Assembly: GCA_963776245.1 (NCBI GenBank)
Contig: CAVZLN010000003.1
Span: 64,001 to 128,000, forward strand
Source: Candidatus Eiseniibacteriota bacterium
GTDB taxonomy: Bacteria; Eisenbacteria; RBG-16-71-46
Length of the DNA stretch: 64,000 nt
Reading direction: 5' to 3'
The notes below the pieces were generated by a model, which was given only the letters and a program-made list of their open reading frames with translations, was not told where the DNA came from and made no database searches. Made by a program: the position numbers and the translations under genes. Of this stretch, positions 1 through 64,000 are shown one piece after another (position 1 is the stretch's first letter; each line of letters begins with the position of its first letter).

Positions 1-3000
1 CGAGCCGCCGGCGAACGCCGAGGGGTCGTACACCACCAGGTCCTGGCCCTCGCTCTGCACCGGGAAGAACCCGTACACCGCGGTCGGCCGCAGCCAGCCC
101 TTCTCCTCGGCCTCGCGCTGCAGCCGCAGCCGGCGCGGCTCGAAGTCGTCGCGGAGCAGGGCGTCGACCTCGGGCCCGCTGCCGCGCGCGCCCCAGTGCA
201 GCCGGTAGAGCGTCTTGAGGTCGATGCCCTGGTACATCCCGGCGAAGTCCACCTGCTTCGTCGCGGTGACGCGCGCGCCCCAGAACGGCGGCGGCGGGAC
301 GGTCACGTCGCGCGACACCGTCACCTTGAAGTCGCGCTGCCCGGCGCTCGACCGGGCGACCCGCGCCTCCAGTTCGGCGCTCTTGGCCTTGAACTCGAGC
401 GCCTCCTTCGCGATGCGCTGGCGCAGCCGCGGGCCCTCGATCGCATCGCCGAGCGCGTTCACGGTGTCGAGCCCCTCGAAGGCGTCCTTGCAGTAGTACA
501 CGCCCGGCGCGTAGGCCGTCTCGCCGTCCACCAGCGCGGCACGGCGGCCGAAGTTGCGGTTGATGGCGGCGCCGCCGATGAGCACCGGCACCGTGAACCC
601 GCGCTTGTGCAGCTCCGCCACCGCGATGGGCATCTGCTTGCTGGTCGAGACCAGCAGCGCCGACAGGCCGATGGCGGTGGCGTCCACCTCCCGGGCCTTG
701 TCGAGGATGAGCTGCACCGGCACCTGCTTGCCGAGGTCGAACACGGTGTACCCGTTGTTCGAGAGGATGGTCTTCACCAGGTTCTTGCCGATGTCGTGCA
801 CGTCGCCGTACACGGTGGCGAGCACGACGCGGCCCTTGGTGACGTCCGCGCGCTTCTCGAGGTACTGCTCGAGGCGGGCGACCGCCTTCTTCATCACTTC
901 CGCGCTCTGGAGCACGAACGGCAGGATCAGCTCGCCCGAGCCGAACTTGTCGCCCACCTCCTTCATGGCGGGCAGCAGCACGGTGTTGAGCACGTCCACC
1001 GCCGGCCGGCGCTTGACCGCGGCGTCCACCAGGTCCTCGATGCCCGCGGGCTTGCGGTGCAGGATCTGGAAGTGGATGCGCTGCTCCACGTCCATCGCCG
1101 CCTCGGCGGCCTCGTCGGCCCGCTCGCGCGTCTCGGGCGTGCGCCCCTCGAAGCGCTGGATGAAGGCGGCCAGCGCCTCGGGCACGCGGTCGAGGACGAG
1201 GTCCTCGGCGGCCTGGCGGTCGGCGGCGTCGATCTCGGCGTACGGCGTGATGTCGGCCGGGTTCACGATCGCCATGTCGAGCCCGGCCTGCACGCAGTGG
1301 TAGAGGAACACCGAGTTGAGCACCGCGCGCGCCGTGGGCCCGAGGCCGAACGACACGTTCGACACGCCGAGGCTGGTGAGCACGCCCGGAAGCTCCTGCT
1401 TGATGAGGCGGATCCCCGAGATGGTCTCGATCCCCGAGTGCGCGAACTCGGCGTCGCCGGTGGCGAGCGTGAAGGTGAGATCGTCGAACACCAGCAGCTC
1501 GGGCGGCAGCCCGTACTCGCGCGTCACGATGTCGTGGATGCGCCGCGCCACCTCGAGCTTGCGCGCGGCGGTCTTGGCCATGCCCTGCTCGTCGATGGTG
1601 AGCGCGATCACCGCCGCCCCGTAGCGCATGACCAGCGGCATCACGGCGTCGACGCGCTCGCGCCCGTTCTCGAGGTTGATCGAGTTGACGAGCGCGCAGC
1701 CGGGACAGGCGCGCAGCGCCTCCTCGATGACGCCGGCCTCGGTCGAGTCGATGACCAGCGGCGCCTCGACCGAGAGCGACAGGCGCTTGACCAGCCGCCG
1801 CATCATCGCCGCCTCGTCGGTGCGCTCGGTGAGCGCCATGCACAGGTCGAGCGCGTGGGCGCCGCCCTCCACCTGCTCGCGCGCGATCGGGATCATCTCC
1901 TCGATGCGGTCCGCGAGTGCCAACCGCTTGATCCGGCGCGAGCCCTGGGTGTTGAGCCGCTCCCCGATCAGCAGCGGGCGCGGCTCCTGGAGCGTGGCGG
2001 TCGCGGTCATGCCGCTCGAGAGCGCCCAGCCGCCGCGCCCGGCGCGCGGCACCGGCGCGCGATCGCGGCCGAGCGCCGCCACCATCGCGCGCACGTGGTC
2101 GGGCGTGGTGCCGCAGCAGCCGCCGACGATGTTCACGCCCAGCTCGGCGACGAACTCGCGCAGGGTCTCGGCCATCGGCTCGGGGCGCATCGGATACACC
2201 GTGCGGCCGCCGTCGTTGATGGGCAGCCCCGCGTTCGGGATGACGTGGATCGGAGTGCTGGCGTTCTGCGACAGCCAGCGCACCGCGTCGCGCATCAGGT
2301 CGGGCCCGGTCGAACAGTTGAGCCCGATGATGTCCACGCGCATCGCCTCGAGCGTGGCGAGCGCGCCGCGGATGTCGGTGCCGAGCAGCATGCGTCCGGT
2401 GGGGTCGAGCGTGACCGAGCACTGGATCGGCAGCGTCACCCCGGTGCGCGCGAACGATTCGCGGCAGGCCAGGATCTGCGCCTTCATCTCGATCATGTCC
2501 TGGCAGGTCTCGAGGATGAGCACGTCGGCGCCGCCCTCGACCAGTCCCCGCGCCTGCTCCTCGAAGAGCGGCACCAGGCCCTCGAGCGTGAAGCGGCCGA
2601 GATCGGGGTCCTCGCTCGACGGGAGCATGCCCGACGGCCCGATCGAGCCCGCGACGAAGCGCGGGCGGCCGTCCGCCCGCTGGAAGCGCTCCGCCACCCG
2701 GCGCGCGATCGCGGCGCCGTCGCGGTTGATCTCGAACGTGCGCTCGCCCAGCCCCCATTCCTCGAGCCGCAGCCGCGAGGCCTGGAACGAGTTGGTCTCG
2801 ACCACGTCGGCGCCGGCGTCGAAGTAGGCGGCGTGCACCGCCTCGACCACGTCAGGACGGGTGATCGAGAGGTAGTCGTTGCACCCCTCCCAGCGCGCTC
2901 CGCCGAAGTCATCGGGCCCGAGCTCGCGCGCCTGCAGTTGCGTGCCCATGGCGCCGTCGTACACCAGCACGTGGGTGCGGAGACGTTCGAGGATCGGGTG

Positions 3001-3006
3001 GGTCAC
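1..3006 (-). CDS. metH: B12-dependent methionine synthase, 3' end runs off window
   Basis: Manual translation of minus strand: N-term MTHPILERLRTHVLVYDGAMGT; GGCCGT and LNC Zn motifs; cobalamin-binding VLATVYGDVHDIGKN (~780-825). Missing from the ORF track because there is no stop in the window. Confidence 0.95.
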   Translation of the reverse strand, partial: MTHPILERLRTHVLVYDGAMGTQLQARELGPDDFGGARWEGCNDYLSITRPDVVEAVHAAYFDAGADVVETNSFQASRLRLEEWGLGERTFEINRDGAAIARRVAERFQRADGRPRFVAGSIGPSGMLPSSEDPDLGRFTLEGLVPLFEEQARGLVEGGADVLILETCQDMIEMKAQILACRESFARTGVTLPIQCSVTLDPTGRMLLGTDIRGALATLEAMRVDIIGLNCSTGPDLMRDAVRWLSQNASTPIHVIPNAGLPINDGGRTVYPMRPEPMAETLREFVAELGVNIVGGCCGTTPDHVRAMVAALGRDRAPVPRAGRGGWALSSGMTATATLQEPRPLLIGERLNTQGSRRIKRLALADRIEEMIPIAREQVEGGAHALDLCMALTERTDEAAMMRRLVKRLSLSVEAPLVIDSTEAGVIEEALRACPGCALVNSINLENGRERVDAVMPLVMRYGAAVIALTIDEQGMAKTAARKLEVARRIHDIVTREYGLPPELLVFDDLTFTLATGDAEFAHSGIETISGIRLIKQELPGVLTSLGVSNVSFGLGPTARAVLNSVFLYHCVQAGLDMAIVNPADITPYAEIDAADRQAAEDLVLDRVPEALAAFIQRFEGRTPETRERADEAAEAAMDVEQRIHFQILHRKPAGIEDLVDAAVKRRPAVDVLNTVLLPAMKEVGDKFGSGELILPFVLQSAEVMKKAVARLEQYLEKRADVTKGRVVLATVYGDVHDIGKNLVKTILSNNGYTVFDLGKQVPVQLILDKAREVDATAIGLSALLVSTSKQMPIAVAELHKRGFTVPVLIGGAAINRNFGRRAALVDGETAYAPGVYYCKDAFEGLDTVNALGDAIEGPRLRQRIAKEALEFKAKSAELEARVARSSAGQRDFKVTVSRDVTVPPPPFWGARVTATKQVDFAGMYQGIDLKTLYRLHWGARGSGPEVDALLRDDFEPRRLRLQREAEEKGWLRPTAVYGFFPVQSEGQDLVVYDPSAFAGGS

Positions 3007-3274
3007 GGTCGGGAAGGCGGGACTCCTTGGCGATCGAGGGTGGGGGGCGCGGCCCCGGGGCAGCCAGAGTACGGGAGCCCCGCGGAGGCGGCAAATCCGG
3101 CCCTCGTGCGTCCTCGGTGGACGGCCCGGCAGGGCCTCCGAGGACGGCGGGACCGGAGACCGGGTCCGCCGGAGGTTCGGGCTTGAACGGAGCGCGGGGC
3201 CGTCCTAGCTTTTCGCTGCCGCCCCGGCCCCGGGGCGGTGCGAGTTCGACCTCCCAACCCCACTCGGAGGAGTC

Positions 3275-4042
3275 ATGAACCCACTCAGGATGTTCGCTGT
3301 CTGCGCCCTGCTGTCCGCAGCACCCGCCCTCGCCTCACCCAAGGCATCCCCTCCCGCGTGGTCGATGAACGCCACCATCATCGAGGCGTGCTCCTGCCCG
3401 ATGTTCTGCCAGTGCTACTTCACCGACAAGCCCGCGGCCCACATGGACCACGCGGCGATGGAGCACGGGGGAGCGATGGGGCACGACCACGGCGGCGAGG
3501 GTGAGCACTACTGCCGGGCGAACAACGTGTTCCGCGTCAATCACGGCAACTTCGGCGCCACCCGGCTCGACGGCGCGCGGTTCTGGCTGTCGATGGACCT
3601 GGGGGACAACTTCGCGGACGGCACCATGAAGTGGTGCGTCGTGACGTTCGACCCCGCGGTGACCCAGGCCCAGCGCGCCGGGATCTCCGAGATCCTCGGC
3701 CATCTCTACCCGGTGAAGTGGGAGCAGCCCCTGACCGTGGCGAGCGACCTGCCGATCGAGTGGAGCCACACCGGTGACAAGGCCGTGGCGCAGCTCGACG
3801 GCGGCAAGGCCGGTGAGGTGCGCCTGGACGGCGCGGCGGTGAACCACTACGGGACGGCGCCCGCGGTGATCAGCAACCTGCGCTACTGGGGGGCCGATCA
3901 TCACGACGGCTTCGTCCTGATGCCGAACCAGGTCGAGGCCTACCGGCTGGGCCCGAACGCGTTCGAGTTCAAGGGCACCAACGGCTTCATGATCACGGTG
4001 GACGTCGACGCCAACCACTCGAAGGCCGCGACCAAGTCCTGA
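3275..4042 (+). CDS. Exported DUF1326-like protein with His/Met-rich insert
   Basis: GGAGG RBS, signal peptide, EACSCPMFCQC motif typical of DUF1326. Confidence 0.75.
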   Translation: MNPLRMFAVCALLSAAPALASPKASPPAWSMNATIIEACSCPMFCQCYFTDKPAAHMDHAAMEHGGAMGHDHGGEGEHYCRANNVFRVNHGNFGATRLDGARFWLSMDLGDNFADGTMKWCVVTFDPAVTQAQRAGISEILGHLYPVKWEQPLTVASDLPIEWSHTGDKAVAQLDGGKAGEVRLDGAAVNHYGTAPAVISNLRYWGADHHDGFVLMPNQVEAYRLGPNAFEFKGTNGFMITVDVDANHSKAATKS

Positions 4043-4162
4043 TCGTCCGAGGCGCGGCGCGCGGCCAGCCCAAGGCCGGCCGCGCGCCGCGCGCCTGCGG
4101 CGATGCCCGGCACGCTCGCGCGTCCCTTGACACTCCTCCGCCCACCCGCCACCGTGCCGCGC

Positions 4163-4636
4163 GTGGCATTCATCCTCGATCTCATCCGGCACGGCGAGGC
4201 CGAGCCCACGGCACCGGGCGGCGACGCGCAGCGTGCTCTCACGGCGCACGGTCGCGCGGATGTGCGCACGCTGGCCGAGATGCTGGCCGCCGGGGCCTGG
4301 AGGCCCGACCTGCTGTTCGCGAGCCCTTACGTGCGCGCCCAGCAGACCGCGGCCATCCTCGCGCGTCACGGCGCGCCCGATCTCGAGGTCGAGACGCTTC
4401 CCGGCCTCGGCCCCGACGGAGAACCGGGCGAGGTGATCCTCGAGCTGCTGGCGCGCCGGCCCGCCCTCGGTCACGTGGTGCTGGTCGGCCACATGCCGAT
4501 GCTCGGCCTCATGACCGGTGACTTCGCCGACGAGCCCCGCGCCTTCGCGACCGCGCAGCTCTGCCGGATGGAATTCGCGGCCGAGCCCGCTCCGGGCGAG
4601 GGCACCGTCACTCTCACGCTGCGCCCGCCGGCCTGA
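4163..4636 (+). CDS. sixA: SixA-like histidine phosphatase
   Basis: LIRHGEAE, SPYVRAQQTA and VGHMP motifs; GTG start just downstream of TTGACA-N17-CACCGT. Confidence 0.85.
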   Translation: MAFILDLIRHGEAEPTAPGGDAQRALTAHGRADVRTLAEMLAAGAWRPDLLFASPYVRAQQTAAILARHGAPDLEVETLPGLGPDGEPGEVILELLARRPALGHVVLVGHMPMLGLMTGDFADEPRAFATAQLCRMEFAAEPAPGEGTVTLTLRPPA

Positions 4637-4676
4637 CCGGTCGCATCCTTCTTCCACCCTGAACCAGGAGCATGAG

Positions 4677-5390
4677 ATGGGAATCCTCGATGGCAAGGTG
4701 GCGGTGGTCACCGGCGGCAACCGCGGCATCGGCCGCGGCATCGCCGAGTCGCTCGCGGACGAGGGCGCGCGCGTGTTCCTCACCGCGCGCTCGCCCGACG
4801 ACGCGCAGCAGGCGGCCGCCAGCATCGGCCATGGCGCGGTCGGGCTGGCGTGCGACGTGCGCGTGCAGGAGCTGGTGCACCGCGTGTTCCGCGAGGTCGA
4901 GCGCGCGGCGGGCGGCGTGGACGTGCTGGTGAACAACGCCGGCATCGGCCTGTTCGGGCCGGTGGCCGAGATGGATCCCGACGACTGGCGCGCGGTGATC
5001 GAGACCAATCTCAACGGCGTGTTCTTCTGCTGCCGCGAGGCCATCCCGCAGATGCGCAAGCGCGGCGGCGGGTACATCTTCAACATCTCGTCGCTGGCCG
5101 GGAAGAACGCGTTCCCCAATGGCGCCGCGTACAACGCGAGCAAGTTCGGGCTCAACGGGTTCAGTGAGGCGTTGATGCAGGAGGTGCGCTACGACGGCAT
5201 CCGGGTCTCGTACCTGATGCCGGGCAGCGTGGCGACCGAGTTCGGGAGCGGCCGCGCCGAGAAGTCCGACTGGGCGCTCATGCCGGCCGACGTGGCGGCG
5301 GTGGTGCTCGACCTGCTGCGCTCGCCCTCGCACGCGCTCTACAGCCGCGTCGAGATGCGCCCGAGCCAGCCGCCGAAGAAGGGCGGCTGA
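4677..5390 (+). CDS. Short-chain dehydrogenase/reductase
   Basis: TGGNRGIG, NNAG, YNASK motifs; AGGAG RBS. Confidence 0.93.
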   Translation: MGILDGKVAVVTGGNRGIGRGIAESLADEGARVFLTARSPDDAQQAAASIGHGAVGLACDVRVQELVHRVFREVERAAGGVDVLVNNAGIGLFGPVAEMDPDDWRAVIETNLNGVFFCCREAIPQMRKRGGGYIFNISSLAGKNAFPNGAAYNASKFGLNGFSEALMQEVRYDGIRVSYLMPGSVATEFGSGRAEKSDWALMPADVAAVVLDLLRSPSHALYSRVEMRPSQPPKKGG

Positions 5391-5418
5391 GGAACATCGA
5401 TGGTCGCTCGTGCGAAGG

Positions 5419-5492
5419 GCGCGGGATGAGGGCAGACCTTCCGGGGTGCTAATACCCACACGCACCCCTCCAGGCCTGCCCTCATCCCGCGC
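5419..5492 (-). repeat. Intergenic long stem-loop element, copy 1
   Basis: 17-bp perfect outer stem enclosing a core (5440-5471) that is the reverse complement of 34124-34155. Confidence 0.85.
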
Positions 5493-5508
5493 TGCGCCTG
5501 AATGCTCT

Positions 5509-6537
5509 CTACTCCGCCTTGCTGCTCTCCCCCGCGCGGACGGTGCCGGCCAGCACGTCGGCGTGGAAGGAGGAGCGCACCAGCGGCCCGCTCGCGACAT
5601 GGCCGACCCCACGCGCCTCGGCCTCGGTCGCGTACCACGCGAACGTCTCCGGCGGCACGTACTCCACCACCGGCAGGTGATCGGCCGAGGGGCGCAGGTA
5701 CTGGCCGATGGTGAGCAGGTCGCAGCCGTGCGCCGCGAGATCGTCGAACGCGCGCAGCATCTCGTCCCGGGTCTCGCCCAGCCCCACCATCAGGCCCGAC
5801 TTCGCCTTGATGCCGCGGCCGCTGTCCCGCACGCGCGCCAGCACCTCGAGCGAGCGGTCGTAGCGCGCGCTCGGACGCACCAGCGGGTGGAGCCGCTCGA
5901 CGGTCTCGAGGTTGTGATTGATGACCTCGGGCGCCGCGTCGATCACGCGCTGCAGGTCGTCCGCGCGGCCGCGGAAGTCGGGGATCAGCACCTCGATCAC
6001 CGTGCCCGACCGCCCGCGGATGGCGCGGATGGTCTCCGCGAACACGATGCTCCCGCCGTCGGCGAGATCGTCGCGCGCCACCGAGGTGATCACGGTGTGG
6101 CGCAGGTTCATCGCCGCGACCGCCTCGGCGACCCGGCGCGGCTCGTCGCGGTCCACGTGACCGTTCGGCTTCCCCGGCGCCACCGCGCAGAAGCCGCAGC
6201 GGCGCGTGCACAGTTCCCCGAGGATCATGATGGTGGCCGTGCCGCGCTCCCAGCAATGGCCGAGGTTGGGGCAGCGCGCCTCCTCGCACACCGTGACCAG
6301 CCGCTGGTCGCGCAGCATGCTGCGGGTCGCGGCGTACTCGCCGTGCCCGGGCAGCTTCACCTTGAGCCAGGCCGGCAGCCGGCGGAATTCCCCCGCGGGA
6401 ACGGCACCGGCGCCCGAGGCGCATCCGCGCGTGCGTGGGGTGCGCGGCAGGCGCACCGGCACCGCCGCGCGCGGCGCACCCAGCACCTTCAGTTCGGCCG
6501 CGGGCTCGGCGCCGTCGTTGCGCTCCTCGTCGCTCAT
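5509..6537 (-). CDS. lipA: Lipoyl synthase
   Basis: CEEARCPNLGHC, CTRRCGFC radical SAM motif, GPLVRSS. Confidence 0.97.
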   Translation of the reverse strand: MSDEERNDGAEPAAELKVLGAPRAAVPVRLPRTPRTRGCASGAGAVPAGEFRRLPAWLKVKLPGHGEYAATRSMLRDQRLVTVCEEARCPNLGHCWERGTATIMILGELCTRRCGFCAVAPGKPNGHVDRDEPRRVAEAVAAMNLRHTVITSVARDDLADGGSIVFAETIRAIRGRSGTVIEVLIPDFRGRADDLQRVIDAAPEVINHNLETVERLHPLVRPSARYDRSLEVLARVRDSGRGIKAKSGLMVGLGETRDEMLRAFDDLAAHGCDLLTIGQYLRPSADHLPVVEYVPPETFAWYATEAEARGVGHVASGPLVRSSFHADVLAGTVRAGESSKAE

Positions 6538-6538
6538 C

Positions 6539-7690
6539 TCAGTCCCTCGCCATGGCGTGGCGGTCGACCTCGCCGGTGCCCTTGAGCGCCAGCATGCGCT
6601 CGAGCGCCACGCGCGCGTCCTGCCGCACCGACTCGGGGACCCGGATGGGATTCACGACGTGGCCCTCCGCGAGGTTCTCGAGCGTCCACAGCAGGTGCGC
6701 CGGGTCGATCCGGTTCATGGTGGCGCACGGGCACACGTTCTTCTGGAGCGAGTGGACGTGCTGGTCGGGATGTTCGAGCGCGAGGCGATGGACCAGGTTG
6801 ATCTCGGTGCCGATGGCCCAGTGGGTGCCCGCCGGCGCCTGCGCGACCTGCTGGATGATGAATTCGGTCGAGCCCACGAGGTCGGCGTTCCGCACCACGT
6901 CGAACACGCACTCGGGATGCACCAGCACCTTCACCGCCGGGTCCGCCGCGCGGATCTCGTCGATCTGCGTCCGGGTGAACCGGGTGTGCACCGAGCAGAA
7001 GCCGCGCCACAGGATGAGGCGCGTCTCGGGGGCCAGCACGCGCGCGTCGGCCCGCTCCGGATCCGTGGCTCGCCAGTCCCACTCCGCCATGTGCTCGAGC
7101 GGCACACCCATCGCGAACGCGGTGTTGCGGCCGAGATGCTGGTCGGGGAAGAAGAACACGCGCTGCCGGCGCGCCCACGCCCAGTCGAGCACCGCGCGGG
7201 CGTTGGACGACGTGCACACCACACCGCCGCGGGCGCCGCAGAACGCCTTGAGCGCAGCGGTGGAATTCATGTAGGTCACCGGCACGACGGTGTCGCCGTG
7301 GGCGGCCGTGAGCCGCTCCCACGCGTCCTCGACGTCGCCGATGGCGGCCATGTCGGCCATCGAGCAGCCGGCCTTGAGGTCGGGAAGCAGCACGGTCTGG
7401 TGGGGCTGGCGCAGCACCTCGGCGGACTCCGCCATGAAGTGCACGCCGCAGAACACGATGTACTCCGCCGCGCCGCGCTGCGCGGCCGCCTGCGCGAGCT
7501 TGAAGGAGTCGCCGCGGAAATCGGCGAACTCGATGACGCTCTCGCGCTGGTAGTGATGGCCGAGGACCACCGCGCGCGCGCCGAGGGCCCGCCGGGCCTC
7601 CCGGGTGCGCGCGCGGATCTCGTCGGCGGCGAGTGCCGCATAGTCCGCGAAGGGCCTTGCAGCGGGCGTGCGCGGAGCAGCGGTGGTCAT
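6539..7690 (-). CDS. nadA: Quinolinate synthase A
   Basis: GHHYQ, FCGVHFMAE, GCSMA, YMNS, VHPEC, CPCATM motifs. Confidence 0.97.
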   Translation of the reverse strand: MTTAAPRTPAARPFADYAALAADEIRARTREARRALGARAVVLGHHYQRESVIEFADFRGDSFKLAQAAAQRGAAEYIVFCGVHFMAESAEVLRQPHQTVLLPDLKAGCSMADMAAIGDVEDAWERLTAAHGDTVVPVTYMNSTAALKAFCGARGGVVCTSSNARAVLDWAWARRQRVFFFPDQHLGRNTAFAMGVPLEHMAEWDWRATDPERADARVLAPETRLILWRGFCSVHTRFTRTQIDEIRAADPAVKVLVHPECVFDVVRNADLVGSTEFIIQQVAQAPAGTHWAIGTEINLVHRLALEHPDQHVHSLQKNVCPCATMNRIDPAHLLWTLENLAEGHVVNPIRVPESVRQDARVALERMLALKGTGEVDRHAMARD

Positions 7691-7708
7691 CGCGCCCTCC
7701 TCCCCCGC

Positions 7709-8155
7709 CTACTCGAGCCCGGAGGGCTCGATGCGCTGGCGACCCGCGAACCCGCCCTCGAGCGTGTGCCAGTGCGACACCGCGGGCTCGCCCAGCACCC
7801 AGCACAGCAACACCAGTTGGTCGCCCTTCAGGGCGTAGAAGTCGAGCAGCCCGCGGCCGACATCCTTGACCAGCACGCCCTGACGGTGGATCCGCGCCAC
7901 GCCCTCGCCGATGCGCGCCGCCAGCGGACGGCGGCGCTCGGCCATCCCGGCCAGCTCGGCGGCGTCCGGGTTCCCGGCCGACGCCCCGGCCAGCGCCATG
8001 CGCAGCGCCTCGATACTGGTGTCGAGCCGGTCGAGGTCCCGCTTGGCCTCGGCCAGCGACTTCACCAGCGGTGTCAGCTCGTGCGCGAGCTGGGTGGCCT
8101 GCTCGACGGTGAACAGCGTGATGCGCAGGCCCCCGGTGCGAGGATCAGTGGCCAC
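7709..8155 (-). CDS. DUF2203-like protein
   Basis: FTVEQA N-term, KDVGRGLLDF, LCWxxGE, WHxxxxGFAGR; GTG start overlapping upstream stop. Confidence 0.8.
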   Translation of the reverse strand: MATDPRTGGLRITLFTVEQATQLAHELTPLVKSLAEAKRDLDRLDTSIEALRMALAGASAGNPDAAELAGMAERRRPLAARIGEGVARIHRQGVLVKDVGRGLLDFYALKGDQLVLLCWVLGEPAVSHWHTLEGGFAGRQRIEPSGLE

Positions 8156-8540
8156 CGCAGCCGCACCCCCCGCCGGACCCGCAGCCGCCGGCGGACTCGG
8201 CCGCCGGCGCCTCACCCTCGGCCGACTTGCCACAGCCGCACGACTTCGCGTTCGGGTTCGAGATCGTGAACCCCTGGGCCTGGACGGTCTCGACGTAGTC
8301 GATCTTCACACCCGACAACAGCGCCTGGCTGTCGGCGTCCACCAGCACCTTCACGCCGCCGAACTCGCCTTCCCAGTCGCCGGCCTCGATCCGGTCCGCC
8401 AGCGACATGCCGTACTGGAACCCGGAACAGCCGCCGGGATATACGCTCAGCCGCAGCCCGACCACGTTCGAACCGCTGTCGCGCTGCTGGGAGATGACTT
8501 CCTGGATCTTCCTGGTGGCGGCCTCGCTCACGTCGAGCAT
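8145..8540 (-). CDS. A-type Fe-S cluster carrier (IscA/ErpA/HesB family)
   Basis: GGCSGFQY and NPNAKSCGCGKS motifs; AAGGAG RBS. Confidence 0.93.
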   Translation of the reverse strand: MLDVSEAATRKIQEVISQQRDSGSNVVGLRLSVYPGGCSGFQYGMSLADRIEAGDWEGEFGGVKVLVDADSQALLSGVKIDYVETVQAQGFTISNPNAKSCGCGKSAEGEAPAAESAGGCGSGGGCGCGGH

Positions 8541-8556
8541 GGGGTCTCCTTGAGGG

Positions 8557-9300
8557 TCAGCGGGCCAGGCCCGCGGGGTGGTCCCTGGGGTCGGGTTCGC
8601 GGCCGGCCGCGGGGTCGAGCCCCGCCACCTGCCACGCCCGTTCCGCCGGAACCCACTCGGGCTCCGGATGTTCCAGCACTGCGGCCAGCTCCCGTGCGGC
8701 GGCGAGGCGGACCTCGGCCAGCGACGGGGCGTCAGCGCCCAGCCGCCGGGCCATGGATGTCATATGGATGCCGCGAAGTCCGCAGGGATGGATGAGTTCG
8801 AACCCCCCCAGGTCCGGCGCGACATTCAAAGCGAACCCATGATAGCCGACCCAGCGCCGCACCGCGACGCCGATGGACGCGATCTTCTCGCCCTCGACCC
8901 ATACCCCAGTGCGGCCCGGGATCCGCTCCCCGGCCAGTCCCCAGCGCGCGAGCACCCGCAGGAGCGCCGATTCGAGGTCCCGCAGGTAGCGGTGCAGGTC
9001 GCGGCCGCGGCGCTCGAGACTCGCGATGGGATAGCCCACCAGTTGCCCCGGGCCGTGCCACGTGATGTCCCCGCCGCGCGCGACCTCGAACACCTCGACC
9101 CCCCGCTCGGCCAGCATCGCGCGGTCGGCGAGCAGGCTGCCCGGGCTCGGGTTCCGCCCCACGGTGAGCACCGCGGGGTGGTCCGGGAACAGCACCCAGT
9201 CCCCGGTGCGCTCCTCGGCGCGCGCGCGCGCCAGCGCCTCCTGCAGCGCGAGGCCCTGGCGGTAGCCGGTGGGGCCGAGATGCGTGGCGGTGAGCGTCAC
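8557..9300 (-). CDS. lipB: Lipoyl(octanoyl) transferase
   Basis: RGGDITWHGPGQLVGY, KIASIG, HGFALNV, IHPCG. Confidence 0.96.
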   Translation of the reverse strand: MTLTATHLGPTGYRQGLALQEALARARAEERTGDWVLFPDHPAVLTVGRNPSPGSLLADRAMLAERGVEVFEVARGGDITWHGPGQLVGYPIASLERRGRDLHRYLRDLESALLRVLARWGLAGERIPGRTGVWVEGEKIASIGVAVRRWVGYHGFALNVAPDLGGFELIHPCGLRGIHMTSMARRLGADAPSLAEVRLAAARELAAVLEHPEPEWVPAERAWQVAGLDPAAGREPDPRDHPAGLAR

Positions 9301-9391
9301 CCCTCGCCCGCTTCCCGGACCCCGGCCCGCGGGCGGCGCGGGCTCGCGGACGGGCCCCGCCGGCGTTCCCCGATCCGGGCGCTTCGCGTGC

Positions 9392-10726
9392 TCACACGTA
9401 GAACCACAGCGACTCGGGCTTCTCGAGCAGCTCGCACACCCGGCGCAGGAACTTGACGGCCAGTTCGCCGTCGATCACGCGGTGGTCGAACCCGAGACTC
9501 GCGTTCATCATCCAGCGCGCCACGATCCGGCCGTCGCGGACCACCGCGCGCTCGGCGATCTTGTGCACCCCGAGGATGGCGACCTCGGGCACGTTGATGA
9601 TGGGCGACGAGTTGACGGCGCCGAACACGCCGGCGTTGGTGATGCTGAAGGTGCCGCCCGCGATCTCGTCGGGCTTGAGGCGGTCGGCGCGCGCGCGCGC
9701 CGCGATGTCGTTCACCTCGGTCGCGATCTGCACCAGGTTCTTGCGGTCGCAGTCCTTGACGTTGGGGACGATTAGCCCCTTCTCGTCGCGGCCCACCGCC
9801 AGCCCGATGTTGTAGTACCGCTTGAGCACGATCGCGTCGCCGCGCACCTCGCCGTTCACCCACGGGAACTCCTGGAGCGCGAACGCGACGGCCTTGACGA
9901 AGAACGGCATGTAGGTGAGGCGCACGCCCTGCGCCTCGAGCCGCGGTCCCCATTCCTGCTTGAGCCGCACCAGGGCGCTCATGTCGGCCTCGTCGAAGCA
10001 ATGGGTGTGGGCCGCGGTGTGCTTGGCCTTGATCATGTTCTCGGCGATGAGCTTGCGCACCTTGGTGAAGGGCACGATCTCCTCGCGCGGGCCGCCCGCG
10101 GCGGGGGCGGTCCCGGCGCTCATGAACGCGGGCAGCGGCGCGGCGGCGGCCTGCCGGGCGCCCGGCGCGGCCGCCGGCGCGGCTCCGCGGCGCTCGAGGT
10201 AGGCGATCAGGTCGTCACGCGTCACGCGCCCCGCGAGGCCGCTCCCGATGATGGCGGCGACCTCCCCCGGGCTCACGTTGCGCTCGCGCATCAGGCGGCG
10301 CACCGCGGGCGAGAGATTGCGCGGATCCTCCGCCTCGCCCCCATTCGCCGCGGCGTGCTCGGGGGCCGCGGCGACCGCGACCGGCGCGGCCGGAGCGGCC
10401 GGGGCCCCGCGCGCGGGAGTCGCGGCGGACGCCGACGCCACGGACGCCACCGCCGCGGGCGCCACCGCCGCCACCGCGGCGGCCACCCCGCCGCCCGAGA
10501 GCCGGCCGATCTCGGTGCCGACCAGCACCGTGGTCCCTTCGGCCACCACGATGGCCTCGAGCACGCCCTCGGCCGGCGAGGGGATCTCGACGTTGATCTT
10601 GTCGGTCTGGATCTCGACCAGGGGCTCTTCCTTGCGCACCCGGTCACCGACCTGCTTGAGCCATTTCGAGACCGTTCCTTCCGCGACGCTCTCGCCGAGC
10701 TGCGGGACCACGATCGAGATGGGCAT
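9392..10726 (-). CDS. 2-oxoacid dehydrogenase E2 dihydrolipoamide acyltransferase
   Basis: Lipoyl domain (EIQTDKINVE), E3-binding SPAVRRL...GRVTRDD, catalytic FDHRVIDG. Confidence 0.95.
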   Translation of the reverse strand: MPISIVVPQLGESVAEGTVSKWLKQVGDRVRKEEPLVEIQTDKINVEIPSPAEGVLEAIVVAEGTTVLVGTEIGRLSGGGVAAAVAAVAPAAVASVASASAATPARGAPAAPAAPVAVAAAPEHAAANGGEAEDPRNLSPAVRRLMRERNVSPGEVAAIIGSGLAGRVTRDDLIAYLERRGAAPAAAPGARQAAAAPLPAFMSAGTAPAAGGPREEIVPFTKVRKLIAENMIKAKHTAAHTHCFDEADMSALVRLKQEWGPRLEAQGVRLTYMPFFVKAVAFALQEFPWVNGEVRGDAIVLKRYYNIGLAVGRDEKGLIVPNVKDCDRKNLVQIATEVNDIAARARADRLKPDEIAGGTFSITNAGVFGAVNSSPIINVPEVAILGVHKIAERAVVRDGRIVARWMMNASLGFDHRVIDGELAVKFLRRVCELLEKPESLWFYV

Positions 10727-10839
10727 GGGGTTCCTCCGTGAAGGCCCGCGCTGCGGGCGAAAGGACTACGCGGCTCGAGGCGCGAAGGGCGCGGACGTGC
10801 GGGCGCGCGCCGCGTGGACGGGAGCGGGATCGGGGCGCA

Positions 10840-11352
10840 TCAGGTCGTCCGGGGTCCGCCGTCCGCGCGCTGGCGCTGCGCGAGGCGGTGGCGGCGGCGT
10901 TCCAGCGCGCGCTCGTGCTCGGCGCGCTCCTCGTCGGTCTCGAGGAGCAGGGCGGGCACCGCGGTCGGGCGCCGGGTGGCCGGATCGAGCGCGACGAAGG
11001 TCAGGTACGCGGTGGACGTGTGTCGGCGCTCGCCGGTGAGCAGGTTCTCGGCCTCCACCTCGACCCGGATCTCCATGCTGCTCCTGTCCGCCAGCGTGAT
11101 GCGGGCGTGGATGTTGGCCAGTTCTCCGACCAGGATGGGGGCGGTGAACGCCATCTCGTCGATGGCGGCGGTGACCACCGGGCGGCGGCTGTGGCGGTTG
11201 GCCACCACCGCGGCGGCGAGGTCGATCCAATGCAGCACCGTGCCGCCCAGCACGGTGCCGTGCACGTTGGCCTCGTGCGGGAGCACCAGTTGGGCCATCT
11301 CGGTGGCGGAGTCGCGGACGCGACGTCCGGCGGTGGGGATCTCCGGGGTCAC
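10840..11352 (-). CDS. Acyl-CoA thioesterase (hotdog fold, YciA-like)
   Basis: ANVHGTVLGG...WID, TAYLTFVALD; start estimated. Confidence 0.88.
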   Translation of the reverse strand: MTPEIPTAGRRVRDSATEMAQLVLPHEANVHGTVLGGTVLHWIDLAAAVVANRHSRRPVVTAAIDEMAFTAPILVGELANIHARITLADRSSMEIRVEVEAENLLTGERRHTSTAYLTFVALDPATRRPTAVPALLLETDEERAEHERALERRRHRLAQRQRADGGPRTT

Positions 11353-11486
11353 GAGCGTTCGGATGCCTCCCGGTGCCCGAAGGCGTGGGGGAAACCTGGT
11401 TGGGGCCTGTCGAAGGAGCGGAGTATAGGGGCCGCTCCGGGAGCGGCGCAATCGCGGGCCGCGCGGTGGGACGGGACCACACGCCA

Positions 11487-11518
11487 ACGGCCGGGCCCCC
11501 CGAGGGGAGCCCGGCCGT
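11487..11518 (-). terminator. GC-rich hairpin downstream of secreted OB-fold gene
   Basis: ACGGCCGGGC...GCCCGGCCGT inverted repeat; weak U-tract. Confidence 0.5.
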
Positions 11519-11536
11519 GGCGATCGCTGGCTGCGC

Positions 11537-13606
11537 CTAATCGAGCTTGATACCGCGCAGCGTGTAGGTCTCCGTGCCCACTCTCATCCGATAGAAGTAC
11601 ATCCCGCTGCCGACCTTGCGGCCGCTTTCGTCGAGGCCATTCCACGAGCGTGTGTACTTGCCCGCCTCGAAGTCGCCGTTCGCCAGGGTGGCGATCTTGC
11701 GTCCGGCAAGATCGAAGACCCCCAGATCCACGGAGTTCCTCACCGGCAGACCGAACGCCACGCGCACCGTGCGCGCCGGGTTCGGGGCCACCGCGAACTC
11801 CACCTTGGAAGGCAGCGGGCCGCTCGTACTGAGCACGCCGGGGTCCAGGATGTCCGCGTCGCTGCGCGGCTGGATGCGGAACGCACCGAACGAGAACTGC
11901 ACGATGCCGGTCACGTCGACCACATGGTCCACCACCGGCAGGTAGGTGCGGGTGATGTTGTTGGCGACGAAGAACGTGTCCGGGGCCCACGGCGGGGTCG
12001 CCACGACGCGGAAGTTGCCGCCCGCCACGAACGCGCTGCCACTGTTGTTCGCCACGATCTTGCCATGGCCGAACCGCGCGATGGTGCCCTCGACGTCTTC
12101 GCCATTGTAGATCGCCTGGAGCGCGTCACACGTGGTGTCCGCGATCTGGCCGATCCGGATGTCCACCGGCGTCGGGAGGCTGGCGGTGCCGTAGTCCTGG
12201 ATGTACACCGTGCCCACGACCTCGGTCTCACCGCTGGTGTTCGACGGGAACTCCTGCAGGGCACCGACCACCAGGTAGTCGTGGCCCATGACCAGCGGGC
12301 TGATGGGCGCGAACACCGCGACGCCGCTGCGCGGGCCGCCGGCCGGGTCCATCAGGGTGTAGAGCGCGCCCTGCACACCGGCGCACACGCCGCGCACCGA
12401 GATGCGTGCGGTCCCGCCGTTGTTGCCGCCCAGGAAGTTCGCGTTGTCCTTGCAGCCCGTGACCGACACCAGCGAGTCGGGGTTCGGGCCCTGGATCATC
12501 TGCACCGTGATCACGCCGTTGGTGAAGTTGCGCGTCGCCGCGCTGCTCATCACGAGCCCGTTGGCGAGGCCCGCGATGCCGCTCACCGTGATGGCCTCCG
12601 GGTCGCCGTCGGCGAGACCGTTGTTGATGTCGATGAACACCGCGGACTGCCCGTCCATGGTCGCGCCGGTGATGCCCGCCGTGCCGGTGGACGCCAGCGA
12701 GTAGTTGGTGAGCGTGGTCGCGCTGGCGGTGGTGACGTTGCGGTCGAACACCACGCGCAGGCGCGTGTCGGTCACCGGGTAGGCGTCGGTCACCGCGGGC
12801 GGCGTGGCGACCTGGAGGTCATTGCCGTCGCGCAACTGGATCCGGTAGCCGCGCGCGCGCTGCTCGTAGATGCCCTGCACCCAGTCCACCACCGTGCCGA
12901 CGGCCGGCGGGGCATAGGTCGCGAGCGTGTTGCCGTCCACGAACACCGAGTCGCAGATCGGCCCCAGGCAGGCGGGGTCGACGACCAGGAACGAGTTGTT
13001 GGTGCCGAGGCCGCCGGTGGTCGAGACGCGCCCGACCTTGGTCGGGAAGTTGATCTTGACCAGCATGCCTTCCCAGTTCTCGGCCGTCGTATTGGTGGGC
13101 AGCTCCTGCAGTTCCGCCATGGTGCCGAGGTAGAACGGCGGCAGGGCATTGCCCGACGAGACCCAGCGGCAGAACACGTCGTCGGTGGCCTGACTAGCGT
13201 CGAGACCTTCGATCTCGGTGCCGCCGCCGAAGTCCTGGACCTTGCCGTACTCGACGACCACCGAGTCACCGACCTGGAAGTTGAACGGCGTGCCGGGGCC
13301 CTTGTTGACCGAGCCGGTGAACACGTCGATGCCGCTGAACTTCAGGGTGCCCAGCGGGTCCGAGATCTGGATGTAGAAGCCGAAGCCGGTGGGCTTGGCG
13401 TCGAACCCAGTGATGATCCCGCCCACGCCGCGCACCGTGTCGGGCACGATCGGGTGCGGGGTCGCGAGCGCGGCCTGGATGTTGAAGATCGTCAGCGTGT
13501 CCGGATACAGGGCCCCGGGACCCGGGGGGTACTGCGTCGCGAACGCGCTGGTGGCGAGCGCAAGCGCCGCCAGCGTGAACATCGTGGTGACGGTCATCCT
13601 TCTCAT
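11537..13606 (-). CDS. Secreted protein with two OB-fold-like modules, Ig-like spacer and C-terminal FlgD-Ig/T9SS-type CTD
   Basis: Signal peptide; GFYIQ...SGIDVF...VGDSV...TEI / EGMLVK repeats; CTD VAPNP...VFDLAGRKIATL...WNGLDESG...SGMYFYRM. Confidence 0.75.
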   Translation of the reverse strand: MRRMTVTTMFTLAALALATSAFATQYPPGPGALYPDTLTIFNIQAALATPHPIVPDTVRGVGGIITGFDAKPTGFGFYIQISDPLGTLKFSGIDVFTGSVNKGPGTPFNFQVGDSVVVEYGKVQDFGGGTEIEGLDASQATDDVFCRWVSSGNALPPFYLGTMAELQELPTNTTAENWEGMLVKINFPTKVGRVSTTGGLGTNNSFLVVDPACLGPICDSVFVDGNTLATYAPPAVGTVVDWVQGIYEQRARGYRIQLRDGNDLQVATPPAVTDAYPVTDTRLRVVFDRNVTTASATTLTNYSLASTGTAGITGATMDGQSAVFIDINNGLADGDPEAITVSGIAGLANGLVMSSAATRNFTNGVITVQMIQGPNPDSLVSVTGCKDNANFLGGNNGGTARISVRGVCAGVQGALYTLMDPAGGPRSGVAVFAPISPLVMGHDYLVVGALQEFPSNTSGETEVVGTVYIQDYGTASLPTPVDIRIGQIADTTCDALQAIYNGEDVEGTIARFGHGKIVANNSGSAFVAGGNFRVVATPPWAPDTFFVANNITRTYLPVVDHVVDVTGIVQFSFGAFRIQPRSDADILDPGVLSTSGPLPSKVEFAVAPNPARTVRVAFGLPVRNSVDLGVFDLAGRKIATLANGDFEAGKYTRSWNGLDESGRKVGSGMYFYRMRVGTETYTLRGIKLD

Positions 13607-13986
13607 TTGGATACCCCTCTTGGTTCGCAGGACGTCAGTCATGGGCTGCATGCGGGGTGTAGCGATCGATCGGGCGTGAGCCTCCTTGCGCGGCCAAGCG
13701 CCGATGCCCGCGCCGGACCGAGATCCGGCGCGCCGTTCAATGGGTGAAGTGAACCGATACAAGGATACCAACCGCCGGTCCTAACCACCAATGGATAAGA
13801 ACCCTACGTGTTCCGGGGGAGGGCCGGTCCGGGGCGCCGGAATCGTGCCAGAAGACATCGGGGCGGCTGTCCGTGCGACCAGCGCCGGCGCCGGTTTCCC
13901 GGACGCCTGCCGCTCGGGGAGGGCCGCCAGCCAGCCCGAATGGCCCGTGCCCCGGGAGTACGCGGGGGACGGGGCCGGCCTGCCGA

Positions 13987-15549
13987 TCAGGGGCTAACGC
14001 CCAGATGGTTCTGGAGGATGTTCTTGAAGGCCCGCGCCGCCGCTCCGAGCCCATCGGCCCGGTTCATCGGGAAGGTGACCGCCACCACCCGGCCCTCGTT
14101 CGGCTGGCCCAGGTGCTGGGGCACCGAGACCGCGACCGGCATCGAGATGGGATTGTTCTCCGAGAGTGTTCCCGGAGCGGCCCAGAACAGGCCATCGCCC
14201 GAGCTCCGCAGCGCGAACGCGCGCAGCCCGACCACCAGGAAGGTGAACTTCAGGCTGTCCCCCGTCACCGGGGTGCTCAGGGTGGTGGCGATCGTCCCCG
14301 CGACCGTGCTCCACGAGGCCGATGAGTCCTGGGCGTTCAAGAAACGTTGGTAGAGATAATCGCTGCCCAGATAGTCGGACAGGAACTGGGAGCTGAGCGC
14401 TCCCTGCGCCACTCCCTGCCCGATCAACTCGGTGCCCTCGAGCATCAGCTTGCCGCCCCCGTCGACGTAGGCGCCCAGCGCGCTCTCGTAGGGACCGAGC
14501 AGGCGCACGTCGCCAGCCGGGGTCTTGCTGGTCGTGAAGCGGGTGGTCTGGCTGCCGCGGTACCACAGCACCGCCTTGAACAGCTTGCAGGTCTGTTCCA
14601 CGTCCTTGGCGGAGCGGAACGGCTGGCTGACCTCGAGACGCAGGGTGGAGTAGGTGCCGTTGGCCTGGAGGTGGGTCCGCACGCCATTGGCGTAGAACGC
14701 GTCGGTGCCGAAGAGGCCGGCCGCCCCGGGCTCGCTATTGGGCAGATCGTCGATGATCAGCAGTCGCCCGCGGCCATCGGGCTCGAGGACCCGGGCGGGC
14801 TTGCGCACGCGCCACGAGGCGATCGCCAGCGCTCCCGCCCGTCCTCCGTCGTCGATGGGCTGCACGTACACCGTGCGCGGGACGATGGTGTCGGTCGGAG
14901 CGCCCAGCGAATCGCCCAGCAGGAAGTACGCCGAGGGGATGGTGTACTCGGTGCTGCCGGCCGGGAGGATGGTGTCGTGGGCCGCGCTGCCGTTCAGCCA
15001 GACCCGATAGGTCATCTTCCCGGTGTCGCCGTCCTTGTCGAACGGCGTCCAGCGCAGCGTCAGCGAGTAGAAGGTCTGGTCGGTGGCCAGCGGCGCGTTG
15101 GTGAACACCAGCCTCGGGGGCTCGTTGGTGAACTTGAACGCTTCGACCGCGGGGGTCGGATCGGCCAGTTCCTTGTTGTCGACCGCGCGCACCTCGAACA
15201 CCGGCGGGATGGTGTCGTGCTGGTCGGTGAAGAGCGTGAACACCAGGTCGGTGCGCGACGTGCGCGTCCAACCGACCTTCGCCCGCAGCGTGTCGAGCGG
15301 CTGTCCCGTGGTCAGCGTGTCGAGGAAGCGGTACTCGTAGCGGATCACGTCCCCGTCGGGGTCGCTGCCGAACCAGTAGAGATGGACGATGTGGTTGACG
15401 GCCGTGACCGGGCCCTGCACGAACACCGTGGTCTCGGGCGGCAGGTTCGGCACCAGCATCCGCTTCGGCGAACACGCGCCGGCGAGCGCGGCGAGCGCGG
15501 CGAGCGCCAGCGGAGCGACGAGGGCGAGTCGCGGGGTCCTGCGCGTCAC
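13987..15549 (-). CDS. Hypothetical lipoprotein with FN3/Ig-like N-terminal region
   Basis: Lipobox LAGAC; NLPPET...W.GSDPDG..YEY..FEVRAVDN pattern. Confidence 0.75.
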   Translation of the reverse strand: MTRRTPRLALVAPLALAALAALAGACSPKRMLVPNLPPETTVFVQGPVTAVNHIVHLYWFGSDPDGDVIRYEYRFLDTLTTGQPLDTLRAKVGWTRTSRTDLVFTLFTDQHDTIPPVFEVRAVDNKELADPTPAVEAFKFTNEPPRLVFTNAPLATDQTFYSLTLRWTPFDKDGDTGKMTYRVWLNGSAAHDTILPAGSTEYTIPSAYFLLGDSLGAPTDTIVPRTVYVQPIDDGGRAGALAIASWRVRKPARVLEPDGRGRLLIIDDLPNSEPGAAGLFGTDAFYANGVRTHLQANGTYSTLRLEVSQPFRSAKDVEQTCKLFKAVLWYRGSQTTRFTTSKTPAGDVRLLGPYESALGAYVDGGGKLMLEGTELIGQGVAQGALSSQFLSDYLGSDYLYQRFLNAQDSSASWSTVAGTIATTLSTPVTGDSLKFTFLVVGLRAFALRSSGDGLFWAAPGTLSENNPISMPVAVSVPQHLGQPNEGRVVAVTFPMNRADGLGAAARAFKNILQNHLGVSP

Positions 15550-15550
15550 T

Positions 15551-17629
15551 TTAGAAACCCTCCCGGTCCGACTTCACGATCAGGAACTTGCCCAGCGAGC
15601 GCTTGCCGCCGGCGCGGTCCTCGACCGAGTACAGGTACAGCCCGGTGGCCGCCGCCTGGCCCCGGTCGGTGATCATGTCCCAGCCGAACATGCGGCCCGA
15701 GAGCGTGGCCGGCAGATCGCGGGCCGGGTCGGAGATGCCGCGCGCGTTCTGCCCCCGGTAGACGCCACCATCGAAGTCGGTGGAATACACCATGTCCCCC
15801 GAGAGCGTGTAGATGCGGATGGTGCAGCGCTCGGGGAGGTTCGCGAACCACAGGTAGTGACTGCGCACCTGGGCGCCCTGGTCCCAGCGCGCCTCGACGC
15901 GATAGGGATTGGGGAACACCACCACGCCCTGCCCGGGGCGCTCGCCCGCCGCCGGAGCCGGGATGGCCAGCGTCTTGTTCTGGTTCTTGCCGCTCTCGAG
16001 CGACGTGACCTCGGTGGTGCCGATATCGTACGACGTCACCGCGCAGTAGTACTTGAAGCCATTGCGCAGCGCCGGGACGGTGAACTTGTGCCGATAGGTC
16101 TGACCGTCGACGACGAAGCTGGTGTCGGGACCGAGTCCGGTGTTGAAGCCGGTGGAGTCGTGCGGCACCGGCAGGGCCAGATCGAACTGGGCGATGCACT
16201 TGAGGCTGTCGTCCAGGCGATCGTTGCCGATGTACACCCGGTAGCCCTCGAAGTCGTGCTTGTCCGGCATCGTGCTGGTGGAGTCCACCACGAACTGCGC
16301 GCTGTCGTCCCAGAAGTAGTCGAGCGCCCCGTCACGGGGCACGATCTTCAGGCGCGGCGAGGGCGGCGGGATCGGCAGCCGGTATTGCAGGTCGTACGCC
16401 CGCTGCGCCGTCGCCTTGCGCCGGCGCAGGTCCGCCGGTTCCGGACCGCCGATGATCGCGAAGTCCACCTGGATGGAATCCCCCGGCAGCAGGGTCGGGA
16501 ACGGCCCGACCGACTGCAACGTCACCGGATCGCCGGTCTCGGGCTCGAGGCTGTCGCCCACCAGCGGCTGGATCAGGCCCGAGTTCATCAGCGCGTAGCG
16601 CTCCAGGTCGGTGTCGCGGAGCGCGCTCCCCGGGGCGTAGCCCCAGGCCGCGAGCGTCGTCTTCTTGCTCGACGTGTCGGCGAGGCTCCCGGGCTTCACG
16701 CCGAGGAACGCGAGCCCGATCCAGTACGGCACGCTCTCGAGCCGGCAGCCGCTGGGCACCGGCTTCTGGAGGCAGAAGTGCTCGCGCAGCATCCGCGTGG
16801 TGTCCGCGTCGTACTGGATCCACTTCTTGCTGAACCACGAGCCCGGGCCGCCGCTCGAACTCGGGGGCCAGACGCTGTAGGCGTTCTTGTTGCCGCTCGC
16901 GAACTCGTTGTACGCGCCCACCCAGACGTTCTGGAGCGGCGGGCCGAGGTTCTTGATGGTGAAGTGGAAGAACAGCACGTGCCCGTAGTCCGCGAACGCC
17001 CAGGCGTAGTTGCGCTGGGTCACCAGCACGTTGAGCGGCCGGTGCTTCTCGGTCGTGCCCAGCGCCGTCTTGGCCGGCCGGTCGCTGTAGAACGAACGCA
17101 CGTCCAGTTCACTGACCGCGGCCGGGTCGTAGATGTCGCTGGTGCCGAGGCTCGAACGGCGATCGATGGCGTTGCCGGCGGGCGTGAACTCGGTGGCGTT
17201 CGCGGTCGTCTGCCCGGTCGCGCCGTCCACCGTGCCGGTCACCACGCTGGTGTAGAACTCGCCCTTCTCGGCGTCGAAGGCGACGGCGCCGATCCACAGG
17301 CCGCCGCGCACCAAGTGCTCGTAACCGCTGCCCATCGGATATTCGAGCGAGGGCGCCCGCGAGCCGAAGTTGTTCCCCCAGAAGCCGTAGTTCGTGATCG
17401 TCATCCCGACATTCGACACCGGCTGGTCGCTGGGATTGGCGCTCGGCCACCACGCCTTGTAGAGGATCGAGTCGGTCGCCGACGCGGCCTCGCCGGCCAT
17501 CGGGACGGCCGTGGACGCGTGGTCGAGATCGAGCGCCGGGGCGGGCATGGATGTGTGATCGAGATCGAGCGCCCGCGCGGGCACGGCCAGCGCGGCGGCG
17601 GCGAGCGCCGCGAGCAGGACGCGCCTCAC
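15551..17629 (-). CDS. Exported protein with C-terminal T9SS-like CTD (paralog B)
   Basis: GTG start overlapping upstream stop; signal peptide; TNYGFWGNN...SLEYPMGSGYEHL..GGLWIG; ends VFPNPYR...GLYLYSVED...GKFLIVK. Confidence 0.8.
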   Translation of the reverse strand: MRRVLLAALAAAALAVPARALDLDHTSMPAPALDLDHASTAVPMAGEAASATDSILYKAWWPSANPSDQPVSNVGMTITNYGFWGNNFGSRAPSLEYPMGSGYEHLVRGGLWIGAVAFDAEKGEFYTSVVTGTVDGATGQTTANATEFTPAGNAIDRRSSLGTSDIYDPAAVSELDVRSFYSDRPAKTALGTTEKHRPLNVLVTQRNYAWAFADYGHVLFFHFTIKNLGPPLQNVWVGAYNEFASGNKNAYSVWPPSSSGGPGSWFSKKWIQYDADTTRMLREHFCLQKPVPSGCRLESVPYWIGLAFLGVKPGSLADTSSKKTTLAAWGYAPGSALRDTDLERYALMNSGLIQPLVGDSLEPETGDPVTLQSVGPFPTLLPGDSIQVDFAIIGGPEPADLRRRKATAQRAYDLQYRLPIPPPSPRLKIVPRDGALDYFWDDSAQFVVDSTSTMPDKHDFEGYRVYIGNDRLDDSLKCIAQFDLALPVPHDSTGFNTGLGPDTSFVVDGQTYRHKFTVPALRNGFKYYCAVTSYDIGTTEVTSLESGKNQNKTLAIPAPAAGERPGQGVVVFPNPYRVEARWDQGAQVRSHYLWFANLPERCTIRIYTLSGDMVYSTDFDGGVYRGQNARGISDPARDLPATLSGRMFGWDMITDRGQAAATGLYLYSVEDRAGGKRSLGKFLIVKSDREGF

Positions 17630-18786
17630 GGGCGCCGCTCCAGCCGGAGGACCACGCCCCGTCCGCGGTCGGCGACGTACACGTGCGAACCGTCCGCGTC
17701 GGTGGCCACCGCGACCGGATCCAGGGCATTGGGCTCGAAGTCCACGCGCTGCACGTACAGCTTGTCCGGCCCGAAGCGCAGCACGCGCGCGTTGCCCTCG
17801 TCCACCACGTAGACGAAGCCGTCCAGGTCGGAGTACACGTCCACCGGCTTCTCCAACGGGATGTCCTCGGCCGTGGAGAACGCCGGCTGGTCGCCGGTGG
17901 TGATCGCCGTGTTCGAGACCGCGTCCGAGAAGCGCTGGGCGTAGTTGCGCCCGAACACCGCGCAGTAGATCCCGCCGCCGCCGTAGGGTCCCCAGTGGAG
18001 GCCGCGCGGATCCACCACGTAGCCGAAGCCGGTGCCCTGGTCCACCGACCACGTGAGGTCGCGGTGCCAGTTGGAGCCCGGCATGTTGGGGTCGGGCGGC
18101 CCGCCGCGCAGGTAGCGGCGGATCACCGAGACGAACTTGCGGGTGCGCAGGCGCGGGTCGTCCGGAGCGTCGAGGATGATCGCGGTGCCGGACACGTACA
18201 CGCGCCCCTGCGCGTCGGCGGCCACGCCCTCGACGGACGCCATCGAGGTGTCGGTGAAGGCGCTCTGCACGGCGCCCCCGAACATGGAGTATTCGCGGAC
18301 GTACCAGTAGTGAGCGATGTCGGTGATCCGATTGTTCCAGTGCTGACCGAGGTACTGCCCGGTGGTGTCGCACGTCCCGGTCGTGGGGTTGGTCCGCGCG
18401 ATGCAGGTATCGCCCTGGTCCAGCACGAAGATGCTGCCCCCCCCGGCGCACAGCGCGACCGGGTTGAACAGCTCGGGGAAGTCGATGCCCGCGACCGGCG
18501 TGGGATCCGAGAGTAGGAAGGCCTGCACCCGGCCCCGCGGCGCGGTACCGCCGCCGCCCGGACCATCGTTGAACAGGATGAAGAGCTGCGAGCCCTGCTG
18601 GGTGAGCAGGATGTCCTTCACGCCCTCCATGCCGGGCCAGCTCGCGAGCAGCTTGTAGGCCTTGTCGGGCGGGATGGCGGGCCGGAAGACTTCCTTCGGG
18701 AGGTTGTAGCTCGCGCCGCAACCGAGGGTCAGCCCTTCGAGACCGACCGCCGCGGCGAGGACGAGGGCGTAGCGGATCGCGCGCAT
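17626..18786 (-). CDS. NHL/beta-propeller lipoprotein
   Basis: Lipobox-like TLGC; NHL-like repeats (GVAADAQGRVYV, VYVVDEGNARV, VYVADRG). Confidence 0.75.
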   Translation of the reverse strand: MRAIRYALVLAAAVGLEGLTLGCGASYNLPKEVFRPAIPPDKAYKLLASWPGMEGVKDILLTQQGSQLFILFNDGPGGGGTAPRGRVQAFLLSDPTPVAGIDFPELFNPVALCAGGGSIFVLDQGDTCIARTNPTTGTCDTTGQYLGQHWNNRITDIAHYWYVREYSMFGGAVQSAFTDTSMASVEGVAADAQGRVYVSGTAIILDAPDDPRLRTRKFVSVIRRYLRGGPPDPNMPGSNWHRDLTWSVDQGTGFGYVVDPRGLHWGPYGGGGIYCAVFGRNYAQRFSDAVSNTAITTGDQPAFSTAEDIPLEKPVDVYSDLDGFVYVVDEGNARVLRFGPDKLYVQRVDFEPNALDPVAVATDADGSHVYVADRGRGVVLRLERRP

Positions 18787-19787
18787 CAGAACCGCACCCC
18801 GAGCGAGACGCGGTGCACCGCGCCGAGCGGGCCGCCGTCGGTGTACGCGTAGTCGACCTCGCCGTGCAGCGAGCCCAGCCCGCCGACGAATCCCGCGCCG
18901 GCGGAGAACTTGAGCGCGTCGGCGTTGAAGTTGTAGCCGCTGCGCAGGGCGAACGCGCGCTTCCAGCCCCACTCGATCCCGCTCTTGATGTCCTGCTGGT
19001 TGTCCGCCGGCTGGTCGATCTCGAGCGAGTACGTCAGGCGCTGGTCGGCGCGCTCGATGGCCTCGAACGCCAGCCCGTAGCGGAACATCGTGGGCGAGTC
19101 GAAGCTGTCGTACGAGCGCTGTTCGCCGGGGACCACGTAGGTCCCGCCCGGCTGCAGCTGGCTGCCGAAGTTCGACAGCGAGGTGGCGATGCGCACGCTC
19201 CCGAGGCCGAGGTAGTAGATCGATCCGATGTCGAACAGCGTCGCGCCCATGGTGGGCCCGCCGACGTCCGAACCGAGATCCTCGCGCATGTACTTCAGGC
19301 CCACGCCCACCAGCAGCTTGTCGGTCCAGCGCCGCGCGTAGGCGGCGCCGATGAGCTGGTCGGAGTAGAAGAACGACCGCCCGGTGCCGAAGGGCTGGAG
19401 CTCGGTGGTCTCGTCGATCTCGGTCGAGAGCACGCTGAGCTGGAACGCCAGCGAGCCCCCCAGGCGCTTCACCGGCAGCACGTAGGCGATGTGCTCGTAG
19501 CGCACGTCCGCCGGCCACTCGATGTGCGAGAACGTCACCTCCTGGCGCTGCAGCGAGGCGAGCCCGGCGGGGTTCCAGTAGATCGCCGTCGGGTCGTTGG
19601 CGACCGCGACGAACGACTCGCCGAGCGCGGTCGCGCGCGCGCCCACCGCGATCTTGAGGAAGGTGGCCGACGCGGTGCCGGTGCGCTGCTGGCCGAGCGC
19701 GAACTGCGCCCGCGCCGGCGTCGCGGCGCACCACGCCCCGACCAGCGCGAGCAACGCCCCCAGGACCCGCAGCCTAGAAGTCGACAT
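18786..19787 (-). CDS. PorV/PorQ-family outer-membrane beta-barrel
   Basis: FLKIAVGARATALGE..A.ANDPTAIYWNPAGLA signature; ALRSGY; C-terminal HRVSLGVRF. Confidence 0.88.
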   Translation of the reverse strand: MSTSRLRVLGALLALVGAWCAATPARAQFALGQQRTGTASATFLKIAVGARATALGESFVAVANDPTAIYWNPAGLASLQRQEVTFSHIEWPADVRYEHIAYVLPVKRLGGSLAFQLSVLSTEIDETTELQPFGTGRSFFYSDQLIGAAYARRWTDKLLVGVGLKYMREDLGSDVGGPTMGATLFDIGSIYYLGLGSVRIATSLSNFGSQLQPGGTYVVPGEQRSYDSFDSPTMFRYGLAFEAIERADQRLTYSLEIDQPADNQQDIKSGIEWGWKRAFALRSGYNFNADALKFSAGAGFVGGLGSLHGEVDYAYTDGGPLGAVHRVSLGVRF

Positions 19788-22554
19788 CGAGCGCGAGCCT
19801 CCATTGGGCACCGGGACCGAAGTTCGACGGGTCGAGGATGTCCTTGGTGTACGTGTAGTCCTGGTTCCCGAGCCGGTTCGAGGGGTCGGAGGGGTCGTAC
19901 GAGCCCACGCCCCAGATGCGCGCCTGGCCGGTCTTGGGATCGATGCGGTTGACGAGCAGGTTGCTGAAGATGTTGGTGCCCGCCAGGCTCAGGTCGTACC
20001 GGCGCCCGCCCGCGCGGAACCAGCGATTGAGCCGCAGGTCGGTGGTGACCTGGAACGGGCCGTTCCCCGAGTAGGGCTCCGCGGCCTGCGACAGCCCCGA
20101 GGAGGACGGCGTGTACGCGCGCCCCGAGGTGCCCTGGATGTAGAGGTTGAGCCCGGTCCGCTTCGCCCACCACAGCCCGTCCGGCGTCTCCTGGTCGAAG
20201 CGCGCGTCGAGATTGAGGGCCAGCTTGTGCGGCCGGTTCCAGCTCATGAAGACCTGCGAGAGCCGCGCCTCGGTCGCGCTGCTGGTGCTCGACGAGACCA
20301 CGCCCTGGTCGTTCGGGTCGCTGCTCTTGCCCTTGGTCTGCTGGAACGTGTACGTGACCTTGCCCGACCAGTACTGGCTGCGGCGCTTCTCGAGCACGAT
20401 CTCGAAGCCCTTGGCGCGCGCGAAGTGGCCGTTCAGGTAGACGTAGAACGGCGCCAGGCTCCGGCCCCCGGTGGGCTGGAACCGGACCGAGCTCGGGTAG
20501 TCGTAGAGGTCCTTCACGAAGAAGGTCACGTTCGCCGCGGCGCTGCGCGCGAACTGGTGCTTCCCGCCGACCTCGTAGTTGACCGCCACCTGGGGATTCA
20601 GGTTCGGATTGCCGAGCCTCGGGAACGACTCGCTCGAGCGCGACGACAGCTTCCAGAACACGTACTGGTAGGCCGGGATCTGGGTGAACTGCCCGTAGTT
20701 GAAGAAGAAGCTGCTGTTCTCGGTGATCGGGTGCGCCACGATCACGCGCGGCGCGAGCTTGAGCTTGTAGCGCCGGCCGAAGAACGAGTGCGTGGTGGAG
20801 TAGAACTGCGACCGGGTCTCCGGGGTGACGTTCTCGTTGGTCGAGTCCGCGAGCGCGCGCTCGCCCTCGCGTCCGAGGAACCAATAGTCCCCGCGCAATC
20901 CGACGTTCGCGGTGAAGCCCTCGTACTCGATCTTGTCCCGCAGGAAGAAGCTGCCGGTCCACGGATGCGTGCGCCACAGGTCGTGCACGTCCCCGAGGTT
21001 GTTGGGGTCGGCGACCCACGGCCGCTGGATCGTCATGCTCTGCACGGTCTGCAGCTGATGGTCGAACCCGACCTCGATCTCGTTGCGCCGGAGCCGCTGC
21101 ACCAGCGTCCACTGCAGGTCGTAGCTCTGGGTGCGCAGGTCCGACCACTCGTCGGCGTCCCCGCTCCGGATGAAGAAGCTGTCGGCCGCCTGGGGCACCG
21201 GCTCGTCGTACTGGTCCCACCGCTTGCCCAGCACGTCCTGGCGCTGGGCGTAGAAGTAGCGCGACAGCTGGAGCTCGGAGTAGGCCGTGGTCGAGAACGT
21301 GCGGCGCCACTCGATGGACTCCGTGGTGTTGTCCTCGAAGTAGGTCGGAGCGTGCTCGATGCGTTGCGCCCAGGCCCACGGATACGCCGGGTCGCCCTTG
21401 TCCCCCGAGGCATTGAGGAACGACCGCGTGAAGCCCTGGTCGATGGAGATGCGCTTGGAGAAGTCGATCGCGACCTTGTCGCGCGGGTTCGGCTTCCACG
21501 TCAGCCCGTAGCGGGCCGACCAGCGGTTGTCGGCCGAGGGCGAGAAGAACGACCCGTAGCGGAAGCGCTTGGTGAAGAACACGTCCTCGTAGGACGACCG
21601 CAGCGCGCGGGCCGGCGGCATCCGCAGCATGTAGCCGAGCGGGCCGGCGTCGGAGCGGCCGAGATACGAGTAGCGCGTCTGCGCGAGTGAGCTGGTCACG
21701 TCGAGCACCGAGGTCACCGAGCCCGGCAGCGGGAGGCCGATCAGGCGCAGCAGGGGCTGCCACGCCGGGTCGGGACCGCTCAGCAGGAGCTGCCAGGCGC
21801 GACCGCCGTACGAGCCGGCGGTGGTGGTGACGCCGCCCGCGAACTTGTCGGAGCCTTCCTTGAGCTTGATCTCGATCACGCCCGAGAGCGCGTTCCCGAA
21901 GCGCACGTCGTAGGCCCCGGTGGCGACGTTGACCTCCGCCACCGAGCGCGCCGGCAACTGGCCGGCGGTGGACTGGCCGGTGACCAGGTCGCGGTTGGTG
22001 ACGCCGTTGACCACGAAGATGGTCTCGTCCGCGCGCCCGCCCCGCACGTGCAACTGATCGTTGTCGTTGCTGACTCCGGCCTGCTGCTGGAGCACGTCGC
22101 CGATGGTCTGCACCGGCAGGTTGCGGATCTCGCCGGCGGTGACGCTGCGGATGGTGGCGCCCTGGCGGGCCTCGACCAGCCGGCGCTCGGCGGTGACCTC
22201 GATGACCTTCTCCTGCTGGACCACGACCTCTTCGAGCGCGAAGTTCACGGTGGTGGGCCGGCCCGCCGCGACCACGACGCCGGTGCGCGTCTCCAGCCGG
22301 TAGCCAAGGAACTGCACGCGCACGTCGTACGTCCCGGGCGCGAGGCCGGCGATGAGGAACTGGCCTTCGGAGTCGGTCAGGCCGCCCTTGGGGACGCCCA
22401 CGATCGAGACGGTCGCGAACGCGAGCGCGTGCCCGCTGCGCTTGTCGGTCACGCGGCCGGACACACCGCCTTTGTCCTGCGCCACGGCGGCGGTGGCGAG
22501 GATCGAGGACGAGAGCAGCAAGATGAGCGTGAAGACGCGCATCGGTCGTCTCAT
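19774..22554 (-). CDS. TonB-dependent receptor with carboxypeptidase-regulatory-like N-domain
   Basis: Signal peptide; GRVTD...TDSEGQF; plug HVRGGRADE...FGNALSGVI; GNPNLNPQ..NYEVG; terminal Phe. Confidence 0.92.
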   Translation of the reverse strand: MRRPMRVFTLILLLSSSILATAAVAQDKGGVSGRVTDKRSGHALAFATVSIVGVPKGGLTDSEGQFLIAGLAPGTYDVRVQFLGYRLETRTGVVVAAGRPTTVNFALEEVVVQQEKVIEVTAERRLVEARQGATIRSVTAGEIRNLPVQTIGDVLQQQAGVSNDNDQLHVRGGRADETIFVVNGVTNRDLVTGQSTAGQLPARSVAEVNVATGAYDVRFGNALSGVIEIKLKEGSDKFAGGVTTTAGSYGGRAWQLLLSGPDPAWQPLLRLIGLPLPGSVTSVLDVTSSLAQTRYSYLGRSDAGPLGYMLRMPPARALRSSYEDVFFTKRFRYGSFFSPSADNRWSARYGLTWKPNPRDKVAIDFSKRISIDQGFTRSFLNASGDKGDPAYPWAWAQRIEHAPTYFEDNTTESIEWRRTFSTTAYSELQLSRYFYAQRQDVLGKRWDQYDEPVPQAADSFFIRSGDADEWSDLRTQSYDLQWTLVQRLRRNEIEVGFDHQLQTVQSMTIQRPWVADPNNLGDVHDLWRTHPWTGSFFLRDKIEYEGFTANVGLRGDYWFLGREGERALADSTNENVTPETRSQFYSTTHSFFGRRYKLKLAPRVIVAHPITENSSFFFNYGQFTQIPAYQYVFWKLSSRSSESFPRLGNPNLNPQVAVNYEVGGKHQFARSAAANVTFFVKDLYDYPSSVRFQPTGGRSLAPFYVYLNGHFARAKGFEIVLEKRRSQYWSGKVTYTFQQTKGKSSDPNDQGVVSSSTSSATEARLSQVFMSWNRPHKLALNLDARFDQETPDGLWWAKRTGLNLYIQGTSGRAYTPSSSGLSQAAEPYSGNGPFQVTTDLRLNRWFRAGGRRYDLSLAGTNIFSNLLVNRIDPKTGQARIWGVGSYDPSDPSNRLGNQDYTYTKDILDPSNFGPGAQWRLALDVDF

Positions 22555-22693
22555 GTCAGGTCGCAGAAGGTTGGGCCGTGAGGGAGCGCGAACCCTACGG
22601 GGCGCACGTCCCGGGGTCAAGTCGCCTGCTCCCACGCGGATGCGTGGGAGCGCCGCGGCGGGTTCCGCGGCCGGCGGGCGCCGGTCGCGCGGG

Positions 22694-24706
22694 TCAGAAC
22701 GATTCACGGTCCGATTTCACGATCAGGAACTTCCCCTGCGTGGTGCGCCCGCGATCGAGGTCCTCGACGGAGTACAGGTAGAGCCCGGTCGCCGCGGCCT
22801 GCCCGTGGCGGGTGATGAGGTTCCAGGCGAAGGCGCTGCCCGAGAGGGTCGGTGGCCCGGTGTCGCGGTCCTGGGCCGGGTCGTAGAGCCCGCGCGCCCC
22901 GCCCCCGCGGTAGGTCTCGCCATCGAACCGGGTCGCGAACACCAGGTCGCCGGACAGCGTGTAGATGTTCAACACGCAGTGCTTCGGCAGGTTGGCGAAC
23001 CACAGGTAGTGGTCGCGCGCCTGCGCGCCGCGGTCCCAGCGCGCCTCCACGCGGTACGGATTCGGGTACACGGTGACCCCGTCCCGGCGGTCGCCCGGCA
23101 CCGGGTTGGGCACCACCATGAACTTGTTCTGAGAGATGCCGCTCTCGAGGCTCGGCGTCTGCGTGTCCCCGGTGTCGTACGAACGCACCGCGCCCCAGTA
23201 CGCGAAGCCGTCGCGGAGCCCCTCGACGCGATAGTGATAGCGGTAGGTCACGGTATCGACGACCAGCGGCGTGGGGGCGAGGGCGGGCGAGAGCCCGGTG
23301 TTGAAGCCGGTGGAGTCCACCTTGTCGAATTGCGCCACGCGCACCAGGTCCTGGCGGTCGCTCGAGAGATAGACCCGGTAGCCCTCGAAGTCGAGCCCGC
23401 CCGGCATCTGGCTGGTGGGATCGGGCACCGACTCGGGCGAGTCGTCCCAGTAGATGTCCGCGAACCGCTCGCCGGCCTCGACGTGCACCCGCGGCGAGGG
23501 CGGCGGCGCGGGCAGGCGGTAGCCGATGTCGTAGGCGAACTGCGCGTAGTCCGCGTTGGTGAGGAGCGCGGCGTCGGTGGCCGTGAGCGTCGCGGGATCG
23601 CTCTGCCCGCCCACGAACGCGTAGTCCACGGTGATCGAGTCGCCGGCGAGGATCTGCCGGAACGGGCCGACCGACAGCACCATGATGGGCGAGCACCCGG
23701 CGCCCGGGATGCAGTCGCGCGGGTCCTCGTGGGTGCTGTCGGCGAGGATGCGGTAGCGCCGCGCGTCGGTGCTGCGCGCGGTGTCGCCGGGACTGTACGA
23801 CCACCAGTGCAGCCCCACCGTGCGCCCGACCAGCTCCCCCGGCGTGGCGCCCAGCAGCTTCACCCCGGCCCACGGCGGGCAGTAGGCCAGGTCGCAGCCG
23901 CCCGGCATCGGCAGCGCGCGACAGAAGCGCTCCTTGTAGAGCCGGCGCGTGGAGTCGTACTCGGCGTAGGTGTTGTAGTACCAGGACCCCGGCCCGGAGG
24001 TGGCCGACGGAGGCCAGGTCGGATAGGCGTTCTTGCTGCCGCTCACCAGCTGCGCGTAGAGCCCCACGTACACGTCCTGGAGCGGCGGGCCTTCGTTCAC
24101 GATCGTGAACCGGACCGCCACGAACGCGTCGGCCGCCTCGAGCGAGAACGAGAGCGCGCGCTGGCGCACCAGGATCCGCAGCGGCGTGTGGGGCTCGCTC
24201 TGGTAGCCCGAGGAGGCCTTCGCGGGCTGGTCGCGGTACACCGAGAGGAGGTCCTCGTCCGAGATCGCGTCAATCGAGTAGACCTTGCTGGTCGCGATGC
24301 GTGAGAGCCGCACGATCTCGTCGGCCGCGGGGGTGAACTCGGTCTCCGAGGCCCCGCCCTGGCCCTGGGCGTTGTCCACCACGGCGCTCGAGACCGCGGT
24401 GTAGAACACCCCGCGGTCGGGATCGAAGGCGCGCCCTCCCACCCACAGCCCGCCGCGCGCCATGTGCTCGTAGCCGGTGCCGAGCGGGAACTCGAACGAC
24501 GGCGAGCGCGACCCGAAGTTGTTCCCGAAGAAGCCGTAGTTCGAGACCGTCAGCCCGACCTGGTTCATGCCGCTCGGGGTGACCGCGTAGACCGGGCCGG
24601 CCTGGGGCCCGGCGCGCGCCGTCTGCGGCGCCCCGGGGGCGGCGATCGCCACCGCCAGCGCCAGCCCGGCGAGGCCCATCCCACGTCCGGCGGTCATGCG
24701 CGCCAC
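22694..24706 (-). CDS. Exported protein with C-terminal T9SS-like CTD (paralog A)
   Basis: Aligns by eye along its length with 15551..17629; ends GKFLIVKSDRESF. Confidence 0.8.
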   Translation of the reverse strand: MARMTAGRGMGLAGLALAVAIAAPGAPQTARAGPQAGPVYAVTPSGMNQVGLTVSNYGFFGNNFGSRSPSFEFPLGTGYEHMARGGLWVGGRAFDPDRGVFYTAVSSAVVDNAQGQGGASETEFTPAADEIVRLSRIATSKVYSIDAISDEDLLSVYRDQPAKASSGYQSEPHTPLRILVRQRALSFSLEAADAFVAVRFTIVNEGPPLQDVYVGLYAQLVSGSKNAYPTWPPSATSGPGSWYYNTYAEYDSTRRLYKERFCRALPMPGGCDLAYCPPWAGVKLLGATPGELVGRTVGLHWWSYSPGDTARSTDARRYRILADSTHEDPRDCIPGAGCSPIMVLSVGPFRQILAGDSITVDYAFVGGQSDPATLTATDAALLTNADYAQFAYDIGYRLPAPPPSPRVHVEAGERFADIYWDDSPESVPDPTSQMPGGLDFEGYRVYLSSDRQDLVRVAQFDKVDSTGFNTGLSPALAPTPLVVDTVTYRYHYRVEGLRDGFAYWGAVRSYDTGDTQTPSLESGISQNKFMVVPNPVPGDRRDGVTVYPNPYRVEARWDRGAQARDHYLWFANLPKHCVLNIYTLSGDLVFATRFDGETYRGGGARGLYDPAQDRDTGPPTLSGSAFAWNLITRHGQAAATGLYLYSVEDLDRGRTTQGKFLIVKSDRESF

Positions 24707-25783
24707 CTACATGCTCGTGATGCGGCGGTCGTACTCGTCCGGGTACTCGTCCATGAAGATCCGGTCGATCTCGAGATTGACCTCGCGCAGCATGCGGGCC
24801 TTCTGGGCGTACGGCAGGAAGGACGACTTGAACCCGTTGATGACGATGCGCTTGATCTCGTAGGGCGTGAGCCGGAACGCGCGCGCCGCCAGGTAGATCT
24901 CCTGCGACACGGTGGTGTTCGAGACCAGCCGGCTGTCGGTGTTGAGCGTCACCCGCAGCCCCTGGCGGAAGTAGAAGCCGAACGGGTGCTCGCGCAGGCT
25001 GCGCACCGCGCGCGTCTGCACGTTCGACGAGACGCACATCTCGAGCGGGATGCGGTGGTCGTTGACGTAGCGCATCAGGTCCGGGTCCTCGCGCAGCCGG
25101 GTGCCGTGGCCGATGCGGTGCGCCCCGCAATAGTGGAGCGCCTGCGAGATGCTCGCGGGGCCGAACGCCTCGCCCGCGTGCACCGTGCTGTTGATGTTCT
25201 TCTTGAGGATGAGCTGGAACGCGTCGCGGTGGGCCTTGGCGGGGTAGTCCTTCTCCTGTCCGGCGAGGTCGAACGCGAGCACGCCCTTGCCCTTGTAGGC
25301 CACCGCCAGCTCGGCGAGCTCGAGCGAGACCTTGGGGTCCATCGAGCGGATGCCGCAGATGATCACGCCGGTCGACGCGCGGTACTTGGTGCCCGCGTCC
25401 TTGAGGCCGGCGATCACCGGATCCACGATGTCGTCGAACTTCAGCTTGCGCTTGCGGTGCAGGATCGGCGAGAAGCGCACCTCGAGGTGGCGCACGCCCT
25501 CGGCCGCGGCGTCCTCGGCCAGCTCGTACGCGATGCGGTAGAGCGCCTCCTTCTCCTGCATCACGCTCAGCGTGTGGTCGAAGATCCGGAGGTAGTCGGC
25601 GAGATTGCGGGTGCGCGAGCCCGCCTGCAGCCAGTGGGTCACGCGCCGCTTGCCGGCCACCGGCAGCTTCAGCCCCTGGGCGGTCGCCAGCTCGAGGAAC
25701 GTGGACGGCCGCAGCGAGCCGTCGAGGTGGCAGTGGATGTCGGTCTTGGGGAGCCGCTGGATGACGCGATGGGAGAGTCTCAT
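24707..25783 (-). CDS. add: Adenosine deaminase
   Basis: PKTDIHCHLDGS, HAGEA, RIGHG, LNTD motifs. Confidence 0.95.
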   Translation of the reverse strand: MRLSHRVIQRLPKTDIHCHLDGSLRPSTFLELATAQGLKLPVAGKRRVTHWLQAGSRTRNLADYLRIFDHTLSVMQEKEALYRIAYELAEDAAAEGVRHLEVRFSPILHRKRKLKFDDIVDPVIAGLKDAGTKYRASTGVIICGIRSMDPKVSLELAELAVAYKGKGVLAFDLAGQEKDYPAKAHRDAFQLILKKNINSTVHAGEAFGPASISQALHYCGAHRIGHGTRLREDPDLMRYVNDHRIPLEMCVSSNVQTRAVRSLREHPFGFYFRQGLRVTLNTDSRLVSNTTVSQEIYLAARAFRLTPYEIKRIVINGFKSSFLPYAQKARMLREVNLEIDRIFMDEYPDEYDRRITSM

Positions 25784-25834
25784 GGGCCTCGTCTATCGCG
25801 GCGCCGCGGGGCGTCGCGCCGGGCGCCCGGCGGC

Positions 25835-26392
25835 CTAGCGGCCGCGCTCGAGCGCCATGATCTTCTGCACGCGGCGCTCGTGACGGCCGCCGCCGAACGG
25901 AGTCGTGAGGAACAGCTTCACCAGCCGCTGCGCCAGCCCGCGGTTCACCACCTTGGCACCCAGCGCCATGACGTTGGCGTCGTTGTGCTCGCGGCTGTTG
26001 AGCGCGGTGGCGTCGTCGTGGCAGAGCGCGCAGCGGGCGCCCGGCACCTTGTTGGCCGCCATGGTCGAGCCGATGCCCGCGGCGTCCACCACCACGCCGC
26101 GCGCGCAGCGGCCCGCGGCCACCTCGCGCGCGACGGCCGCCGCGATGTCCGGGTAGTCCACCGCGTCGGTGGACCACGTGCCGCAATCGTGCACCGTCCA
26201 GCCGAGCTCGTCCTCGATGTAGCGCTTGAGGATCTCCTTGAGCGGGTACCCGCCGTGGTCGCCGCCGAGGGCGACGCGGCGCGCGGCGCCGGCCGGGGGC
26301 CCGGCAGGCGCTTTCGCCTCCTCCGGGCCGAGGGTGCGGTCCACCACCTCGCGCACCAGGCGGCGCACGTCGGACTCGTCGAGTTGGGACAT
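25835..26392 (-). CDS. rpiB: Ribose-5-phosphate isomerase B with N-terminal extension
   Basis: GGDHGG, VDYPD, ANKVPGARCA, REHNDANV, GGRHERRV. Confidence 0.93.
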   Translation of the reverse strand: MSQLDESDVRRLVREVVDRTLGPEEAKAPAGPPAGAARRVALGGDHGGYPLKEILKRYIEDELGWTVHDCGTWSTDAVDYPDIAAAVAREVAAGRCARGVVVDAAGIGSTMAANKVPGARCALCHDDATALNSREHNDANVMALGAKVVNRGLAQRLVKLFLTTPFGGGRHERRVQKIMALERGR

Positions 26393-26401
26393 GGTCGGCG
26401 G

Positions 26402-26431
26402 AGTCTAGGGACCGGCGCCGAGTGCGGTCAA
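26402..26431 (-). promoter_or_regulatory. Sigma70-type promoter for rpiB-add-TBDT operon (near-leaderless)
   Basis: TTGACC-N18-TAGACT, 9 nt upstream of ATG. Confidence 0.7.
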
Positions 26432-26565
26432 GGCGCACACCCGACCGCGACCGCGACCGGCCGGCGCGCACCCGGCGTGCGCGCGGACCCCGCGCCGCGC
26501 TACAATCGGCGCCCGTGATCGCGTGTTCCGGCTCCCCGGGGCACCCGCCTTCTCCAGGAGACCCC

Positions 26566-27933
26566 GTGAACCGCACCCTCCCGCGCTGGACCGCCACCGC
26601 CGCTGCCGCCGCCGCGCTCCTGCTGGCGAGCGGGCCGGTCGCCTCGGCCGCTCCCACCGTGCTCGACGACAGCACCCGGGTCGAGCAATGGACGCTGGCC
26701 AACGGCCTGCGCGTGGCCACCCGCCACGTTCCGGGAGCCTCGAGCGTGGCGATCACGCTCGCCTTCGGCACCGGCACCGCCGCGGATCCACCGGGGCGCG
26801 AAGGGCTCGCGCGACTGCTGGCCGAGACCTGGTTCACGGCGGCTGCCGGCGAGATCCCCGAGCGCACGCACGCCGAGATGGCGAGCCTGCGCCCGCTGGG
26901 CTGGACGGTGAAGGCCCTGCCGCGCGTCAGCCTGTTCGTCGAGGTCGCCAGCGTGCAGCAGTTCCCCGGCGTGCTCCACCAGACCGCGGTGCGCATGCGC
27001 GGCGTGCGCGTCACCGCCAAGGAGGCCCGGGCCGCGCTCGCGAGCGCCCGCGAGGACCTGAGCGCCGCGACCGTGAACCCGGATGGGCTGGCCTGGCTGC
27101 TGCTGCGCGCGATCGCGGCCGGCGCCGACAGCGCCACGCTGCGGCGGATCGTCGAGGGCGGAACGCTGGCGGCCGTCGCCCCGCGCGACCTCGAGCGCCT
27201 GCTCCGTGAGCGATTCGTCCCGGCCAACGCGGTGCTGAGCCTGGCCGGCGACCTCGGCGAGGTCGGTCTGCACCCGTTGATCGAACGCGAGTTCGGCGGG
27301 CTCGCCGCCGGCCCGGCGCCCGCCCGGTCCCCCGACACGCTGCGGCCCGCCGTCGCCACCTGGGCGCTGCCCGGGCTCTCCGGGCCCGCGGGCGTGCTGG
27401 GCGTGATCGCCCCGGCGATCACCGACTCCCTCCATCCCGAGTTCTTCCTCTCCATGCTCGTGATCGGTTCGCGCGCGCGTGAGGTGTGGGGCGATCCGGC
27501 GCCCCCCTTCACCCACCGCTTCACCTACTCGCTGTTCGAGGACCCCGATCTGGTGCGGTTCTTCCCGCCGATGGACGCCGAGCAGGGCGACACCACGTGG
27601 CTGGCGGCCCGCCTCGAGGAGATCCTGGTGCCGATGTCGCGCGCGGACGTGTCCGCCGAGACGTTCGACGGGCTCAAGCGCGGCGTGTCCTGGATGCTGG
27701 GCGGGCCGATGGCGGAGAACCTCGCGCCGCGCGCGCGCACCGACGTGGGGCTGATCGCCAACCTCTCGACCAGCGCGGCGATGCGGGAGCTGTGGCAGCC
27801 CGAGAGCTTCTGGGCGGACTACCGCAGGCGATTCGACTCCATCGCGACCGTCCCGATCGGACCGTGGTGCCGGTACGCGCTCGACCCCGAGCGCGAGGTG
27901 CGACTGGCGCTGACCGCCCGCGGGAGCCGCTGA
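26566..27933 (+). CDS. Exported M16/insulinase-like protein lacking HXXEH
   Basis: TLANGLRV, G...DP.G..GLA, F.PANAVL..AGD; RLLAE replaces HxxEH; AGGAG RBS before GTG. Confidence 0.75.
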   Translation: MNRTLPRWTATAAAAAALLLASGPVASAAPTVLDDSTRVEQWTLANGLRVATRHVPGASSVAITLAFGTGTAADPPGREGLARLLAETWFTAAAGEIPERTHAEMASLRPLGWTVKALPRVSLFVEVASVQQFPGVLHQTAVRMRGVRVTAKEARAALASAREDLSAATVNPDGLAWLLLRAIAAGADSATLRRIVEGGTLAAVAPRDLERLLRERFVPANAVLSLAGDLGEVGLHPLIEREFGGLAAGPAPARSPDTLRPAVATWALPGLSGPAGVLGVIAPAITDSLHPEFFLSMLVIGSRAREVWGDPAPPFTHRFTYSLFEDPDLVRFFPPMDAEQGDTTWLAARLEEILVPMSRADVSAETFDGLKRGVSWMLGGPMAENLAPRARTDVGLIANLSTSAAMRELWQPESFWADYRRRFDSIATVPIGPWCRYALDPEREVRLALTARGSR

Positions 27934-27992
27934 GCCGCGCGGAGCACCGCGGTCGTTGATTCAACCGGGTGCCGATGCTACCGTGACGTTCC

Positions 27993-28640
27993 ATGTCGCG
28001 GCGCATCCTGATCGGTATCGCGGGAGGATCCGGCTCGGGCAAGACGCTCGTCGCCCGCACCATCGTCCGCGAACTCGGGTCCGATCGGGTGGTCATCATC
28101 GATCAGGACTCGTACTACAAGAACCTCGAGGACATCCCGCTGCGGGATCGCGAGGTGCGCAACTTCGACCATCCCGACGCGTTCGACAACGAGCTGCTGG
28201 TCCGCCACATCCAGGACCTGCTCGCGGGCCAGCCGGTCGAACAGCCCATCTACGACTACGCCGAGCACCGCCGCCTCGACGAGACGCGCCACATCGGCGA
28301 CCACCACATCGTCGTGCTCGAGGGCATCCTGATCTTCCATGAGCCCGAGCTGCGCGCCCTCATGGACATCAAGCTCTTCATCGACGCCGACGCCGACATC
28401 CGCTTCATCCGCCGCCTGCGCCGCGACATCGTCGAGCGCGGGCGCTCGGTGGACAGCGTCATCCGCCAGTACGAGGAGAGCGTGCGGCCGATGCACCTGC
28501 AGTTCGTGGACCCGGCCAAGCGCTACGCCGACGTCATCATCCCCGAGGGCGGCCACAACAAGGTCGCCATCGACCTGGTGAAGACCAAGATCCGCTCGCT
28601 GCTGCGCGAGGCCGGGGTCGACACCGTGCCCGCGCGCTAG
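27993..28640 (+). CDS. udk: Uridine kinase
   Basis: GIAGGSGSGKT, QDSYYK, NFDHPDAFD, RRLRRD..ERGR. Confidence 0.96.
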   Translation: MSRRILIGIAGGSGSGKTLVARTIVRELGSDRVVIIDQDSYYKNLEDIPLRDREVRNFDHPDAFDNELLVRHIQDLLAGQPVEQPIYDYAEHRRLDETRHIGDHHIVVLEGILIFHEPELRALMDIKLFIDADADIRFIRRLRRDIVERGRSVDSVIRQYEESVRPMHLQFVDPAKRYADVIIPEGGHNKVAIDLVKTKIRSLLREAGVDTVPAR

Positions 28641-28764
28641 ACCGGCCGCCCCCGCGCGCGAATCATCTGGCGGCGCGACGGGCTCCTGAGGCACAATCAA
28701 GGCTCCTCCACGGCACTCCTCCAGGCCACGCCGCACCCGCTGCACCCGCCGACTGGAGGCCGCC

Positions 28765-31700
28765 ATGTCGTGCCCGCACTCGCACGCGCCCCTCATCCTG
28801 CTGCTGACCACCCTGTCCGTGGTGCTCGCGACCTCCGCGCCGCTGGCCGGTCCCTCTCTGCCCGGCGGAGCCGTGCCGCTGGTCGCCACCCCGGACGGCG
28901 CCGGAGGCATGTTCAGCGTCGCCTCCATCGGGCACGACCAGTACGCGGATCTCTACATCCAGTACGTGAGCGCCGCCGGGACCGCGCACACCACACCCGC
29001 CGGGTGGGGGTTCACGACCACCGCCGACCTCTCCCAGCCACCGCTGATCGTGGCGGACGGCACCGGCGGGGTGATCGTCGCGTGGAAGGACCGGGGCAGT
29101 GCTCCGGGGCTGTACGCGCAGCGCTACGTCGCCGGGGGCGGGAGGAGGTGGGCTCAGGGCGGGATCGCGATCTCGACCTCGCTGGTCGGCGGATCGGGCG
29201 CCACGCCCTGCTTGATGGCCGACGGCGCCGGCGGCGCGATCGTGGCCTGGCTCGACACGCGCTCGGACGCGAGCGGCGACGTGTACGCCCAGCGCCTCGA
29301 CAGCAGCGGGGTGGCGCAGTGGGGGCCGACCGGTCTGCTGGTGTGCGGGGCGAGCGGCAGCCAGCTCGCGCCGGCGGTGGTGAGTGACGCCGCCGGCGGC
29401 GTGTTCATCGCGTGGACCGACTATCGGAACGGGAACGACGACATCTTCGCGCAGCGCGTCAACGGGACTGGCTTCTTCCTCTGGACCACGAACGGCGTGG
29501 CGGTGTGCACCGCGAGCGGCGGACAGTCGGGCGTGGGGATGGTGGCCGACGGCGCCAGCGGGGCGATCCTCGCGTGGCACGATCAGCGCAATGGCGGGAC
29601 CGGCTACGACATCTACGCCCAGCGGCTGCACTCCTCCGGGCTCACGCTGTGGTCCTCGAACGGCGTCGCGGTGTGCACGGCAACCGGCGACCAGGAGTTC
29701 CCGGCGATCGTCGGGGACGGCGGGACCGGCGCCATCCTGGCGTGGAAGGACCGGCGCAACGGGACCGACCGCGATCTGTACGCCCAGCGGCTGAACGCCA
29801 GCGGCGTCACGCAGTGGACGACCAACGGTCTCGCGGTGTGCACCGCCGCCGGGGACCAGACCAGCCTCGCCCTGAGTGCGGACGGGGCGGGCGGCGCGCT
29901 GCTGGCGTGGGTGGACGCCCGGACCGGACCGCCGCGCCTGTACGCGCAACGCCTGCACGGCGCCGGCGCTTGCCTGTGGGCCGCGGATGGCGTCGCGGTG
30001 AGCCCGGCCGCGGTGTTCATGCAGGCGAGCGAGCCGACCATCCTCCCGTACGGCAGCGGCGGCGCGCTGCTGACGTGGTACGACACGCCCGCGCTGGACC
30101 GCGAGATGTTCACGCAGGCGCTCGACGCCACGGGGGGCCTGGTGTGGCCCGAGGCGGTCGGGCTGTTCCTCGATCCCGGCGTGCAGCGCAACGCCGCTCA
30201 GATCAGCGACGGCGCCGGCGGCGCCATCGTGACGTGGGCCGAGAAGCGTGGTCACCAGTACGACATCTGCGCCCGTCGCTACGACGGGGCCGGCGCGCCG
30301 CTGTGGCCCCGTGTGGTGCTGGCCACCACGGGCGGCTTGCAGCCCATGATCACCGCCGATCTGGCCGGCGGGACCATCGTGAGCTGGTTCGACGAGCGCA
30401 ATGGTGTCGACACCGACGTGTACGCGCAGCGTCTCGACGGCTCGGGCAACACCCTGTGGACCGCGGGTGGCGCGCCGGTGTGTACCGCCGCCAGCTACCA
30501 GATGTTCGGGGGGATGGTCGCCGACAGCGCCGGCGGCGCCGTGGTCGCCTGGACCGACTGGCGCAACGGGGCGGCCGACATCTACGCCCAGCGCATCAAC
30601 TCCTCCGGAGCCCCGGTGTGGGCCGCGAACGGCGTGCCGGTGTGCACCGCCACCGGCCAGCAACGCTTCGACCGGAACTTCCTCGACAGCCCCGTGGTCA
30701 TCGGCCCGGGAGGCGGGGCGTTCGTCGCGTGGAAGGACAGCCGCGGCGGCGCCGGGACCGATCTCTACGCCCAGCGACTCGACGGAAGCGGCGCCCCGCA
30801 GTGGACTGTGAACGGCATCCCGGTGTGCACGGCAGCCGGCGAGCAGGGCAACTTCCGCGTCTTCGGCGGTCGAACGCTGGGCCTGCTGCTGGTGTGGGAG
30901 GACACCCGCGCCGGGCGCACCGACATCTACGCCCAGCGGGTCACGGATGCGGGCGTGCCCCAATGGACGGCCGATGGCGTGCTGGTGGAGACGTCCACCA
31001 GCGACGCGTCCCGGCCCGACATCTTCGCGCTGAGCGGGAACATCACCCTGGCGTGGGTCGAATCCCGCCCTCCGTACTACGACGGGGACATCGTCATGCA
31101 GCGCCTCGCCGGAGCGAGCGGCGCGCCGCTGTGGGGGCCGGACGGCGTCACCGTGTGCGCCGCTTCAGGCCTCCAGTGGGATCCGCGCATCGCGCGCGGA
31201 GGCTCCCTCGGCGCCTTCGTGGTGTGGGAGGACCACCGTGCCGGCCCGGGCAGCGAGCGCGTGGACATCTACGCTCAGCGCCTGGATTCCAGCGGCGTGG
31301 TGTCGTGGACCAGTGACGGCGTCGCGCTGTGCCTGGCCAGCGGATCGCAGCTGAACCCGGGGATCGTGTACGACGGCGTGGGCGGCGCGATCGTGAGCTG
31401 GGAAGACCGCCGCGACGGAGCGAACGACTTCCTCTTCTTCCAGCGCGTCGACGGCACCGGCGCGGCGCTCTGGGCCCCGAACGGCACCACCCACGTCCCC
31501 ACGGTCAGATCCGATGGCAGCGGCTTGAGCCTGTCGGCGCCGTGGCCCAATCCCGCGCCCGGCCGGTGGTCATTTTCCCTCATCCTGCCGACCGCCGAGC
31601 CTGCCACGCTCGAGGTGTTCGATCTGGCCGGGCGCCGCGAGTGGGCGCGGGACCTCGCGCCGGGACCGCCGGGCGCGCGGGTGGTGCGCGTGGGGGACGG

Positions 31701-31785
31701 CGTGCGCTTCGCGCCCGGGGTGCACCTGGTGCGCGTGCGCCAGGGGGAGCGCTGGGCGAGCGCGCGCGTGGTGGCGCTGCGCTAG
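28765..31785 (+). CDS. Secreted tandem-repeat protein (~16 x ~60 aa) with T9SS-type CTD
   Basis: Repeats DGxGGAxxAWxDxR...DxYAQRx; C-term PWPNP...EVFDLAGR...PGVHLVR. Confidence 0.85.
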   Translation: MSCPHSHAPLILLLTTLSVVLATSAPLAGPSLPGGAVPLVATPDGAGGMFSVASIGHDQYADLYIQYVSAAGTAHTTPAGWGFTTTADLSQPPLIVADGTGGVIVAWKDRGSAPGLYAQRYVAGGGRRWAQGGIAISTSLVGGSGATPCLMADGAGGAIVAWLDTRSDASGDVYAQRLDSSGVAQWGPTGLLVCGASGSQLAPAVVSDAAGGVFIAWTDYRNGNDDIFAQRVNGTGFFLWTTNGVAVCTASGGQSGVGMVADGASGAILAWHDQRNGGTGYDIYAQRLHSSGLTLWSSNGVAVCTATGDQEFPAIVGDGGTGAILAWKDRRNGTDRDLYAQRLNASGVTQWTTNGLAVCTAAGDQTSLALSADGAGGALLAWVDARTGPPRLYAQRLHGAGACLWAADGVAVSPAAVFMQASEPTILPYGSGGALLTWYDTPALDREMFTQALDATGGLVWPEAVGLFLDPGVQRNAAQISDGAGGAIVTWAEKRGHQYDICARRYDGAGAPLWPRVVLATTGGLQPMITADLAGGTIVSWFDERNGVDTDVYAQRLDGSGNTLWTAGGAPVCTAASYQMFGGMVADSAGGAVVAWTDWRNGAADIYAQRINSSGAPVWAANGVPVCTATGQQRFDRNFLDSPVVIGPGGGAFVAWKDSRGGAGTDLYAQRLDGSGAPQWTVNGIPVCTAAGEQGNFRVFGGRTLGLLLVWEDTRAGRTDIYAQRVTDAGVPQWTADGVLVETSTSDASRPDIFALSGNITLAWVESRPPYYDGDIVMQRLAGASGAPLWGPDGVTVCAASGLQWDPRIARGGSLGAFVVWEDHRAGPGSERVDIYAQRLDSSGVVSWTSDGVALCLASGSQLNPGIVYDGVGGAIVSWEDRRDGANDFLFFQRVDGTGAALWAPNGTTHVPTVRSDGSGLSLSAPWPNPAPGRWSFSLILPTAEPATLEVFDLAGRREWARDLAPGPPGARVVRVGDGVRFAPGVHLVRVRQGERWASARVVALR

Positions 31786-31808
31786 ACTCCTTGCCGTCCG
31801 AGCACGCC

Positions 31809-31838
31809 GAAGGCCCCGGTCACCCGACCGGGGCCTTC
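31809..31838. terminator. Hairpin between convergent genes
   Basis: GAAGGCCCCGGTC-ACCC-GACCGGGGCCTTC, perfect 13-bp stem. Confidence 0.75.
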
Positions 31839-31859
31839 TCCGCATGCGGCGCCCGCGCG

Positions 31860-33926
31860 TCAGGCGCTGTGCGACTCGGCGGGCACGCGCCGCGCCAGGG
31901 GACGCGGATGCGCCGGCTTGCGCGGCGCCTGGAGCTGATGCCACGCGCGCAGCGTCTCCGCCACCGACCACGCCTGCGCGAAGCATCCTCTCGGCGGATG
32001 CGGCGCATCGCCATCGGCCACCTCGGGCAGGGTGCCCACTCCCATCTCGGAGATCAGGTCGCCGAGCGGCTCGAGGCAGGCGAGCGCGGCCGCGCGATCC
32101 CCGTGCACCCGGAAATGGGCGAGCGCGTAGTGGGGCAGCAGCCACGTCCACACCGTGCCCTGGTGGTAGGCGCCGTCCCGCGCGCGCTGGTCGCCGGTGA
32201 AGCGCCCGCGATACGCCACCTCGGTGGGTGCGAGGGTGCGCAGCCCATGCGAGGTCACGAGCTGGCGGCCGACCGCGTCGAGCACCGCGCGCCGCCGCGC
32301 CGGCGGCAGCGGGCAGTCGGGCAGCGAGAGCGCGAAGATCATGTTGGGGCGCAGCGAAGGGTCCGGCCCCTCGGGGCCGTCGAGCACGTCGTAGAGCGCC
32401 TGGGTGTCCTCGTTCCAGTAGCGCGCGAATGACTGCTCGACCCGCCGGGCGAGCCGCGTGTAGGTCTCGGCGGGACGGCCGAGGCGCTCGGCGAAGCGCG
32501 CCAGCGTGAGCAGCGCGCCGTGCCACAGCGCGTTCACCTCGACCGGCTTGCCCTGGCGCGGGGTGACGACCAGGCCATCCGCCTTGGCGTCCATCCAGGT
32601 GAGCTGGATGCCGGGTTCGCCGGCATCGATCAGCCCGTCGGACTCGTCCATGTGGATGCCGTAGCGCGTGCCGCGCTCGTACCACGCGCACACCTCCTCG
32701 AGCGCGGGCATGACCTCGGCGAGGAAGGCGTCGTCGCCGGTGGCGTCGTGATAGGCGCGCACCGCCTGGAACAGCCACAGCGCCGAGTCCACCGAGTTGT
32801 AGGCCGGCGGCTCCCCGTGGTCGGGGAAGAAGTTCGGCAGCATGCCGCGGTCGAGGTGGAGCACATAGGTCGCCAGGATCATGCGGGCGATCTCGGGCCG
32901 CCCGGTCGCGAGCGTGAGCCCGGGCAGCGCGATCATGGTGTCGCGCCCCCAGTCCCCGAGCCACGGGTAGCCCGCGATCACGGTGCGCCCGTGCGCGGCG
33001 CCCGGCCGCGCGCGTTCGACGATGAACGCGTCGGCCGCGAGCACCAGCGCGCGGATCCACTCCGGGGCCGCCTTCGAGGCCTGCGGCTGCGCCTTGCGCC
33101 AGGCCTCGAGCACGCTCCGGTCGTGGGCACGCCGCCGCGCGAGCGCCCCGGCGAGGGCGAGCACGCCGGCGTTGCCGCGGCCCGCGTCGTGGCGGGTGCT
33201 CGCCACCACGGTGAGCGCCTCGCCCTGGGCGAGCGTGGCGGTGAAGGTGCCGACCAGCAGGTGGTCCTCGAGCGCGTCGAGCCCGCGCTCCTCGTCGAGC
33301 GCGAGCGCGAAGCCGCGGTACCAATCGCTCGCCGGGACGACCTCGGCGCCGCTCGCGAACAGCCACAGCGGGGTCGCGCCCTCGCGCACCACGACCCGCA
33401 GTCCGCCGGCGGCCGGCTCGACCGTGGCCGATCCCTCGCCATGCGGGAGCGTCTGATGCGCGTCGCGGTGGTTCACCAGCGCCTTGAGGCGCAGCGTCAC
33501 GGGCGCGCGCGCCGCGGCGACGCGATATTGCACGTAGGTGGTGTTCTCGCCGTGCTCCATCCACACGCGTTTCTCGAGCCGCGTGTCGCCGATCGCGTAG
33601 GTCCACGCCGGCACGCTCTCCTCGAGCGTGAAGGACTCGAGATGGGCGAGCGCGGGCGCCTGCACCACGGCGCCGGCCCAGCGGTTGACGTCGAGGTCGT
33701 GCGGCACGCCGTCCACCTCGAGCGTCTCGGCCAGCTTGGCGAGCATCAGGGTGCGGCCGGCGGGAGGCTTCAGCGCGGCGATCAGCAGCCCGTGATAGCG
33801 GCGCGCCAGCATGCCGCCGAGGGTGCCGCACGCATAGCCGCCGATGCCGTTGGTGACCAGCCATTCGAGGGCGCCCGCGGTCGCGGGCGACGCGAGGCGG
33901 TCTCTGCCGAATCTGAGCGCGCTCAT
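31860..33926 (-). CDS. Glycogen debranching enzyme / amylo-alpha-1,6-glucosidase
   Basis: EWLVTNGIGGYA, RYHGLL, IAGYPW..WGRD, LTWMDAK, YHQGTVW, AQAWSVAE. Confidence 0.93.
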   Translation of the reverse strand: MSALRFGRDRLASPATAGALEWLVTNGIGGYACGTLGGMLARRYHGLLIAALKPPAGRTLMLAKLAETLEVDGVPHDLDVNRWAGAVVQAPALAHLESFTLEESVPAWTYAIGDTRLEKRVWMEHGENTTYVQYRVAAARAPVTLRLKALVNHRDAHQTLPHGEGSATVEPAAGGLRVVVREGATPLWLFASGAEVVPASDWYRGFALALDEERGLDALEDHLLVGTFTATLAQGEALTVVASTRHDAGRGNAGVLALAGALARRRAHDRSVLEAWRKAQPQASKAAPEWIRALVLAADAFIVERARPGAAHGRTVIAGYPWLGDWGRDTMIALPGLTLATGRPEIARMILATYVLHLDRGMLPNFFPDHGEPPAYNSVDSALWLFQAVRAYHDATGDDAFLAEVMPALEEVCAWYERGTRYGIHMDESDGLIDAGEPGIQLTWMDAKADGLVVTPRQGKPVEVNALWHGALLTLARFAERLGRPAETYTRLARRVEQSFARYWNEDTQALYDVLDGPEGPDPSLRPNMIFALSLPDCPLPPARRRAVLDAVGRQLVTSHGLRTLAPTEVAYRGRFTGDQRARDGAYHQGTVWTWLLPHYALAHFRVHGDRAAALACLEPLGDLISEMGVGTLPEVADGDAPHPPRGCFAQAWSVAETLRAWHQLQAPRKPAHPRPLARRVPAESHSA

Positions 33927-34093
33927 GATCCCTCCCTATGGAGCCCGCGCGCTGCGATCCATCGGGGGTTGTCAGAGCGAGGTGCGGTGCGGCGCGACCC
34001 GGACTCCTCCAAGCGAATCTCGAACCGGACTGTACGCCAATCGGAGGTCACCGAGAAGGCGCACCGCGAGACGCGGGACGGCGGTCATCGAGG

Positions 34094-34185
34094 GCCGCGA
34101 GGTGGGCGGGGCGGGACAGGTCCGGAGGGGTGCGTGTGGGTATTAGCACCCCGGAGGATCTGGCCCGCTCCGCCCGCCTCGTGGC
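34094..34185 (+). repeat. Intergenic long stem-loop element, copy 2
   Basis: Core GGAGGGGTGCGTGTGGGTATTAGCACCCCGGA identical to copy 1; different outer stem with G-U pairs. Confidence 0.85.
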
Positions 34186-34252
34186 GCGCGCCACGATCCC
34201 GGCCGCCGGCACCAAGTGGCGAAGCCGGATGCGCTAGAATCGCGCCACTCCG

Positions 34253-35275
34253 ATGCCCGGCCCCGACCTGACCCTGACGGACGTGGACTCGCCGCCGTCC
34301 ACCGCGTTCCTCGCCGCGATGCGGGGAGCGCTCGCGGCGCCGCCGCCCGGCGTGGACGCCGAGTTCCCGCACTACTTCAGCGACCTCGCGACCCCCGCGG
34401 GCGCGCGCACCTACCTGCGCCACAAGCGCCAACTGGTCGAGCTGATGGGCGGGGTGCGCGGCCGCACCGTGGTGGACGTGGGCTCGGGATTCGGCGTCAT
34501 CGCCATCCTGCTGGCCTACTGGGGCGCCCGGGCGGTGGTCGCGGTGGACCCGTTCCCGCCACGTCTGGGCTCGCATCGCCGCCTGCTGCGGACCACCTTC
34601 GCCGCGCTCACCGGGGTGTACCCCGCGCGCGGGCGCGCGGACGCGCTGCCGATCGCCAGCGGCGCCGCCGATGTCGTGCTCTCGAACGAGGCGATCTCGC
34701 ACTACTCCGACGTGGAGCGGTTCCTCGACGAAGCCGCGCGCGTGCTGCGGCCGGGCGGCGTGCTGGTGATCTCCGACGGGAACAACGGCGCCAATCCTCG
34801 CATCCGCGCGTTCACCGAGGGACTGTGGGAGCGCTGCGAGAACGGGCCGGGCGGCTGGTACGGCGGGCACCGGCTGGACGTCAGCTTCCGCGACCGGCGC
34901 GAGCGCATCATCCGCGAGCGCTTCCCCGCGCTCGCGCCCGAGCGCGCCCGGGAACTGGCGCTCGCGACCTCGGGGATGGCGCGCGCGCGAATCGAGCAGG
35001 TGGTCGCCGCGCATCTCGCCGGCGGCACCGCCCCGGCGTCGCCCTACCACCCCGGCACGCTGCCGGTGGAGCCGGTGCACGGCGAGGTGATGGAGCGCCT
35101 GTTCGACCCACGCGCGCTGGCGCGCGACCTCGAGCGGCGCGGGTTCGAGGCGCGCGCCATCCCCCACTACGGCGGCGCGCGCGGCGGCTTGGTGGCGCTG
35201 GCGAACGAGGCGCTGCGCCGGCTGCCCACGTTCCGCTTCGCGCGCGGCTTCCGCGTGGTCGCACGCCGCCGTTGA
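34253..35275 (+). CDS. Class I SAM-dependent methyltransferase
   Basis: VVDVGSGFG, RVLRPGG motifs. Confidence 0.88.
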   Translation: MPGPDLTLTDVDSPPSTAFLAAMRGALAAPPPGVDAEFPHYFSDLATPAGARTYLRHKRQLVELMGGVRGRTVVDVGSGFGVIAILLAYWGARAVVAVDPFPPRLGSHRRLLRTTFAALTGVYPARGRADALPIASGAADVVLSNEAISHYSDVERFLDEAARVLRPGGVLVISDGNNGANPRIRAFTEGLWERCENGPGGWYGGHRLDVSFRDRRERIIRERFPALAPERARELALATSGMARARIEQVVAAHLAGGTAPASPYHPGTLPVEPVHGEVMERLFDPRALARDLERRGFEARAIPHYGGARGGLVALANEALRRLPTFRFARGFRVVARRR

Positions 35276-35309
35276 CGCCCCTGCGGGCCGCGGGTAACGT
35301 GCGCTCGCC

Positions 35310-35987
35310 ATGTCGGAACCCACCTATCCCTTCCTCCGAGCCGGCTGGATCGAAGTGATCGTCGGCAGCATGTACAGCGGCAAGACGGAGGAGCTCATCC
35401 GCCGGCTGCGCCGCGCCCAGATCGCCCGCCAGCGGGTCGAGATCTTCAAGCCCGGCGTGGACGACCGCTACGCCGTCGACGCCATCGTCTCCCACAGCGA
35501 GCTGCGCATCCCGTCGCGCGCGGTGAAGAGCGCCCGGGAGGTGCTGCGGCACGCCCACGAGGCGCAGGTGATCGGCATCGACGAGGGCCAGTTCCTCGGC
35601 CCCGAGCTGGTCGCGGTGTGCCAGGAGCTCGCGCGGCGCGGCAAGCGGGTGATCGTCGCGGGACTCGACCAGGACTACCTCGGGCAGCCGTTCGAGCCGA
35701 TGCCCCAGCTGCTCGCGGTGGCGGAGTACATCACCAAGACGCTCGCCATCTGCGTGGTGTGCGGCGAGCCGGCGAACCGCACCTACCGCAAGGTGCAGAA
35801 GCGCGGGCGCGTGGTGGTGGGCGGCGCCGAACTCTACGAGGCCCGCTGCCGGCGCTGCCACGCGCTCGGCCGGCGCGCGAAGCCTCCCCAGACCCCTGAC
35901 TTCGGAGGTTCCAGTGTCGTTCCGTCGGATCGTCCACGCCGTCCTCGCGCTCGCGCTGCCGCTGGTCCTCGTCGCCGGGTGCGGTAA
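35310..35987 (+). CDS. tdk: Thymidine kinase (type II); C-terminal tail uncertain
   Basis: [22 protein letters not shown], CxxC...[15 protein letters not shown]17-TAACGT promoter 9 nt upstream. Confidence 0.94.
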
Positions 35988-36948
35988 GCGCGCCGAGCCG
36001 TCGAAGTCCGCCGCCGCGACGCCGGGCGGTCCCCGCATCGGGCTGGTGTTCGACGTCGGCGGCCGCGGCGACAAGTCCTTCAACGACGCCGCGTACGCCG
36101 GCCTGGAGCGCGCCAAGGCCGAGCTCGGCATCGACTTCGTCACGCTCGAGACCGGCGAGGGCACCGACCGCGAGGCCGCGATGCGCCAGCTCGCCGCTGG
36201 CGGCTCGGCGCTGGTGTTCGGCGTCGGCTTCCTGTTCTCCGACGACATCAAGTCGCTGGCCCGCGAGTTCCCGGCCGTGAAGTTCGCGTGCGTGGACTTC
36301 ACCCTGACCGAGGGCGAGACGCTGCCGCCCAACCTGGTGGCGCTCAAGTTCAAGGAGGAGGAGGGCTCCTACCTGGTGGGCGCGCTCGCGGCCCTGCTGA
36401 GCAAGACGCACACGCTGGGCTTCGTCGGCGGCATGGAGATCCCGCTCATCAAGAAGTTCGAGGCCGGCTACGTCGCGGGCGTGAAGGCGATCGATCCCAA
36501 AGCCCGGGTGCTGATCAAGTACGCCGGCACCAGCGGCGCCGCGTTCAAGGACCCCACCAAGGGCAAGGAACTGGCGCTCGCCGAGTACCACGCCGGCGCC
36601 GACATCATCTTCCACGCCTCGGGCTCCACCGGACTGGGCGTGTTCGAGGCCGCGCGCGAGCTGAAGAAGCTCGCCATCGGCGTGGACTCCGACCAGTACG
36701 ACGAGGCGCCCGGCGTGGTGCTCACCTCGATGATCAAGCGCGTGGACACCGCGGTGTTCGACACCATCCGCGAACTGCGCGACGGCAAGTGGAGCGGTGG
36801 CGTGCGTCAGTTCGGCCTCGCCGAGCACGGCGTGGGATGGGTGTACGACGCCCGCAACAAGCCCCAGATCCCGGACCGCGTGAAGACCGTGGTGGACTCG
36901 CTCGAAGCCGACATCATCGCCGGCAACATCAGCGTCCCGTACCAGTAG
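35914..36948 (+). CDS. BMP-family nucleoside-binding lipoprotein
   Basis: Lipobox [34 protein letters not shown]. Confidence 0.93.
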
Positions 36949-36964
36949 CCGGGCCGGGTCCGCG

Positions 36965-37918
36965 ATGAGCGCCAGCGCCTGGAGCGAACCGGTAGCGCGT
37001 GTGCGCGTGCGCCGCAGCGCGGTGTTCGCGATGAACACCACCCTCCTGCTCGACCCCGAGCACGCGGTGGTGGTGGACCCCGGCGTGCTCCCGTCCGAAC
37101 TGGACGACCTCGCGGCCGCGGTGAGCGGAGCGGGCGCCGCCGCGGTGACGCTGGTGTTCACCCACGCGCACTGGGACCACGTGCTCGGACGGCCGTGGTG
37201 GCCGGCCGCGCGCACCCTGGCGCACGATCGGTTCGCCGCCGAGGTGAAGCGCGATGCCGCGGCCATCCGCGTGGCGGCGGAAGCTTGCGCCACCGGGCAC
37301 GGCGCGCGTTTCGCGAAGGCCTTCGAGCCGTTCGCGCCCGACGACGCCGTCGCCGGCCTGCACTTCCACCCGCTGCGGCCGTGGCGGCTGGTGTTCCGTG
37401 ACGCCTTCGGCCACTGCCCGAGCCAGGTGAGCGTGCATCTGCCGGACCACCGCGTGCTGATCGCCGCCGACATGCTCTCGGACCTCGAGGTGCCGATCCT
37501 CGACGGGCCGCCCGCGGCCTACGCGCACACGCTCGAGGCACTGCTCCCGCTGGTGGACGGCGGCGCCATCCAGACCCTGGTGCCGGGCCACGGCGCGGTG
37601 GCGCAGGGAGTGGCCGCGGTGCGCGCGCGCTTCGCGTGCGACCTCGACTACCTGCGCGAGCTGGCCGCGCGGGCGCAGGCCGCGCGGGCCGCGCGCCTCT
37701 CCGAGGACGACGCGGTGGCGGCGCTCGAGGCGATGGAGTACGTCGGCAAGCGGGCGGCGTACTCGATGACCGACTACCACCGCGCCAACGCGCGCTTCGC
37801 CTGGCGCGCGGCCGGCGGTGGGAAGCCGGGCGCGGCCCGTGGCGGCAAGCCGCCGGCGACCGGCGGCATGAAGCCGAAGCCGGCCGGCGGCGCGAAGCCG
37901 CACGGTCCACGGCGATGA
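36965..37918 (+). CDS. Metallo-beta-lactamase-fold hydrolase
   Basis: VDPG, THAHWDH, GH, PGHG motifs. Confidence 0.88.
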   Translation: MSASAWSEPVARVRVRRSAVFAMNTTLLLDPEHAVVVDPGVLPSELDDLAAAVSGAGAAAVTLVFTHAHWDHVLGRPWWPAARTLAHDRFAAEVKRDAAAIRVAAEACATGHGARFAKAFEPFAPDDAVAGLHFHPLRPWRLVFRDAFGHCPSQVSVHLPDHRVLIAADMLSDLEVPILDGPPAAYAHTLEALLPLVDGGAIQTLVPGHGAVAQGVAAVRARFACDLDYLRELAARAQAARAARLSEDDAVAALEAMEYVGKRAAYSMTDYHRANARFAWRAAGGGKPGAARGGKPPATGGMKPKPAGGAKPHGPRR

Positions 37919-39093
37919 TCGACCCCAAGGCGCTCCACCGCCGGATCGAGCACGCGCTCGACGGACTGCCGAACGACGGCTCGCTGGCGCGCTTCGCCTC
38001 CGCTCTCGCGCCGCGCGTGCTCGAGCAGCTCGGCCCGGCGCTGGGCGTGGCGGCCGCGCACGTCTACCGCCGGGACGACGGCACGCTGACGCTGGTGAAG
38101 CGCTGCGGCGAGGGGCGGCCCGACCTCGCGCGCGAGCTGGCGCGCCGCCTCGAGGGCGAGGGCGAGGAGCGCATCGCCGACCTGCCGTGGACCGGCGAGC
38201 ACGGTCCCGGGCACCTCGCCCTGGTGCCGGTGGGCGAGGACACGCGCACCCTGCTCGCCCTGTTCGGCGCGCCGCCCGGCGGCCTCGCCGGCGTGCCCAC
38301 GCGCGCGCAGCTCGCGTCGGCGGTGGCGGCGCTCCACTACGCCATCGCGCAGCACCTGCGCCGCCGCGAGCTCGAGGACCTGTTCGCGCAGGCGCGCGCC
38401 ATCCAGTTGAGCCTGCTGCCGGTGGCGCCCCCGACGTTCGGCAACTTCGACATCGCCGCCGCCAGCACCCCCGCGAGCGCGGTGGGCGGCGACTACTTCG
38501 ACTTCCTCGAGATCGACGCCGACTCGCTCGGCCTCGCGGTGGCCGACGCCTCGGGCCACGGGCTCCCGGCGGCGCTCCAGGCGCGCGACGTCGCGACCGG
38601 CCTGCGCATGGGCGTGGAGCGCGACCTCAAGATCACGCGCGTGATCGAGAAGCTCAACCGCGTCATCCATCGCAGCGGCCTGACCACGCGGTTCATCTCG
38701 CTGGTCTACGGCGAGCTGCATGCCAACGGCAACTTCCTCTACATCAACGCCGGCCACCCACCGCCCCAGCTGCTCGGCGATCACGGCTTCCACGACCTGA
38801 GCATGGGAGGGCTGCTGCTCGGCCCCGACGCGCACGCCACCTACAAGCTCGGCTTCGCCCACATGGATCGCGGCGGCGCGCTGGCGCTGTTCAGCGACGG
38901 CGTGATCGAGCGCGGCATCGAGCGGGGCGACGAGGGCTTCGGCCAGGAGCGGGTGCGCGCGTGGATGGCGGACTGGCGCGAGGGCCCGGCGCAGGACGCG
39001 GTCGCCGACCTGATGAAGCGCCTCGCCGCCTACGGCGACGGCGGCCCGTTCGAGGACGACGTCACCGTGATGTTCGTGCGCCGCCCGCGCTGA
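37915..39093 (+). CDS. PP2C/SpoIIE (RsbU-like) phosphatase
   Basis: VGGDYFD, ADASGHG, NAGHPPP, SDG, EDDVT; ATGA overlap with upstream gene. Confidence 0.92.
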   Translation: MIDPKALHRRIEHALDGLPNDGSLARFASALAPRVLEQLGPALGVAAAHVYRRDDGTLTLVKRCGEGRPDLARELARRLEGEGEERIADLPWTGEHGPGHLALVPVGEDTRTLLALFGAPPGGLAGVPTRAQLASAVAALHYAIAQHLRRRELEDLFAQARAIQLSLLPVAPPTFGNFDIAAASTPASAVGGDYFDFLEIDADSLGLAVADASGHGLPAALQARDVATGLRMGVERDLKITRVIEKLNRVIHRSGLTTRFISLVYGELHANGNFLYINAGHPPPQLLGDHGFHDLSMGGLLLGPDAHATYKLGFAHMDRGGALALFSDGVIERGIERGDEGFGQERVRAWMADWREGPAQDAVADLMKRLAAYGDGGPFEDDVTVMFVRRPR

Positions 39094-39129
39094 CCGGCGG
39101 GGCGGCCGACCCGCCGCCGGCCATCCGCC

Positions 39130-40515
39130 TCACCGCCCCCGGTGCCCTGCCTCCGTGGGCGCCGCCGCGCGCAGGCCTGCGGTCACGGCCTCGAGGTCGA
39201 GCCCGAGCAGCGCGGCGATGTCCTGGGCGATCTCGGTGTTGTCGTGGAGCCCGATGAAGCGCTCGCGCCCGGGACCCGAGGCGTAGAGCCCGACATCGGC
39301 GGCGGTGTGGGAGTTGGTGGCCCAGCCCACCCGCGCGCGGCGGCTGACGATCTCGCCGATGCCCCACTCGAGCGCGCGCCGCTCGGCGATGCCATCGGCG
39401 AGCCACTGGCGCTCGTCGGCGCCCAGGCTGTCCACGCCGGCGTACTCGCGCATCAGCGCCGCGGGGTCCTCCCCGGCGCGCATGCGGCGGGCGATCCAGA
39501 TGGCGGACTTGCGCACCCGCGCCAGCGCCTCCGGCCGCAGGTCATCGAGGCTCTCGTCGCCGATGCGCCGCCCCAGCGTGAGCCCGCCGGTCTCGTGATC
39601 GGAGACCGAGAGCACGAGCGTATGGCCGTCGCGGCGCGCGAAGTCGAGTGCGGCCTGCACCGCGGCGTCGTACTCGAGCACTTCGCGCACCGTGGCCGCC
39701 ACGTCGTTGTCGTGCGCGGCGTGGTCGATGCGACTGCCCTCGATCATCACGAAGAACCCGCGCGGCGCGCGTGCCAGGTGGGCGAGCGCCGCCTCGGTCA
39801 TGTCCCTCAGCGACGGCTGCGCGGTGGAGTCGGCGTCGAGCGCGAAGTCCAGGTGGTCCATCGCGAACAGGCCGAGCAGCGGGCCCGCCCCGGCGCGCGC
39901 GAGACCCTCGCGGTCCACCACCACCTGCACGCCGCGGGCGCGCGCGTCGGCCAGCAGGTCGCGGCCGTCCCGGCGCAGCCCGCCCGCCGCCCGCGGCACG
40001 AAGCGCGATCGCCCGCCGCCCAGCATGACCTCGACGCCGTGGGCCAGCATCTGCTCGGCGATCGCGTCCTCGGAGGTGCGCTGGTCCACGTGCGCGGCGA
40101 ACGCCGCGGGCGTGGCGTGGGTGATGCGGCTGGTGGCGACAAGGCCGGTGGCGAGCCCGCGCGCCGCGGCCCCCTCGAGCAGCGTGCCGAGCGCGCGGTG
40201 GAGCGTGTCCTCGCTGATGCCGCCGTTGTACGTCTTGTGCCCGGTCGCGTACGCGGTGGCGCTGGCCGCCGAGTCGGTGACGCGCGCGTCGCCCGAGCGC
40301 GTGGTGATCGCGCCCACCAGCATGCCGTCGAGCGCCAGCGGATGGCCCGCCACCATGCGCGCGAGCGCGAGGGTCTGGGGCCCGCAGCCATCCGCGATCA
40401 TGAGGATGACGCTGCGCGGCCGCGGCCCGTTCGGCGCGGCCCCGGCGGGCAGCGCGCGCGCCGCGAGCGGAACGGCGACGAACGCGAAGAGGAGGAACGT
40501 GCGAAGGAAGGACAT
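39130..40515 (-). CDS. phoA: Alkaline phosphatase
   Basis: MIADG, TDSAASATA, THATPA, EGSRIDHAAH, DHETGG; signal peptide. Confidence 0.93.
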   Translation of the reverse strand: MSFLRTFLLFAFVAVPLAARALPAGAAPNGPRPRSVILMIADGCGPQTLALARMVAGHPLALDGMLVGAITTRSGDARVTDSAASATAYATGHKTYNGGISEDTLHRALGTLLEGAAARGLATGLVATSRITHATPAAFAAHVDQRTSEDAIAEQMLAHGVEVMLGGGRSRFVPRAAGGLRRDGRDLLADARARGVQVVVDREGLARAGAGPLLGLFAMDHLDFALDADSTAQPSLRDMTEAALAHLARAPRGFFVMIEGSRIDHAAHDNDVAATVREVLEYDAAVQAALDFARRDGHTLVLSVSDHETGGLTLGRRIGDESLDDLRPEALARVRKSAIWIARRMRAGEDPAALMREYAGVDSLGADERQWLADGIAERRALEWGIGEIVSRRARVGWATNSHTAADVGLYASGPGRERFIGLHDNTEIAQDIAALLGLDLEAVTAGLRAAAPTEAGHRGR

Positions 40516-40671
40516 CGAGCGCCTCGGCCTGGCAAGGGAAGGCGCTCAGGATGCGTGAAACCCAAGCTTGGTTCAAGGCGCCGCGGGGGCTCTGTAGGGT
40601 CTCTCAGGCGCCGCGGGCCGAGTGCGCGGTGCGGTGCCGTCCGAGGAGCGGCCGCGCGTCGGGGCGCCGGG

Positions 40672-42759
40672 CTAGAAAGTGGCCCTGACTGGCTCGGTGT
40701 AGATCAGCCCGCGTTCGTAGCGCCCCATCCGCAGGCGGATCCGCGCCGCCAGTGAGTCCTCACCCGCCGCGACCGCGAGTTCCAGCGCCTTCGTGGCACT
40801 CGCGCGCGCCTGGTCGAAGCGCCCCGTCGCCGCTTCGGCCGCCGCGCGGGTGTCGAACGTGTCGGCCTCGCGTTCCGAGGTCAATTCGACGACGCGGTTC
40901 GCGAGCCGCAGCGCCTCCTCCCCGTCGCGCAGCCGGGCATCCGGATGCGTGGCCAGCAGCCAGGCCAGCGTGTTCATCAGCGCCGGCCAATCGGGCTTCA
41001 GCCGCAGGACCTGTCGGAAGCCCTCGATCGCTTCGGCATCGTGACCCCCGGTCTTCAGCAATGCCATGGCCAGGCCCAGCCGCGCACCGACGTGGGCCGG
41101 CGCGAGCGTCGCGGCACGTCGCATCCACTCCAGCGACTCGGCGGTGCGACCCTGCTCGGCGCGCAAGATCCCCAGCTCGACCAGGGACTCGACGTGGTCG
41201 GGCCTGAGGCCGAGCGCGCGCTCGTAGTGCGCCGCGGCGGAGTCGCCTTTCCCGGCCTTGTGAGCCGCCAGGCCGAGCTTGTAGGGAACGTCGGGATTCG
41301 AGGGCGCGAGCACCTCCGCGCGGCGGAGGTACGGGTTCGCCTCGTCCAACCGCCCCAGGAAGATGAGAGCCGTGCCGAGGTTGATCTGGCTGGAGACGAA
41401 GCCCGCGTCCGCGTCGAGCGCGCGACGGAACTCGCCCGCCGCCGCCTCGTAGGACGACTGACGTCCGTAGGCCATGCCCAGCCCGTTGTGCGCCGTCGGC
41501 TCACCCGGTGCGATCGCGACGGCATTGCGCCACAGCGTCACCGAGTCCGTCCATGGCCGCAGCGCGATGCGCGTCGCGCGCGCCTCGGCGACCGACACCA
41601 GAAGCGCGCACGCGGCGATGGCGAACCGTCGCGAGCGGGAAGGCCGCTCCCACAGGACGGTCAGCCCCCACCCCAGGGCCAGCACCGGCCCCAGCGCGGG
41701 CAGGTAGAAATAGCGGTCCCACGCGATGGTCCGGCTCCAGGCCAGGACGCCGAAGGTCGGAGCCAGCGCGAGGAGCATGAACAGCCATCCCACCCATGCC
41801 CCCGGCAGCCGCTTGCGGGCGGCGAACAGGCCTGCCGAGAGTGCGCCCGCGACCAGGCAACTGATGAGCACGGCCGGATTGGAGAGCGAGAATGGATCCG
41901 GCGGCGCGTACACCACCGACAGATTCGCGGGCCAGAGGGCCTTGCCGAGGTAGAACACCGGCAGGTAGCCGATGCGCAGGGCCCACCCGAGAGCCGAGAG
42001 CGGGACGCGCATGATCACGTCGGTGTTGGTCAGGGACAGCACGGAGATGACTCCGGAGACCCCCGCCACCAGGTAGTACGGCCACTTCTCGACGACCGTC
42101 CCGAAGCGCAGCCGCTTCAGGGGCCAGAGGTCGAGGAGCAGCAGCAGGAACGGCAGGCTCGTCACCGAGGGCTTCGACATCAGCGCGAGCACGAACAGTG
42201 CGACTGACGCGGCCAGCCACGCGTGGATCCGGCGGCGGGTGTACTCGACATACGCGATCATCGACGCCACTCCGAACAGGGCGGCGAGCAGCGTCTTGCG
42301 TTCCGAGATCCAGGCCACTGGTTCGACCGTCAGCGGGTGCAGCCCGAAGGCCAGCGCCGCAAGGCCGGCTGGGATTGCCGAGCCGAACAGGCGCCACAGA
42401 AAGAGGAAGATCAGCAGCGTGGTGACGAGATGCAGGGCGAGGCTCGTCCGGTGGAAGATGCGAGGCTGATCCGTGCGGCCGCCCCACGCATGGTCCAGCA
42501 TCAGCGAGGTCATCGACACGGGAAGGTAGTAGCCCGGGACCGTCGAGGGATGCAGGACTTCCGCGAAGAACCGGTGCGCGGAGTCCCAGCTCGGGTTCGT
42601 GACCAGACGGTTGTTGGCGACGAAGCTGACGTCGTCCGCCGAAACCGCCCGAGCCTTGAGCACAGGCCCATGCACCACGGCGATCGAGAGGCCGATCACG
42701 ACCGCTGCCCACCCGACGAGGTGCCAGGATCGGTCGCCGGGAACGCGCCCGCGGGTCAT
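40672..42759 (-). CDS. TMTC-like GT-C membrane protein with C-terminal TPRs
   Basis: DD in first loop, HPLTVEPVAWISERK, ALMSKP, DRYFYLP, multiple TM segments, TPR repeats. Confidence 0.82.
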   Translation of the reverse strand: MTRGRVPGDRSWHLVGWAAVVIGLSIAVVHGPVLKARAVSADDVSFVANNRLVTNPSWDSAHRFFAEVLHPSTVPGYYLPVSMTSLMLDHAWGGRTDQPRIFHRTSLALHLVTTLLIFLFLWRLFGSAIPAGLAALAFGLHPLTVEPVAWISERKTLLAALFGVASMIAYVEYTRRRIHAWLAASVALFVLALMSKPSVTSLPFLLLLLDLWPLKRLRFGTVVEKWPYYLVAGVSGVISVLSLTNTDVIMRVPLSALGWALRIGYLPVFYLGKALWPANLSVVYAPPDPFSLSNPAVLISCLVAGALSAGLFAARKRLPGAWVGWLFMLLALAPTFGVLAWSRTIAWDRYFYLPALGPVLALGWGLTVLWERPSRSRRFAIAACALLVSVAEARATRIALRPWTDSVTLWRNAVAIAPGEPTAHNGLGMAYGRQSSYEAAAGEFRRALDADAGFVSSQINLGTALIFLGRLDEANPYLRRAEVLAPSNPDVPYKLGLAAHKAGKGDSAAAHYERALGLRPDHVESLVELGILRAEQGRTAESLEWMRRAATLAPAHVGARLGLAMALLKTGGHDAEAIEGFRQVLRLKPDWPALMNTLAWLLATHPDARLRDGEEALRLANRVVELTSEREADTFDTRAAAEAATGRFDQARASATKALELAVAAGEDSLAARIRLRMGRYERGLIYTEPVRATF

Positions 42760-43541
42760 CGGTAAAGTGTCTTGACCCGCCCCCACGAGGGCAGCCGCGC
42801 CGGCACCGTCTCGCACGCCGGATTGCCGAACTGCCAGCTCACCTGCGACTCCAGTGAGTAGGGCGAGAGCACGACATCCCCGACGGCCGGCGGCCGGATG
42901 AGGCGCAGGCTCGTCACCACGAGCACGGTGCGCGTGCACCACCCCGCGCAGCCGGTGACACCCGTGGTGTTGACGTGCTTGATCGCGAGCGTGAACCCGT
43001 AGTACTCCGGCCCGGCTTCGACCGTCATGGGCTGGTCGGGCGCCACCTCAGCGGTGAGGACCCACTGCATGCGGGTGGAATCGGCGCCCACCGGCCACTG
43101 CGCCCGCTGCAGCACGAACGGGGTGGTGGTCCACGGGATGAGACACGCCGGGTTGGACGCGAAGGGCTCGAGGTAGAAGTTCGTCCCGACCTTCGCCCCC
43201 GACGGACGGCAGCCACTCGAGGACATCTGCCACCAGGGCTGGATCACGGGAAAGGTCGGTGGCGGTTCGCCGAAGGGATCGGCGACGCCGATGTACCCCA
43301 TGTGCAGGGCGACGATCGTGGCCTCGATCCCGAGCACCTGATCGAACGCCTCGGGCGCGGTGAACGACACCACCAGCACGTCGCTCCCGGTGTCAGTGTC
43401 GCCGGCGAAGTCGCGATTGCCGACTCCGCCGCCGGCCAGGCACTGGTCCCAGCGCAGGAAGACGTCGGCGCGCGCGGCGCCGGGCGGCGCCAACGCGCCG
43501 AGCAGGAGGACGAGAGCAGCGATCGAGCGGCGTGAGATCAT
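42756..43541 (-). CDS. Exported Cys-rich protein with C-terminal WGxxKxLYR motif
   Basis: AAGGAG RBS; signal peptide; ends TVPARLPSWGRVKTLYR. Confidence 0.8.
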   Translation of the reverse strand: MISRRSIAALVLLLGALAPPGAARADVFLRWDQCLAGGGVGNRDFAGDTDTGSDVLVVSFTAPEAFDQVLGIEATIVALHMGYIGVADPFGEPPPTFPVIQPWWQMSSSGCRPSGAKVGTNFYLEPFASNPACLIPWTTTPFVLQRAQWPVGADSTRMQWVLTAEVAPDQPMTVEAGPEYYGFTLAIKHVNTTGVTGCAGWCTRTVLVVTSLRLIRPPAVGDVVLSPYSLESQVSWQFGNPACETVPARLPSWGRVKTLYR

Positions 43542-43737
43542 GGGGTTGCTCTCCTTACGCATCTCCGGGTGCCCCGAGTGTAGCGCCTCGCGCGCGGCCG
43601 GTCAGCGGGCATTCCCGTCCGCGGGCTCCCGTCCAAGGGGACCCCGGCTGCGACCCTGCCGCAGCGGCGGTGGAGTCGCCCCCGGGCCCGAGCCGGCCTA
43701 GACGCAAGCGCCCCCGGCCATTAGGCTCGCGCTTCTC

Positions 43738-45260
43738 ATGATCGCACCGGCCGTCTCCCTGCGCGGCATCAGCCGCCGCTTCGGCCCCGTGTACGCCAAC
43801 CGCGACGTGTCGCTGGACCTCGCCCCGGGCGAGATCCACGCGCTGGTGGGCGAGAACGGGGCCGGCAAGACCACGCTCATGCGCGTGCTCTACGGGCTGC
43901 TCAAGCCCGACGCGGGCACCGTCCAGCTCGACGGGCGCGCGGTGCACATCCCGAGCCCCGCGCACGCCATGCGGCTCGGGCTCGGCATGGTCCACCAGCA
44001 CTTCATGCTGGTGGACACGCTCACGGTGGCGGAGAACGTCACGCTCGGGCGCGAGCCCGCGGGCGCGCTCGGGGTCTACCGGCGCCGCGACGCCGAGCGC
44101 GTGGTGGCCGAACTGGCCGAGCGCCACCGCCTGCCGGTCGATCCGCGCGCGCTGGTGCGCACGCTCCCGGTGGGGACCCAGCAGCGCGTCGAGATCCTCA
44201 AGGCGCTCCACCATGGCGCGCGCGTGCTCATCCTCGACGAGCCCACCGCGGTGCTCACCCCGCACGAGGTGGACGAGTTGTTCGGGGTGCTGCGCGCGCT
44301 CCAGGCCGGGGGCACCACGATCGTGCTCATCACCCACAAGCTGGGCGAGGTGAAGGCGCTGGCGCAGCGCGTCACGGTGATGCGCGGCGGGCGCGTGGTG
44401 GGCGGCGGCGAGGTGGCCGGCCTGTCGGTGGGCGAGATCGCCACGCTCATGGTGGGCAAGCCGATCGCCGAGCTGAAGTCGCGGGACCCGCGCGCGCCGG
44501 GCGAGGTGGCGCTCGCGGTCCGCGACCTCGAGGTGCGCGACCACCGCGGCCTCCCCGCGGTGCGCGGGGTGTCGTTCGACGTGCGCCGCGGCGAGATCGT
44601 GGGGCTCGCGGGGGTCGAGGGCAACGGCCAGCACGAACTCATCGAGTGCCTCGCCGGACTGCGGCCGGCCGCGCGCGGCGCCGTGTCCATCGCCGGGCAC
44701 GCGGTGAGCGGGCGCTCGGCGCGCGAGCACCGCGCCGCGGGGCTCGCCCACATCCCCAGCGACCGGCTGCGCCGCGGGCTGGTGCCCGAGATGACGCTGG
44801 CCGAGAACCTGGCGCTCGGGCTGCAGCGCGACCGCTCGCTCGGCCGCGGGCCGATGCTCGAGCGCGCCGGCCTCGAGCGCCGCGCGCGCCCGCTGCTCGA
44901 GGGCTACGACGTGCGCCCGGCCGATCCGTCCGCGCGCGCCGCCGCGCTCTCGGGCGGCAACCAGCAGAAGCTCATCGCCGCGCGCGAGCTGTCGCGCGCC
45001 GTGCCGGTGGTGATCGCGGCGCATCCCACCCGCGGGGTGGACCTCGGCGCGGTGGCGTTCCTGCACCGCCGCCTGCTCGACGAGCGCGACGCGGGGCGCG
45101 CGGTGCTGCTGGTGTCGAGCGAGCTATCCGAGATCCTGGCGCTCAGCGACCGCGTGCTGGTGATCTACGAGGGGCGCATCGCGCTCGAGACCCGGCCCGC
45201 CGACACCGACGAGCGCTCACTCGGCCTGTGCATGACCGGGCGCGCCGCGGAGTCGCGGGC

Positions 45261-45264
<4 letters not shown>
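43738..45264 (+). CDS. Nucleoside/sugar ABC transporter ATP-binding protein (NupA-like)
   Basis: GENGAGKTT, MVHQHF, LDEPT, LSGGNQQK; tandem ABC domains. Confidence 0.93.
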
Positions 45265-46339
<1,075 letters not shown>

Positions 46340-46340
<1 letters not shown>

Positions 46341-47248
46341 TGGAGCTGCTGCTGTTCGTCGCCGCCATGCTGCGCATCAGCGTGCCCTACACGCTGGCCG
46401 CCACCGGCGCCGCGTTCAGCGAGCGCGGCGGGGTGATCAACATCGGCCTCGAGGGCATCATGCTCAACGGCGCGCTGGCCTACGTGCTGGGCGCGCACTA
46501 CAGCGGCGACCCGTGGCTGGGGCTCGCCGCCGCGGTGCTGGCGGGGGTGCTCACCGCGGCGCTCCACGCGCTCGTGACGGTGGGCTTCCGCGCCGACCAG
46601 ATCACCAGCGGGCTGGGCATCAACCTGCTCGCCATGGGGCTCACCAAGTTCGTGCTCACCGGGGTGTTCCACTCGTCCTCGAACTCGAGCCGCGTGGTCG
46701 GCCTGCCGGAGTGGTCGCTGCTCGGGCTCGAGCGCATCCCGGCGCTCGGCGGGGTGCTCGGCACGCCGCTGGTGGTGGTGACCGTGGCGCTGGTGTTCGC
46801 GGCGCAGTGGGCGGTGTTCCGCTCGGTGTTCGGCCTGCGCCTGCGCAGTTGCGGCGAGCGCCCCGAGGCCGCGGCCACGCTCGGGCTCTCGGTGGCGATG
46901 CTGCGCACCCTCGGCGTGCTGGTGTCGGGCGCGTTCGCCGGGCTCGCGGGCGCGTGGCTCGCCAGCGAGCAGCACAGCTTCACCGACGGGATGACCGGCG
47001 GGCGCGGGTACATCGCCATGGCGGCGATGATCGTCGGCAAGTGGTCGCCGGCGGGCGCCGCCGCGGCCTGCCTGCTGTTCGGCGCCGCGGAGGCGCTCCA
47101 GATCCGCCTCCAGGGCTCGGGGTTCCCCAACGAGCTCTTGCAGATGCTGCCCTATCTCGTCACCATGCTCGCCCTCGCCGGATTCATCGGACGCGCGATC
47201 CCGCCGCGCTCGGTGGGCGTGCCCTACGACCCGGAGCATCACGGATGA
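46340..47248 (+). CDS. Nucleoside ABC permease (NupC-like)
   Basis: SERGGVINIGLEG, GLRLRSCGE.PEAA, GRGYIA, MLPY. Confidence 0.9.
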
Positions 47249-48099
47249 ACGACCGACCGCCGCTCCCCAGCCACGACCTCGACGCCCGCGTCGCCGACGC
47301 GGTGCGCGCCATCCACGCGCGGACGGCGCTGCGCCCGCGCGCCGGGCTCACGCTCGGCTCGGGGCTGGGCGGCGCCATCGACGCGCTCGAGGACGCCACG
47401 GTGCTCGCCACCGCCGACCTGCCCCACTGGCCGCGCTCCACGGTGCACGGCCACACCGGGCGGCTCGGGCTCGGCACCTGGAAGGGCGTGCCGGTGGTGG
47501 CGCTGTCGGGGCGCAGCCACCGGTACGAGGGGTACACGCTCGACCAGGTCACCTTCGCGGTGCGCGTGATGCACGCGCTGGGCGCGCGGACCATGATCTT
47601 CACCAACGCGGTGGGCGCGATGAACCCGGAGTACCTCCCCGGCGACCTGATGGTCGCGACCGGGCACATCAACTTCATCGGCAAGCGCGGCGCGTTCACC
47701 GCCGCCGAGCTGCGCGAGCGCCGCGCCGGGCGCCGGGTGCGCGACTACTACACGCCGGTGCTGCGCGAGCGCCTGGTGGCGGCGGCGGCGCGCGCCGGGC
47801 TGCGGCTGCACCGCGGCACGCTGATGGGCGGGCTGGGGCCCACCTACGAGACCGCGGCCGAGGTGCGCATGGCGGGCTACCTCGGCGCCGACGTGGCGTG
47901 CATGAGCACGGTGCACGAGGTGATGGTGGCGGGCGAGCTGGGATGCGAGGCGGCGAGCCTGTCGTGCATCACCAACAAGGCGACCGGGCTGGCGGTCGAG
48001 CGCCTGACGCACGACGACGTGACCGTGGTCGCGAACCGCGTGGCGGTGGACCTGCGGCACATCCTCGACGAGTACTTCGCGGACATCGCGAAGAGCTGA
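47245..48099 (+). CDS. punA: Purine nucleoside phosphorylase (trimeric type)
   Basis: LGSGLG, STVHGH.G, GR.H.YEG, TNA.G, GPTYET.AE, MSTV.E, ITN. Confidence 0.9.
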   Translation: MNDRPPLPSHDLDARVADAVRAIHARTALRPRAGLTLGSGLGGAIDALEDATVLATADLPHWPRSTVHGHTGRLGLGTWKGVPVVALSGRSHRYEGYTLDQVTFAVRVMHALGARTMIFTNAVGAMNPEYLPGDLMVATGHINFIGKRGAFTAAELRERRAGRRVRDYYTPVLRERLVAAAARAGLRLHRGTLMGGLGPTYETAAEVRMAGYLGADVACMSTVHEVMVAGELGCEAASLSCITNKATGLAVERLTHDDVTVVANRVAVDLRHILDEYFADIAKS

Positions 48100-48135
48100 G
48101 CGCCGCCGGGCGCCGGGCCCCCCGGCGCCGCGCGC

Positions 48136-50032
48136 CTACCGGACCAGCTCGACCCTCTCGACGCGGTCCCCCGGGACGATCCGCCACACCACGTCCAGCC
48201 CCCGGGTGACGCGCGCGAAGATGGTGTACCGGCCGTCGAGGTGCGGCTGCGGCGAGTGGGTGATGAACCACTGGCTGCCGCCGGTGTCCTTGCCCGAGAG
48301 CGCCATGCCCACCATGCCCGGCTCGTAGCGCAGGTGGTTGTACTCGCAGCGGATGGTGTAGCCCGGGCCGCCGGCGCCGGTGCCGGTGGGATCGCCGTCC
48401 TGGATCACGAAGTTGGGCACCACGCGATGGATGACGAGGCCGTCGAAGTAGCCGCGTGCCGCGAGGGCGGCGAAGTTGCGCACGGTCTGCGGCGCCTCGG
48501 CGCCGAAGAACTCCCACTCGATGTCCCCGCGCGCGGTGTGCAGCACCGCGCCGTGCACCGCGGGCGGATCGGCGAAGTCGGCGGCGTACGTGGCGGGCTG
48601 CGCGTTGAAGGCGGGGTGCGCGCGCTCCAGGCTGTCGGCGAAGGCGCGGCCGGCGAGTGAGCGCAGCGCGTCGCGGATCGAGATGCGCGCGTCGGCGTCG
48701 GCGCGGCCCGCCCACGCGGCGTACGCCGCGGTGAGCGCGGGCACGCTGGCGCTGTCGGCGAGCGTGCCGAGCGCCTCGGCGGCGCCCGCCACCGCGAGCA
48801 CGCTGGTGTCGGCGAGCACGGCGCGCAGCGCGGGCGCCGCGCCGCGCGCGCCGAGTGCGCCGAGCGCCTCTTCGGCCGCCATGCGCTCGGCCAGCGGATG
48901 GGACCGGGCGAGGCGCCCGAGCAGCACCGGCGTCACCTCCGGCGCGGGCAGCAGGCCGAGGTTGCGGATCGCCCCGGCGCGCGCCACCGGGTCGGGGTCG
49001 TCGAGCATCCACGCCAGGCCGGCGGAAGACCGCGCGTGGTGGATCAGCAGCGCGCGGGCGCACGCCACGCGCGTGGCGGCGTCGCCGTCGCGGGTGTGCG
49101 CGTCCAGCGAGTCGAACACCGCGGCGCGCGCGGCGCCATCGGCGGCGGCGAGCCAGAAGCGCTCCCCGAGCGCGGTGGCGGCGGTCACGCGCAGGTACGG
49201 GATGCGGGTGCGCCAGCGCCCGCGCGAGCGCCGGCCCGCACGTCGCGCACGTGCTGTCGGCGATCTGCTGGAGCGCGCGCACCGCGTTCACCCGCACGCC
49301 CAGGTCGTCCTCGCTGTCGAGCGTCTCGAGCAGGTAGGCCACGGCATGCGGCGACTTCTGGCGCCCGAGCGTGCGGGCGGCGTAGGCGCGCGCCGTGGGA
49401 TCGGCGTCCTTCAGGTGGAGCGCCACCACCATCACCACGCGCGCGGGTGCGACCACCTTCTCGAGCGCGTAGAGCACCCGCCAGCGCACCCCGGGGTCGG
49501 GGTCGTCGTGACGCTCGAGCAGCGCGCCGACGGCGCTCGAGTCCGCGAGCCGCCACAGCGCCACGGCGGCTTCCCCGCGCAGCCGCGGCGAGTCCGCGGC
49601 GAGGCGCTTCACCACCGCGGGCGTGGCCGCCTGGTCGCCGAGCTTGCCGAGCGCCTCGAGCGCGACCACGGCGAGGTCCTCATCGGCGCCGGCCGCCAGC
49701 CGCTCGAGCCCCGGCCGCGCCGAGCGATGGCCGATCTGCCCGAGCGCGAACGCGGTCTCGGAGCGCACCTCGCGGCTCGAGTCGCCGAGCAGCGGCAGCA
49801 GCGCGGGCACCGTGGTGCTGTCCTGCAGCCGCCCCACCGCGAGCACGGCGCGCGCCCGCACCGCGGCCGACACGTGCCGGAGCGCGCCCTGGAGCGTGGC
49901 GTCCCAGACGCGGCGGTCCTCGGCCAGCGCGATGTCGCGGCGCACCGACCGCTCGTCGTCGGGGATCCGCGGCGCGCCCGCCGCGCGGCCCGCGCCGGCC
50001 GCGAGCGCCAGCACCATCACCAGCGCGCCCAC
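48136..50032 (-). CDS. HEAT-repeat / cyclophilin PPIase fusion, one frameshift near 49200
   Basis: HEAT-like repeats joined to HRVVPNFVIQ.GDP...GMALSGKDTGGSQWFIT...HLDGRYTIF; frame switch at CATCCCGTAC. Confidence 0.85.
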
Positions 50033-50057
50033 CGCCGCGCGCGCGCCGGCGCGCGCC

Positions 50058-53000
50058 TCAGGGCACCACGATGTCGTGGCGGATCGGCTTGCGGAGCTTG
50101 ACGATGCGCCCCTCGTAGGTGGCGCGGGCCGAGCCGTTGCTGGCCTCGAGATGGTAGAAGTAGATCCCGTTCGCAAGCTTGTCTCCCTCCGCGTCGCGGC
50201 CGTCCCAGACCAGCCGGTTGTAGCCGGGGGTCATCTGGGGCTGGAACTGACGGTACACCACGCGGCCGCTCACGGTGTACACGCGCACCAGCACGTCCGC
50301 CGGGCGCCCGCTCTCGAGGGTGAACGAGAAACTCGCGCCCCGCTCGTCGTCCAGCGGATTGGGGAACAGCAGGGCGTTGGAGATCCGCAGCTCGTTGCCG
50401 CTCACGGTGACGCTGAACGAGTGCCGGCCGCTCGACACGCCGTCGAGGAACAGCTCGACCACGTAGTCGCCGACCGCGAACGGATCGTGCGGCCACGACA
50501 GCACCCACTCGCGCCCCGACGGGTCGCTGGCCGCGGGCGTGGGGGTGACGGTCTGCGCGACGCCGTTCACCCGCACCACGAAGGAGTTCGCCGGATCGAG
50601 GACGGGCGCCGGCGAGGCCACGTCGAGGGTGAGCACCGCCGCGGGCGGCAGCTTGTCGCCGTCCGCCACCTGCGAGCCCGAGGACCGCAGCCGGGTCTCG
50701 AACGGGAGCACCACGTCGAACACGGAGGCCACGTTCTGGCGGTCGGTGCTCCGGAAGGTGTAGATGGTCGAGCGCGCGGTGAGCGTGTCGCGATAGGTGA
50801 CGCGGTAGCGCCGCCCGCCGAGCCCGCCGCGCGCGGTGTCGGGGAACGCGGGCGAGATGTCGTAGCGCGCCGGGTCGAGCGTGTCACGCACCCCCGCCAC
50901 CTGGCGTTCGACCTGGAGCTTCACCAGCGCCTGGTTCGAGATCAGATCGGCGACCACGCGCACGGTGTCGCCGGGCGTGTGCAGCTTCACCCCGACACCC
51001 GAGACCACCGCGAGGTCGTTGGCGGTCACGAACGACTGGGGCGTCGCGATCGAGATGCGCGTCGCCGGGTCGCCGAGCAGCTCGTAGGTGATGCCCACGT
51101 CGCGCTCGTAGGGGTTCCCGCTCACCTGGCGGTACGACTTCATGAGCGCCAGCGCGATGACGTCGCCGAGCACCGGGTGGGCGAACGGGTCGCCGGTCGC
51201 GCGCAGCGCGATCGAGGTGTCGGGCGGCACGCGCGAGAACAGCGCGCGCGCCAGCTCGAGGTTGATGTGGCTGGCCCCCGGCGAGCTCGACGGGACGATC
51301 TCGTAGCCGGTCGAGGCCCACGACGCGATGGCGCCCTTCGAGGGCACCACCACCAGTTCCTCGCCGATGCACGGGCCTTCTTCGGGGTTGTACTCCCAGC
51401 GGCGCGAGAAGTTGTTCGCGTGGCAGGAGAAGGCCGAGAACAGGAACGGCTTGCCGTCGTTCGCCAGCTCGGTCCAGTCGCCGCCGACGCCGCGGGTGTA
51501 GTACAGGTTCTCGTGCGTGAGCACGCCCTCGTTGGCGTGGCCCTGGTAGTTCCACCACAGCTTGCCCGCGCTCAGGCGGGTGCGCAGCTTGGGCCACACC
51601 GTCGCCCGGGTGTGGGTCTGGGTCGCGCCCCGGTCGGGCCGGCAGGTGTCGCCCAGGGAAGGCACCACCACGGCCTCTCCCGCGAGGTACTGCTGCAGGT
51701 CGAACACCTCGGCGCTGGATCGCGCGAGCCCGGCTTCGGTCAGGATGATGTCGCGGACGCGCTGATTGAGGGTGGAGAACACCGCCTCGTAGGCGTGCCG
51801 GCAGTAGGTCGGAGTGCTGGCGAGGTCGCCGAACCCGACGCCCGAGTACAGGTCGTCGGCGAGCAGCGTCATCTCGCTGCGCCAGGTCTGGTCCGGCGCC
51901 ACCACTTCGTAGGCCGCGAGCTTCTGCGCGACCGCCGCGGCCTCTGCCGCGCCGTTCACCGGCAGCCGCCCGACGAACACGTCGTGGAGCTTGGGCGCCC
52001 GCGTCGGATCGGTGCACGCCGGGTCCACGCACCAGCCGTACCACGCGTCGCTCGGCACGGTCTCGAGCGCGGTCTCGCCGGAGAATGTCACCGCGATCGG
52101 GCTCTGGATCATCATGGTGGGGAGCCACTCGTGGCTCGAGGTGCCGAACTTGTTCTGCGGGTCCTCGCCGCCCGCGTCCCCCATCAGCGTGACGTAGCGC
52201 GTGCCCCAGTTGGCGTAGGCGTACTTGATGAACCGCTTCACGGCATACGCCGAGGGACGCCCGCCGTTGAACTCGTCCTTGATGGACTCGTACGTGGCCA
52301 CCCGCACGTCGAGCCCCTGGGCGCGGCGCGCCTGCGCCAGCGGGGCGACCGAGCCCTCCCACGCGGCCGGCACCACCAGCAGGTAGTCGTGCGGGGTCGC
52401 CAGCTCGGTCAGCCGGCCGCGGGTCACCGCCGAGTACGCCTCGGGCGGCGCGAACCGCGGGCTGTCGAACACCACGTACTGGCGCGGCTGGCCGACGCCG
52501 GTGGAGTCCTGGAACTCGACGCTCCAGAGCCCCGCCGAGACGGTGATGCGCGACGGATCGATGTCGAGCCGCGTCGCGGCGGTGGAGTCGGTGACGTCCC
52601 ACACCTCGATCGCGTTGCTGCCGAAGCCGCTGGCCTTCACCTGATAGACGTCCGCGGCGCCGCCGCTGCCGCACGGCAGGTAGCCGCGGATGGGGCGGTA
52701 GGCGCGCCACAGCGTGACCTCGAAGTAATTGAGCGCGACCACCGCGCCCGGGTTGAGGCTCGGATCGGGCGGGCGATCGACGTTGCGGGCCCAGGCCGCG
52801 AGCGCGTTGGCGCCCTCGGTGAGCGCGGAGCCCGTCACGGTGCCCGACAGCGTGGCCGCCACCTTGCCGGTCCACCCCAGCGAATCCCCGACCGTGGTCC
52901 GCACCCCGAGGCCGTTGCGCACCGCGACCGAGACGTAGCGTCCGAGCGGCCGGCGGCCGATGAACTGGCCCTCGATGAGCACCCGCTGCGTGGTGTCGAG

Positions 53001-54290
53001 GTCGCTGGCGGTGATCGCGTAGGCGTCGGGGCGGTTGTAGTACGCCAGCACCGTGACCCAGTGGAACGGGTCCACCGTGGTGTCGGGCACGAACGCGAAG
53101 TAGTCGCGGTAGTCGGCCGAGTCCTGCTCGTAGTGGAGGGTCTGCGGGTAGGAGGCCAGCGGCGTGAGCCCGGCGGCGCCGCGCCATCCGGGCGACGGGC
53201 CGACCCGCAAGCCGGCCCGCGTGGTGAGCCGCGTCACGTAGACGTAGTCGGCATCGCCCCACATGCGCTGCCAGATCGAGGGCCGTGCGCGCTTCCCCCA
53301 GCTCTGCGCATACACGTAGATCAGGTCGCCGGAGTCGAACTTGCCGTTGCCGTTGCCGTCCTTCACCTCGCACGGCAGCTCGATCGTGACGTAGGGCGGC
53401 GTGGTGTTCTCCACGAACTCGTGGCGGTGCACGCTCACGTCGGCGATCGGCACATCCGCCGGGAAGCCCTGCAGGAACAGGTCGTCGTAGTTGAGGGCGA
53501 ACACCGAGGTGGAGTCCACCTTCACCCGCACCTCGGGCTGGTCCTCGTCGAACCCGAACGCTCCCGCCGCCGGCGCCGCGGCGAAGCTCGCGGAACGCGC
53601 CGGCGTGCGCCCCATGCGGAAGCGGCGGCCCTGCTCGGCGTTCAGGAGCGCGCCGTCGAGCGTGCCGTCCGGGCGCACGTCCTCCAGCAACGGCGCCCCG
53701 AGGGCGGTGGCCGCGCGGCCGCCGGTGAACGTGACACGCACCGTGATCGAGCGCCGGGCCCACAGCCGGCCGCTGGCCTCGTCGTAGCGGAACGGCGACA
53801 CGCGCACCGCCACCATGCGCTGGCGGCGCACCACGAACGGTTCGCCGACCTCGAGCGGGGAGCGCGGCCACGGTCCGTCGAGGATCGCGGGCACCTCCTC
53901 GAGCGTGGGCTGGGTGCCGAGCCCGTCCTCGTCGCGCTGCCATCCCGGTCGCCCGCCGGGCACCAGCGCGACGCCCTCGCGCACCTCCTCGTCGCCGGTG
54001 GCGATCACCACCGCGTCGGCGCGCGCGCCCGGCGGCAGCGCGATCAGCGTGCTGGCGGCGGGCAGCAGCGGCCGGCCGGGCTCGTCGTACCCCTCGAGGC
54101 CGTCCGCTTCGATGCGCGAGCGCCGGGCGAGCGAGTCGGGGACCAGCCGCCACCCGGCCAGTTCCACGCGGAAGGTGACCCCGCGGTCGTCCGACGCCAC
54201 CAGCCGCAGGGCCTCGGCGCGCGCGCACGGCGCGGCCAGGCTCAGGACGAGGGTGGCGGAGAGGGCGAGGGATCGGAGGCGAGCGCGCAT
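50058..54290 (-). CDS. C25 (gingipain/PorU-like) cysteine peptidase with propeptide and FlgD-Ig C-terminus
   Basis: Signal peptide; DEFNGG, LMGDA, VGRLPV, NYQGH (His), FSCH (Cys), LLGDPA; C-term WDGRDAEGDKLANGIYFY. Confidence 0.85.
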   Translation of the reverse strand: MRARLRSLALSATLVLSLAAPCARAEALRLVASDDRGVTFRVELAGWRLVPDSLARRSRIEADGLEGYDEPGRPLLPAASTLIALPPGARADAVVIATGDEEVREGVALVPGGRPGWQRDEDGLGTQPTLEEVPAILDGPWPRSPLEVGEPFVVRRQRMVAVRVSPFRYDEASGRLWARRSITVRVTFTGGRAATALGAPLLEDVRPDGTLDGALLNAEQGRRFRMGRTPARSASFAAAPAAGAFGFDEDQPEVRVKVDSTSVFALNYDDLFLQGFPADVPIADVSVHRHEFVENTTPPYVTIELPCEVKDGNGNGKFDSGDLIYVYAQSWGKRARPSIWQRMWGDADYVYVTRLTTRAGLRVGPSPGWRGAAGLTPLASYPQTLHYEQDSADYRDYFAFVPDTTVDPFHWVTVLAYYNRPDAYAITASDLDTTQRVLIEGQFIGRRPLGRYVSVAVRNGLGVRTTVGDSLGWTGKVAATLSGTVTGSALTEGANALAAWARNVDRPPDPSLNPGAVVALNYFEVTLWRAYRPIRGYLPCGSGGAADVYQVKASGFGSNAIEVWDVTDSTAATRLDIDPSRITVSAGLWSVEFQDSTGVGQPRQYVVFDSPRFAPPEAYSAVTRGRLTELATPHDYLLVVPAAWEGSVAPLAQARRAQGLDVRVATYESIKDEFNGGRPSAYAVKRFIKYAYANWGTRYVTLMGDAGGEDPQNKFGTSSHEWLPTMMIQSPIAVTFSGETALETVPSDAWYGWCVDPACTDPTRAPKLHDVFVGRLPVNGAAEAAAVAQKLAAYEVVAPDQTWRSEMTLLADDLYSGVGFGDLASTPTYCRHAYEAVFSTLNQRVRDIILTEAGLARSSAEVFDLQQYLAGEAVVVPSLGDTCRPDRGATQTHTRATVWPKLRTRLSAGKLWWNYQGHANEGVLTHENLYYTRGVGGDWTELANDGKPFLFSAFSCHANNFSRRWEYNPEEGPCIGEELVVVPSKGAIASWASTGYEIVPSSSPGASHINLELARALFSRVPPDTSIALRATGDPFAHPVLGDVIALALMKSYRQVSGNPYERDVGITYELLGDPATRISIATPQSFVTANDLAVVSGVGVKLHTPGDTVRVVADLISNQALVKLQVERQVAGVRDTLDPARYDISPAFPDTARGGLGGRRYRVTYRDTLTARSTIYTFRSTDRQNVASVFDVVLPFETRLRSSGSQVADGDKLPPAAVLTLDVASPAPVLDPANSFVVRVNGVAQTVTPTPAASDPSGREWVLSWPHDPFAVGDYVVELFLDGVSSGRHSFSVTVSGNELRISNALLFPNPLDDERGASFSFTLESGRPADVLVRVYTVSGRVVYRQFQPQMTPGYNRLVWDGRDAEGDKLANGIYFYHLEASNGSARATYEGRIVKLRKPIRHDIVVP

Positions 54291-54300
54291 GAAGGTCCGC

Positions 54301-54330
54301 AGTCTAGGGAGGCGTGAGGAACCCGGTCAA
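54301..54330 (-). promoter_or_regulatory. Sigma70-type promoter of C25 peptidase gene (near-leaderless)
   Basis: TTGACC-N18-TAGACT, 10 nt upstream of ATG. Confidence 0.7.
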
Positions 54331-54477
54331 GGACAGCGGCCGGGCGGAGTGTCGTGGCGCGGCGCGTGCCCGCGCCGGGCTCGTCGCGCGAGCCGTGCGC
54401 GCGCCGTCGCATGCCGCCTCGGGCGCTCTGCTAGAATGCCGCGCTTCGAGTCCCTCGCGCCCTTCGGAGGCTTCGGC

Positions 54478-55851
54478 ATGCGGCCCGTCGTGATCTTCCT
54501 CCTGCCGGCACTGGCGTTGGCCGCGTCACTCGCGGCCACCGGGGGCCCCGGCGCGGCGCCGCGGTCGGACGCACTCCGCGGCGGGCCGATGCCGGACAGC
54601 GTGCTGGCCTGGATCGGTTCCCGCCGCGAGGTGTCGCTCACCGCATTCCGTGAAGCCTGGAGGCTGGTCGCTCCTCCATCGCGACCTGACTCTCTGACCC
54701 CGCAGGGGGCCCGCCGGTTCCTCGAACTGCTGATCGACCGGGAGGCGCTGGCCGAATGGGCGCTCCGGGAGCCACCGGAGTGGACCGCAGAGGACAGCGC
54801 CGGGATGCAGGGCCTGCGCGACCAGCTCACCCTGCGGGCCACCCTCGACTCCACACTGGCCACCACGCGCGCCCGGCTGGGGGCGGCGGGGGACACCACC
54901 CGGGACCCCCAGGCCGTGGGCGTGGCGGCGCGGGAGAGCCTGCTGGCGCGACTCGACCCGCGGTGGGACGAGGAGGGGCTCGAACGGCTGGCGGCGGCGT
55001 TCGGCGACCTGCCCCGGCCCACCGCCGATTCGAGCGTGGGGGCCCAGCTCCGCATGGCCGCGGCGCTGCCGCGCTGCTCCCCCGCCGACAGCGCGCGGGT
55101 GCTGGTGACCACCACCGCGGGCCCGTACCGCACCGGAGAGCTGCTGGCGTGGTGGGCGCGGCTCGACCCGCTGGTGCGCCCGCGCATCGCGACCGGCGCG
55201 CAGGTGCGCGACCTGGCGGCGAACGCGCTGTTCGAGCGGGCGCTGCGGAGCGCCGCCACGCGCGAGGGCCTCGAGCGGCGCCCCGACATCGCCGCCGCGC
55301 TGGCGCGCCAGCGCGAGCTCATCGCCGTGCGGCACCTGGTGGCGCGCGAGGTGGTCGGGCGCATCGCGCTGGATTCGGCGACGGTGCGCCGCCACTACGA
55401 CCGGCACACGGCGGACTTCGGGCTGCCGCTGCGCGTGCGCGTCATGCGGCTGGTGCTCGACGACCGCCGCGGCGCCACCGAGATGGCGCTGCAACTGCGC
55501 TCCGAAGCCAGCGCCGAGAGCCTGCTGGCGCGCGCCGCGCGCCGCCGGGTGCGCTACGACGAGGAACTGACCGCCGCGCGCGACTCGGCGCTGTGCGCGC
55601 GCGCGCTGCGCGCCGGGACCCGGCGCCGTGCTGGGGCCCGACGAGACTCCGTCGGGATGGCAGGTGGTGCGGGTGCGCGCGGTGCTGCCGGCGCGCCGGC
55701 TGATCCTTCGAGGAGGCGCGCGCACAGGTGGAGGACGACTGGTACACGCGCGAGAGCGAGCGCCTGATGGCCGGACTGCTCGAGCGCTGCCGGCGCGCGA
55801 TGGCGGTCCGCGTCAACCCGCGGGCGCTGCGAGTCTTGACCTCGCCCGTGA
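54478..55851 (+). CDS. SurA/PrsA-like exported chaperone, frameshifted near 55620 and 55710; end uncertain
   Basis: GGAGG RBS, signal peptide, FLELLIDRE.LA, GP.ETPSGWQVVRV in shifted frame. Confidence 0.6.
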
Positions 55852-55911
55852 CGCAACCTTTCGAGCGCTCCACGCGCTCCGTGGGACGGCACACCCTCGA
55901 GCGGGCGTTTC

Positions 55912-55941
55912 TTGACGCCCTTCGCGGGCGCTACGTAGACT
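55912..55941 (+). promoter_or_regulatory. Sigma70-type promoter
   Basis: TTGACG-N18-TAGACT upstream of 55991. Confidence 0.6.
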
Positions 55942-55990
55942 CGTACGCTCATCCACCTTCCCATCCCCCTGGTTCGGCCCCGGAGATCCC

Positions 55991-57781
55991 ATGCACCCTC
56001 GCCTCCGCCTCATCCCCGTCCTCGGACTCGCTCTCGGCGTCGTGGTCTCCGCCAGCGGGCGGGCGGCCCCTCCGGGCGGGATCGCCCCGCGGACCGAGAG
56101 CGACCCGCAGGTCATCTCGAGCGCCGCGCCCCGGGAGGGAGCGCCGCTGGCCGACACCGTGACGCTGGCCCGCGTGGGCGATCGGATCACGCGCGTGCGC
56201 GATTTCACGTTCTACTGGTTCAACGCCTGGCCGCCGGATCTCCCCGAGCCGGACAGCGCGGGCCGCGCCGAGTTCCTCGCCAGCATCGTGAGCCGTGACC
56301 TGATGGCCCTCGAGGCCGCGCGGCTGGGTATCCCGGTCACCTTCGAGGACCGGCTGGCGATCCGCGAATATCGGCAGCGCATGCTCGGCAACATCCTCTA
56401 CCGCCGCGTGGTGGTGGATTCGGTGCGGGTCTCGCGAGGAGGACGTCAAGCGGCACTGGGAGTCCTTCCGCTACGAGGTGCGCGCCAGCCACATCCTGTT
56501 CCGCGACGAGGAAACTGCGCAGCAGGTGCGCGCCGACCTGCTGGCGCACAGCTGACGTGGGAAGAGGCGGTCACCCGGTACTCGCTCGACGACTCGACCC
56601 GCGCCGACGCGGGAAGCCTCGGCTGGCTCACCTACGGCGCGCGTCGGCACGAGCATCGCGATCGACATCTTCCCGCTCGACGCCGGGGACGCTTTCGCCG
56701 GTGTTCCGGGACGACGATGGCTTCCACATCGCGCGCGTGGACGGAGCGCCGGCCGGCACGTGCTCCCGACTTCAACTCGACCCGCGCGCTGGTCCGCATG
56801 TACCTCGAGCAGCACCAGACCGCCGTGCGTCTCGACGCGCTGCACGACGTGATGCGGCGGCGCATCCATCTCACCTACGACGACGCCAACTGCGCGTGGG
56901 CGAGGCGCCAGTTCGTCAGAGTCTTCGAGGTCACCCGCGGCGCGCTCGGCACCCAACTGGCGTTCAACGACATCGTCCCGGAGTTCCTGCCGGAGGACAC
57001 CTCCCGGGTGCTCGCGCGCTTCGATGGCGGCACGCTCTCGCTCGGGCAGTTCGTGACGAAGTACTCGGAGGTGCAGACCGACGGCGCGGCCGGATGTCTC
57101 GTCGCCGGGGCTGTTCCGGCGCGCCGTCGACAGCTTCATCCTCGAGCCCGCGATGGCCGAGGAGGCGCTGCTGCGCGGCCTCGAGAACGATCCGGTCTCG
57201 GTGAAGCACCTGCGCATCAAGCACGAGGAACTCGCGGTCGGCATCTCTACCAGGATTCGGTCTCGCGCAGGTCTCGCTGACGCCGAAGGAGCGGCGGAAG
57301 TTCTACGAGAAGAACCTGGACGGCCTACATCACGTTCCCATCGGTGCGCTACGCCTGTTCGGGCTGCAAGGAACAGGCGGCTCGCCGACACGCTCGCGGC
57401 GGCGCTGAGGGCCGGCGAGTCGGCCGAGCGCGTCATCGCCGACTCCCTCTACGGCTGGTCGGTGGGCTCGGTGCAGCGCGGCGCCAGAGCGAGCGCGGGG
57501 CGTGTACAAGCTGTCTGTTCGAGACCCTGCGACCGGGGCAGGTCGAGGTGCAGGGGCCGAACAAGGACGGGGGCTGGGCGGTGGTGCAGTCGCTCAGTTA
57601 CGACCCGGGCCGCCAGCTCAGCTACGAGGAGGCCGCCAACTACGTGGACGAGAACCTGCAGAAGATCCGCGGCGAGGAGCAGCTGGCGGCGTTCTCCAAG
57701 CGGCTGATGAAGCGCTATCCGACCTGGAGCCACCCCGAGCTCGTGATGCGCATCCGACTGGTGGACCCGGAGCAATTCTAG
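55991..57781 (+). CDS. Parvulin-type peptidyl-prolyl isomerase (SurA/PrsA-like), multiple frameshifts
   Basis: Pieces across frames: EVRASHILF, RYSLD...AGSLGW, SPVFRDDDGFHI, LRPGQV..GP..GWAVV. Confidence 0.72.
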
Positions 57782-57833
57782 GCGCCGCCGGAGCGCCCCG
57801 CTCGCGGCGCCGGCGCCGACCGCGCGGCCCGCG

Positions 57834-58580
57834 CTAGCGCGTGATCGGCCGCGGAGACCACGGCTTTACCCGGGCCCCGCTCCACGCGGCGCAGACGCCA
57901 TCCACCGGCGCGTGGAGTCCGACGAAGCGCTCGCCGCGGGTCACGGTGGGCTCGTAGGCCAGGCTCCACGCCAGCGTCCCGGTGACCCACTCGACGCACA
58001 GCGGCTGCGCACACGCCGCGTCCCGCGGTGGCGGACGGTGCACCAGCACCGTCGCGAGCACGTACGTCTGGCCCGCCCGCACCGGCGTCGCCGCGGTGCT
58101 CGCCACCGCGAAGATCATCCGCAGCCGTGCCCCGCCCGGGACCAGGTCGCTCTTCTGGAGCCCGATCCCGGGGACCGGGAACGGGGTCGCCGCGCCCGCC
58201 ATGGAGTCCGGCGCGAAACGCGCCACGAATTGCCTGAGGTCGCCACCGCGCTGGGTCGCGCGCCAGTAGTCCGCGAGCGAGTCGGGCGCGGTCGGGCGGA
58301 ATCGCAGCTCGGCTTCGAACGCGTAGAGCGTGGGGGAATCCTGGCCCGGCACCATGCACAGGTAGAGCGTGTCGGTGGCGGCGGTGTCGCCGCACGCGCC
58401 CAGCAGTGAAGCGGTGGCGCGCGGTTGTCCCGGGGGCGCGTTCCACGACAGCGTCACGCGCGCGCCAGTGGTGTCGGGTCCCGCGCTGGCGCGTGCCACG
58501 GCGGCGCCCGCGATCAACATGGCGAAGACGAGGGCGGCCGCCTTAGCGGCCCGAACGGGCATGCAATAGGGTTCCGTCAT
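57834..58580 (-). CDS. Exported hypothetical protein, distant relative of upstream Cys-rich paralogs, without WG tail
   Basis: ATGA coupling; signal peptide; LSWNAP...C...DTLYLC; CAQPLC. Confidence 0.7.
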   Translation of the reverse strand: MTEPYCMPVRAAKAAALVFAMLIAGAAVARASAGPDTTGARVTLSWNAPPGQPRATASLLGACGDTAATDTLYLCMVPGQDSPTLYAFEAELRFRPTAPDSLADYWRATQRGGDLRQFVARFAPDSMAGAATPFPVPGIGLQKSDLVPGGARLRMIFAVASTAATPVRAGQTYVLATVLVHRPPPRDAACAQPLCVEWVTGTLAWSLAYEPTVTRGERFVGLHAPVDGVCAAWSGARVKPWSPRPITR

Positions 58581-59356
58581 CGGTAGAGCACCTTGATCCG
58601 TCCCCAACTGGAGGGCCGGGCCGGGACCGTGAGACAGTCCGCGCCCACACCGCCCTGCCAGGTCGCGAAATTCTCGTGGGCGCCGCCGTCCCCCGAGATC
58701 AGCACGTCGGCGGCGCCGGGCAGGCGCCGCAGCCACATCGAATTCAGCACCAGGCATGCTGGAACCTCGCAATCCGCGCAGTTCCCCATCCGAGCGATGC
58801 CGAGATCGAATTGTATCGCATTGTAGGGAATTCCGGCTTCGAACGCACGCGCTTGCGTCGAGGCCACGGTCGCGACCGCACGGATGCGCAGCATGGAGGC
58901 GAGTCCGCGCGGCTGCCCCGGGATGGCATCCACGATGATGGCGCTCCCCAGACCGTTCCATGCATCCGCGCATGCTCCCGGCGCCGGGAAGGACGGCACC
59001 AGGCCGCCTTGGTTGCACCCGCCGGCGCCCAGTTGCCAGAAGGCCGGCAACGGCGACGCCGCGCTCTGCAGATCGAGCACGAATTCGGCGCCGATCACGC
59101 TGTCGATCGGCGCCGCGAGCTGGAACGAGCACACCAGGTAGCGGTGCGCCGATATGTCCGCGCATCCCTGCACCGCGTCCGCCGTGCCGCCCTCGACGCG
59201 GCATCCGTCCCAGGCCAGCATCAGGCGGTCGGCGGCGCGCGCACTCGCGCAGGTGCCGCACCCGACCGCCAGCGCCAGCACCCATGTCACTCCGACACCA
59301 CGAGGCACCCACGCGCGAGCGGGGTGCCTCGTGGATGCCGAATGCGGCTTCGACAC
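58577..59356 (-). CDS. Exported Cys-rich protein with C-terminal WGxxKxLYR motif
   Basis: TAGTG coupling to upstream gene (alternative start 59290); LAWDGC, WQLGAGGC, CADC..PAC; ends SSWGRIKVLYR. Confidence 0.8.
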   Translation of the reverse strand: MSKPHSASTRHPARAWVPRGVGVTWVLALAVGCGTCASARAADRLMLAWDGCRVEGGTADAVQGCADISAHRYLVCSFQLAAPIDSVIGAEFVLDLQSAASPLPAFWQLGAGGCNQGGLVPSFPAPGACADAWNGLGSAIIVDAIPGQPRGLASMLRIRAVATVASTQARAFEAGIPYNAIQFDLGIARMGNCADCEVPACLVLNSMWLRRLPGAADVLISGDGGAHENFATWQGGVGADCLTVPARPSSWGRIKVLYR

Positions 59357-60141
59357 TAGCGGTAGAGGCTCTTGATCTGACCCCAGGTCCGGCTGCGCAC
59401 CGGAACCGTGGCGCAATCCGCCACGGTCTGGCCCGAGAGGAGTGCACTACCGGCGGACGCCGGGAGGTTGTACACCGGGTCGCCCCCAGGACTACCGGAC
59501 GGCTGGTTGAGCTTGACCCACTTGAGCATCATGCACGCCTGCGCGTCGCAGCCCGCGCAGGAACCCGTGCCGGTGCTCTTGGTCTTGTTCATCACCAGCG
59601 AGTAGAGGAAGATCTCGTCGCCCACGTTCGGGGGCGGGGTGAGCAGCGCGAGGTCGTAATCCACGGCCGAGACGAAGCGCATGCGGACGCGGTTGCCGTC
59701 GATCTCGCCATTCGGGTCGCCGATCGCGGGATCCGGGCCGATCTGGTAGGAGTTGACACCCAGCACCGTGCTGACGCCGCCGAAGTAGTCGATGCACGAG
59801 TACAGGCCGCCGTTGTACCCCACGGCCAGCGCGTTGGAGGCGCGGCAGGTCCCGCCCAACTTCCACCATTCGGGCACCAGGGTCGCGAACGCGAACTCGA
59901 CCATGCTTTCCTCGGCCACCAGCGTGGTGAGCGAACCCGCAGCATTGATCACCACGGACGCGACGGCGGTGAAGGCGGCGCCGCCGTTGGACGTGCAGGT
60001 CCAGGTCGCGAGTTGGGCGCCACCGCAATCGGTGGAGGCCAGCTTCAAGCCCGGAACGTCCACCGCCTGCGCCGGCGACACCATCGAGATGCTCGCCAGC
60101 ATGCTACCGAAGACCACCAACACGAGAAGCAGTCGCTTCAT
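59356..60141 (-). CDS. Exported Cys-rich protein with C-terminal WGxxKxLYR motif
   Basis: GGAGG RBS; signal peptide; ends RTWGQIKSLYR. Confidence 0.88.
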   Translation of the reverse strand: MKRLLLVLVVFGSMLASISMVSPAQAVDVPGLKLASTDCGGAQLATWTCTSNGGAAFTAVASVVINAAGSLTTLVAEESMVEFAFATLVPEWWKLGGTCRASNALAVGYNGGLYSCIDYFGGVSTVLGVNSYQIGPDPAIGDPNGEIDGNRVRMRFVSAVDYDLALLTPPPNVGDEIFLYSLVMNKTKSTGTGSCAGCDAQACMMLKWVKLNQPSGSPGGDPVYNLPASAGSALLSGQTVADCATVPVRSRTWGQIKSLYR

Positions 60142-60339
60142 GATTCGGACCTCCCTTTCCCTAGAGTGACGGCATTCGGCACGAGCGCACCCGGCCGGAG
60201 AGATGGATGCTCACGCCGAGGTTGACCGCGAGGCTCTTGCCCGGTCCATGGATCGCGGCTGCATCCTAGCGTGTCATCGGCCGGGCGCAAGCGATAATCC
60301 AGTCGCCCGTGGGGGCGGCGCCAGCGGCCACAAGCGAAG

Positions 60340-60368
60340 CGGGGGGGCCGGCGACCGCCGCCCCCCCG
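60340..60368 (-). terminator. Hairpin downstream of 60400..61167
   Basis: G7/C7 stem followed on minus strand by CTTCGCTT. Confidence 0.55.
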
Positions 60369-60399
60369 AACGCGTTCGTTGCAGAGACTTGACAGCGAC

Positions 60400-61167
60400 C
60401 TACCGGTACAGCGACTTGATCTGGCCCCAGCTGCTGCGGGTCGCAGGAGTGGACAGCGGGCAAGTCGGATCGATCGAACCGTTGAAGCACGTGTAACCGA
60501 CGTCGTTCACGTCGGGAAGGCCCATCACCGGGTCACCACCAGGAGTGCCCGACGGCTGGTTGAGCTTGACGTTCCTGAGCACCATCGCGACCTTGGCGTT
60601 GCAGCCCGCGCAGGCACCAACGCCGGCGCTCTTGGTCTTGTTCATCACCAGCGAGTACAGGAAGATCTCGTCGCCCATGGCCGGCGGCGGCGTGAGGAGC
60701 GCGAGGTCGTAATCCACGGCCGAGACGAAGCGCATACGGACACGCTTGTCGTCGATCGGGCCGTTCGGGTCGCCGACTCCGGGATCCGGGCCGATCTGGT
60801 ACGAGTTGACTCCCAGCACCGTGCTGACACCGCCGAAGTAGTCGATGCACGAGTACAGGCCACCGTTATACCCCACGGCCAGCGCGTTGGCGGCGCGGCA
60901 GCCACCGCCCAGCTTCCACCAGTCGGGCACCGGAACCTCGAACCCGATCTCGACCACACTCTCCTCGGCCACCAGCGTCACGACGCCAGCCGGAACGGTC
61001 GCCGAAGCGATCACCGTGAAGGCAGCGCCGCCGTTGGACGTGCAGGTCCAACTGAGCGTCGAGGCACCGCCGCAATCACCGACGGAAAGGTGGAGCCGCG
61101 ACTGAGCGTTGGCAATCGCCGCCGTCATCACGAGAAGGGCGCCACAGAAAAGGAAAACCTTCTTCAT
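60400..61167 (-). CDS. Exported Cys-rich protein with C-terminal WGxxKxLYR motif; close paralog of 59356..60141
   Basis: GGAGG RBS; MKKVFLFCG signal peptide; ends SSWGQIKSLYR. Confidence 0.88.
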   Translation of the reverse strand: MKKVFLFCGALLVMTAAIANAQSRLHLSVGDCGGASTLSWTCTSNGGAAFTVIASATVPAGVVTLVAEESVVEIGFEVPVPDWWKLGGGCRAANALAVGYNGGLYSCIDYFGGVSTVLGVNSYQIGPDPGVGDPNGPIDDKRVRMRFVSAVDYDLALLTPPPAMGDEIFLYSLVMNKTKSAGVGACAGCNAKVAMVLRNVKLNQPSGTPGGDPVMGLPDVNDVGYTCFNGSIDPTCPLSTPATRSSWGQIKSLYR

Positions 61168-61307
61168 TGGAACCTCCAGAATACGCAAGACTAGACAGGG
61201 GGACGATGCGCTACCGAGTTGCTCGATCGGTCTAGTCTCGATATCACCACCTTTCGATTCGATTCCTACATTCGAAGCAAGCGAGAAGCGGCTCTAGAAA
61301 TCCCCGA

Positions 61308-62020
61308 TCAAGGGCAGCCCGTATCGGTCGCGCTGGTCGAGCAGCCGCTAGCACAACCCAAGTAGGCAGACCCCAGATCGACAGGTCGGTGCCGGCGATC
61401 TCGCCCGAGAAGTCAAAGTCCGAACGGCCAGCGAACGGGGCGGGCGACGGGCCCTTGCGATTGAAATAGTCGGACGAGTAGAGCCCCAGGTCGAGGCCGT
61501 CGTACCCCAGCAGGCCGCTGAGGTCATACGAGGCGACCGTGTAGTTTCCGAAATCCACGCCATCCACCGTCATGTGGCAGCACAGGCCGCCCGTGATCGC
61601 CCCCGACGAAGTGGACCCGCCGAGGATGCGGAACGTCGCGAGGCCACCGGCGTCCGTCAGCGCGCTGACCTGCCCGGAGGACACGTCGTCGTCAGCCCGG
61701 GCCACGGCTGCGGATTCGCGATCCAGATGTCCGGCGCGCACGCCGAGAAGTCGAGCACGACGTTCGCGCCCCACACCGGGTTGCCGCCGATGTCGCGCAC
61801 GGTCACGGTGAACTGACTGCGGCTATCTACGCCGAGGGCCGTGCCCTGGCTGCTGAGCGCACCGAGGAAGGGCGCGGGGAGGCCGGGAGTATTGGCGCCC
61901 AGCTTGATGCCCAGCGGCTTGGTGGAAGTCGAGGAATTCGGCACGCTCGCCAGTCGCCGCCCCGGCGACGAGCAGGCCGCACACCGAGAGAAGCGTGGCC
62001 TTGCGAATCAAACCAGTCAT
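61308..62020 (-). CDS. Exported protein with Ig-like core and EF-hand/dockerin-like C-terminal motifs; three apparent frameshifts
   Basis: GGAGG RBS; joined frames MTGLIRK.../VPNS...FTVTVRDIGGNPV.../TDAGGLATF...YDLSG...SDFDFSGEIAGTDLSIW/GSAYLG...GCP*. Confidence 0.65.
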
Positions 62021-62199
62021 TGTTGCACCTCCATAAGATGGTCACCCGGTTGCTAAAGAGAAGGCAAGGCTCAGCTGCAAGCAATCAGGTCTGGCTTCGA
62101 GCCACCTCCTTTCGAATCCTTACTTCCATTCCAAGAAAGACTTGTCGCCGCGAGGCGAAGATATCTGACGCTTTGGCAAGACGTTCCGCGACGTAAGAA

Positions 62200-62229
62200 A
62201 GTCTAGGAGTCACGTCCACGGCGTGTCAA
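62200..62229 (-). promoter_or_regulatory. Near-consensus sigma70 promoter for the exported-protein cluster
   Basis: TTGACA-N18-TAGACT, about 180 nt upstream of ATG 62020. Confidence 0.72.
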
Positions 62230-62357
62230 GTGGGTTTTTCGCGTCAAGCTCCTCTGTGCCTCGTGGTTGGCCGGCACCCCCCCGGCCCGGGCTTTCTCCC
62301 CGGCCGGCGGGCCTGCGACCGACCCCGGGCCAATCTGCCCGGAGCGCTGATCCACGG

Positions 62358-62434
62358 TGGTGGGCGAAACAGGGTTCGAACCTGTGACCCCTTGCTTGTA
62401 AGGCAAGTGCTCTGACCAGCTGAGCTATTCGCCC
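62358..62434 (-). tRNA. tRNA-Val (anticodon TAC)
   Basis: GGGCGAATAGCTCAGCTGGTCAGAGCA-CTTGC-CTTACAA-GCAAG-GGGTC-ACAGGTTCGAACCCTGT-TTCGCCCACCA; cloverleaf with encoded CCA. Confidence 0.97.
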
Positions 62435-62679
62435 GCAGCCTCGGTCTTCCCGCGGACCAGGAGCGAGGCCGGGACGAGCACCACGTACCCGAGCACCAGG
62501 AGGATGGGGGCGGCAGTGATATCCCCCTTGGAAAGCAGGACATAGCCCACGGCCAGGACGGCGATCCCGATCCCCAGCAGGAGGGTGTTCAGCCCCCCCC
62601 AGCGGAATCCCGGGTCCACGGCGACCACCGGCTTCCTGACGTTCCGCGACCTCGTGACGCTGGGCTTGTTGGCGCTCAT
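62425..62679 (-). CDS. Small two-TM membrane protein (DUF3098-like)
   Basis: GGAG RBS; N..LLGIG....GY.LL...APILLVLGY pattern. Confidence 0.75.
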   Translation of the reverse strand: MSANKPSVTRSRNVRKPVVAVDPGFRWGGLNTLLLGIGIAVLAVGYVLLSKGDITAAPILLVLGYVVLVPASLLVRGKTEAAGE

Positions 62680-62873
62680 CTCGACTGCTCCCTGGCTTCC
62701 CGAATGGGAAAAGCCGACGGTTACGGGCTGGGCGAGCCAGTCCGAGACCGTCGGCTGTCCGGGGCGAGAGGCCCGGGGCACGAACGATCTCAGCGAGGAT
62801 CGCTTTGGGTGCCGCCGCCTCCGTGGGGCGTGCGTCTTCTACCCCAATCGGAGGCCGCGGGGTTCCCGCTTTC

Positions 62874-63765
62874 TCAGGCGGGCGGCTCGCCGCCCAGGTT
62901 ACGCCCCGGAAGGGGGTTCAGGCTGCCCGATCGGAACCCCTCCAGGTCCAGCGTGACGACGGTGAATCCCGCCCGCTTCAGCGCCTCGATCGCGCGCTCG
63001 CGCACCGGGCGCTCGAGCAGCCGCGGCAGGTCGGCGAGCGGGACCTCGATGCGCGCGGTGTCGCCGAAGTGGCGCACCCGGCATTCGCGGAAACCCAGCG
63101 CGTGCAGCGCCTGCTCGCCCGCCTCCACCATGGCCAGGCCCTCGGACGTGATCGCGGTGCCATGCGGGATCCGCGAGGCGAGGCAGGGCGAGGCCGGCTT
63201 GTCGTGGCTCGCGAGCCCGAAGTGCCGCGCCACGGCGCGCACCTCGGCCTTGGTGAACCCCAGTTCGGCCAGCGGCGAGCGCACCGCGCGCTCGGCCGCC
63301 GCGTGGCGGCCCGGACGGTAGTCGCGCGCGTCGTCGGCGATGGTGCCGTCGAGCACCGCGGCCGCGCCGTGGCGCGCGCGCACCTCGCCGAGGCGGCGGA
63401 ACAGCTCGTTCTTGCAGTGATAGCAGCGGTTCACGGGATTGCTCGCGAACGCCGGGTCGCTCAACTCGCCGGTGGTCACGATCTCCACCGCCGCGCCGAA
63501 CGAGGCGGCCTGCGTGAGGGCCGCCTCCAGTTCGCGCCGGGCGTAGGAGTCGGAACGCCCGATCACGCCCACCGCGCGGCCTCCGAGCACCTCGTGCGCC
63601 ACGCGCAGGAGCACGCTCGAGTCCACGCCGCCCGAATAGGCCACCACGCACGAGCCCAGCTCGTGCAGCACGTGACGCAAGCGCGCCAAGCTTCTCGGGC
63701 CATGGCAGGCCCTCGAGCGAGGTGTTCGCGGGTGCGCCGATCTGGATGAGGAGGTGGCCGGACAT
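62874..63765 (-). CDS. larE: LarE-like ATP-dependent sulfur transferase; one frameshift near 63688
   Basis: VAYSGGVDS, RCYHCK, DYRPG, KPASPCLASRIP; TACGCT -10 box 9 nt before ATG 63765. Confidence 0.88.
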
Positions 63766-63799
63766 GGGTGCGGCAGCGTATCACATGTGGGTGGCTCAC

Positions 63800-64000
63800 G
63801 GCACCTGACGGCGCGCGCGGTGCGGGCGGCGCGCGCGGCGCGCCCGCCCGCTCCCGGCGCCAGCAGCCCGCCGCACCCGACGCACAGCAGCGGCAGCATC
63901 GGGAACAGATAGCGCACCCCCGCGTTGACCTGCGCGAGCATCGTCGCCCCGAGCACCACCACCGCCGGCACCAGCACGAATGCGTCGTTCCACCGGCGCC
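63800..64000 (-). CDS. Fragment of membrane protein (GT-C/PMT-like), entering from window edge
   Basis: Hydrophobic stretch with N.GVRYLFP..PLL motif; no clear normal terminus. Confidence 0.45.

Follow-up and report, generated by a model that had tools for sequence, protein, structure and literature searches.

Which described systems come closest to a short motif that ends exported proteins? The T9SS type A CTD (TIGR04183 / PF18962; FlgD_ig PF13860) lies at the extreme C-terminus of functionally unrelated Sec-exported proteins and is 70-90 aa long, and its shortening has a precedent: PMC11969387 describes Prevotella intermedia short CTDs of 40-55 aa and three strands, modelled as binding PorV like the long CTDs, and cites work reporting that the last 22 residues of HBP35 suffice. 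The PEP-CTERM/exosortase, LPXTG/sortase, GlyGly-CTERM/rhombosortase and MYXO-CTERM/myxosortase systems likewise mark many unrelated exported proteins of a genome by a short signature found strictly at the C-terminus. In PTS1-Pex5 and with DegS and OMP tails, a free C-terminus is a peptide signal read by TPR or PDZ domains, and E. coli PBP5 is a periplasmic enzyme held at the membrane by a C-terminal amphipathic helix. Here we compare these systems with a tail of about 17 residues in a Candidatus Eiseniibacteriota genome, starting from a window of 64,000 nucleotides (contig CAVZLN010000003.1, positions 64,001 to 128,000).

The terminal motif in the window and the genome

Four minus-strand genes of the window are closed by the motif [TV]P[AV]xxx[ST]WGx[IV]KxLYR-stop in their ORF translations. 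This agrees with the preliminary description, which had reported four exported proteins sharing such an ending just after a Cys; the Cys sits 1-4 residues before the tail in all four. The features concerned are the following.

18786..19754, minus strand: PorV-like outer-membrane barrel (T9SS context); the genome has three or more such paralogs
40672..42942, minus strand: TMTC-like GT-C membrane domain joined to a periplasmic TPR domain; tagged gene 1 lies 57 bp upstream
42756..43562, minus strand: tagged gene 1, of a cohesin-like Cys-rich family; 268 aa counted from ATG, with signal peptide
42759-42809, minus strand: tail of tagged gene 1, 17 residues (stop codon 42756-42758)
50058..54290, minus strand: second PorU-like C25 peptidase, with FlgD-Ig CTD, 4-6 kb from tagged genes (T9SS context)
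57834..58541, minus strand: divergent fifth paralog of the window family, signal peptide, without WG tail
58577..59308, minus strand: tagged gene 2, same cohesin-like family as tagged gene 1
58580-58630, minus strand: tail of tagged gene 2
59356..60141, minus strand: tagged gene 3, 261 aa, same cohesin-like family, the protein modelled with AF2
59359-59409, minus strand: tail of tagged gene 3
60400..61167, minus strand: tagged gene 4, 255 aa from MKKVF, 65% identity to gene 3
60403-60453, minus strand: tail of tagged gene 4

The C-termini are TVPARLPSWGRVKTLYR for gene 1 (42756-43562), TVPARPSSWGRIKVLYR for gene 2 (58577-59416), TVPVRSRTWGQIKSLYR for gene 3 (59356-60141) and STPATRSSWGQIKSLYR for gene 4 (60400-61167/61188). 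The start of gene 2 is uncertain, being TTG at 59416 in the ORF list, and a GTG near 59308, which precedes the signal peptide, is likelier. By eye, all four N-termini are signal-peptide-like. Glycine is encoded differently in each of the four tails (GGG, GGA, GGT and GGC), and their conservation is therefore that of a protein rather than of a DNA repeat. As first claimed, conservation is also higher in the tail than in the bodies: when 34 sequences of the family are aligned, the tail's W, G, K, L and Y are invariant against a mean column identity of 32%. The fifth paralog, which matches family member A1 (hhalign probability 92.9%, E 3.6e-7), shows that body and tail can be separated.

We ran the core pattern WG.[IVLM]K.[LIVMF][YFW] on every six-frame ORF of the whole genome, read stop to stop and 40 aa or longer (38,392 in all). 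All 22 of its matches continue with R and a stop and none is internal, while residue frequencies predict 0.05 matches at any position and 4.5e-5 that stand before a C-terminal R; thus the tail is not a chance occurrence. Relaxed patterns raise the tagged total of the genome to 26-29, and the reversed DNA pattern gave no match in any genome searched. Among matches sampled from the species collection, 119 of 125 close a frame of at least 35 codons, and an upstream P-[VT]-P-[VTA]-[ER] is conserved even though the search pattern does not contain it. The consensus over about 17 residues is (Cys)-x0-2-P-[VT]-P-[VTA]-[ER]-x-x-[ST]-W-G-x-[IVL]-K-x-[LMI]-[YF]-R-COOH.

Is the tail the property of a single protein family? 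The caveat had been raised that the four window bodies appeared to be related, and they are paralogs; the caveat does not extend to the genome, where a count of the motif found that the 22 tagged ORFs comprise one six-member family and 16 bodies unrelated by BLASTP. Domains under the tail include an NHL propeller, a phosphoesterase, CBM96/DNRLRE and the choice-of-anchor E and P domains of NCBIfam (choice_anch_E in C3:1196114-1196929, 125.5 bits, cut-off 23.8; choice_anch_P in C9:18146-19252, 45.2 bits, cut-off 27). In metagenomes, 10 of 69 tagged ORFs carry NHL, LTD, beta-helix, CHRD or CBM_4_9 domains and the other 59 have no Pfam family. A signal-peptide-like N-terminus was recognised by eye in 23 of 26 tagged ORFs of the genome, and the remaining three are fragments too short to judge. 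Compared with CTD cargo of the same genome, tagged proteins have a median length of 239 aa versus 666 aa and contain 2.6 Cys per 100 aa versus 0.8. The tail is borne by Sec-exported, mostly small, Cys-rich proteins, and the difference in size and Cys content could reflect a different destination.

AF2 models of two unrelated tagged families give the body a pLDDT of about 90-98 and the tail 46-51 in one family and 56-61 in the other. In both, the tail is a low-confidence linker with a short terminal helix and is not packed on the body. For the gene 3 model, the top 14 rows of the wide VIA-align search are all cohesins (Z 9.0-7.5, rmsd 3.0-4.6, 118-140 residues aligned), and the best Foldseek hit has E 1.8e-3 with TM 0.26-0.35. 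Since the window-family body showed no sequence similarity to cohesins and a Z near 8 may reflect a common arrangement, we describe its predicted fold as cohesin-like, a resemblance and no more; the second modelled family gave no fold match at E up to 0.001. These results bear on the notion that the tail is the integral last fold element of one family, or else an artefact of chance or annotation. That notion draws on the paralogy of the four window proteins, and we regard it as refuted by the terminal-only matches, the 16 unrelated bodies, the chance estimate with its empty reversed controls, the unpacked tail of the two models and the existence of a tail-less paralog. Confinement to one family and packing into the fold, which the preliminary description had named as refuting its reading, are thus both contradicted.

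Of 206 Eisenbacteria genomes 183 contain the pattern, as do 142 of the 151 searched in a second, neighbouring uncultured phylum (reversed control 0 in both), with up to 61 tagged proteins per genome. Neither Pfam nor NCBIfam has a model for the tail, and tails alone match none of their models at E up to 10. Literature searches found no paper describing the motif, and the MYXO-CTERM preprint 10.1101/2023.06.07.544157 contains none of the terms looked for.

Alternation with known sorting signals

The tail had been described as sitting where other cargo carry an Ig-like CTD, and homologous bodies bear this out. Of the 120 homologs compared for one body of 176 aa, 72 end in the tail, 17 in near-variants of it, 11 in PEP-CTERM and 5 in a FlgD-Ig CTD, and all of these endings diverge immediately past an invariant GxFxYxR. 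Similarly, three repeats of one CTD-bearing protein of this genome share 44-52% identity with its tagged protein C9:269198-270001. The two endings exclude each other in this genome, the tail occurring on none of 85 CTD ORFs. On homologous bodies the tail takes the place of known sorting signals. The same bodies also alternate with PEP-CTERM, and the alternation is therefore not specific to T9SS.

With the T9SS CTD the tail shares its place on Sec-exported proteins and its company, as tagged genomes encode SprA, PorV and PorU and homologous bodies bear either ending. In this genome both also end in a basic residue, hydrophobic residues and R-COOH, in that order; the final R is found in 46 of 77 CTD proteins versus 24% of all called genes. 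However, the tail is far shorter, has no Ig-like sandwich and lacks motifs B, D and E, and neither whole tagged proteins nor tails alone match a Pfam or NCBIfam CTD family. The low-confidence AF2 helix stands where T9SS CTD ends are strands. We also considered the tail as a truncated CTD and rejected this, as it has no profile similarity to the CTD ends of this genome (best HMM E 0.16-0.21, hhalign probability 0.2%); no CTD-like domains missing their end were seen, with an HMM that did not cover the last strand.

With PEP-CTERM the tail shares the junction in homologs and an occurrence on choice-of-anchor domains. Unlike the tripartite signals, it contains neither a hydrophobic transmembrane segment nor a basic cluster after it: its last ten residues are [ST] followed by W-G-x-[IVL]-K-x-L-Y-R, in keeping with the initial remark that it lacks a TM helix. 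The genome has one exosortase above cut-off, one weak match and a single PEP-CTERM-like ORF found by regular expression. Nor is the tail an outer-membrane beta-signal, since it ends in R, and not in an aromatic residue, in all 22 cases, and its bodies (NHL, phosphoesterase, cohesin-like sandwich) are soluble domains rather than beta-barrels.

Is the T9SS the machine behind the tail? The translocon and attachment parts are encoded: SprA (480 bits) with SprA neighbour genes, PorV-like proteins with matches below the curated cut-off and a PF19572 match above its own cut-off, and two PorU-like peptidases, both below the NCBIfam cut-off. The genome also encodes about 80 CTD cargo proteins, and GldM was not detected with two models at 92% genome completeness. 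SprA is present in all five tested tag-bearing genomes from outside Eisenbacteria and in 200 of 206 Eisenbacteria genomes. These include 39 of 41 in the tag-poor family f18 and the tagless G061, G093 and G095, and SprA also occurs in five of five tagless genomes of the second phylum. Because SprA is near-universal, its co-occurrence with the tag says little and we discarded it as a discriminating partner. The PorU-like paralog of the window was set aside likewise, having homologs in f18 and only weak matches in the tag-bearing family f7. The earlier suggestion that the tail may use T9SS-like machinery gains little from SprA, PorU-like proteins and PorV, which are near-universal in both phyla, tag-poor genomes included; we regard a T9SS link as plausible.

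Neighbouring genes and candidate readers

A second possibility is that another envelope receptor outside the T9SS, for example of TPR or PDZ type, reads the tail for sorting or modification, which in some families may be coupled to O-glycosylation by periplasm-facing GT-C/TPR (TMTC-like) enzymes. All of the general evidence, namely the terminal position, the unrelated bodies, the unpacked tail and the alternative endings, applies to such a reader, and the strict free terminus fits TPR or PDZ readers, whose signals also consist of few invariant residues that must end the chain, although in another compartment and with other sequences. Neighbouring genes point the same way in part. The TMTC-like GT-C and TPR architecture has only two paralogs in the genome, each adjoining a tagged gene, and a tagged gene lies directly upstream of a TMTC-like ortholog at 4 of 12 loci, including the one in this genome. 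PMT_2-like genes lie within 5 kb of a tag in 6 of 29 cases versus 1.7 expected (p about 0.005; one of the 29 GT-C genes entered the count once it was known to adjoin a tag), and no comparable excess is seen close to CTD genes. In 375 kb of metagenome flanks there are just two GT-C homologs, 148 bp and 384 bp from a tag. Against this, the excess is modest here and the number in the flanks is about what the genome-wide density of 1 per 123 kb predicts, and we do not retain a general enrichment of GT-C genes. The TMTC-like family also fails as a universal reader: it occurs in 41 of 41 tag-poor f18 genomes, and it was not found in the tag-rich G003 and G105 or in families f14 (0 of 3) and f17 (0 of 5), several of the tag-rich genomes without it being near-complete. 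The protein at 40672..42942 is a possible family-specific partner and not the general reader, and a non-T9SS reader overall seems to us rather unlikely.

No other neighbour recurs. No recurrent neighbour family emerged when 189 neighbours in this genome were clustered by BLAST and 145 annotated with Pfam, or when the 2,477 ORFs of 125 metagenome loci were clustered. The distribution of SprA, PorU-like and TMTC-like proteins across genomes was no more discriminating, as all three occur in tag-poor genomes; neither approach found a receptor or reader for the tail. This would be explained if there were no machinery, the tail being a passive anchor that adheres by itself to LPS or the membrane interface and keeps small exported proteins at the envelope. 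The last ten residues carry a net charge of about +2.5, include Trp and Tyr, and have a hydrophobic moment above genome background at 100, 120 and 180 degrees. AF2 places a helix at the terminus, as the preliminary description had suggested, though with low confidence. PBP5 would be the parallel, as a soluble Sec-exported domain that likewise ends in a cationic amphipathic segment, but the tail is much shorter and far better conserved across unrelated proteins. The invariant W, G, K, Y and terminal R, their fixed spacing to P-[VT]-P-[VTA]-[ER] and the exact R-stop ending across two phyla exceed the usual demands of lipid binding, ten residues are very short for an anchor, and the tail stands in for enzyme-processed signals in homologs. 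We therefore consider passive anchoring improbable.

A strictly C-terminal tail that is exposed and unstructured in the models might be a degron or maturation signal for a periplasmic C-terminal-processing or HtrA-type protease, governing turnover and not location. PDZ proteases read free C-termini, and an HtrA-like Trypsin_2+PDZ gene lies within 6 kb of one tagged gene. This neighbour is single and does not recur, and one would expect a degron neither to substitute for PEP-CTERM or the T9SS CTD on the same bodies nor to appear on choice-of-anchor domains. Such a role is very unlikely.

A proposed sorting tag and its implications

The tail is strictly terminal, independent of body family, unpacked in the models and found where known sorting signals stand. 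From these properties we infer that it is read by a receptor, and a receptor-read sorting tag, by whatever route, is on present sequence data probable. We propose that a tagged protein would be exported through its signal peptide and would then fold and oxidise in the periplasm. A flexible Pro-rich linker would expose the short cationic terminal segment, and an envelope receptor, for which the free carboxy-terminus would be part of what is read, would steer the protein to its final place. The route that we favour is a T9SS-like pathway, comprising the SprA translocon, a PorV-type shuttle and a PorU-type sortase, in which the tail would do, in minimal form, the work of the Ig-like CTD with its 70-90 residues. 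To this reading as a whole, in which some 17 C-terminal residues form an undescribed sorting or docking tag that uses a T9SS-like route, we assign a probability of about 0.4.

Following up LPXTG, PEP-CTERM and the T9SS CTD revealed a machine for secretion or anchoring in each case and yielded practical predictors of the surface proteome. A model of the present tag would annotate a large block of 'hypothetical' exported proteins, most of them without a known family, and would offer a handle for finding the reader. More tentatively, the tail may be the address label of an undescribed sorting route, either a minimal third class of T9SS signal or a separate pathway. Should the T9SS be the reader, the tag would set the least information on which this system can work: about 17 residues and a free ...LYR-COOH end would suffice. 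If it is not, the tag would belong to an undescribed envelope-sorting pathway of FCB-related candidate phyla, with a reader of its own, in widespread soil and sediment bacteria. Either route would handle tens of proteins in a single genome and operate in at least two phyla.

The tail in the window and across its genome

What is the role of the short C-terminal peptide found on exported proteins of this genome (3.56 Mb in 9 contigs, ~72% G+C)? The tail comprises ~17 residues ending in W-G-x-[IVL]-K-x-L-Y-R-stop, and proteins that carry it are here called tagged. The window encodes four:

42756-43562, minus strand: tagged ORF, ends TVPARLPSWGRVKTLYR
58577-59416, minus strand: tagged ORF, ends TVPARPSSWGRIKVLYR
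59356-60141, minus strand: tagged ORF, ends TVPVRSRTWGQIKSLYR
60400-61188, minus strand: tagged ORF, ends STPATRSSWGQIKSLYR

Their N-termini are signal-peptide-like, a Cys precedes the tail in all four ORFs as listed, and none matches a Pfam or NCBIfam family. Because the Gly codons of the four tails are four different ones, the conservation sits on the peptide.

Across the whole genome, the pattern WG.[IVLM]K.[LIVMF][YFW] has 22 matches among 38,392 stop-to-stop ORFs (six frames, 40 aa or longer); Arg and then a stop follow the motif in all 22, and there are no internal matches. Residue frequencies predict 0.05 matches anywhere and 4.5e-5 at a terminus, a disparity that argues against an artefact. 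A degenerate DNA pattern recovered these 22 sites and, when reversed as a control, gave 0 matches. Relaxing one position added three ORFs and one further ORF ending ...IHYRD, and a tail HMM added three variants, so that the total is ~26-29 tagged ORFs. Signal peptides are recognizable by eye in 23 of 26, the remaining three being fragments of 42-87 codons. The HMM-only variants show the drift range of the tag:

Tail variants of the window's genome found by the HMM only (four extra residues or Phe for Trp)
...ITWGAVKSRYANSR
...LTFGQLKARYRK
...MTFGALKARYR

Several neighbouring loci in the window deserve mention. The tagged cohesin-like family has a fifth, more divergent member here (57834-58541, minus strand), a paralog with a signal peptide that ends ...RVKPWSPRPITR; it shares the body (hhalign probability 92.9% against the window family) and lacks the WG tail. 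At 61244-61944 (minus strand) lie two overlapping ORF pieces, probably a frame-broken gene, of which the upstream piece shares 51% identity across 37 aa with the N-terminal region of a tagged protein on another contig (C8:210642-212084). Contig C2 (26 kb) repeats the right end of the window (57.8-66 kb) in diverged but syntenic form, with RuvX, YceG, a PP-loop protein, the untagged paralog and two tagged genes; duplication is one possible origin, and a second strain binned with this genome is another.

Bodies and anatomy of tagged proteins

The preliminary description cautioned that the four bodies appear to be related, which would confine the tail to one family. That caveat can be withdrawn: when bodies were clustered by BLASTP at 1e-3 after removal of the tail, the four window proteins grouped with two on contig C2, and the 16 other bodies were singletons. 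Pfam domains are present in 3 of 17 non-window bodies (phosphoesterase, NHL propeller, CBM96), and NCBIfam identifies choice-of-anchor E and choice-of-anchor P, both over their cut-offs, as well as DNRLRE and, below threshold, a resemblance to ScyF, a PEP-CTERM protein. Among 69 tagged ORFs on metagenome contigs, 10 contain Pfam domains (four NHL, two lamin-tail, two beta-helix, CHRD and CBM_4_9) and 59 contain none. By crude gene calls the median tagged protein has 239 aa, compared with 666 aa for proteins bearing the Ig-like (FlgD-Ig) C-terminal domain (CTD) of type IX secretion system (T9SS) cargo; Cys residues number 2.6 and 0.8 per 100 aa, respectively.

The AF2 model of the window protein 59356-60141, built from a 34-sequence alignment, contains a confident sandwich (residues 30-225, 10-residue block mean pLDDT mostly 86-96) followed by a tail (residues 228-261) at pLDDT 46-51 with a short helix at 253-259. 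In an unrelated 176-aa family, modelled from 55 sequences, pLDDT is 90-98 over the body and 56-61 over the tail, where residues 167-174 are modelled as a helix. The models for both families thus predict a linker and a short terminal element unpacked on the body, which speaks against the tail being integral to the fold; that it is such an element, or an artefact, we judge highly improbable. Cohesin modules occupy the top 14 rows of a VIA-align search with the window family body (Z 9.0-7.5), a resemblance that is suggestive only by VIA-align's own calibration, and Foldseek returned nothing significant for the same model.

Comparison of 119 tails from other genomes with 24 from the window's genome yields the consensus P-[VT]-P-[VTA]-[ER]-x-x-[ST]-W-G-x-[IVL]-K-[AST]-[LMI]-[YF]-R-stop, in which W, G, K, Y, R and partly [ST] were preset by the search pattern in the out-of-genome tails. 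The P-[VT]-P-[VTA]-[ER] flank is conserved in those tails though it was free in the pattern. Cys is found at −18 to −20 in ~60% of the compared tails, and the net charge of the last ten residues is about +2.5. A tail of this kind could serve as a passive anchor, which we consider unlikely, or as a degron, which is less likely still.

Distribution and candidate readers

All 41 close relatives carry the tag pattern, as do 183 of 206 Eisenbacteria-phylum genomes, with controls at 0 throughout (these tallies, like those for SprA and PorU-like homologs, include the unpublished genome G026, on which no claim depends). In one tag-poor family, f18, the count is 0-4 per genome, and 21 of 41 genomes have a match. 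When one genome per prokaryotic species was scanned, at least 125 loci were found, and 119 of those 125 close a reading frame that stays open for 35 codons or more. The 80 titles seen among the loci listed are mostly Eisenbacteria or unclassified 'bacterium' records, the remainder being Latescibacteria, Krumholzibacteriota, Zixibacteria, 'Fibrobacteraceae' MAGs and a few likely chance or mis-binned cases. Genomes titled Latescibacteria, Krumholzibacteriota and 'Fibrobacteraceae' (G206, G208 and G210, with loci L088, L032 and L026) belong to one GTDB phylum, which makes the titles of records an unreliable guide to phylum. In that second phylum the pattern occurs in 142 of 151 sampled genomes. 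The original observation of a shared tail on four proteins is borne out, and it now extends genome-wide, across the phylum and to a second one.

Which machinery might read the tag? Among T9SS parts, the window's genome encodes SprA, PorV-like barrels and a pair of PorU-like peptidases, one of which lies in the window; searches with two models found no GldM. SprA is present in 200 of 206 Eisenbacteria-phylum genomes, tag-poor and tagless ones included, in 5 of 5 tag-bearing genomes outside that phylum and, within the second phylum, in 5 of 5 tagless genomes. Since tag-poor and tagless genomes also have it, SprA is uninformative on the tag, though compatible with a T9SS route. The window's PorU-like protein likewise has homologs in tag-poor f18. 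We regard reading via a T9SS-like route as a tentative proposal, and a reader outside the T9SS as the more doubtful of the two.

The second PorU-like peptidase (50058-54290) is flanked within 48136-57781 by a HEAT and cyclophilin gene (48136-49188) and, on the other side, by two ORFs (54436-55767 and 55991-57781) that look SurA/PpiC-like by eye and have no Pfam match; the latter appears broken by frameshifts. A minus-strand cluster at 11537-24679, which may be a second cargo-and-shuttle module, encodes a CTD protein, an NHL protein and the following:

18786-19754, minus strand: PorV-like barrel
19774-22542, minus strand: CarboxypepD_reg + Plug + OMP barrel protein

Neighbourhoods of tagged genes hold mostly housekeeping genes, with periplasm-facing GT-C enzymes as the one recurrent feature; clustering of metagenome neighbours found no other recurrent family. 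The genome's only two TMTC-like GT-C and TPR paralogs (40672-42942, minus strand, and C3:672125-673999, minus strand) each adjoin a tagged gene. This family, some members of which are named 'O-mannosyl-transferase' in their source records, has an invariant DD..N loop, and PMT_2 matches the paralog at cut-off. Four of 12 ortholog loci, counting that of the window's genome, have a tagged gene immediately upstream, and PMT_2-like genes are ~3.5-fold enriched within 5 kb of tags in this genome. We do not take the TMTC-like protein as the reader, because every one of the 41 tag-poor f18 genomes has the family, searches did not find it in several tag-rich genomes, and the enrichment is absent from 375 kb of metagenome flanks; its link to tagged genes is possibly family-specific.

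With 29 PMT_2-like matches, the genome has an unusually large periplasm-facing glycosyltransferase set. One of the window's proteins (62874-65036, minus strand, 1.7 kb from tagged genes) has a PMT_2/PMT GT-C membrane domain that appears, by eye, fused to a C-terminal PP-loop ATPase-like part (...VVAYSGGVDSS...).

The tail in the place of known sorting signals

Homologous bodies place the tail beside established signals. For the tagged 176-aa protein C9:227108-227638, a search at E up to 1e-3 gave 129 relatives, and the endings of 120 were classified with a regex and by eye. The tail closes 72 of them, near-variants close 17, PEP-CTERM (VPEP, a hydrophobic helix, then an Arg-rich stretch) 11 and a FlgD-Ig type CTD 5, and 15 have other or truncated endings. 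In the family alignment all endings diverge directly after an invariant GxFxYxR. Similarly, tagged C9:269198-270001 shares 44-52% identity with three repeats arranged in tandem in a CTD-ending protein of the same genome, and none of the genome's 85 CTD-bearing ORFs (iterated HMM) carries the tail. As judged from these comparisons, the tail occupies the place of known sorting signals in homologs.

FlgD-Ig CTDs in this genome share the conserved ending T-R-[RK]-hydrophobic x4-R-COOH. Arg is the last residue of 46 of 77 CTD proteins, compared with 24% for called genes overall. Profile comparison found no similarity between the tail and the ends of CTDs.

Searches of Pfam-A and NCBIfam gave no match to the tail, including searches with isolated tails at E up to 10, and full-text literature searches turned up no account of it. 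The nearest printed precedent is the shortening of T9SS CTDs in Prevotella intermedia to 40-55 aa and three strands; these short CTDs were modelled to bind PorV in the way long ones do (PMC11969387). The same paper cites work that reports the last 22 residues of HBP35 to be sufficient.

In every comparative respect the tail behaves like a C-terminal sorting signal, although its build is unusual among known ones: it lacks both a hydrophobic segment and an Ig domain, and its free ...YR end is strict. We propose, with a probability of roughly 70%, that it is a sorting or docking tag read by a receptor.
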